A DNA stretch of 63,969 nt, counting the filler, from Kipferlia bialata (lineage: Eukaryota), in NCBI GenBank assembly GCA_003568945.1. It is 3 parts of 3 records of this genome, joined end to end, with 100 filler letters (N's around TTAATTAATTAA, not from the genome) between each part and the next. Parts side by side here need not be neighbours in the genome. Positions count along the whole stretch, not along the records: positions 1 to 21,490 come from BDIP01000323.1; positions 21,591 to 43,061 come from BDIP01000324.1; positions 43,162 to 63,969 come from BDIP01000353.1. The stretch is one strand, 5' to 3'. The notes under the pieces are model-generated. The model ran no database searches. It was not told where the DNA came from and was given only the letters and a program-made list of their open reading frames with translations. The position numbers were made by a program, and so were the translations under genes. This document shows positions 1 through 63,969 of this stretch, piece by piece (the first letter of the stretch is position 1; the number at the start of each line of letters is the position of its first letter).

Positions 1-916
1 CAGCCCAGCACCTGAGACAGGTACAGTAGTCTCTCTCTCTCTCTCTCTACACCCTTAATCTCCAGGCTGGTGGCATCGGCTTCCTCAGTGAGGACGAGGA
101 GCTCCCTCAGTGTGGAGAGTGTGGCGAGTACGTCTCTCTCTCATTCTCTCTCTCATTCTCTCTCTCTCTCCCATGGCTCCTCTTTTAGCTATTTTGTAAT
201 TTTCCCGGTCTCCCAGTTATCCATCTCTCTCTCTGTCACTGCCTGTATGCCTATAACCCATTGGGGTTTCAGACATTGTTGACCAACAACACCGACTGTC
301 CCCTTTCCCTCTGTCTTATTCTCTAGTCTTTCTCTTTCTCTGTATCCTGACTCCATCCAGGCAAATGGCCCTTGTTGTCCAGCTCAACCTGTCTCAGCTG
401 CCAGAGGATGTCCAGGAGTCACTCAGACTGGGAGATGAAGGTATATATTCATGCACCAGTATACATTAGGATATATATCTGTTTCTTCTATTGTGTTGGT
501 CTCTCCCACTCCAGGCCTCATTCAGCTCTACATGTGCAAGATCGAGGACACCGACTGTGAGACCTGGGAGGCGTTCTCAAGTGCGTGCTCTCTCTCTCTC
601 TCTCGTTGTCTATCTGACGCCAGCTGCTGAGCTGGACCTATGTGTGTCTCTCTCTCTCTCTCTCTGTCTCTGTATATATATATATATTCTTCTGTCTATT
701 TGTCTAATCTGACATCAGCTGCCGAACTGGTCCGGTTTGTACCACCAGAGGACATGGAGAACGCCAGGACCAGGTTATACTCCCTCTCTCTCTCTCTCTC
801 TCTTTCACTCTCTCTCTTTCACTCTCTCTCTTCACCTCTATTACTATAGGGATGATGTGCTCTCTCTCTCGCTTTCTCTCCCTCTCTCCACCTCTATAAC
901 TCTAGGATGATGTGCG

Positions 917-947
<31 letters not shown>

Positions 948-2766
948 ACCGTCTATCTTACTCTAGGGAGGACATCCTGTCTCTCTCCCTCCCTCTCCCC
1001 CCCCCCCTCTCTATCTCCCTGTCGATCTCTATCGATCCATGTTACAATCTAACTCTAGAGAGGATATCCTGTCTCTCTATGAGTCTGAGGACAAGGTGTA
1101 CCGCGAGGCGCCAATCGTGGGGTACGGCTTTCTTTCTCTCTCAGTCTGTCTCTCTCTGTATTTCTCAAATTCAAATGTATATACTTTTATATATATGTAT
1201 CTCTCCCCACACCAGTGTTGTCAAGCGCGCCCAGGACTTCCCCAAGGGTGAGTCTCTATCTCTCTCTCTTTCCCTTCCAGCCTGTCACTCTCCCTCTTCC
1301 TGTCTCGACCTTCAGTGCTATTCATGGAGGATGAGACATATATACTATTACAGGTGTTGGCATAGGTCCTGTTTCCTATCTGCTTTCCCTCCATATGTCT
1401 GGTTACCTCACTCCCACTGTAAGTGAGGATATGAGTCTCGTGGACAGATGGTATTCGCTCTCTCTATGTGTATCCATATCTCTTAGTCTCTCACTGCAGG
1501 TGACGAGATGTCTTTCGGAGTCGACCACAATGACGACATGTACAATGCTCTGGTGAGTTGTGTCACCATCCATCTCTCTCTATCTCTCTCTTTCTCCTTA
1601 TCTGTCCCTCACCTCTGTCTCCTACTCACCTCAAGCACGAGTTCGTCTGGGAGAACGGCGCAACCAGTGGAATTCACGTAGGTACTGCTATCTCTCCGCC
1701 TCTCATTCTCTCTCTGTCTCATACCCACATGATGGGGTGGCTGGTATACATGTATATATATGTATGTATATACATATATTAATATGTCTGTAACATTGAC
1801 CTTAGGTGGATGGTTCAACTGGTGCCAGGGAGTGGAGTACCCAGACTGCCCAGGTGTGTATAGCCGTATTATTATGTAAAGATAGAGAGGAAGTATTAGT
1901 ACAGTATATACATGATATGGGGATTGCAGACATACGGACTACATACACATAATGCAATGGCATTGATCCAGTAGTGTTCCCCTCTTTCTCTCTCTCTCTT
2001 TCCATCTGTCTCCCTCTCTTCTCCCCTTAGAGTGTGAGACCATGGTCGGAACACTCCTCAACATAATACGCATATGCATTCACAAATATACTGTTTCTCT
2101 AACCAAAGTACTATGTATATACTAATCACTAAACACCTTAACCGTTAGAGTGTGGCGAGACCATGACCGGAACCGTCCTCAACATCGAGTCCATTGAGGA
2201 TCAGATTGGTCTCATGTGGGGTGAGTATTAGTGAATATATATACACCCACTCCTCCCTCTCTCTTTCTGTCTCTGTGATCATGCTGGGTTCGATTTCATA
2301 CGTATACATTTCTATATATACATATATACATCTATGTAAGTGTCTTTCGGTTCTGAAGAGATAGTGATCTAATGTAGTGCGTGTATTTCTCTCTAGTTAG
2401 ATATCTATTGGCTACTTTCGTCGGTCTATACCTACCATGTCAATGCATCTTCCTTAGGGAGACACCGCTTGACTAGATTTGACTCTGTTTGACTCTGTTT
2501 GACTTCAGGTGACTGTGGCACCGCCCAGATTTGCCAGTGTCCCAACCACGAGAAGTAAGTAGTCTCTCTCTCCCCCTTCCACTACCCTCCCTCCTTCCCC
2601 CGGTCACCCCGTTACAATATGCTGAGTGCTTTCCTTCACATTACTACCACTCAACAGATGTTCTGGGATACTATTGTTCTCAGGAACTCTTGTTACGGAC
2701 GTAAATTGACTGGTTTGACGTATATTGACCGACAGGGTCCTTGCCATGATGTGGGCATGCTGCTAA
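1..2766 (+). CDS. DUF1963/YwqG-family protein (5' partial), about 13 exons
   Basis: Spliced exons (66-127, 361-440, 515-580, ... 1806-1853, 2149-2221, 2509-2554, 2736-2766) read AGGIGFLSEDEELPQCGECGEQMALVVQLNLSQLPE...GLIQLYMC...GIHVGGWFNWCQGVEYPDCPECGETMTGTVLNIESIEDQIGLMWGDCGTAQICQCPNHEKVLAMMWACC*. The CxxC-M-x3-Q-x-N-L, GGWxxWxQxxEYP and WGDxG motifs match DUF1963 as I recall it. No search was run. Confidence 0.75.
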
Positions 2767-3008
2767 TCCTCTGACTGGTTGTCCCAGATAGAGAGAGACT
2801 GGCCGGAGCTGTGCAGTGGGAGTTCATGGATTGAGACACTTACTGAGTGTTAGACACTCGTCTCTCGTCTTTGCAGTGTACGTAAATAGATTAGAAGTGT
2901 AGATTGATGTTGAATGTTTGAGAATTTCCGTTCAGTAACTGAACTTCAGTTTGTATCACACTGTTGGTGAACATACAGATATGAACACTTGTACGGAAAG
3001 GGCTATCA

Positions 3009-5229
3009 TCAAAACGGATTTGGTCCTTCCCCACTTTCAACTCCTTCCCTACCCTCATACACATCCACCAGCATCTATTGATATATATACATATATTGAT
3101 ATACAATGTGCATCCAGACGATACATGGCACATATCATTCATTAGAAGAATAGAGTCTGAGACTCTGACACTGCACTAAAGTAATAATCTAACGTTCAAT
3201 TTACCAGGAGAAAGTACAGTTACCTTCTTGCAGAGCTCGATTGCCTCCTCATGCTTTCCAATCCTCCGGGACAGATTGCTCTGTCGCTTAAGGACCTGTA
3301 GGGTTAGGTTAATACCAATGGACATTAGGAGAGACACATACGAGAGAGATGCTGCTCCGAAAGTGAAGTGACAGGAAGAATCGTAAGTGGACACAACTAA
3401 GAGAATGCCTGCTCCGAATGAATGTCCATAGTATATACAATGTCCACTATACTCGATACCGACCTCAAAGGTGACTGCCGCTGCATCATGGGCCAGAAGG
3501 GCATGCTGAGGGTCAGGTTATGGTATGGAAGTAGTATGACTTCTCAAGCGAGGCATATCAAGACCTTATACACCGATGAATGTAGCTAACAAATACTTGT
3601 ACACTAACCCCTGTCAGGCTGCACAGACGGCACTGGCACTGGAACCCATAGCGTGTAAGGGTCTTCTGAGGTGAGAAGGCCTAGGCCTAAAGAAATGCAA
3701 TGTAAAGAGAAGACTGCCTACATGCATAGCACATAGTCAATGCCACGACCCGACCTGTCTGACTGCCTGTGTTGCATTGCTGTCACAGTATGACACAAAG
3801 AGCTGGTCGCCTGGCTGGATGGGGTATGTGGCCATGAAGCACTGACAGATGAGTGTATAGAGATAGTGTATATAGACAATAATAAGTAATATATCAGCAT
3901 CAGGGAGAATTACATTAGAATGCAAAAGAGCCTTCTGGAGCTTTGTGGTAGAGGATGCAAGAGAGAGAGAGAGAGAGATGTTGGCCATACCATAACCTCC
4001 TCACTGTGGCTCCAGTATCTAGTGAGGTTGGGGAAGCAGCTAGGGGTGAGACCAATTTGTGGTATATCGCGTAACTTATTGTGTGAAAGCGAGGAACCTG
4101 TGGTTGATGCGTGATGCAATGATGCACACACATGCCCCGTCATTGATGGATCCACAGGTACAGCCGAAGCTCTGATATAAGCCACTAATTGAGATAGGTG
4201 AAGGGAGAATGCAATGGGACATATGACGAACGTCGTGATACTGGATAGGTAATCGTGGTGTTGCAATATACTCACGTTGGTGTTTATGATACCAATGTAT
4301 GTCTTGGCCTGGCCTGGCTTCTGGTCTCTATCGTGTAGGGCAGTGAGTTGGGACCTGAAGGGAGAGAGAGAGAAAGAAAGGGAGGAATGGCAACATTGTA
4401 TAAAACTGTATCCTCTTTGTCTCTCTCTCTATATATATATGGAATATTCTAACAAGAGAGAGCAAAGGAGTATAACAATAACACTAAAACTAAGACTAAT
4501 AGTATTGAGTACCTGTCCTCATCTGAGAGATAGAATATATATGTATGGAATGCACATAGAGACGAAGAGAGAACGTACAGTGCACATAGTGATAAAGAGA
4601 GAACAAACAGTACACTTCTATATAGTATATATAGTATATAGACTATATACCCACCTGTCCTCATCTGAGAGACCCTTGATGATGGCTGTCAACTCTGCCA
4701 TGTCAAATGCCTGCTGGTGTGTCAGTATAGGTATACAGTAGATGTCACTCACAGACACTTACAGGTACTGAAGTTACGTTGAGGCATCAGCACGAGAGAG
4801 GTTGGGGGGGGGGCAGCGCGATAGGGGGGAGAGGGGGGCGTACCCTAGGAGCATCGGCAGCACTACTCTGGGGCTTCCCGAAGTGTATCAGGGGACGTTC
4901 TCTGGTATCAGTGTGCAGGGAGAGCAAGTGTTGTTGTGAGTCACAACTTGTGACAGGTGGATTCTTGGCTTTACCAAGAGAAGTCCATGATGCCTGTACA
5001 TACACTAACTGGTACTAAATCCCTCCCTTACCATAAATACACCCATATTCATGATATACGTTCTTGTTGCATACCATTATCCACTGCATGCAAACACATA
5101 TACATAGCGTACTCAATGGCAATACCCTCACCTCAGCACACAGTCCCCCCTCTTGAATGCTCTCTCCGCAATGACGCCCAACCCATAGCCGGGTATGGGG
5201 CACACGCGGATGCCATCATTCTCAACCAT
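3009..5229 (-). CDS. SET-domain lysine methyltransferase, SMYD-like, with post-SET CxCxxC
   Basis: Spliced minus-strand exons give MVENDGIRVCPIPGYGLGVIAERAFKRGDCVL...IINTNSFG...CIIASRINHS|CFPN...MATYPIQPGDQLFVSY...YGFQCQCRLC. All SET motifs are present (GxG, NHSC, GEEL-x-x-SY-like, post-SET Cys). The NHSC motif is split by an intron. The 3' exon assignment is less certain. Confidence 0.85.
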
Positions 5230-6013
5230 CACAGTGCTATGTGTCACACTTGAAAGAGTCATATGTCAGTGATTGGCTGGACCCTTTTCATACTGTGAGA
5301 CCAAAAATGATCACTCAGCACTGTCTGTGTTACAGAACTTCGAAATGTCATCAGTTGGGAAATCAGTACGAGAACATAACTGTTGAGGGTGTCAACTTGA
5401 GAGCGGCAACTTGATATGTACTGTTGAGGCGCTGGATGGCTTCATGACACGCAATATACTCAACGGAATACAGCTCTCTATCCAACCAGTTCCGGTGTAT
5501 CCTTGCTGCAAGGATTCCTTGCACCTCCCCGGACTATGCGTGGGATGTCTGCTGTGCACAGAAAGAGGGATGGCACACTGGACATGAGGTATCATTGATA
5601 CTGGTACTGAATCAGTACTACTGATAGTGATGCTGATATCGTATTAGGAAGTGTGGTACACCCAATGGCACTACACAGTCGCGTGAGTTCACTGCACTCT
5701 TATTCCCAGATTCAAGTCCTCGCGGGCCTATATCCTTGACCATTCTTCCAAAGGTGCTGCAACATCGGTGCCAGAGGCCAGTGGCATAGGTGGTACTGAG
5801 ATCTCCACTGATGGGAAGGACACACCCGTCGAGGGCATTGAGTGGGAGGAAAGGCACCTCTCAGGTTCGTATGTGTACTTTTGCTGACAGCAATGGTGTA
5901 CCAATCTACTGACAGTCGGTATTTCCGTATCTGATAGGCACAAAGAAGAAAACGAAACTAATCTAAACTCGCTGACTCTAAAGCTGGAGGGCTGGCAGAC
6001 CCAAAGAGCACCC

Positions 6014-6714
6014 ATGAGATCAGGGATGGGACGATTCCGCCACCAGTGTACGACTATGTATCACTCTCATGATGAGAGTCTCATCCACACAGTTGCATAC
6101 GGCAAGTACTCTTCTTGTGACAAGCTTATCTTGCGTTGTGTTCACTCTAGGTACGAGACCCTATGGCGCAACAAGTGGGTCACAGCACATTGCACAGACA
6201 TTGACGGGTTCATCCAGGAGTATGAGGCTCTTGCCAGTCTTTTCAAGGCAACATGTGGTATTTGGAGTACCCATCGACCTAACCACAGTATGTATAGGTA
6301 TGTATACATTGCCCTCTAACCTCAGAAGTGGAAGGCAAAGGGAGTAAAGCTACTCGACAATGGATGCCAGGGTGACGACTACGCCTCCTTCTACACACTG
6401 GACCCCAAGGTGGCCAAGGAGCTGAGGTGAGATTGCATATGTCTAGTTGGCAGTCATACTATCACAGTGTGATCCATGCCCAGTTAACGCATCATTTTAT
6501 GGAGTAGAGTGTCATATCCTGTCGTGGTAAACCATTTCAGCAGTATTCAAATCCCTTCTAACCCAGCTTCGAGGTGGATGAGATTGAACTCGAAGAGCAG
6601 TGTGAAAGACTTTTGGGGCACCTGGGAGAGTACGGGTACCTGGTCAAGGACGGAAGGAGGTACTACGCCTCAGAGCAGGAAACGGACACATCAGAAGCCG
6701 AGGCGGAGGCATAA
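6014..6714 (+). CDS. small hypothetical protein with WRNKW...GDDYAxF motifs, 4 exons
   Basis: Exons join in frame: ...HTVAYGK|YETLWRNKWVTAHCTDIDGFIQEYEALASLFK|KWKAKGVKLLDNGCQGDDYASFYTLDPKVAKELS|FEVDEIELEEQ...EAEA* (TAA 6712-6714). This needs a GC donor at 6248. The start could be ATG 6014, 6026 or 6056. Confidence 0.65.
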
Positions 6715-7499
6715 TAACAGGGAATGCATGAGGAGTATCTGCTAGGGAGATTCTCCCTCCACCCCTATCTCTATTGCATACTATTAGCACTCATAAGGCG
6801 TGACCATCAGGATCATCTGTGTGATCACTACTAATACACACAAATATATAATTACACTCCTTAGTCTATGGACTCACATGGAACCCTGCACACCTGACCG
6901 TTTGTTGCACACTATGATATCTAAGATATGTAAGATACCATATCTTCCAGGGCAGTTGTCATCGCTTCACTATATACTATGTCCCCATTATATATACAAC
7001 AATGAACGCAGATTCTTACTGCCGATGCCCAGAGAGTCTGTATCTTGCATGGCAGAGGCGGAAGGTTCCTATTGAGTGGCAGGCAACTACAGGGACCCTA
7101 CTACCTGGTAATACAAAATATAGTTCTTTGGGTCTGAGGACTCCTCAGTGAGGCCGGGCTATAGTAATTGCGGACCACCGACTGTAGACTACAGTGGAGG
7201 AATAGGACCACTACATACTGTAGTGGTCAATGCTGCCGGAATTGGCGTGAGAGTCAGATCCTTGAGAGTCTCAAGTTGAGACTGTAGAGCAGTAGTGGTC
7301 GTATACTGTATAGGACCGGAGTTCCAGAAGCACTGTAGACCCAAGGCTCCATGCGATTGTACCCTGTCTTTCCACTAGCAGGTTGTGTCAAAAGCTAAAC
7401 CAAAAAGCTAAACCACCACTCACTCCTCCACAAAAGTCGCACACAACTAGATTCTAGTAATTGGATCAGTACACTTCTGCATTTGCAACCTGCCCAAGT

Positions 7500-8456
7500 A
7501 TGCCCCATCCTTTCAACCTCTTTGAGGCCCATGTTCCTTACCACTCCGTTAGGGCCAATCCACGGAATCTTAGGGACCCGCTTGAAATAAGCGATGGTGA
7601 CAGCATTGTACCGGCCGGTCACAACTCTATCATCCTACTAGCATTCTCAGGAGATATTAGGTTCCATACCCTGCTGGGTGACTGTACTGTAGAGGTTGAG
7701 GCCTTTGCAGGTCTCTATCGGCCTCGTCTACTAGGGTGTGTTGGGGGCAAGCTGTATGTGGAAACGGTACACTCAACGCATGTGGTAAACCTGGTGGAAA
7801 TCGAGTTGGACACAATGGCGTTCAACGTCATTTCTCCTGTTAAGACTGCACAGAGCTGGAGTAACCCATACTTCTTTCAGTTCACACTCGACAACATGTG
7901 CTACCGAGTGATCAAATACATACCTGGGGCAGATGGTTCCAACTTAGGGGAGCCGGACCGTGCAGTAACATTGCGCCTTGACCCTGAGCACTCTGACAGA
8001 GGGTACATCCAGGTAGACACCAACACTCCTCTACTGTTCGAGTTCCTCGATACACTTCCAGTACTTGGGAATCTTGTCTTTGCTCTGGACACTAATGGTC
8101 GTGTAGTAACCTTCGACGGAGCCCACTGGGACTATACAGGGCGCCAGATACACTTAGAAAAGAATTCTACAGTCACGATGTTTGCTGTGGGCCATTTCTG
8201 CATCGTCACGAGCAGGTCTCACCGTACTGGTGTCTGGACTCACCACTGGTACGCATACGACACAATCTCTGGGGAAGCCTGCACTCTGACGGACCCTGAT
8301 TCTTCTAGTGAACTAGGGGTGTTCTATCCAGCCCTGGCAGTGCCAAACGCCTTCCTAGGCCCCAATACAATGCAACTTGTCAGAAGAGGCCTTGTGTATC
8401 CCGATCCGGAGATGGAGTGGGGGATAATCCCACCCAGTCTAGTGATATTGGAGTAG
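7500..8456 (+). CDS. intronless kelch-like/beta-propeller hypothetical protein
   Basis: Uninterrupted ORF of about 318 codons from ATG 7500. It has beta-rich blades (VGGKLYV, LDNMCY, LGNLVFAL, VGHFCIV) and a WYAYDTISGE motif that is shared with the gene at 10234-11654. Confidence 0.6.
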   Translation: MPHPFNLFEAHVPYHSVRANPRNLRDPLEISDGDSIVPAGHNSIILLAFSGDIRFHTLLGDCTVEVEAFAGLYRPRLLGCVGGKLYVETVHSTHVVNLVEIELDTMAFNVISPVKTAQSWSNPYFFQFTLDNMCYRVIKYIPGADGSNLGEPDRAVTLRLDPEHSDRGYIQVDTNTPLLFEFLDTLPVLGNLVFALDTNGRVVTFDGAHWDYTGRQIHLEKNSTVTMFAVGHFCIVTSRSHRTGVWTHHWYAYDTISGEACTLTDPDSSSELGVFYPALAVPNAFLGPNTMQLVRRGLVYPDPEMEWGIIPPSLVILE

Positions 8457-8803
8457 GAGTAGAGTTGGTTTGGTACATGGTCCAATAATCCTAGGGCAGT
8501 CCCAGCCGATTTGTATACATATAATCTTTGTCGTCTATTAGTCTCGGATTTCCTACTCAGTGTCCCTTCAATAGATATGTCCATTGTTTCAGTGAAACAG
8601 AGGCAAGCAGTTACTACAGTATTAGGCGGGTAGGCACTGCGTCTGCTCAACTATATGATAGAGAAACCATAAGAAAGAATTGAAGAAGGCTTCACATTGA
8701 AGCTTTCACATTCTACCACAGGTCGCAAGGGAAGGCAATACAACGTACATCTACATCCTCTGATCTGTCGGTTCTCCACACCTTGCTGGCGTCAGTGAGT
8801 CCA

Positions 8804-9571
8804 ATGGCCGAGAGGGAGACTGAGCTAGTGTTACTACCCGGTATGGATGAGGTCACCAGGCAGAGAGGTAGGGAGAGAGAGACAGCCCCTGAAGGACAGA
8901 ACAGTGGGAGTCCTACTCCAGATGCCCCCTCGTCTCATGGGTGTGAGGATATACCAACTGCATCGGAGGGCACTGAAGAGCAGACAGCAAAGACCAAGGG
9001 TGTAACACGTAAGGTAATGTCAAGCGTGAAGGGTCACATACCTATATATGCCTTACGACGGCAGGTCTGTCAGTGTTACTGCCACCCGATGATCGTATTA
9101 GCAAGTGTTGCGTTTCGTTACTATGTAGATGACCGCTGCATTGTATTTGTAATCATATCGATGTCATACTCACCTCCTGACCCAGCCCCGTCTGTTCCAC
9201 TTGAGGAAGGCAGGAAGGGCCGCTGCTGGGTTTGCAAAGGCACGTGGGTTCATTGCATAATCAAGTGTGAGAGTTAGTGATAGGATAGTGTCTCCTTCTC
9301 TGACACAACAGGCCCCTGGACTACATGTCTCCGCAGACGTCGCCCTAGGTATGTCAACACATCTCCTGTCATTAGACTTGCTAAACAGCTGATACATATT
9401 GCAAAGGTTCGCCGGGAGGGTGTCTGTTACAGACTATCTCAACGATCCCCGTACTGATACAACTCTTGAGACTAACACTACTTCTGCTGCCGTCAGGCTT
9501 TGACATTGACATGGGCCCTGCTGCTCTGACTGCACTGGGTGTGGTGGCAGTGGCAGCAGCAGGTCGGTATG
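8804..9571 (+). CDS. hypothetical multi-exon protein with hydrophobic segments (3' end unresolved)
   Basis: ATG 8804 followed by exons bounded by typical junctions (ctgacccag, ctgacacaacag, ctaaacag). They can be joined as ...KGRCWVCK|GPGLHVSADVAL|ADTYCKG...PVLIQLLRLTLLLL...ALTALGVVAVAAA. No family recognised. Confidence 0.3.
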
Positions 9572-10233
9572 CTGTGACATGTGATAGTATCAGTGACACT
9601 CTGTTGTAACAGCACTTATGTCTTCTATCTATACATCTAATTGCATGCAGTGAGTGTGGTGGCTGTGGCAGAAGCAGGTAACGCATGATTACTGAACCAC
9701 TATCACGTCTTTGCGTCTACTATATCATACAGTCTGTATGCTTTGGGAATATGATTGCTGTCGTAGCCGGTATCGATACGCCCAGGAACGCACCTCACCT
9801 CTCAGAATATTACCCCTGTTCTAACCCACCAGCTGCCATTGTCCTGGGTATATCAGCAGCACACAGGGGACGTTCCCCTCCAAAGAGGAGATAGAGATGC
9901 TGTGTCATATGGTGGTTCGAGATCCTAGACCACTGGCAGTGTGTATGTGGCAATAGAGAGTGTAGGATTCCAAACTGAAGTGAAATCTTCTGTTACCGCT
10001 ATGAAATATTATCATTCAGTGTCAGACACGATACACTCTGTGTGGGCAAGAGTGAAGGAGTGGGAGGCACAATACAAGGGTTTGAAGTAAATCCCCAGTG
10101 AATGTGTAATTATACAAGACGTGAGGGGTAGATGGGTTTGGTCCCAATGCTATACAATCACATGACGAATCAATGGTCACAATAATAGTGACTCACTATT
10201 TAGTGTTGATATCAGTGTGGTTTCTCCTGCTCT

Positions 10234-11654
10234 CTATTCAGCTCCAGTGACGATGTTGTCAAAGTATAATCTGTACGCGTATACCCCATTTCGTTGATCT
10301 AAGCGGTGGGATACAGCAAGGCAGAGTTCACTATTCTGGGATGGTAGAATGGAACAGCGAGAAGGTAGGTGCCCTTCAATATGCCAAGGGGTCCACTGAC
10401 CTGATACGGTATCATAGGCTACCATACTGTCTCTGTCGTAACTAGTCAGTCTAGATACAATATGCCTCCCTATTGTGACGCCATTGTACTTGAGGTCTCC
10501 TGCCACTGGGGTCCAGGGCTGGTGTTCCCCATCAATAAAGTGGTCTCGCTGTAACCACCCCCTGGATAGCGAGAACTCCCCGTGACCCATAACGTACAGG
10601 GTGTCGCCCACGACAGCCACAAAACTGTATGGTGGAAGCCTAGTATGGGCTGGTAGGGGATGAGTAGTCCAGGATCTATCCTTGAGTCAGAATTGGTACA
10701 TATCACATATCGGGGACGCTCCGAAGTAGGTTGATTGACTAATGTGGGAGTGGTGACTGCCCAACACGCATTGTAGCATGACGGTGAACTTCCACGCCCA
10801 AAGTAATCAGCGGATACTCACACATGTATATGTAGTCTGAATGCGTGAAGTCTCGATACCCATACCCAGACAAGTATATACACTTACGAGTACATTCGGT
10901 CTGTAGACTAGCAGTTCTGTCTTGCAGCAGAGCACAATACACCCATCCAGTGCCACGGCGTCGGAGTAACTGTAACGATCCCGCTTAGGCATATCTCCAA
11001 GGGACTCGAACTCCAGAGAGTCGAGGTGGAGTGCATACATAACCTCAGTGGTGATAGCGAATTGCGCCCACCGACACAGGTGGAGGAATAAGGTACTTCC
11101 CACCTGGCAAAGCACTTTGACAAGCGTCAGCGTCTTTGGCAGAGTAACACACTCCTCAACATCCAGTGTGGCTGCTATTCCAGCATGGGAGTGTGATACG
11201 AAGTAGATATTCTTCGCAACCCCTGTGTAGGGGTCTCCCTGTTGGGTCCAGAGGGAGATTTGGCATCCGTCAGTACCCAGTCCCGTCGCTCCATCAAGGA
11301 CATCTGGCAACCGGAGACTCTCTATGGTAACAGATGGACCAGTGGGATAGAGGGGACACTCCTTGCTATGGTTACAGCGGGCCAGCGCTGATATACCCAA
11401 CTCGCAGTCGAACCCCCTAACCCTGTAGGGCCTCACACGTCCGTAGTCATCCGTACCACCTTTGACAGTGATAACGCACTCGCCGCAAGACCCACAGGAG
11501 ATAGTTGGCTCTCTCACAAAGGTATCTACAGTGAGAGTACTCTAGTGTTACTAGGTATGTTACTTAGCAGTGGTCATTCTAACAGTGTATCTATATATCT
11601 TGTGGACTTGCCTCTCTTGGGACAAGACGATAATTGTTTAGTAAAGATTGCCAT
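10234..11654 (-). CDS. kelch-like/beta-propeller hypothetical protein, about 3 exons
   Basis: The ORFs 10807-11517 and 10234-10620 join via an intron (YRPNVL|DRSWTTHPLP). Blades read VGSTLFL, LDGCIVL, VVGDTLYVMG, IGRHIV and VAYDTVSGQWTPW. The putative first exon (ATG 11654) uses an AG|GCAAGT donor. Confidence 0.6.
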
Positions 11655-12671
11655 GCCAGCACCCTAAATAGAGATATGCATGTGTACCTTCAAACACCCA
11701 GGGACCACCTGTGGCGCTCTCCAGGCACACTAGCATCTCGTCTTCTGTCTGCCACTCCATGGTAAACAGGGCAGGAGGTATGCGGGAGCAAGGGTAGTAA
11801 TGGCTAGTCATGCCTTTATCCTAGGGATAGTTAGGATAACCGATACAGCTTCGTGATTTCAAAGAGAGATACCCTCAAGAACTTGCAGGAATCAATGTCA
11901 TTGTAGACATCTTTGGAAAGAGGAAACACTAGGAGACACAATAATTAGTGTATACTACTAGTCAGCTGACTCCTATACAATATTCCGACTCATGTATCAG
12001 ATACCATGGTCTTCGCATTGGGGTCACCAGTTTGGTGACTCACCAAACACAGTGTGTTTAACACACAGTCGGGCACCCGCACCGTCGATATGGTCGATGG
12101 CCATTTGCCTTATCTTGAACAGCAGATACATCCCAAGCGGATCAAAAGGACTGTTGCCAACAGTGTTGGTCACTGCATACATAGACCGTATCAAACGCCG
12201 AAGACTGCGCGGCACAGTCTGTACCCGTCTTCTTCGCCTTCCATTCACTCCAATACATCACATCGGATTGGAGTTTCTGTCTGATGTATTTGCCTTCTTC
12301 TGTGCTGAAACTGGAGTCCTATGTTCAAATCAAGCACTGGTTCAATATCAAGCATCTACTAAAATCTATGATATATTCTCGCCAACAAAACCATGGGTGT
12401 ATTATGTGACCCCTAACACCGGCAACCTGGTCGAACCAGGACACATGAATACTAAGAGCAGAGCAAAGCGCTGATAGGCAACTTACACCCTACTAAACTC
12501 AGAAATTGGGGACAAACTCCCTCCCCCCTCTCCACACTTCGGCCTCATCAGGGGACTCCATCGACTGTACCTCAACGGGAACTGGAATGAGGCTACAGAG
12601 GAAGTATTGATAGGAAGACACTAAGGAGTTGATAGGAAGATACTTCTTTCGTTTTGTGGATATCTTCTTCT

Positions 12672-15600
12672 TTACAAGCAGTTGACTAATAGACTGTGCA
12701 GAAAGGCTTCATTAATTGTAATTGTCCATGTCCTGTAGTTGAATAACTCACCAGCGGTCATATCAACCTTCCCGTTGTGCTCATCTTGAATGGTCTGGTA
12801 CTCCTGGGGCACAGGACATGGCTGTCCCTTGACTGCATTCGGGGACTGCTGTCCTAGTACAGAGTACCCGCTCTTCGCCTTAGTCCTCTTGCGGCAGCAA
12901 ACCACCACAACGGATACCACTATGGAAAGGATCAGAACCCCAACAACCACTAGTAGCCATGTGTGCACTGGGGCCACTATGGTGTAGTTGCAGGCTACCC
13001 TGGCACGGGCCTCACCAGTTTGTCCGCCGGTTTGTATCTCAATGTACATGCATGGCATAGCGTCGTGGCTAGATGCAGGTGCGGGGTCATCGAATGTGAA
13101 TGACTCACTGATATCCACATCACCATTAGTAACAGTGTCCTCAAGGTAGCTCGTACCAACGACATTGCTATCCTTGCCCTCGCACCAGCCAGTGTACAGT
13201 CTCAGTTCAGCTGAATTGGCGTCAATGGTACCAGAGAGGGAAATGGTGCCTAGATCAGGGTCACTGACCCCAGGGTTGATGACGTATGTGTCCAACATGT
13301 AAGGGATGTAGCGATCGATGGAGAAGGAACCAGAGGTGTCTGTTGCCACGTGGATCTTGGCGAAGAATGCGTCGATTGCGTAGTCGCAAGAGAAACCAGT
13401 ACCCCCAACATAGCTGTCGGGAGTTGCAAACTGCACTGTGATGCAGTTGGTGTCAGCATAGGTGGGGAAAGACACGTCGACATCCTCTGTGAATGAACCA
13501 GTCAAGGTCTGCACCTCAGTGCTAGAGTTTGTCACCACGGATATACCATCATAACTGGCAGAGGACACTGTGATTGAGGCATCCTCAGCAAGCTCACCAG
13601 TGCAAGAGAGAAGCCCATGAGCTATGGCAGATCCTGTGATGACCCACGTACCATCCTGACTGTAATAGTTGGAGTTGGCTATCGTTCCAGTCTGACTAGA
13701 GAGGTACTGCACAGCATCATCTTCAACATAGATGGTACTTGTGTAGTCAGCGGAGTAACCATTGCTGCTCTGCGTAGGGTCGGCGTCAGCTGTCTGGAAC
13801 TCCAGATACCAGCAGTTGATGGCTGCGCTGGAATCACTCTCCACATCAAATGCTAGAGTGTATGATGACGTCTGGCTAAAATCGTTAGCCACAAGGATTG
13901 CCTTTGAGGTGGCATCCGGCTGGTCAGCATCACAGTGGGCCACATACAGTGTCAGGGAGTCCCTTGCTGCATACTTGGCCGTCACTGTCACTAAAACTGT
14001 GGCTACTTTAGTGCCGGCATTCACAACGACAGTATCGTCCTGGTTGGCTAGGTATCGGCCACTGGATACAGTACCATTGAGGTCTGTCACAAGAGTGGTC
14101 GTTGTGTAGGCCAACATGCTGTAGGAGACCTCTATAGAGTTACCAGTACCAGTTATATCACCCGTCTGTAACTCAATGTACATACATGGCAGGGCATTGG
14201 GGTTTGAAGCCGGGGCAGAGTCGCTAAGTGTGAATGACTCACTGACATTCACATTGCCCTTCGACACAGATTGATGGAGAACGCTGTTCCCAACAACAGT
14301 GTCTCCCTCACACCAGCCAGTGTAGAGTCTCAAGTACGATGTGTCAGCGTCAATGAAACCAGAAATGTCAATGTTCCCTTGGTCAACGGCCTTCATGTTG
14401 GGGTTGATGATGTACTTGTCTTGCATGAAAGGGACACAGCGGTCAAGGGAGAATGAACCGATGGCCTCTGTCTCAACATGATCTTTCACTGTGTACGGTT
14501 CGACAGTGTAGTCGCAAGAGAATCCCGCCGCCCCGATGTAAGTGTCACTTGTGGCAAAGTGTAGAGTGATACAGTTGGTGTCCGCATATGTGGCAAACAG
14601 TACATCGACATCCACTGTGAAGTCACCAGTCAGGGCCTGCACCTTGCTCTCGGAGTTGGTCACAACAGAAACACCATCATAACTCCCGGTGGATATTGTG
14701 ACAGAATCACCCTGGGCTAGGTGACCACTACATGAGAGAACAGCGTAGGCCATGGCAGAACCAGTGATGACCCAAGTGGTGTCCTCGTTACTATAATAGT
14801 TTGTGTTGGTTATAGTACCGGTAACGTCAGTAAGGTACTGAACCGGATCCTCTTTTACGTACTCGACGCTTGTGTAGTCGACAGAGTAAGCCTTGTCACC
14901 TGACAAGCTAGCAGTGTCTGCTGTCTGATACTCTATGTACCAGCAGTTGACAGCATCAGTGGACTCACTCAACACGTCGAAGGTAAGGGTGTACATAGTG
15001 ACATCGTCGAACTCACTGGCTATCAGTACCGCTCCAGAGGTGGAGTCAGGCTCACCGGCACCACAATGCGCAACGTAGAGGGATAGTGAGTCGGACTCTG
15101 CGTACAAGGGAGTTACCGTGAGAGATACCGAGGCCACACTATCACCGGGGTTGACTACCACAATGTTGTTCCTATTGGCTGGATAGAGGTCGTTGGATAT
15201 GGTTCCAACCAGATCAGTGACCAGAGTCACGGTGGTGTGTGACTCCATAGTGTAGCTGACCTCCACAGGGTCGAAGTCACCAACCTCTTCCTGAGTCTGA
15301 ATCTCGATGTAAATGCAACGCATTGCGTGGCTTGTTGGGGGCGCGTCTGCTTCCACAAAGGTGATGGTCTCACTAATACTTACGATCCCGTCACTAACAG
15401 TGTCCACAGGGTAAGAACTGGCGATGATATTCTTACCCTCACACCAACCAGTGTAGAGTCTGAGCTCAGCAGTGTAGGCGTCAATGTCACCAGAGATTGT
15501 GACACAGCCCTCATCGGCGTTCTCTATACTCGGGTTGATGATGTATGTGTCGAGCATGAATGGCACATAGCGATCAATGGAGAAGGATCCTGCGGGGGTA

Positions 15601-18600
15601 TTCTCCAGATGGACCTTTTCCGTAAAGGAATCCGTCGTATAGGCACATGTGAATCCAGCACCACCTAAATAGCTGCTACTGGTAACGAACTCAACAGTGA
15701 TGCAGTTGGTGTCCTGATATGTGGGGAACACAACATCCACATCCTCACTGAAGTCACCGGTCAAGCACTCCACCTCCTTCATAGAGTTATACACAACGTC
15801 CTGTCCGTCAACTGTCGCAGCAGAGATAGTGACCGAGTCACTCTTGGCCAGCTGCCCACTGCAAGAGAGGACACCGTGTGCAATGTCCTCTCCAGTGATC
15901 ACCCAAGTGCTGTCCTGGTTACTGTAGTAGTTGGAGTTGGTGATAGTACCAGTCGCATCAGTAAGGTACTCGACAGGGCGAGTGAAGACATATGAGTCAG
16001 CGGTGTAGTCGACAGAGTAGCCCAGGTTGGACAAGGTTGCGTCGGCATCGGCTGTGACAAACTCAAGATACCAGCAGTTGATGGAATATGGGCTAGTGCC
16101 CTCCACATCTAGAGCCAGTGTGTAGGAGTTGGTCTGATCAAACTCACTCGCTATGAGGGCGGCATGTGAGGTGGAGTCTGGCCGGTCGGCATCACAGTGA
16201 GCGACGTACAGAGAGAGGAAGTCAGTCGCAGCGTACATCGGGGTTACAGTCACCAAGACTGACGCTACGTCTGGCCCGGCATTGACTACCACAGTGTCAT
16301 CCTGGTTGGTCAAGTAGCGATCATTGGAGAAGGTTCCAGCGATGTCGGTGACCAGCGTCCTCATATAGTAAGGCGTAGTGTCGTAGGACACGTGTAGCTT
16401 GGTGGTGTCGCTAGTCGTACTCCCAGTCTGGACCTGGAAGTAGACACAGGGTTTGGCTTCAGGGTTGGATGCCGGAGCAGGAGTATCGATAGCAATGGTA
16501 ACAGTGCTGTACACGGCACCAGCAGAGACACTAGCTTGGAGACTGCTTCTTCCCACGACAACACCTTCCTGGTACCAACCGGTAAAGACCTTGAGCTCTG
16601 TGGTGTAAGTGTCGATGTTTCCGGTGAAGACCAGGCTGCAAGTATCCTTCTCCACTATGCTAGGGTTGATGACGTATGTGTCTAGCATGTAGGGAACCAA
16701 GCGGTCGATGGAGAATGCTCCAGTAGCATCAGTCTCTGAGAAGTCCTTGGATGTGAATGAGTCTGTCTTGTAGCGACACGAGAAGCCTGCGCCTCCGAGG
16801 TAGTTGTTGCTAGTGACAAAGTGTACAGTGATGCAGTTGGTGTCCTCATAGGTTGCAAACAGTACATCGACATCCACACTGAAGTCTCCAGTCAAGACCT
16901 GCACCTCTCTGTTGGAGACAACTATTTCACCATCGTAAGTAGCAGTGGATATAGTGACGGAGTCATCCGTGCCTAGCTGTCCGCTGCATGACAAGAGACC
17001 GTGGGCTATAGCGGTACCCGTTATTACCCAAGAACTATCCTGACTGCTATAGTAGTTGCTGTTTGCAATAGTCCCCGCGGCATCAGTGAGGTACTGAACC
17101 GGGTCCTGCTCCTCGTACACAGTGCTTATGTAGTCGACAGAGTAACCACTGCTCTCAAGAGAGATATCGGCACCAACGGTTTCGAATTCCGTGTACCAAC
17201 AGTTGACAGCGTCTAACGCATCACTTGCCACATCTAGTGCTAGGTTGTAGGTGGTAGTCTGGTCAAACGCACCGGAAATGAGTACGTCTCCGGAGGTGAC
17301 GTCGGGGTCGGCAGCGTCACAGTGAGCGACGTAAAGGGATAGATGATCGGTCTCTCTTAACTGGGAGGTCACTGTTATGGCAACGGACGCCACAATGGAT
17401 CCTGCATTAACCACGACAACATCGTCTTGGTTGGCAAGGTATCGGCTGTTGGACACGGTACCGGCTAGGCTAGTAACCAGAGTGACAGTGTTGTAGGACT
17501 CCATCTCATACACTACGTCAATGGGGTAGAAGTGGCCAGCGACATATGTCGTCTGCAGCTCGACATACATGCATGGCACAGCAACATTCGATGGAGCCTC
17601 ACTGACGTAGTCAAAAGTGAAGGCCTCGCTGACATCAACGCTCCCATTAGTGGCAGAGTCTACTAGGAGACTATCACCCACAACAGTACCGCCCTCACAC
17701 CAACCCGTGAATAGCCTCAGTGTTGCAGTCTCAGCATCAATAGAACCAGTGATGGAGATGGTTCCTAGGTTGGGGTTCTCGATACTAGGGTTGATTACGT
17801 ATGTGTCTAGCATGTAGGGGACGTATCTCCCAAGAGTGAAGGATCCAGCATCATCGGTCTCAACCGAGTCACTGGTCGTGAACTGATCGACGGTGTAGTC
17901 GCACGTGAAGCCTGTCCCTCCCAAGTGAGTGTCTGCAGTCACAAACTCCATAGTGATGCAGTTGGTGTCTTCGTAGGATGCGAATGTGACATCCAAGTCA
18001 ACACTGAAAGTGGCAGTCAATGTCTGTACTTCAGTGCTCGAGTTGGTAACCACCCCAATCCCATCGAAAGCAGCTGTAGACACAATCAGGGAGTCCGTGG
18101 AGGCAACCTCGCCGCTGCAAGAGAAGAGGGCATGAGCAAGTGAGGGGCCAGTAATGACCCAGGTCTTGTCCTGGTTGCTGTTGTAGTTGGTGTTGGCGAT
18201 GGTTCCAGTCTCATCAGTCAGGTACTGGATGGGGTCCACTTTCACATGTGGTGTGCAGGTGTAGTCAGCAGAGTATCCCATGTGGGTCTGGCTAGCGTCA
18301 GCGTCTGTCGTCGTGAACTCGAGGTACCAGCAGCTGACGGCGTCTGGGGACGTGCTGTGGACATCTAAGGCCAGCAGATAGGTGCTAGTCTGGTCAAACT
18401 CACTTGCTATAAGGATGGTATTCGTAGTAGAGGATGGCTGGTCGGCATCACAGTGGGCCACATACAGGGAGAGGGAGTCGGTCTCTGCATACTTGGGAGT
18501 CACCGTGACAGAGACCGACGCAACATCTGGCCCAGCATTGACCACAACAGTGTCGTTCTGGTTAGCTTGGTACCGGTCGTTGGAGAGAGTGCCTACTGGG

Positions 18601-20696
18601 TCTGTGACTAGGGTCACGGTGGTGTATGTCTCCAGCTCGTATGTAATACTTACATAGTCGAACGGACCGGTCTCCAACCCAGACTGGACTTCCAAGAACA
18701 GACAGTGCGTAGCATCCTGGTGCGTAGAAGGCGCAACTCCATCGAAGATGAACACCTCTCTGATATCGACAATGCCGATAAAGGCAGAGTCTACTAGCAC
18801 ACTGTCCCCCACCACTATGTCTCCTTCACACCACCCAGAGAAGAGTCTTAACTCGGTTCCTTCTGAATAGAATGCTCCTGAGACATATATGCTGCAAGAG
18901 TCATGCTGCACCGTCGGAGGGTTGATGATGTATGTATCCAACATGAAGGGTTCATAACGCCCATCACATCCACTTCCTACCCCAAATGTGCCAGACTGTG
19001 CTGATTGCGTGTTGTACTCTTGAGTGTAAGAGTCAGTGGAATAGGAGCATGCTATCGTAGATCCCCCAAGGAAGTCTCTGTCTGTAGTCCAGAGGACTGT
19101 TACACAGTTGGTGTCCTTATACGTGGGAAAAGAGACAACGTTGGTGCTCAAAGCCCCTGTTTGGGTCCACTGTTCCACCACATCTGAGACCTCACTGCCG
19201 TCCCAACTACCAGTAGACACAGAGAGTAAGTCTCCAGAACCAGCGGTTCCCGAGCACGTCAAAGTGACATAAGCCATAGAATCGCTAGCTATCACCCACA
19301 GTACACTCTGGTCGTTGTAATAGCTCTTCGGGGAAAGAGTCCCAGTGGGCTGTCTTGTGACCCTCTGCGTAGGCTCAGCAACGTACTGTTGGGCAATGAA
19401 GGAAATCTTCAGCGGAGGAGAGTAGTAGTTAGACCCCGCTTGTATGTAGTGCTCCATGTACCAACAGTTCATGTTCGTTGGCGACTGCTCCACATCGAAT
19501 GTGAGATACGCCTGGTTGTACACAGATGAATTTGTCGCGTATTCGAACACCTTGATACCGGACTCAAGATTCACCTGCCCGTCAACACAATGGGCAACAA
19601 AAACGCTGACAAAGTCATCTACACCAGTGGCGTAGTTCAGGTATGTGTTGTGCAGATAGACTGAAGCCAAGGTCACCCCATCTCCTGGAACGAATGCATA
19701 CACACAGTTCTTTGTTGGATCAGCTTTAGGTGCCTCAAAATTAGCTGATGTGAGCTCGGTAACCAAAACGATGATACTAGAATCTAAGAACAGCACAAAC
19801 GTCTATAAGTAACATAATGAAACCTATATTACCTGAAAGACTATCCAGATCAACCACTACAGTTGACTGGATAATTGTCTCACTTCCAGTAAGAACACCA
19901 TGGTAGGCCTCTCCAGCAACAACTGAGGACACATAGGACATGACATCGTGACCAACGGAACCACTCAAGGAGCCCTGTAATCAGAGGGTGGGGAGGCATC
20001 AGGGGTGGGTGCACAAAAATATTATGGAGAACATTGCGTGCATAATTGGTATGGGATACAGAAAACGAAGAAGTAGTTGTTAGTAACAACTTGTTACTGT
20101 GCATCAGGCATAAACACATGGCGCCAATGGCCCGTACCTCCACATCGGTACTGCGACTAGCCACTGAGGAGGTGTAGCTGGCTGAGAACGCAGCCTCCGA
20201 ATGGTCACGCCCTGTCTCACTAGGGACATGGGTCATTGTCCAGCAGTTGAGGGCATCTGCCGTCTCATATCCATGGTCCAGGGAGAGGAAGAGGGACAGA
20301 GAGGGGGAAGAGGTGTCGATGTCTATCTCCTCTGGGCTTGACGTAGTGGTGATGCCGTCAGAGGTGGAGCAGTGGGCGAGGCACAGGGAGAGAGAGTCGT
20401 CCTCGCGGATGTCCATGACAAGGTCAAGGGAGACATGGGACACATCGGAACCGGGATACACGATCCAGGTCTGAGGGGTGACAAGGTTGGCACCACTGTG
20501 GAAGAAGCCCTGTGGTGAGGTCTGGGTATCGAAGGTGTATCAGAGGGTACTCACAGTCTAACAGGACGCTTAAGGATGTCAATCTACATACCTGGGGAGT
20601 GTAGAGTGTGGTGACATTCTCACTGTAGACAGGACCCTGGGTCAGGGCCGCACAGAAGAGACTTGCCAGGACAAGAGCAGTGGGTAGCAGGGGCAT
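12672..20696 (-). CDS. giant type I membrane protein with tandem CUB-like modules (6 x A-B-C trimer plus N-terminal module)
   Basis: Signal-peptide-like start MPLLPTALVLASLFCAALTQG (ATG 20696) and a few short 5' exons, then a 7.1-kb open frame with six ~385-aa repeats. These are followed by the TM segment WLLVVVGVLILSIVVSVVVVCC-RKR and a short tail. The modules show a CUB-like pattern (GTIxNxNY...WVI...DSVTI...ITVxFxT-D...GFSCxY). A possible last intron (G|gtgagt near 12751) makes the true stop uncertain. Confidence 0.8.
12975..19720 (-). repeat. coding tandem repeat, six ~1.15-kb units, each of three ~128-aa modules
   Basis: The motifs LYVAHCDA...NCWY (A), QYLTDxxGTI...TYxDTNCIT (B) and PYMLDTYVINP...LYTGWCEG (C) each recur six times in A-B-C order. 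The first unit is the most diverged. Confidence 0.9.
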
Positions 20697-21440
20697 ACTG
20701 GGTGAGAGAACATTACTTAGGGGTAATTGAAAGTTCATGTATCCTCAAGCGATGAGTAGCTGAAGAAGACCCTTACCCTACACGCTTCAAACTCTAAGAC
20801 GCTATATCGGGTTAGATACGGACCTTCATCAGCTAAAAGAGTAGAACTATACCTCAGACCCCGCAGTGTCCTTCCTGGATCTCGTTGGTAAGCTCTAGTG
20901 ACCATCAAGTGATCACAAGGTGTGGAAGAAGATCGCTTCTCATTCTGTGTGCACAACGATCTGTAAACCCTTTCACTTTTTTGTCTCCGAGGTCGTTTCA
21001 AACGCTGTCTGCCTGGGCCTCTCTTCAATCCACTCCTATATATCACACCGGACTGGGTTCCTTGCTGACTGGGTCCGAGAAGACTGAGTATATATCAGTG
21101 AGGGACTTGGTTAACTGAGGAGGCTAGGTCAAGTGGAGAGAGAGGGAGAGAGAGGAGGGGAGAGAGGCCAGAGATGATGGGTGGGGCATCTGGTATGAAC
21201 AGGTGAGGGAGCGAACACCACCTAGCTGGATATATGGGAGACTACGTGTTTTCGTGATGCTAGGGTATGTGGGGGAGAGTGTGTGAGTGGAGAGAGAGGG
21301 ACAGAGAGAGGGTAAGTACAATATCAGTTTGAGTTTGCCCCCACACCATAGCCATACTCCATACAGTCTTACCTCAATGCAATCCCGGCACATGCTCTGA
21401 GTGTCTCCTCCATCCCCCTTCTCAGTGTCTAAGTCCGGCC

Positions 21441-21490
<50 letters not shown>

Positions 21491-21590
21491 NNNNNNNNNN
21501 NNNNNNNNNNNNNNNNNNNNNNNNNNNNNNNNNNTTAATTAATTAANNNNNNNNNNNNNNNNNNNNNNNNNNNNNNNNNNNNNNNNNNNN
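21491..21590. other. artificial scaffold spacer (44N-TTAATTAATTAA-44N)
   Basis: Exactly 100 bp, with a central 12-mer that has stops in all six frames. An identical structure lies at 43062-43161. Confidence 0.95.
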
Positions 21591-24309
21591 GGGGGAGAGC
21601 GAGGGGGAGAGCAGAGAGTCCTTGCTCCCAATCAGCACCGCAGTCAAGGGGTCAGGGGTATCCTTCTGGGGGCTGGTGCCACTCATACTGGTCTGGGGTA
21701 TAGGGACAGGGGGTGACGAACTCGGGGTGGGGGTGCCTCGGGACACAGAGGTCTCTCTCTCTCTCTCCCTCGCCCTCAGCTGCTCAGTCAGGGCAGCCCG
21801 CCTCTGCTTACTCCGCTTCAGCTGGGCCACGGCCTTGGCCCTCTCTCTCTCTCTCTCCGCCTCCAGTCTGACGTCTCTCTTGGTCTCCCCCTCTTCCTTG
21901 GCCTTGAGCTGGTCCCTTGCGGCCTAGGGTAAGAACAATGCTACTCTAGCCATACATGGTGATTGTTGACCATATCTAATCCACTTAGATGTGTACTCTG
22001 AGGTGTACCTTTATCTGCCGCATCAGTCTCTGCTCGGTGTGTGTCATGCCTGAGAGCTTGGCCTGATATGAGGGGGCAGATAGGGTACATTATGGTCATT
22101 GCGAGTATAACTGAAGGGAGGCATAGGACATGTATAATGCAGCTACACACCTTGAGGGCTGTGTTCTGTGTATTTGCCGTCTCTTTCTTCTTCTGTAGCC
22201 TTGTCACTGCTGCCTCTGCCACAATGCATGCACACAGCAGGGTGTCAATACGGTTCTTAAGAGCCCTGGGGGGTGAGACTTGGAGTGATAAGGGGGTGAT
22301 ACATATAAATCTCTGGATTACCAGGGACTCAAGACATATACGATGGGGTGATACCTGGCAACGTTGGGGTTAGCAGGTGCGGGCTCTGCCTTTGCGGCCT
22401 GTCTCTCTCTCTCTCTCCGCACCCTCTCCTCTGTCTGTCTCTCTAGGTCGGACAGACCTCTGCTGTTACCCAGTCTCTCTCTCTCTCTCTCCTCCTCAAC
22501 CGGCTCATCCTCTGGCAGTACGTGCAGATAGGGAGACCGAGGCTGGGGGTTGGGCCGCAGGGGGGTCTTGTCCACTGAGGTCGTGGGCTTGACCCTCCTG
22601 GACTTCTGAGCTCTGGTAGCAGGCACCTTCTCTCTCTGCCGCACCACTCTTCCACCCACTCTGCGGGGCTTGTCGGACACCCCTCTCCCCTCTGCCCCCT
22701 CTCTCCTAGCACTGACAGTGGGACTACCTAGGCTAGTCTGACTAGACCGCATCTTGGCCGATATGCGTCTGTACACAGGGGACTCTGATGGCTGGGGGAG
22801 GCGCTCCTGCGTGTCTCTCTCGTGTGTAGTGCCCTCCACCCTCTCCACCAGACCCCGCCTTGACCTCTCCATCTCAGCATCTCTCTCTCTCTCTCTCTGC
22901 GAGTCTTCTCTCTGTCCCCTCTCGGGCCTCTCCTGCCTTGTCTGCTGTGTCCCCACTCTGGAACTCCTCATCCGTGCCACCACCGCCTGCACATTGTCGC
23001 CCTCCCCCCTTAGGACCCCTCTATAGTCAGAGGCAGAGGCGTGTCTGTAGAAGAACTCAGGGGGGGATGGGGTCAGGCTGGCAAGGGCCACAGAGAGCCT
23101 TGCAATCTCCACCATCCTCCGCCATGAGTGCTCCACCCTGTCTGGGGCCTCTCTACCCCTCCCAGTCTCCCTCAGGCCACTCACATCCACCACCAGCATG
23201 GAAGGGGTGTCACCTCTTACAAGGGCACCCTCTAGAAGGGATACCACACCTCCATCCACCTCAGGGGGGTTGGGTGCCAGGGCTAGGTACACAGGCTGCA
23301 GGAAGGCAGTGGATCGGTCTCCATCTACAGGTGCGAGTGCGGCGAGGGTCAGGGTACCCACCCTGAAAGGGGTCCAGGACAGCTTGCCTCTCTTAGCCTC
23401 GCTCCACTCACCCGCCACGTCCCTCTGACCCAGTCTGTATGATGTGGCAGTGAGGTGCAGGACAAGGTGGTGGGCGGCACTGAAGGGGAGGGCCACCTCA
23501 CAGGCAGTCAGGGCGTCATCGTTGGACATGAGGGGTAGAGACGTGGGGGTGAGGGGGTCTGCGGTCACCGTGCCCTTGGGATGGGCGAGGAGGTCTGCTA
23601 TCCGGCCATCGGCATCAACTGCCTGCACAGAGAGAGAGAGGGAGTGCCGCAGATGGGGGTCAGAGGTGGAGCTGAACACTGGGGGTAAGAGCAGGTATGA
23701 AGATAGTAACACTAATACATGCACCAGTATTGCGGCATACCATTCTTGAAGTGCCGCAGTGCCATGGAAATCATTGTCTGAGAGCTACCCATGTGCAGTT
23801 GTCTGGGGTGAGACACACAGAAGAGTAGACGGGACACAAACAGAGTAGTATTCTGACATGTTACATCGGGAATACCACTTGACTAGGTACTCCCTGGCAA
23901 CACAAACAACACTGGTAGAATGAGAAGCCATACAATACTCTTAGTCAAGGAAGCAAGTACTATGGGATGTAGTTAGAGTACCTGAGGCTACTGGATGCAT
24001 CTGCCAGTATGATGACAGTGCTGTCCTCTCCTAGACAGGCCCTAGACATAGCTGACTGTGAGATAATTGAAGGTGATATAACATATACATACCATTAATA
24101 CAGTACACTCAGCCGCAATACGTACCTGGAGCAATGTGGTCTCTGTAAACAGCTGCAGCAGCCGGGGGCTGGCCTGCTTGAGCAACATCCACGGACACTG
24201 TCTGCTCTCTCTTGCCAGTCACAGATAGGACACCCTCACTACGGTGGACGCTGAAGGTGTTCCCATTAGCCCGTACCGGAGAGTCAGGACCATACACCAC
24301 GCACCGCAT
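21591..24309 (-). CDS. degenerate kinesin-motor-like protein with low-complexity middle and coiled-coil C-terminus (3' truncated by scaffold end)
   Basis: Spliced: MRCVVYGP...VYRDHIAP|AMSRACLGEDSTVIILADASSSL|RQLHMGSSQTMISMALRHFKN|VF...SLSVQAVDADGRIADLL...HHLVLHL...VGTLTLAALAP...VVSLLEGALVRGDTPSMLVVDVS. This is collinear with kinesin motor elements, but the P-loop, SSRSH and DLAGSE are lost. Confidence 0.6.
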
Positions 24310-24505
24310 GGGTGAGGAGACACTATAATCTGTGGGGGCGTGAGTGCACTCTGTACAATGTTAAGGAAGGCCATAAACATCAGAGTTGCTCTCATCACAA
24401 AAGGGTGTAGTAGTTTTTGGTCAAAAACACTCCCTACACCCCTATGCGAGGATGATCTTGCTTGTGTTCAAGGCCTTCCTTCACCCCAGACAGCTCCCTA
24501 GCACA

Positions 24506-37485: not shown

Positions 37486-39584
37486 ACAGGACCTGGGGGG
37501 TGAGGGTGAGACGCTGATTCCGAGTTAGTATCATGTCTTTCTCTCTACAAGGGGGTGGGTGGGGGGTGGGTGGTGGGGGTTGGACTAATATATAATACAT
37601 AACATAAGGTACCTTCTTAGATTGTCCTCTGATGTCTGCTGATGAGTGTGCGTCCCCCGTGCCAGACATGCACAGCAGACGGTTCAGGGTGGCATCATCG
37701 CCTGGGGTAAGAGATACAACTATACACAATGGAGTACAATACTATATAATGGATATATGAATATACGATGTAATGTGCCTGACATGCACAGCAGACGGTT
37801 CAGCGTGGCATCGTCACCTAACAGTGAGGAAAACAATACTACAAGTGATATATAAATATATTATACAGTAAATACTGTATACTAATGTACATGCAGAGCA
37901 GACGGTTGAGGGTGGCATCGTCACCTGAAGGTAAGTAATGAAACTGCATACAAGTATAAATACATGCAATATATACGAAGTATAATCTAGACTGTCTCTA
38001 TACCTATATGGGTGTCTAGCATTGTCTGCAGTGTTGTGCAGAACCCATGGTGCCAGAGAGTGGCACCCACGCCTTCCTCTCCCTCCCTGGATCCACCCTC
38101 CCTCCCTGCCTTGCGCTGCCTGGGGGGTTAGAGTGAATATATATATACAATAGTATACAGCAAGTATAGACCAATGCTTGCCGGCCTTGCGCTGCCTGGG
38201 GTGAGTGATAACCAAGAACACCTTATGCTGTATATGTCAACATGTGATTCGGCCAATACTTGCTACAAACTCACAAATACCACCCATTGGTATACCTGGC
38301 GATCTCTATCCCCCTCTTGAGTGACACTGGGAGTGTTGAGAAGGAGGGAAGGTACACGTATTATGTGAACTGAACACTATAATATATATATATACAATAA
38401 TACCTAGCTATCTCTATACCCCTCTTGAGTGACACTGGGAGTGTTGAGAAGGAGGGTAGGGGCAGGGAGGGGGCAGAGACGGAGGAGGCATAGACAGAGG
38501 CCGAAGGGGAGGAAGTCTGAGGTTAGGTAATATTGACTCTAACATCTAATATATGAGAAAAAATATATAGGCAGGAGGTATATACCGAAGTGGCAGAGGG
38601 TAAAGAGGTCTGAGGTTAGTTATGAACCATATATACTAATACATGTATAAATAATTATGGATATATAGAGGGAGGAGGCATATACCGAAGTGGCAGAGGG
38701 GGAGGAGGTCTGAGAAGTTAGAGTTAATGGAGTTCTTTGCACATATATCTTCTTGTATACTGATACACTACTCCATACCATGCCGACTGTGGGGGATGTT
38801 GCCGAGAAGAGCTCTCTCTCTCTCTGCTGGGCAACGGCACCATCCCTAAGGGGTTAGGTATATATTATCAAAACAATATATGCCATATACAATACCATTG
38901 ATAGAGATATCTGCTGGGCAACAACTCCATCCCTGCAACGTGAGAAATAATGGATAATATATCGAAAGTGGTATTGTAGAACACATCCATACCTGTCTCT
39001 ATCCATCTCTGCCTCATACCCAGTCTCGTCATCGATGCTGGATGGCTTCCTACAATGAGAACAGAATTAGTGTATTTATATACAACACAATTACTTCAAA
39101 ATTAGATATAAATAAAAATACACATATACGAGATAATACAACTGTCTTGTATATATATAAGTACATACATACCTCCTCCCTGCCAGCTCAGCCGTCACCC
39201 TCTCAGCGGTGGTTGCTGCCTCCAGGCGCTTCTTCTCTTCTGAAGGTTAGTTATCACATATATGGAACATATATAACGGTACATTGAAATATATACACAC
39301 ACACACATATACATATATACTATCTGCCTCCAGGCGCTTCTTCTCTTCTGTAGGTGAGTGAACAGAATATAAGTCTTCATATTCATATATATGTTTCATA
39401 TGAAAAGTACCAAAAAGAAAACGTGATTGAACTCTCAGCTCTGGCAGCCTCCAGCCGCTTCTCATCTCAAGAGTAAGAGATATATGTGAATAGAAACTCT
39501 CAAAATTGAATACTCCACTCACCCTCCCAGAATGCCCCGCCCTTCTTGCCCCTGGTGGTCTCCTTGACCTGGGGGGTTAGATTG

Positions 39585-39639
<55 letters not shown>

Positions 39640-41702
39640 ATAGAGGTCTACATATTAACTCTACTAATTCTTGCCCCTGGTGGTCCTTCCTTGACCTGGG
39701 GGGTTATTAGAACAAAATAAATCTTTCATTTATATAGAATATATATATATATATGTATATACCCATAGCCTGGTGGTCTCCTTGACCTGGGGGTCAGATG
39801 GATGCATATATATATAGAATATTATGAATGAAATTGATGTTAGGGTATGGTTGTATACAGAGTGTATATGCTGTGTTAAATGAACCTTTCCTGCAAGTGA
39901 TTCTGCCAGTTGACCATATATAGAGATACTCATACCCTGAGTCTGGCCAGTGTGGATAGTGGACTGGTCACTGCCTCCTTGGCAGATGGGTCAGTCTCTG
40001 CATCGGCCCTGGGGGACACAAGGCCTGGGGATGAGATGCTATACATTACTAATAATATATGATGGTGCATATATATATATATTGGGAAATGTATAGAACC
40101 CTCGGTCCTGGGGGAGACAAGGCCTGGGGATGAGATACTACATATAGAATATATACACTATATATACTAAACATATATATATAGTATTCATACTCTGAAG
40201 TATACAAAATATGTAGGTATTATACATCCACATGGGTATAATCGAGTATCTAGAAACATATTCCCTCAGCCCTGGGACACAAGGCTTACTGCTTAGGATA
40301 ATAGAACAAGACATACTTTAAACTCAGTGTGTGTAGCAACATAAAGTATGTGTTCTATTACATATGAGTGTATCAACTTACTACCTGTTGTGGGTGACAG
40401 TGTGGCTGGTGCTGCCATGGAGTCTGAGCGGGGGGTGATGCCCTTCTGCCTGGGAGGGGTTAGAAATATAGATATAGAGAGATAGGTATATATATAGATA
40501 TATATAGTACTAGATATATATATAATGACCGGGGGGTGATGCCCTTCTGCCTGGGGGGGTCAGATATATGTTTACATCAAAATATATAATCTCACTTACA
40601 TAAGTCTCTCTCACTCTCAATACTCATACATATATACCTAGGTCTCTGTCTGCCATGGATGCAGAGGGGGACAGGGTATACACCTATAGTATACACTTAA
40701 TAATACATACATATATATATATATATGTGTGTGTGTGTATACCTAGGTCTCTGACTATCTCTCTCTCTCTGATGCAGAGGGAGACAGGGAACATATATAT
40801 ATACAGTATATACATTATTATTCATACACTATATATATACCTTGGCCTCTGACTGTCTCTGTCTGATGCAGAGGGGGACAGAGTATATATATATAGTGTG
40901 TGTATATAACTGAATAGTGTATATTCCAGAATGTATATGCTATTAATATGTACCTAGGTCTCTGACTGTCTCTCTCTGATGCAGATGGGGACAGGGTGTG
41001 GGTAGGGGAGGTCACGTCGGTGCCTAGGGGTAAGTATATGCAAGATGGCACTAGTATAATGGACATATATACACCATAATATATGTCTCATTGAGGGTGT
41101 ATGTGAGGGTGTGGGTGGGGGAGGTCACGTCGGTGTCTGGTGGTAAGTATATACTATTGCAATAGAACAGTATTTGAAGGATATAGTATTGATATACTAT
41201 TATTAATTAATAACTCTTCGAGGGTGAATTTATATGTATACAACTATATATGTACATATACACTCTGTACACACCTTGCAGGGGAGTAGGTGCCTTTCCA
41301 GAGGTGGTACCCCATATATATACAGTATATACACCCCATAGAGTACTACATACACATATACATATCAATATATATAATGTGTTTCATACTGTACATACCT
41401 GGCAGGGGAGGGGGTGCCCTTCCTGAAGTGATACCCAATATATACATAGTATACCTACCACATACACATCCAGAGGTGAATGAAGTAATATACATATACA
41501 TGTAGTATATTATATATACCTGGCAGGGGAGGGGGTGCCCTTCCAGAGGTAGCGCGCCTGTTGCTCTTGATGCTACGCAGCACCAACTGCTTCAGAAGCC
41601 TAGGGTCAGTGATATACACTGAATACTAAAGTATGTCAAGTATGAAGGAATGTCATTATAGTGAACCTCTTCTCCTGGGGGGGGGGGGGAATACACACTC
41701 AA

Positions 41703-41738
<36 letters not shown>

Positions 41739-42577
41739 TATACCTCTTCTTCTGCGGGTGTTCCCAGCACTCTATAGTGAGTGTGTATTCAGATATATAT
41801 ATGTATATATATATGTACAGAGTAAGATACATATATATTAATGACAACATCCTATACCTCTTCTTCTGCGGGTGTTCCCAGCACTATAATACTGAGATAG
41901 ATGTACACATACATTGTAATATATATATATAGTACATATATTTATACACATACTGTACCTCTTCTTCTGGGGGTGTTCCCAGCACGTGATGCCCCTGGCT
42001 GTGTTGAAGTAGTACACATCGCCTGAGGAGTCCTAAGGTTAAACATATACATATATATATAGAGAGAGAGAGAGAGAATATGTGTTGAAGTAGTACACAT
42101 CGCCTGAGGAGTCCTGGTAGTAAGAATAGAGAGAGGGAGAGAGAATATGTGTTGAAGTAGTACACATCGCCTGAGGAGTCCTAGGAGGTAAGAATAGAGT
42201 GCGAGAGAGAGAGAGAGAGAGAGAGGGAGAGATAGAGAGAGAATATGTGTTGAAGTAGTACACATCGCCTGAGGAGTCCTAAGGTTAAACATATACAAAT
42301 ATATATATATACATATATAAAGAGAGAGAGAAAGAGAAAGAATATGTTGAAGTAGTACACATCGCCTGAGGAGTCCTGAGGTCTATAAATAGAGAGAGAG
42401 AGAGAGAGAGAAAATAATATACGCTAGTCAGAGAGTACTGCGGGTAATATAGTGGTGAGTGTATGGAGGGGGGGGGGGGAGTACTCTACCTTGTGGGATG
42501 CCCACCCTATAGGCAGTTCCAGTCCAAGTGCAGCCAGGGAGGCCTTCTCAACCAGGGGGTGCTCCCACTGTACCCTA
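36160..42577 (-). CDS. WW-domain + LIN1/CD2BP2 (U5-52K)-like protein (5' partial), about 17 exons
   Basis: The N-terminal exons give VQWEHP...LPIGWASHK|DSSGDVYYFNTARGITCWEHP (a WW domain preceded by the end of another). I traced a continuous frame through all exons to ...FEPATMADD...EDAWIDE...IIAVLKS|GETPRDGVRRLG...AFDAIISANLELL...NVEDENKERL, resembling the DaWLD / LxPGETVxxALRRLG / VYxxTRERL blocks of CD2BP2/Lin1. The model spans an N gap at 37158-37448. Confidence 0.65.
42001..42377 (-). repeat. five copies of acceptor + first 31-32 nt of the WW exon
   Basis: (g)tgttgaagtagtacacatcgcctgaggagtc-ct starts at 42001 (true exon), 42082, 42149, 42247 and 42345, separated by (GA)n/(TA)n. Confidence 0.95.
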
Positions 42578-43012
42578 GAGTGTTAGAGTATATATATATA
42601 TTTAGAGAGAGAGAGAGAGAGAGAGAGAGAAGGGGAGAGAGACAGGGAGTCCTTCTCAACCAGAGGGTGCTCCAACTGAACCCTAGAGTGAGAATAGAAT
42701 ATATACGTATATATATATACATATATACCCATATATATAGAGAAAGAGAGAGATAGATAAAGAGATAGATAGAGCAGCCGGGGAGACCTTCTCAACTAGG
42801 GGATGCTCCCACTGAGACCCTTCTTCACAAGGAGGATAGTTCGGTACACACCCATACACAGATATATATATATATATATATGTATATAGGTCGGTGACAC
42901 AGAGAGAGGGAGGGGGGGGGGGGAATATCAGTCACAATGAGACTTCCACTTCCACTGCTGCACTACACACACAACATCAGACAAGGTGGCAGGCAACTTG
43001 GCTAGATTACGA

Positions 43013-43061
<49 letters not shown>

Positions 43062-43161
43062 NNNNNNNNNNNNNNNNNNNNNNNNNNNNNNNNNNNNNNN
43101 NNNNNTTAATTAATTAANNNNNNNNNNNNNNNNNNNNNNNNNNNNNNNNNNNNNNNNNNNN
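43062..43161. other. artificial scaffold spacer (44N-TTAATTAATTAA-44N)
   Basis: Same 100-bp structure as 21491-21590. Confidence 0.95.
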
Positions 43162-43243
43162 AAAATAATATTTCCGAACCCCCCCCCCCCCCCCACTCCC
43201 CCCTCCCCTCATGTGTATATTACGTGTGTCTCACCGATAGGCT

Positions 43244-44551
43244 ATGGCGGACGACAGTTCAGATGACAGTCTGCTCGGATTGGTAACAGGTACGATACTG
43301 TATAGATATATGTATGACATTTCTCTGTCTCTCTTTTGATATTCTTTGAATAGTGATACCCCCCGGCGTCACTTGTGCTTGCCTACGTCCTTCTTTCTCT
43401 CTCACCCCCTCCCTCCCGTCACTTACTCTCTTGTTGTCTTTGCTTCATTTCACTCTCACTCTGTCCCTCTCTCTCCATGTCCCTCTTATCTTCAACCAAT
43501 CTGAAATACTCTCTCTCTCTATATGTGTATGTCTCTTACCTTCAGCCAATCTGAACATCCCCAAGGAGGCACCCAAGAAGAAGAAGGTACTGATATATGA
43601 GTATTTGTATTTGCATTTGTTCCTGTTTATGTATTAGTATATATTGTAATATGTGTATATGTACGTATACATAGATACATCCCTAAGGAGACACCCAAGA
43701 AGAAGAAGGTATGTTGATGTGTATGGATATATATATATGTATTTATATATAGGTACCTATATACATGTATATGTGTGTATGTGTATAAGTATGTATATAT
43801 TGATATCAACATCCCCAAGGAGGCACCCAAGAAGAAGAAGGTATACACAGTGTATTTGTTGCGACTCCTGCCTTCTCCGTATCTCCCAACCCACCCCCAT
43901 CCCTCCCTCTCTCCCCCTCTTACCCCAGACCCCCAGTGTGTCTAGGCTTGATGCCGCTGTGGAGCAGCGTAGCAGCACGGTCCTCAGGGCCAAGGTATGA
44001 TTACATACGTTTATGTCATCTATATATAGCAGTGGATGATCCTTGGGCTAATGTGGGATGAAGTATATTTACTCTTGCTATGCCATACTATACCTTGACT
44101 TCACCCCCAGGGCCGGGCCATTTATATATATTTGTGTATATATATGAATATAGATCCCTATTTATACATATATATAGACATATGTATACCTCACCCCCAG
44201 GGCCGTGCCAAGGCCAAGGGCCAGAGGGACAAGGGGGCAGCAAGGGTGCAGAGGAGGTATGGATCATTCTCTATACATTTCACCATATTGTCATAAATTC
44301 TTATCCACGTATATACCCCACCCCAGGTCTGCCCGTCTGGCCAGGCTGAGTGAGACAGATGACTCATCGGACCTGTCCATAGAGAGGGAGACGAAGGGGA
44401 AGTCAGGTACGCGGTGTCTCTGTCCACTCTGTGCTCTCTCTCACACCCACTCCTTCTCTCTCTCACTCTTCATATTTCCTCACCCCCAGCCTCCACCCTG
44501 TCTGTGTCCCTGTCGGACATAGGGGCCAAGCAGGTACAATGCAGAGTGTAG

Positions 44552-44582
<31 letters not shown>

Positions 44583-44834
44583 TGTCATGTATATGTCGGA
44601 CATCGGGGCCAAGCAGGTGTGTTCTATGGTATTGTGTATAGAATATACGGTGTTATTATGTTTCTATATGCATCTGGGTCCCTGTCGGACATAGGGGCCA
44701 AGCAGATGCATTTATACTCTGGATATACAAGTATTTCTCTTTATGTAAAGTTACTAATTTTATGGTGCTACTATTAGTTCGATCTCTCTCTGTCTCTCAT
44801 TCCCAGGCCCCCACCACATCCAGCAGTGACAGTC

Positions 44835-44871
<37 letters not shown>

Positions 44872-45285
44872 GCCGCTCTCTCTCTCATTCATAGGCCCCA
44901 ACCACATCCAGCAGTGACAGCATCATGGAGATGGCCAGGTGAGGATGTATGATATATTGTTATATATATACTAAGAGAGAGAGAGAGAGAGAGAGAGTCC
45001 AGCAGTGACAGCATCATGGAGATGGCCAGGTGGGTGGAATATGTAGTATATCAGTAGGGTAGCTGTATATGTGAATTGACAGTCCCCAGGACCACCACCA
45101 CCCGGAACTGTCTCTTTCTGTCCATCTTTCCTATATTTGCATATACCCTCACCCCAGGCCCACCTCCACCCGCAAGGCCAAGGGCAAGAGGGCAGCACTC
45201 TTCCCAACACTGTCAACAGGTATGATATTGTGTTATGATATATGGTACACCATATCTACAATTACTCTCTTCATCCCATTGTGGG

Positions 45286-45322
<37 letters not shown>

Positions 45323-45864
45323 ACCCTTAATTCCAGCGTCCCCCGATGCCAAGAAGAAGGAGAGAGAGAGAAAGCAGCAGGAGGCTGCGAAGGAGAGGGA
45401 GCGCAAGGCTGCTGTAAGGTACGTATACGTATCTCTATATATATATATGTATATATATATAGAGAGACAGGTGCCTGTCTCTACTCATTGTTAATGGTGT
45501 GTAGTGTGTATTACTAAATAGTGTAATATGTGGCCTCAGAGGGAGACCTTCTCACCCCAGGGCTGAGAGACTGGCCAAGGCAGAGGCAATTAGGTATTAT
45601 ATATTATATATATATTATATATTTATTATATTTATGGATGTGTACCATGTATATTGTGGCTGTAATATATGTAAAATGTATACTGTTTGTATGTGTATTA
45701 CAGTCATACCTAGACTGGCCAAGGCAGAGGCAATTAGGTATGGGTGTAAATGTGCATTCATATAGCAGTGCTTGTGCAGTATTCAGATATTTTGAACTAG
45801 TTCGGTCATTTAGAGCGTTGTAGCGACTTTGTATTCGCATAGGTTTCTCACCCTGCAGGGCCCG

Positions 45865-45910
<46 letters not shown>

Positions 45911-46682
45911 GAATACATACATCTCACCCTGCAGGGCCCGTAAGAAGGCCGAGAAGGAGCAGCGTGCCGAGAGGGCCAGGGAGAGAGAGGCGCAGCGGCA
46001 GAGGGAGAAGGAGAGAGAGAAGGAGAAGGTGCCCTCTGACGACGAGGTGTCCTTCAGCCTCAGTGACCTGTTGACAGTGAAGGTCTCGGCAGGTATTAAT
46101 AATTATATTTGTATAGAGAGAGTGTATTTTTACTCTCTCTCTCTATATATATATATATGTACCCATGTCAACACTTTACTCACCCCAGCTGGCACAGGCT
46201 CCCCCTCCCCCTCCCACTCGTCCTCTGTCTCCTCCCGGTCCCAGTCACTGTCAGACTCAGTGTCACCATCAGTACCACCCGATGAGGTATAGACACACAG
46301 TATAATATATATAGTGTGTATAGTTTCATTACATTGTCTCACTTGCCAGGCAGAGAGGGAGAGAGAGAGACAGAGGGAAGAGGCTGACAGGGCCACTGCC
46401 GCAGCTATCGCCGCAGCATCTCGGCCACCACCTAGGAGGTAATGTACTCTCTCTCTCTCTCTCTCCCCCTCTCTAGCCCCTCATTGCAGGAGTAGCAGGA
46501 TAGACAAGGCCCGTGCCCGTGCCTCTAGACCACCCTCCCCAGAGGCAGAGTCATACTCATACTACAGCACATCCACAGAGGTATTGACTCGCGCATCTAT
46601 GTCAACTCATATCTATTTACCCTCCGTGTATACAGTGGTTTTACAAGAGTGTGTCTACTCTCTCTGTCTCGTATTTCTGTCC

Positions 46683-46718
<36 letters not shown>

Positions 46719-47032
46719 ATTTCCTTCCCTCTCCCCCTCTCACCCTCAGTCTGACCGCCCCCCCACCGCCCGTGAGATCAGGGCCCAGCAGAGGGAGGAG
46801 CAGAGGGAGAGGGAGAGGTATGGGTATGTATATATATATATGTCTATAGTATATACATCTGTCTCTCTCTCTATATATATGTTGTATATATACCAGCAGA
46901 GGGAGGAGCAGAGGGAGAGGGAGAGGTATGTACATCATTGACATGGGTCCGGTACACGCTCTAGTACATACCATGTGTCTCCTTTCATATACGTACCCTT
47001 ACCCTCAGGAGTGGCCTCCCCCCTGCCAAGAG

Positions 47033-47072
<40 letters not shown>

Positions 47073-47109
47073 ATATATATACCCCCTCACCCTCAGGAGT
47101 GGCCTCCCA

Positions 47110-47142
<33 letters not shown>

Positions 47143-48136
47143 TACATATATATGTGTATATCTCACCCCTCAGGAGTGGCCTCCCCCCTGTCAAGAGGGA
47201 CAGGTCAGTGCCAGAGGCAGAGTCAAAGGTATACTTCTACATACAACACCCATCATTCAATACCCTATATATCCCCCAGCAAGGCCTCCAGTCCCGTAGT
47301 CTCTCTCTCCCTCTCTCTATTATATGACCACTATGTCAGTGATTGTACAGTGTATATCTGACCCCCAGCCCCCCAGCAAGGCCTCCAGTCCCGTGGTGCC
47401 CAAGGATGCACCCAAGGGGAAGGGCAAGGGGAAGGTATAAGTATACAGTGTCGTATTCATACAGATGTTGTATGCCATTAACCCTAGGCCCCTTCCCCTG
47501 TACAGGCCAAGAGGGAGACAGAGAGGGAGAGGCCTGTCCAGGCTGCCAAGAGGAGACCACCAGCTAGGAAGAGGGGGAAGGTACAGTATTACATGTAGTT
47601 TGAGAGCGATAGACATACTATTCCTCTACTCTACTCTACCTTCACCCCAGGACGTTGAAGAGACCGTGTCTGTCTATGTATACTGTATGTTAATACACTA
47701 TATCTTCTTTATCTCCTAAATTCCTCCCTTCACCCCAGGACGTTGAAGAGACCGTCGCCCCTTCCTCTCCCATAGTGCCCCCGGCCATGGCTAGGTGTGT
47801 GGTATATAATGTGTATTATATATAGTGTATATATACGATATATCGTAGTGCCACCGTCCATGGCAAGGTACTCTCTCCCTCCAGTTCATGGGGTGTATAT
47901 ATTTACTCTGTTTACCCCCAGGCGTGTTGCCAAGGCTCGCGCAGAGAGGGAGAGGGAGAGGGAGAGAGAGAGAGCCAAGCAGAAGGTCAGGACCAGGGAC
48001 ATGGGCATAGGGACCAAGCCTGCAGAGACTAAGGTATATACACACATGTGTATACTATTATGTATATGTATATGTATACTTTGGGTCCTCTCTCTCTCCC
48101 CCTCACATCTACAGAATGTGTCCTCTGTGGCCGTAC

Positions 48137-48180
<44 letters not shown>

Positions 48181-49544
48181 ACATATATATATAGACTTAT
48201 CTTTCCATCTCCCTCCCCCCAGCATGTGTCCTCTGTGGCTGTCCCATTGGGTGTGGACAGGGAGAGATACTACAGGATGGTGGCTGAGGTACGGCTATTT
48301 ATGTACCATGTCAGAACTCTACTTGTGTTGTTGAGTACTGTGTGTGGCCGTTCATTACGTCCTGATCTTAGGGCTTATGAGTATCGTGTATTCATTATAT
48401 ACTCTCTCTCCCCACTCATTCCTAGGACATGGCCCTCCCCCACTCCCTGGCCCTGTCCTTGTAGTATATTAAATATAGTATAGATAGTACACTATACATA
48501 TATTATATATCTGTGTATCCTAACCCTCAGGACATGGCCCTCCCCCACTCCCTGGCCCTGTCTCTGTCACAGCATGTCACACCCCTGGGCCAGAGGGCTA
48601 GGAAGGTGTGCTAGTGTTGGAGTATTGTGTATATCTATATTTGTGTAGGTTAGTATACATACACCATATATATATATCACACCCCTGGGCCAGAGGGCTA
48701 GGAAGGTGTGTGTTGTGGATCAGTATTCATACATAATCATCTGTGCCCTGTGTGTATATATATACTCATCTATCTCTGATACCCCAGGACAAGTGCCCTG
48801 TGTCCAAGTTCCAGCTTGGGGTGTGGAGACTGCAGAAGGAGCAGGTATATATTAGTGTGTGCATTGATTATCTGATACTATATATGTACATTGGGAGATT
48901 GACAGAGTGCGGGAGACAGAGAGAGATAGAGTATGTGTGGAGACTGCAGGAGGAAATGGTATGGATAGAGAAGTGTGTACTCATATATATATAAATATAT
49001 ATATATACTTCTCACCCTAGATCATGCACTCCCTCGAGAACAGACTGGCCCTCCTATCCCCCTCCCTGGTGCATCTGGCCAAGGCAACACTCTGCCCAGG
49101 TATATATATTTATGTGTATACATGTATGTATGCAAGTATATGTATATACTGTATGAGTATATATATACATATCTATTCCCCTCCCTGGTGCACCTGGCCA
49201 AGGCAACACTCTGCCCAGGTATTAATATATATGTGTATACATGTATGTATGCAAGTATATGTATATACTATATGAGTGTATATATATATATATATATATA
49301 TATCTTTCCCCCTCCCTGGTGCACCTGGCCAAGGCAACACTCTGCCCAGGTACTGCTGTATGTATACATAGTGTATATATATATATATATACTCAGGTAT
49401 TGCCACATATACATCGGGTGTATATCTGTCTTTCTATCCATCTGGCCCTGCTGCTGCTGTATATATGTGTGTATATGTTTGTGTAAATATCTCTGTGGAT
49501 GGACGCCAACCCCGGGCCTGATCTCTGCCCACTCCGACCGCCTA

Positions 49545-49589
<45 letters not shown>

Positions 49590-52500
49590 ATGTTCATATA
49601 CCCCTCTCTTACCCCAGGCCTGATCTCTGCCCACTCTGATCTCCTTGGCTATGCCCCTCCCCTGCACCAGCTGGCAGGGCATGGCGGGAATGAGGTAATT
49701 ATATGTATATATATGTATATACACCCACCCATACATAGATACCTAACTGAAAGTGGGAAGATTGGGGTAGTGGCGGGAATGAGGTATTGACAGGATACTT
49801 CTATCTCTTTATATTGAGGAGGGAATGTGGTATCTGTCTCTCTCTCCCTCTCTCCCCCTCTACCCCCTTATTCCAGCTGACCAATGCCCTGTCCACCCTC
49901 GAGACACACGGCATAGAGATGCTAGGTACTATACTGGATATACATATATATATATATAGATATATATATAGATATGAGGTTATATCAATACATGTGTGTG
50001 TATTATGCCCTGTCCACCCTCGAGACCCATGGCATNNNNNNNNNNNNNNNNNNNNNNNNNNNNNNNNNNNNNNNNNNNNNNNNNNNNNNNNNNNNNNNNN
50101 NNNNNNNNNNNNNNNNNNNNNNNNNNNNNNNNNNNNNNNNNNNNNNNNNNNNNNNNNNNNNNNNNNNNNNNNNNNNNNNNNNNNNNNNNNNNNNNNNNNN
50201 NNNNNNNNNNNNNNNNNNNNNNNNNNNNNNNNNNNNNNNNNNNNNNNNNNNNNNNNNNNNNNNNNNNNNNNNNNNNNNNNNNNNNNNNNNNNNNNNNNNN
50301 NNNNNNNNNNNNNNNNNNNNNNNNNNNNNNNNNNNNNNNNNNNNNNNNNNNNNNNNNNNNNNNNNNNNNNNNNNNNNNNNNNNNNNNNNNNNNNNNNNNN
50401 NNNNNNNNNNNNNNNNNNNNNNNNNNNNNNNNNNNNNNNNNNNNNNNNNNNNNNNNNNNNNNNNNNNNNNNNNNNNNNNNNNNNNNNNNNNNNNNNNNNN
50501 NNNNNNNNNNNNNNNNNNNNNNNNNNNNNNNNNNNNNNNNNNNNNNNNNNNNNNNNNNNNNNNNNNNNNNNNNNNNNNNNNNNNNNNNNNNNNNNNNNNN
50601 NNNNNNNNNNNNNNNNNNNNNNNNNNNNNNNNNNNNNNNNNNNNNNNNNNNNNNNNNNNNNNNNNNNNNNNNNNNNNNNNNNNNNNNNNNNNNNNNNNNN
50701 NNNNNNNNNNNNNNNNNNNNNNNNNNNNNNNNNNNNNNNNNNNNNNNNNNNNNNNNNNNNNNNNNNNNNNNNNNNNNNNNNNNNNNNNNNNNNNNNNNNN
50801 NNNNNNNNNNNNNNNNNNNNNNNNNNNNNNNNNNNNNNNNNNNNNNNNNNNNNNNNNNNNNNNNNNNNNNNNNNNNNNNNNNNNNNNNNNNNNNNNNNNN
50901 NNNNNNNNNNNNNNNNNNNNNNNNNNNNNNNNNNNNNNNNNNNNNNNNNNNNNNNNNNNNNNNNNNNNNNNNNNNNNNNNNGTATTATGCCCTGTCCACC
51001 CTCGAGACACACGGCATAGAGATGCTAGGTACTATACTATATATATGGATATATATATATATACATTTATATGTGTATATGAGTGGGGGTATTATGCACT
51101 GTCCACCCTCGAGACACACGGCATAGAGATGCTAGGTACTGTGTGTAGTGTACATACGTCTCCTCAGACATACATTATTCTTATGTGTGTGTGTATTATG
51201 TCCTATACCCTCGAGACACAGACATAGAGATACCTCTTGGGTATATATATCAGATGAATATATTCATATCATCTTCTAGACTCTGTCTATACCCTCTGAC
51301 CCCAGGTGGTGCCAGGGTTGGCAGACAGCCACTGCCGGAGGGGCCAACAGAGGGAGACGTGTACAGGTGGGTGTATGTGTATATAGTATATTAGGAGACG
51401 TGTATAGGTATAGTAGAGTGGGGTGCATGTATATCCATATACACAATATACTATATAGTATATAGTGTATACTGCCGGAGGGACCAACAGAGGGAGACGT
51501 CTACAGGTGGGTGTAGACACATATATAGATACTGTCAATATATATATGTATATATACTCTCAACTGCATATATTGCAATCTCATATGCATGAGGGAGACG
51601 TGTACAGGTATACAGCATATGGACATGCATACCCCCACCTGTAACAAGTCGTCTCTCACCCTCTCTCCCCCACCCCCACCCCCAGACTGGGCCTCTTGAT
51701 CCTGGCCCTGGTCACACACCTCAGGGTGGGGCAGGTATGGAGATGTAGATACACCGCACGTATACATTGTATACGTGCTCATGTACATTCCCTGTACTTG
51801 TACCCTTATTCTCCGTTGGACCCTTATTCTCTGCTGCACTCTTATTCCCAGGCTGCTGAGGAAGAGGCCCAGCGTGAGATTGAGAGAGAGATAGAGGCAG
51901 ACAGTGAGACTGGAGATGAGGCCAATGAGAGTGTGCCTGTATCCCCATGGCAGGCTGTGCTGGAGAAGTCGGGGGTGAGTACACACACTCATATGTCAAT
52001 GATAAACTGTATCAACAATTGTAATTAGGTAATAGTATCAATATATACATGTGTCATCTACTCTCTCTCTCTCTCTTTCTCTCTCTCTTACTGTAGGCCC
52101 TCCTAGACCGTGTCTCCCCCCTGATCACCTCTCTCTCTCACTCCAGCCCCTCCTAGACCGTGTCTCCCCCCTGGTCACCTCCCTGCACCAGAGACACCAG
52201 AGGCAGAAGAGATACACAACACTGGCATCTGGTGTCTCTACTCCTAATGAGAGTGACAGTGGGAGTGTGCCTACACCCATGTCCACCCTGCACGCCCTGG
52301 CAGACCTGGGAGTATGGGTGTCAAGGTAAACATATGTACTATGCTATGTTATGTATATATATATATATTTATATACACCCATGTCCACCCTACATGCCCT
52401 GGCAGACCTAGGGTCTGGGTGTCAAGGTACACAATGTACTATTGTTTACAACTGGAGTGTATGTGTGTGTAGTATGTATGCATCCACACGTCACTGACCC

Positions 52501-52772
52501 CAGGTACCCAGGATCCCTGCTGTGCCAGGAGAGTGTGCTAGGTAGGGGTATAGTGATACTGTATTTCAATACTTGTCTAGGGATACCTCATACCTACATC
52601 TCTCTCTCTATCTCTCTGTCCCTCTCTATAGTCTAACCCCAGGCTCCCTAGACCTCTACCCCCACTACCCTGCATCTAGGCTCAACCCTAAGACAGAGAG
52701 AGTGGGGGAGAGAGAGGGAGAGAGCACTCAGAGAGAGGCTCTGGAGTTCTCACTCCTCTTCAGCAAGGTATA

Positions 52773-52809
<37 letters not shown>

Positions 52810-53906
52810 ACCCTTATTCTAGGTCGAGACCGCCAAGGTTGCTGAGAAGCAGAGAGAGAGAGAGAGGCGTCTGGAGGCAGAGGCCAAGGTGCAGAAGAGT
52901 GGGATGCCCATATTTGGACAGGTGAGTGTAATTGGGGAGTCACATAGAGGGAGAAATGTACTGGTTATCTATAGCTCGTTAAATTTACTCTGTGTCTCTC
53001 TCACCCTTAGGAGGAGTCGGATTCCCTGACGTCTGAGGTAGAGAGGCCCACCAAGACCTGTGATGCCCCTGCTGCTAAGGCACCTGTGAGCACTAGCAAC
53101 CCATCTACCATGGAGGTGGAGGTGGATAGGGAGGGAGAGAGAGAGGCAGAGGCAGAGGCAGAGGAGGAGGCTGGGTCAGAGTCCTCTGTGTCTCAGCCGG
53201 TGCCCAAGGCACTAGGGGTGGAGATGGAGGGAGAAGCAGAGAGAGAGAGAGAGGCAGAGAAGGAGGTGGAGGCAGAGGAAGAGGTACAGATGGAGACAAC
53301 ACCCGTCGCTGTCGGTGAGGCCGAGAGACAGACTGAGAGGGAGCCAGAGGGGGAGAGGCACCTTCGCAGGTATAGTGTCTCCTTCATCCATGTGTATGCA
53401 TCTGTATCAGTATTTATATATCTGGCCTCACCCCTCAGGTTCTTCTCCCTCCCCCCCTCCCTCGTGTCCTGCCTCTCTCTCTCTCCCCCTCTCCCCCTCT
53501 CTCTGCCTCTCTCTCTCTCTCTCCACTCACCCCTCAGGTTCTTCTCCCTCCCCCCCTCCCTCGTGTCCTGCCTCACCTCCTGGGTCTCAGTCACATACCC
53601 CTCCCTGCCCACCCCTGAGGCACACTCGCTGGCCAAGGCACTCGAGGAGAGGTATGGTACATGGCCGTCTCCATGCACCTTCTCTCTCTCTCCCCCCCTC
53701 TCTCAACGTATATAACCCTCAGATTCGGCCGTCTGCACACCCCCGAGCCCACCCTGTCCGAGGAGGGAAGGGAGGCCATACTGCAGGAGGTACATATATA
53801 TAAAAATACATATATATATATATATATGTAGTATTAGTATATATACGTATACCCCGAGCCCACCCTATCAGAGGAAGGGAGGGAGGCCATACTGCAGGAG
53901 GTATGG

Positions 53907-53938
<32 letters not shown>

Positions 53939-56900
53939 GCATATGTGTCAGTTAGTACTATTAGTATATATGCGTATACTCCCGAGCAGACTATGTCTTA
54001 AGAAGGGAGGGAGGCCATACTGCAGGAGGTATGTTTTATATAGATAGATCGGTTGAGATACAGAGAGTGTATATAGAATATACTCTATATATATATACTA
54101 TTCTAACCCCGTAGGTTGAGTCTGTTGCCCTTAGACAGGACGCAGAGGCAGTGGAGGACAGGGAGAAGCTGGAGGTAGGAGTATATGTGTATTGATAGAC
54201 TTGCGTTGATACTCATACACATGAGTACCCTATAGATGTATGCATATATATTTGTGTTTATATTCTCATATGGCCCCTCCTAACCGCAGGCCCTCCGTGT
54301 TGAGCTGACATCTGAGGTACATGAATACAGTAATATGTCGATGCTGCCTTTGTATGTATACTTGGTATATATGTACATACTGTAACCATTAGGCCCTCCG
54401 TGTTGAGCTGACGTCTGCCGAGGAGGAGGAGAGAGAGGGTCTCAAGGAGATTCAGGAGAGACAGGCCGAGAGGGAGAGAGAGAGAGAGAGGAAGCAGAAG
54501 GAGAAGGAGGAGAGAGAGAGAGAGAGCGATGCTGTCAAGGCTGAGGGTAACCCTGGGGTAGTAGTAGCTATCGAGGGGGAGAAGAGAGAGGGAGAGGGAG
54601 AGAAGGTTGAGACCCCCGCTGCTACTGAGACCTCTGCTATAGCAGCACCTGATGTACCTGCTGTACCTGAGGTTGACAGTGAGACAGAGGCAGAGGTGGA
54701 GAGAGAGAAGGAGAGGGAGAGGGAGATGGCAGTCAAGACAGCCAGGCTCAAGGTACATGGCTCTGTCTGTGTATGTATCTGTGTATGTAAATATACACAC
54801 TTAGGTCCTGCTCTCTCTCGCTATATATACAAGTATGAGTAGATATACATCCTTACCCCCTAGGCCCAGGTCTCTGTCCGTCAGACCCTTCTGTCCAGTG
54901 GGCCCAGTCTGCAGCAGAGGGTGGTGCGTATGCATGTATATATATATAGACTATACATGTATGCATGTGTATAGAGAGAGAGAGAGTAGCCAGTGGGCCC
55001 AGTCTGCAGCAGAGGGTGGTGCGTGTATGTGTGTATATAGAGTATAGAGGAACATTTGATCTATTCTGGTGTTCTTCTGGTATAGTATACTATTCTCTCT
55101 CGCTCTCATCCTAGGCCACCCTCCCCCTCCCCCCCTCTGGCTCCCTCCTGTCCCTGTCCCACATGTCTCATTCTCTCTCTCTCTCTCTCTCTCACTCTCT
55201 CACCATATAGGCTACTCTACCTCTACCCCCCTCTGGCTCCCTGCTGTCCCTGTCACATATGTCCGAGAGGGCACTGCTCACAGAGACACTGGCCAAGCTA
55301 GAACCTGTTCTTGTCCCAGGTTAGAATATATGTATTTGTGTGTCTATGTATATATATACCTGTCTAACTCCCAGTGTCCCAGGAGACTGACTGGCTGGGC
55401 CTCACCACGGCACTGCAGAGGCTCTCTCAGGCATGTCTCTCTCTACTCTATATATTGTATCTCTACCTATGTGTATCTACATATTCCCTCTTACTCCAGC
55501 CCCATGCCAAGGCCATCCCTCTCTCTCTCTCTGTCTCTCTCTATACTCAATATGTATATATATGCTATTATATAGTTGTTATGTATTCATACCCTCTGAC
55601 CCCCAGCCCCATGCCAAGGCCATCCCGGCACCCAGGGCCATATTCGGAAAGGTATGGATGGAATCATAAGAATTATTTCCATTGTGTCTACCAACATACA
55701 TATTTCTACTGTGTATTGTACTAATTCTGTATTCTTGTGTACCATGTACGCATCCCTCACCCCCAGGTGATGAGGGACCAGTATCGGTATGTATCAATCT
55801 ATAAATGTATATCCATATAAGTACCCCTCCCTCACCCCCAGGTGATGAGGGGCCGTGGCAGGGTCGGAGAGGCAGAGGTCATAGCCAGACAGGTATGTTT
55901 ATGTATGAGTATATGTAGAGGAATATATCTATATATAGAGAAGAACAGAGAGAGAGAGAGAGAAAGAGAGGGTGGGAGAGGCAGAGGTCATAGCCAGACA
56001 GGTGGGTGTGTATAGTGAGAGTATGTACTCANNNNNNNNNNNNNNNNNNNNNNNNNNNNNNNNNNNNNNNNNNNNNNNNNNNNNNNNNNNNNNNNNNNNN
56101 NNNNNNNNNNNNNNNNNNNNNNNNNCGAGAGAGAGACAGAGAGAGAGGGTCGTAGAGGCAGAGGTCATAGCCAGACAGGTATGTATGTAGTAGTACGATA
56201 ACATAAAGAAGCGGATCTGCTATCTTAGTCCAATGCTCTCTCGCATATCTATCTATATATATAATGTGTTTATACTGCAACTCTCACCCTCCAGGCCGTC
56301 CTGTACCGCTATGGGTGCCGTCTCCATCCGTCCAGTGCACTCAGCACATACATCCTGTGTCTCAGTGGAAAGCAGGTACTAGTGTATAAAATGTATATAT
56401 ATATATAGTGTCCTCAGCACATACATCCTGTGTCTCAGTGGCAAGCAGGTACAAGTATATGGACATTGTACACAGTATCTGCACACATATTATGGTGTTC
56501 AGTGACAAACACGCTCTCTCACACCCACCTATTCTCTATCTATCTGTTGGTTCTTCCCTCCCCCTCTCTCTCCCTCTGTCTGACCCCCCAGGGCTGGAAG
56601 AAGCTAGTGGCCAGGTTTGGTAGTCAGGCACTGACACAGACTCACCTACAACAGGTATATAGACAGATAGATATAGAGAGTAGATGTATATAAGTATGGG
56701 CATCATCCAGTATCCAGTCCCTCTTTCTTTCCCTATCTATTCCCTCACCCCAGTTCTACAACTGGATCATGCAGTACCCAGCTGCCATCATGGTCATAGC
56801 CACCTGGGAGATACTGGATAGGTGGGTATATATATGTGTGTATAGTCTGGCTCTTGCTCCCAGTGAGTCGGTCAAGAAGGCCTGACTCTCACTCTCTCTC

Positions 56901-57401
56901 TCTTTCTATACCCTAACCCCAGTGCGTCTGAGTCTGTCAAGAAGGGCATGACCCTGACAGCAATGCAGGAGGCACACAGCGAGAGGTGTGTAGATATATA
57001 TATATCTACATGTATTGGAGCAAATCTCTCTCTCTCCCTCTCTCCCCCACCCCAGGTCTGCCTCCAAGCCATCCTCGCCCACCAAGGGCAGCCCAGGGTA
57101 CGGTACAGTTAGCTATCATGCAATACATGCAATACCACTCCTCATATAGTGTATGTGCACTGATACTATTATCCTCATCCCAGCTATGCTATACCACTCC
57201 TATATATTCTGTATATATTCTGATATTACTGTCCTCACCCCCAGCACCGACCAGGACGGGGACGTGTCCATGGGTGGAGAGGGTGAGTGCATCTGTCTGT
57301 GATATATGTATATGTGTGTGTATATAATAGGGTGAGTGTGGTATGGCGCATTATACATGACACGGTTCATACATTGTAGTGTATATGGAATATACATAAT
57401 C

Positions 57402-57438
<37 letters not shown>

Positions 57439-60400
57439 CACATACATATATATATATATCATATATACACTGTACACATACCTCACCCCAGTCAAGCCCA
57501 GACCCAGGGGCCGACCCCGCAAGGTGCCCCCTCCGCCCCAGGCACAGCAGAGTGCAGACGGGTGGTGGACCCAGGTGTGTATCATATATATGAGACATAT
57601 ATATATACTCTGTATGAGTACAGTGTGTATATTGTGTGTATAAGTGTACCCTTAGGCACAGCAAAGTGCAGACGGGTGGTGGACGCAGGTAGATATATTG
57701 AGACTCGTATGTGTATAGTTGTGTATTGTATCTATTACTAATCTGCTAGGTCCAGAAGCCCACTCCTGTGGATGCCGATAAGGATGCCGATAAGGATACC
57801 GACAAGGAGGGAGAGAAGGATGGAGAGACTCCCAACACCCCCAAGCCAGCAGCCGAGGCAGAGGCAGAGGGAGAGACCGACAGTGACAACAAGGAGAGAG
57901 AGAAGCAGACAGAGGAGAGAGTGGTCACAATCGAGAAGGTGCGGTAGATGACTCTCTCTCTCTCTCTCTCTCAATGACCCACATACATATACACCTCATA
58001 TATATATATATGTGGTATCTATATATTTTGTACTTACCCTCACCACTCAGGACCGTGGGTGTGCCTTCTCCGAGCCCCTCAGCCATCTCTACCACCCCAT
58101 GGAGATCGTCAGGTGTGCATTCATTATATATATATATATATGTGTGTGTGTGTGAAGTATTATATTATTTGTAATAGTATAGCCATCTGTACCACCCCAT
58201 GGAGATCATCAGGTGGGTGTATATACATACACTCACTATGTATATATCAGTGCACACAGGGTTCACATCAACTATAGCTCTATCCATCATCTATGTATAT
58301 GTACCACCCCATGGAGATAGTCAGGTGGGTATACATGCCAATATACATATATATATATATATATATGAATATTCATCAGGTGGGTGTATATGTACGTGTA
58401 TATACTATGTGTACTACCCCATGGAGATTGTCAGGCATGAGTGTGTGTGTATATATATGTATGTGTGTGAGTGTGTGTGAATATTGACAGTATCTGACCC
58501 CCCAGGCTGTGCCGTGCCAGGGAGACACCCAGGTGGAGGGACGCACAGGTAGGTTACATATATAGTATATATACGATATGTAATCCAGGTACTATGTCAA
58601 CTTCACCCTCTCTCTCTATATATATACCTTTCTCTATGCATGTCTAACCGCAGGGCCTGACCGACCCCCTCTCCACCCTCGATAGGCAGCTGGAGAGAGA
58701 GAGACAGGGAGAGAGAGTATATAGAACATGGGCATGGCTCTCCGACAAGAGCCTCAGACGTGAACTGGGTACGTGCCTCTACACCCTATATTCTCTCCTC
58801 CTACACCCTTCATTCACCCCCTAGAGATGCACTCTCCGTTCTGTCGTGTGGTCAAGTCTCGCATCCTGCCCCCCGTTCCCATGTCTCTCCCTCTCTCCTT
58901 TGTTAAGGGAGAGAGAGATGGGGGGGAGGAGAGAGAGGAACAGGAAGAGGGACAGAGCGGGTGGGAGAGGGAGAGAGAGAGAGAGACTGCTAGACTGCAG
59001 GAGCTCGAGAGGCGGAGGGAGAGACAGCCCGTCGCTAGGTGACTACGAATACTCTCTCTAGCTTTCTATACATATACAACTATTGCTAGTATCCTGACCC
59101 TAGGCTGCCTGCCTCTCTGGCCTACCTCAAGCACCGCCTCACCCTGTTGGCACCCATCCTGTGGCCAGCATGCAGGGTGTGTATATATAGCAATATCTCT
59201 ATCTATGTATATATGCAGGGTATGTATCAGATGGATGATACTACTATATTAAATATACTAGTAGTACATTTGTATTATATATAGAAAGGGTACCCATCCT
59301 GTGGCCAGCATGCAGGGTGTGTATACACTATACACTATACATAGAGAGAGACTGCAGGGTATTTATAGGCGTTTCTATTCTCTGTTCGTCTGTATATGTA
59401 TGTGTGCATGTACTCACCCCCAGGTCATTGGCGACACCACCCTCCTCCATGGCTACATTGCACTGGGGCTGGATGCTCAGAGGTAAGGATACACTGCATA
59501 CAAGGACACTATATATATGTATACATATATACATATGAGTGTATTGCACTGGGTCTGGATGCTCAGAGGTACACCTCATATGTATTTGATACTATATATA
59601 TGTGAGTGGAGAGATGGTACTATCTTAAGAATAATGTATATACATATATGTCTCACTGGGCCTGGATGCTCAGAGGTACCCCTAGTAGCATTGTCAGTGT
59701 ATGATACACATGCCTTATATTCATACGTGTATTCCTTATGCATGTGGGTGTGCCACTCACCCAGGCTGTCCTCTTGCGACACCTACCAGTGCAAGATACA
59801 ATATATATACATTGTGTATTTGAATATATATATATACCCCTCACTCTAGGCTTGCCTCTGGCGACACCTACCAGGCCAAGGACAAGGGGGCCAAGCTATC
59901 CCTGGATGAGGTATATATAATAACATATATATATAATTATATTCATAAATTTGTTATGGATACTATTGTCTCTCTCTCTACACCCTCATTCTCAGAAGGC
60001 CATCCGCCGTGCCTGTGACCTGACCCAGTTACTGGCCCACTCCCACTCCCCCACCTTTGCCACTGCACCCTTTGCAGCTGTGGTGTGTAGGTGCTTGGCC
60101 CTAGGGGCTATGGCACTGCCAGCAGGTATGTGTGTATATATAGATATGTATGTATATATATACATATTTGTACCCTTTGCAGGTATTGTATGCAGTTGTC
60201 TGGTCTTGTACTCTTTCTAGAGTTGTCTATGGTTCCTTATATATGGATACTTACATACATACACATTATATTTTCGCGTTCGGTAGGCTGTTGTTATAGA
60301 AGCTCTCGCTCTCTCTCGCTCTCTCTCTGACCCCTCCAGGTGTCTCTGCCCTCCGCCCCCCCTCGGACTCCATCCTGGCCCACTACGCATACGCTAGGTA

Positions 60401-60652
60401 CATGGAGAATACATTGTATTTCGTATATACACTTGCTTATGTCAGGGACCTTCTACAGACCTCGTTAGTAATATATACTCAATCCCTCCCCCTCTCTCCT
60501 TGTATGTATGTATACACTTACCCTCAGAGACCTACTTCAGACCGCGTGTCTCCTCCCCTCCACCGATGATGAGGGGGAGAGGGAGAGGGCCAGTGACATC
60601 AGAGAGATGCACACCACACTCACCCTCTTCAACAAGTGTCTGAGGTGGGTAT

Positions 60653-60692
<40 letters not shown>

Positions 60693-63600
60693 TTCACTTT
60701 TCTGTAAATGTATACTTATAATCAGGATAGCCCACCTTGTTGCCCAGTACCCCATCCTCCTGGTAGCCTATACACCCAACCCCTTCAGAGGGGGGGAGAC
60801 AAAGGGCATCAGAGCCACACCCAGGTGGGTGGAGTATATATTACATATGATAGATAGTACATTCAATAGTGTAAGTTGGGTAGAACCTAGGTGAGTGTAG
60901 TCTGATAGCCACTTCTCTCCAATACGTCTCTGCTTCCATCTCTCACCCCAGCTACGTCTACAAGTGCCTCTCCTCCCTGGTCTCCAATACTTCTCTCTCT
61001 CTCTCTCCCTCCCTCTCTCTCACCCTAGCTACGTGTACAAGTGCCTCTCCTCTCTGGTCTCCAACAGATTTAGAGAGAGTGCACCGGAGACACCCGCCGC
61101 AGAGTGGGAGAGAGAGAGAGACAGGGAGAGAGAGAGACAGCGCCTCTGGAAGGAGCCAGTGGCAGACAGAATGGGCAGGTACTCTCTCTCTCTCTCTAAT
61201 GCTACACCCTTATCTGTTTCTGTCTACACCCCTATTCTCACCCCTAGAGAGAAGGACAGGGAGAGAGAGACTGCAAGAGAGATACAGGCTCAGACCAAGA
61301 GGGAGAGCGAGGTACCATAGCACTAATTTGTCTCATCATACTTTCTCCGGCTCTCTGGCGCTCGGTGCTCAAGAGTAGGTAGTCTCTCTCTCTCTCTCTG
61401 TATACACCCTTACCCCTAGCGCTGTGTCCTCTGGAGAAGATGGTCCTTCCTGGAGGACTTCGATGGGTCAAAGGTACATTGACCTCTCAATATACCCATA
61501 TATATATGTGTGTGTGTGATTTACTAACCCCCAGCTCCCTGAGTTCTCTTCTCCCATGTACATCTCTCTCGCTCTCTCTCTCTCGTCTCGAAATGTCTAT
61601 AACGTCCTCTGTCTCTTACCCTCTAACCCCAGCTGCCTGAGTTCTGCTCCCCCACCCCCACCCAGGCAGCCACCCTGGCCAGGCTGTACAAGGTATGTGT
61701 ATGTGTATGTATATATATAATAGTATATTGAATGGTTGCTCTGTTTGGTATAACTACATACGCTTTGCGTTTATACTGGAGTGTATCTGTTCGTGTACGT
61801 CCCTCACCTCCCCAGCGTGCAGACCGTGACAGAGAGAGGGAGAGAGAGAGACACGTCGCCCAGTCCAAGGCAGAGGGGGAGAGAGAGGACGGCCTCATCA
61901 CTGGACGCACTCTGGTGAGTATATACTCTATATCAGTATATATATATAAATATATATAGGAGTAGTTCTTCCGTACCTTATGCCCCTCTATCTCTCTACA
62001 TACATATATTCCGTCTAACCTCTAGGAGCTGCGTGATCTGTCCCCCCTAGTGATGCATGGTCAGGACAGGGAGAGGGAGAGGGACCTCTACCCAGAGAGA
62101 CAGACCGGCAGGTAGGGATATTACGTATACAGATGCATATGTATAGAGAGGGGGAGAGAGACAAACCGGCAGGTGTTGACATATGTAAATACATACATGC
62201 ATATGCTAATGTGTCTCATGTGCACTTCGCAGACAGTCTCTCAATCTCCCCTCTCTACCCCTCTTATCCTAGGCTTGGTGAGGGCGAGGGTGACGTTCTC
62301 TCCAACATGCAGTCTGTGTTTGGCAGCTGTCTGGGGGTGGAGGTGGAACTAAGGAGGTACATACTAGTAAGTATAGTCCACTATGTATATATATATATAT
62401 ATGTATGTATATGTAGTCTGTCTTTGGCAGATTAGAGTAGTATAATCGGGTTCTCTGTGTTTGTCCCCCTTCTCTTCTCACCCCCCAGACGTGTTGCCCA
62501 GCTGGTACCCATAGCACATGCCCTGGATGACATGCTAGGTGTGTTCACATGTCACTATATATACTCAGTATACATACGGTAGTACAATTACTGTGTATAC
62601 TCTATAGTATGTAATACACATGCCCTGGATAATATGCTAGGTATTCATGAAAGGATACATATACTACCCTGACCTATACCTCCCTGGTATATACTGTCTC
62701 TCCTTATCTCAGGCCTTGTCTTCTTTGTCCCCCTTGTGACCAGACACTATGGCACTGCCCCTGTCCCTGTCATGCTGTCACAGCCCATAGAGGCATGCAT
62801 GGGTGTGGGAGGAGAGGGGGAGACTGGTAGTGGAGATGTGGCCATGGATGGAGGCGAGGGGGAGAGAGAGAGCAAGGGGTCTGAGAGAGTCAACCCCACA
62901 GCCAGACTACTGGCCATGTATCTTAGGTACTAATCTCTCTCTCTCTCTCTCTCTGTATCATTCTCTCTAACCTCTAGGGGCTCCCTCTGTGTGTCCCACT
63001 TCGAGGGTGGCTCTGTCCCACTGGCATGGACAGTGCCAGAGGGGGGTAATCAGGTATATATATATATGTATATATATGTATATATACAGATATATGGGTG
63101 TATATGTATATAGGTATATATGTACTCTGTCCCACTGGCATGGACAGTGCCGGAGGGGGGGAATCAGGTATATATACATTGATTCATAGAAATATGAATA
63201 GTATTATGTACTTGCATCCATACTGTGTCATATCCTCACCCCCTCAGGACACTGTCCCTGACCCCAAGAACGGTGCAGCCTGCATAGCACATGGCATGAA
63301 GGAGCTAGGTACTGCGTCCCCTCTCTCTCTGCATATCTCTACCCCATCTCATTCCTTACCCAGCCCCCTCCTTCATAGAGGGTGTGCAGCATCTATCTCT
63401 CTCTCTATCTTCCTCTGCACCCTATTTGTATATGTATTATATATATGTAGACTAACTCCAGCCCCCTCCTTTATCGAGGGTGTGCAGCGTCGCTTCCGCA
63501 CCCCCGACACATACATGTACACCATGGTACATGCACTGATGGAGCACAGCCTGAGTATGCAGCCAGACGATGGGCTAGGTATGCATGAACATGTATATAG

Positions 63601-63969
63601 AGTAGTATATGTATGTAGCATGTACTTTGAGTCCTTGGTGCTCACCTCCAGCCCCGTACCTGTCCACATTCTATTCTGAGACAGAGGGAGAGGGAGAGAC
63701 TGATACTGAGACAGAGACTGAGAGAGAGTCCCGCCGCATGGACTCCCTGCACCTGTCTGCATTCATAGCCAAGCACCCACTCATACTGGTGTGCAGGCAG
63801 AGACAGGTATTTGTAGTTCTATTCATATTTACTATTATATCCAAAGATCTCACCAACAGGACTCCTACCCCCACCACTATGTCTCTCTCTCTCTCTCTCT
63901 GTACACATACCTAACCCCAGGGCTCCTACCCCCACCACTCTGTCTCTCTCTCTGTCTCTCTCTCTCTCT
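43244..63969 (+). CDS. very large hypothetical protein, dozens of short exons, one AT-hook-like motif; partial at both ends
   Basis: Exons join in frame from MADDSSDDSLLGLVT|ANLNIPKEAPKKKK|... onward where I checked. The N-terminus is basic/ER-rich, KPRPRGRPRK lies at 57492-57523, and later exons are helical and Leu-rich. An acceptor precedes ATG 43244 and no stop was seen before the window end. The model spans N gaps at 50036-50981 and 56032-56125. Confidence 0.65.
49059..49352 (+). repeat. three copies of exon 3' end + donor
   Basis: ccctccctggtgcaYctggccaaggcaacactctgcccag|gta occurs near 49060 (true), 49179 and 49310, separated by TA-rich spacers. Confidence 0.95.

What the first reader, a model, noticed from the sequence alone, without database searches (positions are those of the whole stretch)
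600..63969. Pervasive 'splice-junction echoes': introns are built from serial copies of their own flanking exon-intron junctions
Seen: dozens of introns on both strands, in three unlinked scaffolds, contain 1-4 copies of 20-50 nt spanning a true junction, with consistent polarity. Donor echoes (exon end+GT) lie just downstream of the real donor, e.g. 43555-43845 x3, 44505-44705 x3, 49059-49352 x3, 53741-54031 x3, 55866-56180 x3, 58090-58436 x4, 59461-59678 x3, and on minus 40637-40995 x4. Acceptor echoes (branch+AG+exon start) lie just upstream of the real acceptor, e.g. 841-1080 x4, 46995-47190 x3, 53427-53575 x2, 60940-61065 x2, and on minus 42001-42377 x5, 39545-39795 x3, 38500-38720 x3. 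Echoes often end where exon sequence resembles the intronic (CT)n/(TA)n/(CA)n. Inference: microsatellite-primed slippage or unequal exchange repeatedly duplicates junctions and inflates introns. The frame is kept only if the spliceosome takes the outermost donor and acceptor and ignores near-perfect decoys, or removes the intron stepwise. I do not know of this being described as a genome-wide intron architecture.
Basis: partly seen in the sequence, partly recalled or inferred. Interest (0 to 1): 0.9.

Follow-up and report, generated by a model that had tools for sequence, protein, structure and literature searches.

The report
Introns stacked with rival splice junctions
In two intron-rich genes of what is likely a free-living protist, about half the introns hold extra copies of a neighbouring exon edge with its splice signal; the RNA seen skips them, and their differences are mostly silent, so they were likely picked up from other working versions of the same gene by misaligned recombination.

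Summary
The echoes are real: 79 junction copies in 48 of 97 modelled introns, against about 0.08 expected by chance. DNA contigs run through them at full depth. One spliced RNA contig matches the outermost-site mRNA letter for letter in length (525/525), over a 2.3-kb test stretch only. They are not window-wide: 48 of 87 introns in two genes, 1 of 53 in nine others. The architecture is known: amphioxus "mirages" and the human F7 intron-7 repeat. This scan also noted it before on other DNA (sea urchin, fungi). What is new is the history. Echo and true exon differ at 71 synonymous and 30 non-synonymous sites (pN/pS 0.14); self-copying predicts about 41% synonymous, and 70% is seen. The intron sides look almost unrelated yet keep GT (42/44) and branch+AG (31/36). 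So the echoes were most likely working junctions of other versions of the gene (alleles or homeologs), captured by misregistered recombination, not slippage copies. Echo donors are as strong as true ones, and skipping them points to exon definition despite ~100-nt introns. The organism (Kipferlia-like) is inferred from composition only.

The parts
43241..63969 (+). Echo-rich gene: 76 modelled exons, 2259 aa open frame, no family found; 37 of 75 introns carry echoes (gapped scan)
   Evidence: first 9 exons matched by RNA contig
37613..42574 (-). Echo-rich gene with a WW domain (41961-42032): 13 modelled exons, 339 aa; 11 of 12 introns carry echoes
   Evidence: PF00397, E=4e-7
66..2554 (+). Gene with 11 modelled exons; 2 of 10 introns carry echoes
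43554..43928 (+). Donor array: true donor 43587, echo donors 43709 and 43841 (both GT). RNA skips all 342 nt, although 43841-43928 would be an ordinary 88-nt intron
   Evidence: DNA contigs at depth 414-472 through the spacers and 867 on the repeated 36-mer
44501..44938 (+).
44907..45157 (+). Donor echo 45030, identical to the exon end over 32 nt, preceded by (GA)n, unrelated intron side
46785..47200 (+). Intron 46818-47173: one donor echo (46926), two acceptor echoes (47009, 47097)
49054..49640 (+). Donor array 49100/49219/49350, one of few with an alignable intron side, plus acceptor echo 49516 with lost AG
53741..54035 (+). Donor array 53790/53901/54029; the 49-nt echo differs at 4 sites, all synonymous
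55100..55265 (+). Acceptor echo 55115: 53 nt, 8 differences, all synonymous
58081..58440 (+). Donor array 58113/58213/58325/58435; one Ile codon is read ATC, ATA and ATT in different copies
59457..59875 (+). Intron 59483-59849: donor echoes 59569 and 59676, acceptor echo 59765
42000..42390 (-). Five acceptors (42375, 42278, 42180, 42113, true 42032): exon side identical over 31-33 nt, at least three different branch/AG tails
40637..40995 (-). Four donors (true 40953; echoes 40840, 40742, 40637)
38480..38725 (-). Acceptor array; echo 38709 reads TSSPSATSVYASS against true TSSPSASVYASS (silent changes plus an in-frame codon)
   Evidence: codons read by eye
37660..37940 (-). Acceptor echoes 37924 and 37817: 4 + 4 differences, all synonymous
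838..1080 (+). Acceptor array reading DDVLSL / decayed / EDILSL against true EDILSLY (conservative amino-acid changes)
   Evidence: call 54E
2019..2184 (+). Acceptor echo 2031 reading CETMVGTLLN against true CGETMTGTVLN (in-frame codon loss)
   Evidence: 54E
4500..4660 (-). Single donor echo (4512) in a neighbouring automatically modelled gene

Best explanation
The echoes are real tandem copies of one exon-intron junction that the mRNA seen skips, and each is likely a once-working junction from another translated version of the same gene (an allele, or possibly a homeolog), brought in by misregistered recombination. Shown: the copies, their tandem DNA, outermost splicing in the 2.3 kb tested, mostly synonymous exon-side differences, and intron sides that are very different but keep splice signals. 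Inferred steps: (1) Alleles keep similar exons, while their (TA)/(CT)-rich introns diverge until only exons can pair. (2) A break in an intron is repaired from the other version through the exon on one side; synthesis overshoots the far junction by about 25 nt and is joined to the broken end without homology, which seeds the first echo. (3) Later out-of-register exchanges between an echo and another haplotype's true exon end add or remove units of about 100 nt, each time importing a fresh working exon end and intron end; this would also explain echoes of one array sharing a breakpoint. (4) Echoes then decay neutrally and are young compared with allele divergence. (5) Splicing tolerates them because each exon is defined by its nearest acceptor-donor pair (exon definition, or first-donor scanning), so the site attached to the whole exon wins; mis-spliced forms may also be degraded.
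For: Synonymous 71 of 101 differences; neutral expectation conditioned on substitution type 26.7, self-copy expectation 41.1; deduplicated 67 of 97; holds for donors, acceptors, both long genes and sites more than 3 nt from the junction. pN/pS 0.14, 95% bootstrap by array 0.08-0.23, 56 arrays. 74 of 107 differences at codon position 3 before the two drops; shifted frames give only 13 and 12 synonymous of 101. Forward simulations through the same detector: self-copy 0.40-0.42, allele capture 0.71-0.75, observed 0.70. No substitution makes a stop. No drift towards intron composition: 42 GC>AT against 34 AT>GC on about 60% GC. No age gradient in arrays: nearest echoes 25/524, farthest 22/455. Echo acceptors keep AG and a branch-like motif in 31 of 36, median 8.2 bits against -7.7 for other intronic AGs, yet match their own true tail at only 0.55 (unrelated 0.44); echo donors keep GT in 42 of 44 (acceptor figures include one hit dropped later). 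Tails within one intron are still related by descent: 9 of 46 pairs against 198 of 19655 (acceptors), 3 of 66 against 51 of 21462 (donors). Echo donors are as strong as true ones (6.06 against 6.09 bits; true stronger in 21, echo in 17), so position decides. RNA skips a ready-made 88-nt inner intron. In eight introns with both echo kinds the inner pair spans 83-166 nt, like ordinary introns. Metamonads lack NHEJ and rely on homologous recombination and alternative end joining (PMC8516963 passages).
Against: No second allele or strain was seen: DNA contigs show no other letters and run unbroken through four exons, so this sample is haploid or homozygous here, and two metagenome scans found nothing. 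Intron sides are far more diverged than pS 0.14 predicts, and do not track exon-side divergence (rho -0.08, n=61; of 18 echoes identical over at least 20 exon nt, three score 15 or more on the intron side). This needs an added, untested assumption: hypermutable introns, constrained synonymous sites or exon-only conversion. Changes private to one echo are 17 synonymous of 31: above neutral (P=7e-4) but not clearly above the self-copy model (P=0.09). Synonymous divergence is not significantly over-dispersed (P=0.14), which also fits one hybrid event. No microhomology signal at breakpoints (P=0.29). True acceptors are stronger than echo acceptors (12.4 against 8.2 bits, p=0.01), so strength may partly explain acceptor choice. 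RNA evidence is one contig over eight introns; contigs drop rare forms. 68 of 76 echo-site products would carry a stop or frameshift and could be degraded.
Confidence: 0.62

Rival explanations
1. Same capture process, but the donors were homeologs or paralogs (a hybrid or a duplicated gene about 14% diverged at silent sites, later collapsed), not alleles segregating in a population.
For: Explains the synonymous bias equally well. No significant over-dispersion of pS among 62 echoes. Echoes cluster in particular genes.
Against: Up to four or five versions of one junction with at least three distinct intron ends need several donors or rounds. 23 of 62 echoes have no synonymous difference while others have 4-8.
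Confidence: 0.15
2. One reading: microsatellite-primed slippage copies the gene's own junction, and the copies are neutral decoys whose intron part scrambles quickly.
For: Echo-rich genes have TA-rich introns ((TA)4+ 6.5-8% against 0.6%). (GA)n is enriched before donor echoes (6 of 44, p=4e-4). A few units are alignable throughout (49100/49219, 42033/42279). Private changes do not reject it alone (P=0.09).
Against: Synonymous share 0.70 against a simulated 0.40-0.42, 0 of 150 runs in each of three settings. Branch+AG is kept in different sequence forms while the flanking intron is scrambled. No age gradient; no microhomology signal.
Confidence: 0.07
3. Self-made duplicates held in shape by gene conversion with the true exon, or by second-order selection because collapse between copies puts an echo back into the exon.
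For: Would keep exon sides similar while intron sides drift. Shared breakpoints in arrays.
Against: By my reasoning, conversion within one chromosome gives pN/pS of about 0.5, outside 0.08-0.23, and cannot preserve branch motifs that differ in sequence (2 of 36 tails identical over 12 nt). Collapse fast enough for selection would not leave time for intron saturation (inference).
Confidence: 0.07
4. Echoes work now, as alternative or mutually exclusive mini-exons or as steps of recursive splicing.
For: Splice signals are kept. The three acceptor echoes with a usable downstream donor give in-frame pieces of 27, 18 and 24 nt. 26 of 28 exons before donor echoes end in AG (55 of 69 elsewhere, p=0.14).
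Against: Only 1 of 44 donor echoes and 3 of 35 acceptor echoes have a partner site, no more than background rates give. The RNA contig includes none. Recursive removal would not put echoes under codon-level selection.
Confidence: 0.06
5. Assembly artefact: alleles of a heterozygous or mixed sample were stacked in series.
For: The echoes look like alleles. N gaps fall inside two arrays. X1 may be the data behind the window.
Against: A separately assembled 278-nt contig spans true donor, spacer, echo, spacer and second echo. Spacers are at full depth (414-472) and the shared 36-mer at double depth (867). A 765-nt contig crosses four exons unbroken. Tested over 2.3 kb only.
Confidence: 0.03

Closest known systems
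Amphioxus 'mirages' (Adh3, globins BflGb6/BflGb9, troponin C, PGBD5): PMC3087553 (passages and supplement 4 read), PMC3902484 (one passage)
   Same: Tandem units spanning one exon-intron boundary, at 5' or 3' boundaries; many keep AG/GT; normal splicing is undisturbed; unequal crossing-over proposed; unit 150-160 bp in globins.
   Different: Mirage units are minisatellite-like (81-100% identical in BflGb6, intron side alignable by eye in the supplement) and reported from a handful of loci, with mechanism called unclear. Here over half the introns of two genes carry them, intron sides are mostly unalignable, and exon sides show coding selection. The lineage is likely a protist.
Human F7 IVS7 37-bp VNTR, PMC1557585 (abstract only)
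   Same: Repeated donor sites that are functional but silent; the most upstream donor is chosen by position.
   Different: Pseudo-sites are identical repeats in one intron and donor-only. Here acceptors are also repeated and the last one is used, which 5'-to-3' scanning alone does not explain.
Intron gain by tandem duplication (Rogers model; PMC3265369 and PMC4974935 seen in search listing only)
   Same: A local duplication containing splice signals is silent at the mRNA level.
   Different: No new intron is made; an existing intron grows by a unit holding half a junction.
One-sided invasion / synthesis-dependent repair with end joining, and inter-allelic minisatellite turnover (recalled; search gave no direct paper)
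   Same: Proposed route for seeding and growing the arrays.
   Different: Not shown here; no breakpoint microhomology signal was found.

Membership tests
Mirage (junction-spanning tandem repeat) | Tandem unit spans one exon-intron boundary | tested here: met
   79 echoes in 48 of 97 introns; null 0.08
Mirage (junction-spanning tandem repeat) | Occurs at both 5' and 3' boundaries, many units keep GT/AG | tested here: met
   GT 42 of 44, AG 31 of 36
Mirage (junction-spanning tandem repeat) | Normal mRNA is made | tested here: met
   One RNA contig, eight introns, 525 of 525 nt; other arrays untested
Mirage (junction-spanning tandem repeat) | Minisatellite-like similarity over the whole unit, intron part included | tested here: not met
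   Intron side exceeds the 95th percentile of unrelated introns in 7 of 44 donor and 5 of 36 acceptor echoes. Filed as a variant that works like a mirage.
Mirage (junction-spanning tandem repeat) | Copy number differs between haplotypes or cells | not testable with these tools
   One sample, contigs only
F7 IVS7-type junction VNTR | Most upstream of equally strong donors is used | tested here: met
   Joint 43584>43927 skips two GT echoes; strengths equal
F7 IVS7-type junction VNTR | Pseudo-sites identical in sequence | tested here: not met
   0 of 44 echo donors match the true donor over +3..+14
Tandem / mutually exclusive exon duplicates | Copy has both an acceptor and a donor | tested here: not met
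   1 of 44 and 3 of 35, at background level
Recursive splicing | First step regenerates a splice site at the new junction | tested here: inconclusive
   Acceptor side not met (3 of 29 start GT); donor side 26 of 28 end AG against 55 of 69, p=0.14; no lariat data
Intron gain by tandem duplication | Duplicated segment is spliced as a new intron | tested here: not met
   Echo units lie inside existing introns and are removed with them
Exon definition | Nearest acceptor-donor pair across the exon is chosen over a shorter inner intron | tested here: inconclusive
   Fits the RNA (88-nt inner intron ignored), but decay of mis-spliced forms and stronger true acceptors are not excluded
Kipferlia bialata (source organism) | Sequence identity to named Kipferlia proteins | tested here: inconclusive
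   Three protein searches found no hit. GC 49.7% and 2.6 modelled introns/kb against 49.4% and 2.45/kb published.

The most novel reading that the evidence does not exclude
In this lineage introns grow and turn over mainly by capturing whole working junctions from divergent alleles. One genome would then be a stacked archive of past haplotypes (silent divergence about 0.14), giving direct evidence of homolog exchange in a free-living metamonad, where sex has not been observed. It would also need exon definition by a reduced spliceosome on ~100-nt introns.
Probability: 0.35. Interest if true: 0.85.

Novelty: new variant of a known kind. Interest (0 to 1): 0.68.

Why it matters
First, it offers a mechanism for mirages, whose origin was called unclear (PMC3087553), and a simple test for any genome: pN/pS of echo against exon. 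Mirages are reported from amphioxus and were noted by this scan in sea urchin (unchecked); both are highly heterozygous outcrossers (recalled), which is what allele capture predicts. [quoted passage not shown] Third, hundreds of natural strong decoy sites make splice-site choice testable. Intron definition is held to predominate in fungi and most protists (PMC2397502 abstract), and K. bialata keeps only 87 of 174 spliceosomal proteins searched (PMC6679479); the RNA here ignores a perfect inner intron. Fourth, gene predictors read echoes as mini-exons, as my own first model did, so intron counts for such genomes may be inflated.

Tried and rejected
No whole genome is held for the window, so nothing genome-wide was tested. 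RNA and DNA contigs could be laid on 43240-45540 only; the other arrays have no read evidence. No run is on record as RNA; X2 is taken as RNA because its GT..AG joints are absent from X1. The tool lists a joint 45025>45154 that seems to use the echo donor. I rejected that reading: the echo is identical to the exon end over 32 nt, the record leaves exactly 39 letters between the flanking pieces (44-nt exon less 1 and 4 overlapping letters), and echo use would add 91 nt to the 525. The joint for intron 44534-44894 is not listed and rests on the same arithmetic. Protein searches gave no hits; the Atlas could not read the sequence; Pfam matched 1 of 18 pieces (WW). Two metagenome pattern scans were empty. 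'Kipferlia' + 'introner' gave 0 papers. Rejected by test: microhomology at echo ends; age gradient in arrays; avoidance of 3n unit lengths (23/20/33 of 76); random import of intron ends from unrelated introns (same-intron ends are about 19-fold more often similar); (CT)n after acceptor echoes as special (18 of 35 against 11 of 33 ordinary 3' parts, p=0.15). The original Adh3 mirage paper was not listed by my searches and was not read; it may already discuss alleles. I did not count synonymous changes in the amphioxus alignment.
Full report
Setting. The window is three scaffolds joined by N-linkers. GC is 49.7% and there are about 2.6 modelled introns per kb. These match published figures for Kipferlia bialata, 49.4% and 2.45/kb (PMC5874029, section 12), which I first suspected from recall. 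Three protein searches found nothing, so the identity is an inference. No whole genome is held.

Gene models. An automatic model read many echoes as mini-exons. I curated by hand, keeping only exons with both a branch/AG acceptor and a donor. This gave three stop-free frames: 76 exons/2259 aa, 13 exons/339 aa with a WW domain and 11 exons/207 aa, 97 introns in all. Thirteen further regions were modelled automatically and not curated.

The observation. An ungapped scan anchored at each junction found 45 donor and 36 acceptor echoes in 49 of 97 introns, against 0.08 expected from non-adjacent exons and 1 wrong-polarity hit. After dropping two doubtful hits, 79 echoes remain in 48 introns. Echoes are 26 nt at the median. 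Units are about 100 nt (10-90% range 74-123), the length of an ordinary intron here (median 103), and make up 43% of the bases of gap-free curated introns. They cluster: 48 of 87 introns in the two long genes, 1 of 53 in nine others, whose introns have ten times less (TA)n. Polarity follows from geometry and says nothing about mechanism.

Real DNA, and which site is used. On 43240-45540, DNA contigs of X1 pass from the true donor through both spacers and echoes, with depth 414-472 in unique parts and 867 on the repeated 36-mer; a 765-nt contig crosses four exons without a break. This rules out stacked alleles here and shows one haplotype in the sample. X1 may be the data behind the window, so it is independent in assembly only. 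The X2 contig is spliced. It skips 342 nt from the first donor past two GT echoes, and 206 nt to the last acceptor past a short AG echo below my threshold. Its span equals the outermost-site model, 525 of 525 nt. Two further echo-bearing introns rest on that length arithmetic, not on listed joints. One contig cannot exclude rare forms.

The unexpected part. Identity is mostly 0.8-1.0 over the first 20 exon bases and falls to near the unrelated-intron level a few bases into the intron. Yet GT is kept in 42 of 44 donors and branch+AG in 31 of 36 acceptors, usually in a different spelling from the true site. On the exon side, 71 of 101 differences are synonymous in the gene's frame, against 13 and 12 in shifted frames. 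Neutral decay predicts 27, and self-copying with a selected original predicts 41; pN/pS is 0.14 (0.08-0.23). Simulations through the same detector give 0.40-0.42 for self-copy and 0.71-0.75 for capture from a selected version. Older echoes missed by the ungapped count show conservative substitutions and in-frame indels (calls 54E, 58). Some echoes also show decay: lost GT or AG, and small frameshifting indels. Changes private to one echo are less biased, 17 of 31, which is weaker evidence and fits a mix of inherited and later changes.

What this means. An echo has only one splice site (partner sites 1 of 44 and 3 of 35, at background, 54B), so it cannot normally be translated where it lies. 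Its codon-level conservation must date from a time when it was a working exon end on another molecule. Intron ends within one array are still related by descent, so the donors were versions of this same gene. I infer seeding by one-sided homologous repair with overshoot, then growth by out-of-register exchange between exon-end copies; many arrays share a breakpoint (33/33/33/31, 42/42, 27/27). Metamonads lack NHEJ and lean on recombination and alternative end joining (PMC8516963 passages), which fits but proves nothing. The main unexplained point is why intron sides are saturated at pS 0.14, even beside identical exon sides. Alleles and homeologs cannot be told apart here.

Splice choice. Echo donors equal true donors in strength; echo acceptors are somewhat weaker. 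One rule covers both polarities: take the nearest acceptor-donor pair across the whole exon. Intron definition would pick inner pairs of 83-166 nt, and the RNA ignores an 88-nt one. Decay of mis-spliced RNA is the rival, since 68 of 76 such products carry a stop or frameshift. Sense-strand (CT)n never precedes a donor echo (0 of 44 against 23%), as expected if live acceptors there are purged.

Known relatives. Earlier notes of this scan led me to amphioxus mirages, confirmed in PMC3087553 and PMC3902484, and to F7 IVS7 (abstract). The architecture and silent splicing are therefore known. Those units are homogeneous repeats at a few loci. My ten searches listed no report of this density, of a protist case, or of a coding-selection signature; the original Adh3 paper was not read.

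Verdict. This is a new variant of a known kind. Confidence is about 0.9 that echoes diverged under coding selection and 0.62 for the full allele-capture account. Interest 0.68.

Noticed in passing
window 48, 45320, 52807, 59979, 61203, 61225 (+): A shared intron 3' motif, (CT)n then ACACCCTYA and the acceptor, recurs in unrelated introns on two scaffolds, some only 51-70 nt long; possibly an introner-like family or an extended splice signal. A metagenome scan found no match.
   Followed up: partly
window 55431 (+): A GC-AG intron is needed to keep the frame of the long gene.
   Followed up: partly
window 54290-54316, 63364-63381 (+), 39786-39763 (-): The only three acceptor echoes with a usable donor give in-frame pieces of 27, 18 and 24 nt: candidate nascent mini-exons, as in the mirage intron-gain model.
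   Followed up: no
window 12672-19472 (-): A 2266-aa uninterrupted frame with long internal repeats and a likely membrane anchor near its end; no Pfam family and no homolog found.
   Followed up: partly
window 44970-45000, 54980-54990, 55945-55968, 56126-56145 (+): (GA)n tracts, rare in ordinary introns here, sit right before 6 of 44 donor echoes (p=4e-4); this mirrors (CT)n after acceptor echoes on the other strand and may be filler added at the join.
   Followed up: partly
window 21441-21490, 37449-37480, 43015-43061, 43179-43195: Scaffold and gap edges end in long C runs, a likely cause of assembly breaks.
   Followed up: no
window 57125-57245 (+): A duplicated intron 3' end with almost no exon part and an alignable intron side, unlike most echoes (seen).
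   Followed up: no
window 36000-50000 and 52000-63969: CpG observed/expected is mostly 0.2-0.35 in the echo-rich genes against 0.4-0.7 in most of 1-36000.
   Followed up: no

What the first reader, a model, noticed from the sequence alone, without database searches (positions are those of the whole stretch)
42001..42377. Four near-perfect decoy acceptors in front of a WW-domain exon
Seen: four intronic copies match the first 31-32 nt of the exon exactly, each with its own AG. The copy at 42247-42297 also reproduces the true intronic context (taaggttaaacatataca), so it is identical to the real acceptor over about 50 nt. Using any decoy would run the WW domain into (CT)n junk. Inference: local sequence cannot specify this 3' splice site, which implies cross-exon definition (pairing with the donor about 75 nt on), re-splicing, or heavy NMD clean-up.
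Basis: partly seen in the sequence, partly recalled or inferred. Interest (0 to 1): 0.75.

Follow-up and report, generated by a model that had tools for sequence, protein, structure and literature searches.

The report
Repeated decoy splice sites, Kipferlia intron
The start of a WW-domain exon of the protist Kipferlia bialata, together with its splice signal, is copied four times in the intron in front of it, a repeat type already known from lancelets and human genes; the one assembled transcript uses only the genuine copy, likely because only that copy is paired with a donor site across a complete short exon.

Summary
The minus-strand WW exon (42032..41959, 74 nt) has its AG plus first 31-33 nt repeated exactly at four upstream intronic places (5 exact 33-mers, 0 expected). 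One copy is identical over 52 nt.

The organism is Kipferlia bialata. A spliced 4995-nt contig of run X2 joins 13 GT..AG exons into an open 339-codon frame and uses the true acceptor. Every decoy use would give a premature stop.

The case is not isolated.
- The same exon's donor edge is copied 2-3 times downstream.
- 11 of 12 complete introns of this gene hold copies of a flanking exon edge with its splice signal (29 copies).
- Intron length = 108 + 98 x copies, r = 0.92.
- About 30 more such families lie in the plus-strand genes at 43-64 kb.

This is the known "mirage" or splice-junction minisatellite type (amphioxus, PMC3087553; human F7 IVS7, PMC1557585). This scan has noted it several times on invertebrate DNA. 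New here are a protist host, a fused branch-point/acceptor signal and a very high density.

How the true site is chosen is inferred: most likely cross-exon pairing. Re-splicing is excluded by sequence. Clean-up by nonsense-mediated decay (NMD) is untested.

The parts
41959..42032 (-). True WW-domain exon (74 nt), second half of a WW domain
   Evidence: The X2 spliced contig covers 41958-42031 next to 42489-42576. It is flanked by AG and GT, and the joined frame is open. Pfam WW at E = 4.9e-7.
42033..42042 (-). True acceptor module: branch-point-like TTAAC, then CTT, then AG
   Evidence: YTNAY motif with the branch A 6 nt from the exon start. 13 of 13 true acceptors of the gene have such a module at 6-10 nt.
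42081..42115 (-). Decoy acceptor d1: AG plus 33 exon bases, with its own CTTAC branch motif just upstream (to about 42124)
42148..42183 (-). Decoy acceptor d2: AG plus 33 exon bases, with its own CTTAC branch motif just upstream
   Evidence: X1 contigs at 42126-42177 and 42148-42183 have depth about 706-708.
42246..42297 (-). Decoy acceptor d3: 52 nt identical to the true junction (TTAAC branch motif, AG, 33 exon bases)
42345..42377 (-). Decoy acceptor d4: AG plus 31 exon bases, weak branch motif (TTTAT, 10 nt)
42033..42489 (-). Intron (457 nt) holding the four decoys, separated by (CT)n and (TA)n tracts on the sense strand
41852..41885 (-). Decoy donor c1: last 27 exon bases (26 of 27 identical) plus GTATAG
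   Evidence: X1 contig 41856-42029 links it to the true exon. The shared 34-mer has depth 637, about twice single copy.
41738..41771 (-). Decoy donor c2: last 27 exon bases (26 of 27 identical) plus GTATAG
   Evidence: X1 contigs carry its own flanks at depths 237 and 337.
41658..41681 (-). Weak third donor copy (14 of 15 exon bases plus GTTCAC)
   Evidence: score 18, equal to the best control score
42490..42574 (-). Upstream exon: end of a first WW-like motif and start of the second (..LPIGWASHK)
42640..42821 (-). Two diverged acceptor copies of the upstream exon's start (29 of 32 bases identical each)
37613..42574 (-). 13 transcript-supported exons. 11 of 12 complete introns hold 1-4 copies of a flanking exon edge with its splice signal (20 acceptor and 9 donor copies, counting the two in the incomplete intron upstream of the first exon).
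43554..63151 (+). About 30 further junction-copy families (18 donor-type, 12 acceptor-type) in plus-strand genes
   Evidence: Exons here are inferred from sequence only; no RNA was laid.

Best explanation
This is a young 'mirage'-type splice-junction repeat: a segment of about 67-98 nt spanning the intron end and the first 33 bases of the WW exon stands five times head to tail. It most likely arose by tandem duplication and unequal exchange, and the four upstream copies are likely ignored by the spliceosome because they are orphan half-exons without a donor partner.

Shown:
- The five exact copies.
- The use of the last, exon-contiguous copy in an assembled spliced transcript.
- The same architecture at 11 of 12 complete introns of the gene, with intron length rising by about 98 nt per copy.

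Inferred:
- Origin. Tandem duplications of about 100 bp are frequent in this genome. With exons of 46-116 nt and base introns of about 108 nt, most such duplications span exactly one junction. Those that duplicate a whole exon or disturb the reading frame are purged by selection.
- Homogenisation. The identical 33-35 nt cores next to diverged spacers suggest recent amplification or gene conversion against the selected exon, as described for amphioxus mirage clusters.
- Choice of site. Sites are paired across the short exon, so the acceptor nearest upstream of a real donor and the donor nearest downstream of a real acceptor win. In older copies, decay of the optimal CTAAC branch motif may add to the discrimination.
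For: - Exact copies: (5 of 5 exact, 0 expected).
- Unit structure: TRF reports period 67, 2.3 copies, 91% matches at 42059-42212.
- Transcript: the X2 contig has 11 listed CT..AC (that is, GT..AG on the minus strand) joints and adjacent record positions for 41958-42031 and 42489-42576. The DNA run X1 shows 0 contigs with these joints. The joined 13 exons give 339 codons with 0 stops.
- Gene-wide pattern: 20 acceptor copies at 11 of 13 exons and 9 donor copies at 4 of 12. The best scores of the same queries in non-adjacent introns were at most 15 (acceptor) and 18 (donor), against 15-47 for the copies.
- Independent assembler: X1 contigs of 852, 1187, 989 and 982 nt reproduce decoy-bearing introns with 0 differences.
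- Intron length = 108 + 98 x copies, r = 0.92, p = 2.7e-5, n = 12. Spacing is 105 +/- 19 nt, n = 29.
- Orphan status: 12 of 19 decoy acceptors, including all 4 of the finding, have no G|GT[AG] before the next acceptor copy. 8 of 9 decoy donors have no branch-point..AG module behind the previous donor copy.
- Exon parts are 15-57 nt and never more than 63% of the exon (P about 5.5e-5 under a uniform model that ignores the limit set by unit length).
- CTAAC is present in 7 of 13 true acceptors against 2 of 20 decoys, Fisher p = 0.013.
- Precedent: mirages at both boundaries with concerted evolution and undisturbed splicing (PMC3087553, passages of section 16). Silent identical 5' pseudo-sites in human F7 IVS7 (PMC1557585, abstract and passages).
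Against: - Only contigs were available, not raw reads. Contigs drop rare variants, so use of decoys at a low or even moderate level followed by decay is not excluded.
- Exon definition has not been shown in any metamonad. It is inferred here from geometry and from the tolerance of the decoys.
- 7 of 19 decoy acceptors do have a G|GT[AG] 24-91 nt downstream, so 'orphan' is not absolute.
- d3 is identical to the true site over 52 nt, and d1 and d2 have good branch motifs. For this young array the branch-motif decay argument does not apply.
- Identical cores (0 differences in 31-33 nt, four times) next to acceptor flanks that differ at about 6 of 15 positions, judged by eye, do not fit simple neutral decay. 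They need conversion or very recent re-amplification, which is not shown.
- The tool warns that X1 may be the window's own source. Much of 42190-42480 was masked as repeat by the tool. The number of identical copies therefore rests on a short-read assembly.
Confidence: 0.6

Rival explanations
1. The decoys are used at an appreciable rate. The resulting messages, all with premature stops, would be removed by nonsense-mediated decay or nuclear surveillance, so the assembled transcript shows only survivors.
For: Every decoy use gives a premature stop: 4 of 4 acceptor decoys and 3 of 3 donor decoys. d1-d3 have intact branch-point-plus-AG modules. Contigs cannot show rare isoforms (tool text).
Against: 29 intact-looking decoys in one 5-kb gene would make correct splicing of all 12 introns rare if each decoy competed freely. 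The one 4995-nt contig is correctly spliced at all 12 junctions within the stretch laid (11 listed joints and one shown by adjacent record positions). No contig with a decoy junction was listed. NMD in this organism was not examined.
Confidence: 0.2
2. An intron-based oriented scan, as proposed for human F7, picks the first donor, and a separate rule picks the last acceptor. No cross-exon pairing is involved.
For: In F7 IVS7 the most upstream of identical donors is chosen by a 5'-to-3' scanning-type mechanism (PMC1557585, abstract). All 9 donor copies here lie downstream of the used donor.
Against: A 5'-to-3' scan would reach the decoy acceptors first, yet the last one is used. Each decoy brings its own branch motif 6-11 nt from its AG (18 of 20), so scanning from a branch point cannot choose among them.
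Confidence: 0.1
3. The four exact copies, or their number, are an artefact of short-read assembly across microsatellites.
For: The copies are exact and separated by (GA)n and (TA)n tracts. The only K. bialata assembly I found in print was built from paired-end short reads with SPAdes (PMC5874029, methods passage). The X1 contigs break inside the array.
Against: - Each copy has its own unique flanks.
- A second assembler's contigs from run X1 contain the decoy-specific flank at about 1.8 times single-copy depth.
- For the donor copies there is a 34-mer at 637 against 362-386, plus separate contigs for each flank.
- Diverged copies elsewhere in the gene lie inside 852-1187-nt X1 contigs with 0 differences.
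- Diverged copies (for example 29 of 32 identical) cannot come from mis-assembly of one locus.
Confidence: 0.07
4. The copies have a function, for example as decoy exons that tune splicing efficiency, or as a reservoir for new exons and introns as modelled for amphioxus globins.
For: AG is kept in 19 of 20 acceptor copies and GT in 9 of 9 donor copies. The Ebner et al. model has mirage units becoming exons (PMC3087553).
Against: Retention of the dinucleotides fits the copies' youth: exon-part identity is 516 of 561 = 92%, so about 17 of 20 AG would be expected to survive. No true exon resembles another (best score 14 against a shuffled maximum of 13). Optimal branch motifs are depleted in decoys. 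Every tested use gives a stop.
Confidence: 0.05

Closest known systems
[quoted passage not shown] Read: abstract and passages of section 16 of PMC3087553.
   Same: Head-to-tail copies of an exon edge with its splice signal lie in the adjoining intron. Both 5' and 3' boundaries are affected. Many units keep AG or GT. Regular splicing is not disturbed. Identity within clusters is 81-100% with concerted evolution. Unit sizes overlap (10-160 bp there, 67-162 nt here).
   Different: The host here is a metamonad protist, not an animal. Arrays are short (1-4 copies), separated by microsatellites and partly decayed. They occur at 11 of 12 complete introns of one gene and account for most intron length. 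The acceptor copies carry a fused branch-point-plus-AG module. Allelic or somatic length instability, shown in amphioxus, could not be tested here.
Human exon/intron-boundary minisatellites with silent 5' pseudo-sites: F7 IVS7 (37 bp, 5-9 repeats), 6-16, CBS IVS13, LAMIN B2 (100 bp), PDGF (81 bp). Read: abstract and passages of PMC1557585.
   Same: The first unit spans the exon-intron boundary. Identical donor sites follow the authentic one, and only (or mainly) the most upstream is used. This matches donor copies c1 and c2 here and the 18 donor-type families at 43-64 kb.
   Different: All the human cases are on the donor side. The finding itself is on the acceptor side, where a 5'-to-3' scan predicts the wrong site. 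The mechanism was tested by 50 constructs in F7; nothing was tested experimentally here.
Intron gain by tandem duplication of an exonic AGGT (Rogers model; ATP2A1, PMC3265369, passages read; potato RdRp, PMC4974935, search listing only; Gao and Lynch 2009, recalled, since the paper is not held)
   Same: A short intragenic tandem duplication yields duplicated splice signals, and the redundant copy is spliced out so the protein is unchanged.
   Different: In that model the new intron's 5' part copies the downstream exon and its 3' part copies the upstream exon. Here acceptor copies hold the downstream exon's start and sit upstream of the true acceptor, and donor copies are the mirror image. An existing intron is lengthened; no new intron is created.
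Fused branch-point/3' splice-site introns of metamonads: Giardia VCTRACACRCAG, Spironucleus RCTAACAARHTAG, Trichomonas ACTAAC (PMC6679479, passages)
   Same: 13 of 13 true acceptors here have YTNAY (7 of 13 CTAAC) with the branch A 6-10 nt from the exon start.
   Different: The spacer here is variable and C-rich, and K. bialata is intron-rich. Because the branch point travels with each copy, every decoy is a self-contained 3' signal.

Membership tests
Mirage / splice-junction minisatellite | Local head-to-tail direct repeats on one strand | tested here: met
   5 exact 33-mers at spacings of 81, 67, 98 and 97 nt, 0 expected. TRF period 67.
Mirage / splice-junction minisatellite | The unit holds both exonic and intronic sequence, including the splice signal | tested here: met
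   Each unit holds (CT)n/(TA)n intron sequence, a branch-like motif, AG and 31-33 exon bases.
Mirage / splice-junction minisatellite | One terminal unit is the authentic boundary used in the mRNA | tested here: met
   The X2 contig places 41958-42031 next to 42489-42576 at adjacent record positions. The frame is open.
Mirage / splice-junction minisatellite | The extra units stay out of the mature message | tested here: inconclusive
   True for the one assembled contig. Contigs cannot exclude minor isoforms.
Mirage / splice-junction minisatellite | Length instability between alleles, and concerted evolution of units | not testable with these tools
   There is no second haplotype and there are no long reads. 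Identical cores beside diverged spacers fit homogenisation but do not show it.
Rogers-type intron creation by duplication of AGGT | The intron's 5' part copies the downstream exon's start and its 3' part copies the upstream exon's end | tested here: not met
   The pattern is the uncrossed one at all 15 families of the gene.
Introner / transposon-derived intron sequence | Dispersed copies at other loci, terminal repeats, short target-site duplication | tested here: not met
   Junction queries score at most 15-18 in non-adjacent introns. The spacer tails have no other copy in the window at 3 or fewer mismatches apart from generic acceptor-like strings. Only this 64-kb window could be searched.
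Recursive splice site (ratchet point) | The acceptor is directly followed by a regenerated GT donor | tested here: not met
   All five copies read AG|GACTCC.
Tandem alternative (cassette or mutually exclusive) exons | Each copy has both splice sites and keeps the frame | tested here: not met
   Copies hold 15-57 nt, at most 63% of the exon. The 4 decoys have no G|GT[AG] before the next copy. Their use gives stops.
WW domain (Pfam PF00397) | Profile match above the curated cut-off | tested here: met
   30.1 bits against 26.9, E = 4.9e-7, model positions 10-31 of 31 on the exon alone. The first 9 positions lie in the upstream exon (..LPIGWASHK) and were not scored jointly.

The most novel reading that the evidence does not exclude
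Genome-wide, Kipferlia bialata introns grow mainly by serial duplication of their own splice junctions. Its reduced spliceosome ignores tens of thousands of intact, self-contained decoy sites by a strict cross-exon 'shortest exon' rule. This would make the genome a natural library of splice-site competition experiments. It would also be a case where intron size, and perhaps intron-richness in a lineage whose relatives have fewer than ten introns, is driven by one simple mutational process.
Probability: 0.35. Interest if true: 0.7.

Novelty: new member of a known kind. Interest (0 to 1): 0.45.

Why it matters
Duplicated, sequence-identical splice sites are the cleanest natural test of how a spliceosome chooses between equal signals. 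The published cases are single genes of humans (donor side) and a handful of amphioxus genes.

Here the same architecture fills nearly every intron of several neighbouring genes, on both the donor and the acceptor side. [quoted passage not shown] The copies explain most of the intron length in the gene studied (r = 0.92).

If this holds genome-wide, it bears on two points. One is how the 124,912 introns of this species (PMC5874029) reached their present size while its parasitic relatives keep fewer than ten. The other is whether exon definition exists outside animals and plants.

For annotation it is a practical warning. Gene finders will meet many perfect-looking false splice sites in this genome.

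Tried and rejected
- **Whole genome:** none is held, so no genome-wide census was possible.
- **Sequencing runs:** no RNA holder is listed on record. X2 is only guessed to be RNA. I take its contig as transcript-derived because it skips 11 GT..AG introns that the X1 contigs contain.
- **Read cover:** X1 gave no cover over about 42190-42480 and 42522-43050, and the tool masked repeats at 41650-41822, 41919-41943, 42033-42088 and two more places. No conclusion is drawn from these blanks.
- **First read-laying run:** it failed on short pieces between N runs. I repeated it on the N-free stretch.
- **Re-splicing or seamless stepwise removal:** rejected, because no regenerated GT exists and no position in the repeat has AG before it and GT after it.
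- **RNA structure hiding the decoys:** the 481-nt intron RNA folds better than shuffles (z = -2.98). The stem pairs two (UA)n tracts and leaves d1-d3 in an open loop, with the true site and d3 in equivalent positions, so it does not discriminate.
- **Known RNA family in 37449-43061:** none.
- **Transposon or introner origin:** rejected.
- **Exonisation of copies:** no exon-exon similarity above shuffled controls.
- **Selection to keep AG or GT in decoys:** not supported. 19 of 20 and 9 of 9 are about what 92% identity predicts.
- **Annotated protein of the plus-strand gene:** a search for it to get its exons found nothing (5286 candidates, none at E <= 1e-10; only 176-2000 residues were searched). 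The plus-strand families therefore rest on sequence composition only.
- **Gao and Lynch 2009:** could not be read.
- **Literature for prior report in this organism:** 'Kipferlia' + 'introner' gave 0 papers. 'Kipferlia bialata' + 'introns' gave 28 papers, of which 20 were listed; I read two in passages, and neither mentions junction repeats in those passages. The genome paper has 0 occurrences of 'duplicat' and of 'microsatellite'. The mirage/minisatellite search (18 papers, 15 listed) listed no protist paper by title. Supplements were not examined.

Full report
**What is there**

The gene lies on the minus strand. Read in sense, the intron before the exon contains five head-to-tail units. Each ends in AG followed by GACTCCTCAGGCGATGTGTACTACTTCAACA(CA).

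- The DNA search finds the 33-mer (AG plus 31 exon bases) exactly five times, at 42002, 42083, 42150, 42248 and 42345. None was found in 100 shuffles, even with three mismatches allowed.
- Three decoys match 33 of 33 exon bases and the fourth 31 of 31.
- The copy at 42246-42297 equals 42000-42051 over 52 nt.
- Only the last unit runs on into the rest of the exon (42032..41959, 74 nt). That exon translates to DSSGDVYYFNTARGITCWEHPQKKR and matches Pfam WW at E = 4.9e-7, above the curated cut-off.

**Organism and transcript**

A 2376-codon open frame elsewhere in the window is 100% identical to a protein that its source names as a hypothetical protein of Kipferlia bialata. This is a free-living relative of Giardia. 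Its published genome has 124,912 GU-AG introns (PMC5874029, passages).

No whole genome is held for the window. Two coded runs hold the stretch. Laid on 37500-43050, run X2 gives a 4995-nt contig that skips 11 stretches with CT..AC ends, which is GT..AG on the minus strand. The DNA run X1 shows none of these joints and instead has contigs running through the introns.

The piece 41958-42031 sits at record positions directly next to 42489-42576. The true acceptor, not a decoy, is therefore joined to the upstream exon. After I set each boundary to GT..AG, the 13 exons join into 339 codons without a stop. The upstream exon ends in ..LPIGWASHK, which supplies the first strand of the WW domain. Use of any of the four decoy acceptors or three decoy donors gives a premature stop.

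**The finding is one case of many**

The same exon's 3' edge with its GT is repeated downstream at 41852-41885 and 41738-41771 (26 of 27 exon bases identical). A weak third copy lies at 41658-41681.

I searched each true junction against its own intron.

- 11 of 13 exons have copies of their acceptor edge upstream (20 copies).
- 4 of 12 exons have copies of their donor edge downstream (9 copies).
- The same queries score at most 15 (acceptor) or 18 (donor) in non-adjacent introns, against 15-47 for the copies.
- Eleven of the 12 complete introns hold at least one copy. Only the shortest (123 nt) has none.
- Intron length is 108 + 98 x copies (r = 0.92, p = 2.7e-5). Successive copies are 105 +/- 19 nt apart, n = 29.

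In the plus-strand genes at 43-64 kb, about 30 more families show the same layout. For 18 of 18 donor-type families the first copy has the exon-like (highest-GC) upstream flank. For 11 of 12 acceptor-type families the last copy has the exon-like downstream flank. In the twelfth, the first copy is followed by 95% simple repeat. Those exons are inferred from sequence only.

The intron-poor first 36 kb of the window has almost no such repeats.

**Are the copies real DNA?**

- Diverged copies lie inside X1 contigs of 852-1187 nt that match the window with 0 differences.
- For the donor copies, a shared 34-mer has depth 637 against 362-386 for single-copy neighbours, and separate contigs carry each copy's own flank.
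- For the exact acceptor decoys the contigs break, as expected for repeats longer than the word size. Two contigs do hold a decoy-specific flank at depth about 706-708.

The tool warns that the best DNA holder may be the window's own source, and much of the array was masked as repeat. The number of identical copies is therefore not independently confirmed. The only assembly of this species I found in print used short paired-end reads and SPAdes (PMC5874029). I put an artefact at about 7%.

**Splice signals**

All 13 true acceptors have a YTNAY motif whose branch A lies 6-10 nt from the exon start (7 of 13 CTAAC). This is the fused branch-point/acceptor design described for Giardia, Spironucleus and Trichomonas (PMC6679479). 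Each copied junction therefore carries its own branch point.

- 18 of 20 decoys keep a YTNAY at 6-11 nt, and 19 of 20 keep AG. All 9 donor copies keep GT.
- With 92% identity in the exon parts (516 of 561), this retention is about what youth predicts. I see no sign of selection to keep them.
- The optimal CTAAC is rarer in decoys (2 of 20 against 7 of 13, p = 0.013). This hints that older decoys are weakened or that true sites are maintained.
- In the finding's own array this does not help. The true site and d3 share TTAAC, and d1 and d2 have CTTAC, which two true sites of the gene also use.

**How the right site is most likely chosen (inferred)**

After a junction duplication, the copy that preserves the message is necessarily the one contiguous with the rest of the exon. 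What is informative is that one 5-kb gene tolerates 29 such decoys.

- The decoys are half-exons. They carry 15-57 exon bases and never more than 63% of the exon (P about 5.5e-5 under a uniform model that ignores the limit set by unit length).
- 12 of 19 decoy acceptors, including all four here, have no G|GT[AG] before the next acceptor copy.
- 8 of 9 decoy donors have no branch-point..AG module behind the previous donor copy.
- Exons (46-116 nt) are shorter than introns (123-504 nt).

Pairing of sites across the exon explains both the donor and the acceptor side with one rule. A 5'-to-3' scan of the F7 type (PMC1557585) explains only the donor side. Re-splicing is excluded, because every copy reads AG|GACTCC. 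Decay of mis-spliced messages remains possible and untested.

**Origin (inferred)**

With base introns of about 108 nt and exons of about 75 nt, a random tandem duplication of about 100 nt will usually span one junction. Duplications that include a whole exon or lie within coding sequence would be removed by selection.

The identical cores next to spacers of three kinds do not fit plain neutral decay. The TTAAC type is shared by the true unit and d3, the CTTAC type by d1 and d2, and d4 is of its own kind. This pattern suggests unequal exchange or conversion, as reported for amphioxus clusters (PMC3087553). No other source of the spacers exists in the window. No true exon looks derived from another.

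**Comparison with what is known**

Notes of this scan pointed me to the term 'mirage' and to two papers, which I then read in part.

[quoted passage not shown] They occur at both boundaries, have units of 10-160 bp, show concerted evolution and leave splicing undisturbed.
- PMC1557585 lists human boundary minisatellites (F7, 6-16, CBS, LAMIN B2, PDGF) with silent identical donor pseudo-sites.

The present case meets the structural features of that kind. It fails those of Rogers-type intron creation, introners, recursive sites and tandem alternative exons. The scan has found this kind before on invertebrate DNA.

I found no report of it in Kipferlia or any protist in the searches, which cover open-access papers and preprints only.

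**Verdict**

The kind is known. The host lineage, the self-contained branch-point-plus-acceptor decoys and the density are new. Interest is moderate.

Noticed in passing
window 12672-19802 (-): A single 2376-codon open frame without introns, matching a 2564-residue K. bialata hypothetical protein at 100% identity over 95% of the 577-residue query part. It holds about six internal repeats of roughly 390 residues and a hydrophobic stretch near the C-terminus. No Pfam family was found for the 934-residue part that I scanned.
   Followed up: partly
window 1-36000 versus 37000-63969: Gene architecture contrasts sharply within one window. Long intron-free open frames fill the first 36 kb. Genes with 46-116-nt exons and microsatellite-filled introns fill the rest. 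Junction copies occur almost only in the second part.
   Followed up: partly
window 21491-21590, 43062-43161; also 37158-37448, 50036-50981, 56032-56125: Two gaps have the odd form 44 N, 12 bases, 44 N (100 in all). Several gaps are flanked by long G or C homopolymer runs (for example 43015-43061, 47 C). These look like contig ends of a short-read scaffold.
   Followed up: no
window 37613-42574 (-), intron ends: K. bialata acceptors show a branch motif fused to the 3' splice site (CTAAC or a variant, a 3-7 nt C-rich spacer, AG, usually followed by G). Donors are weak, mostly AG|GTA. I did not see this motif described for the species in the passages I read.
   Followed up: partly
window 42020-42500 (-): The intron RNA folds better than shuffles (z = -2.98). 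This is mainly due to an 18-bp stem between two (UA)n tracts that would loop out three decoy units.
   Followed up: partly
window below 37611: The X2 contig continues for 3800 nt beyond 37611 towards lower coordinates, across the N gap at 37158-37448 and into a region that also has long plus-strand open frames (33538-35949). It is either a long 3' part of the WW gene or a contig merging convergent transcripts.
   Followed up: no
window 49054-49291 (+): A very young donor-side unit: 119 nt twice at 93% identity, including the intronic spacer. Whole units, not just exon edges, are therefore duplicated.
   Followed up: partly
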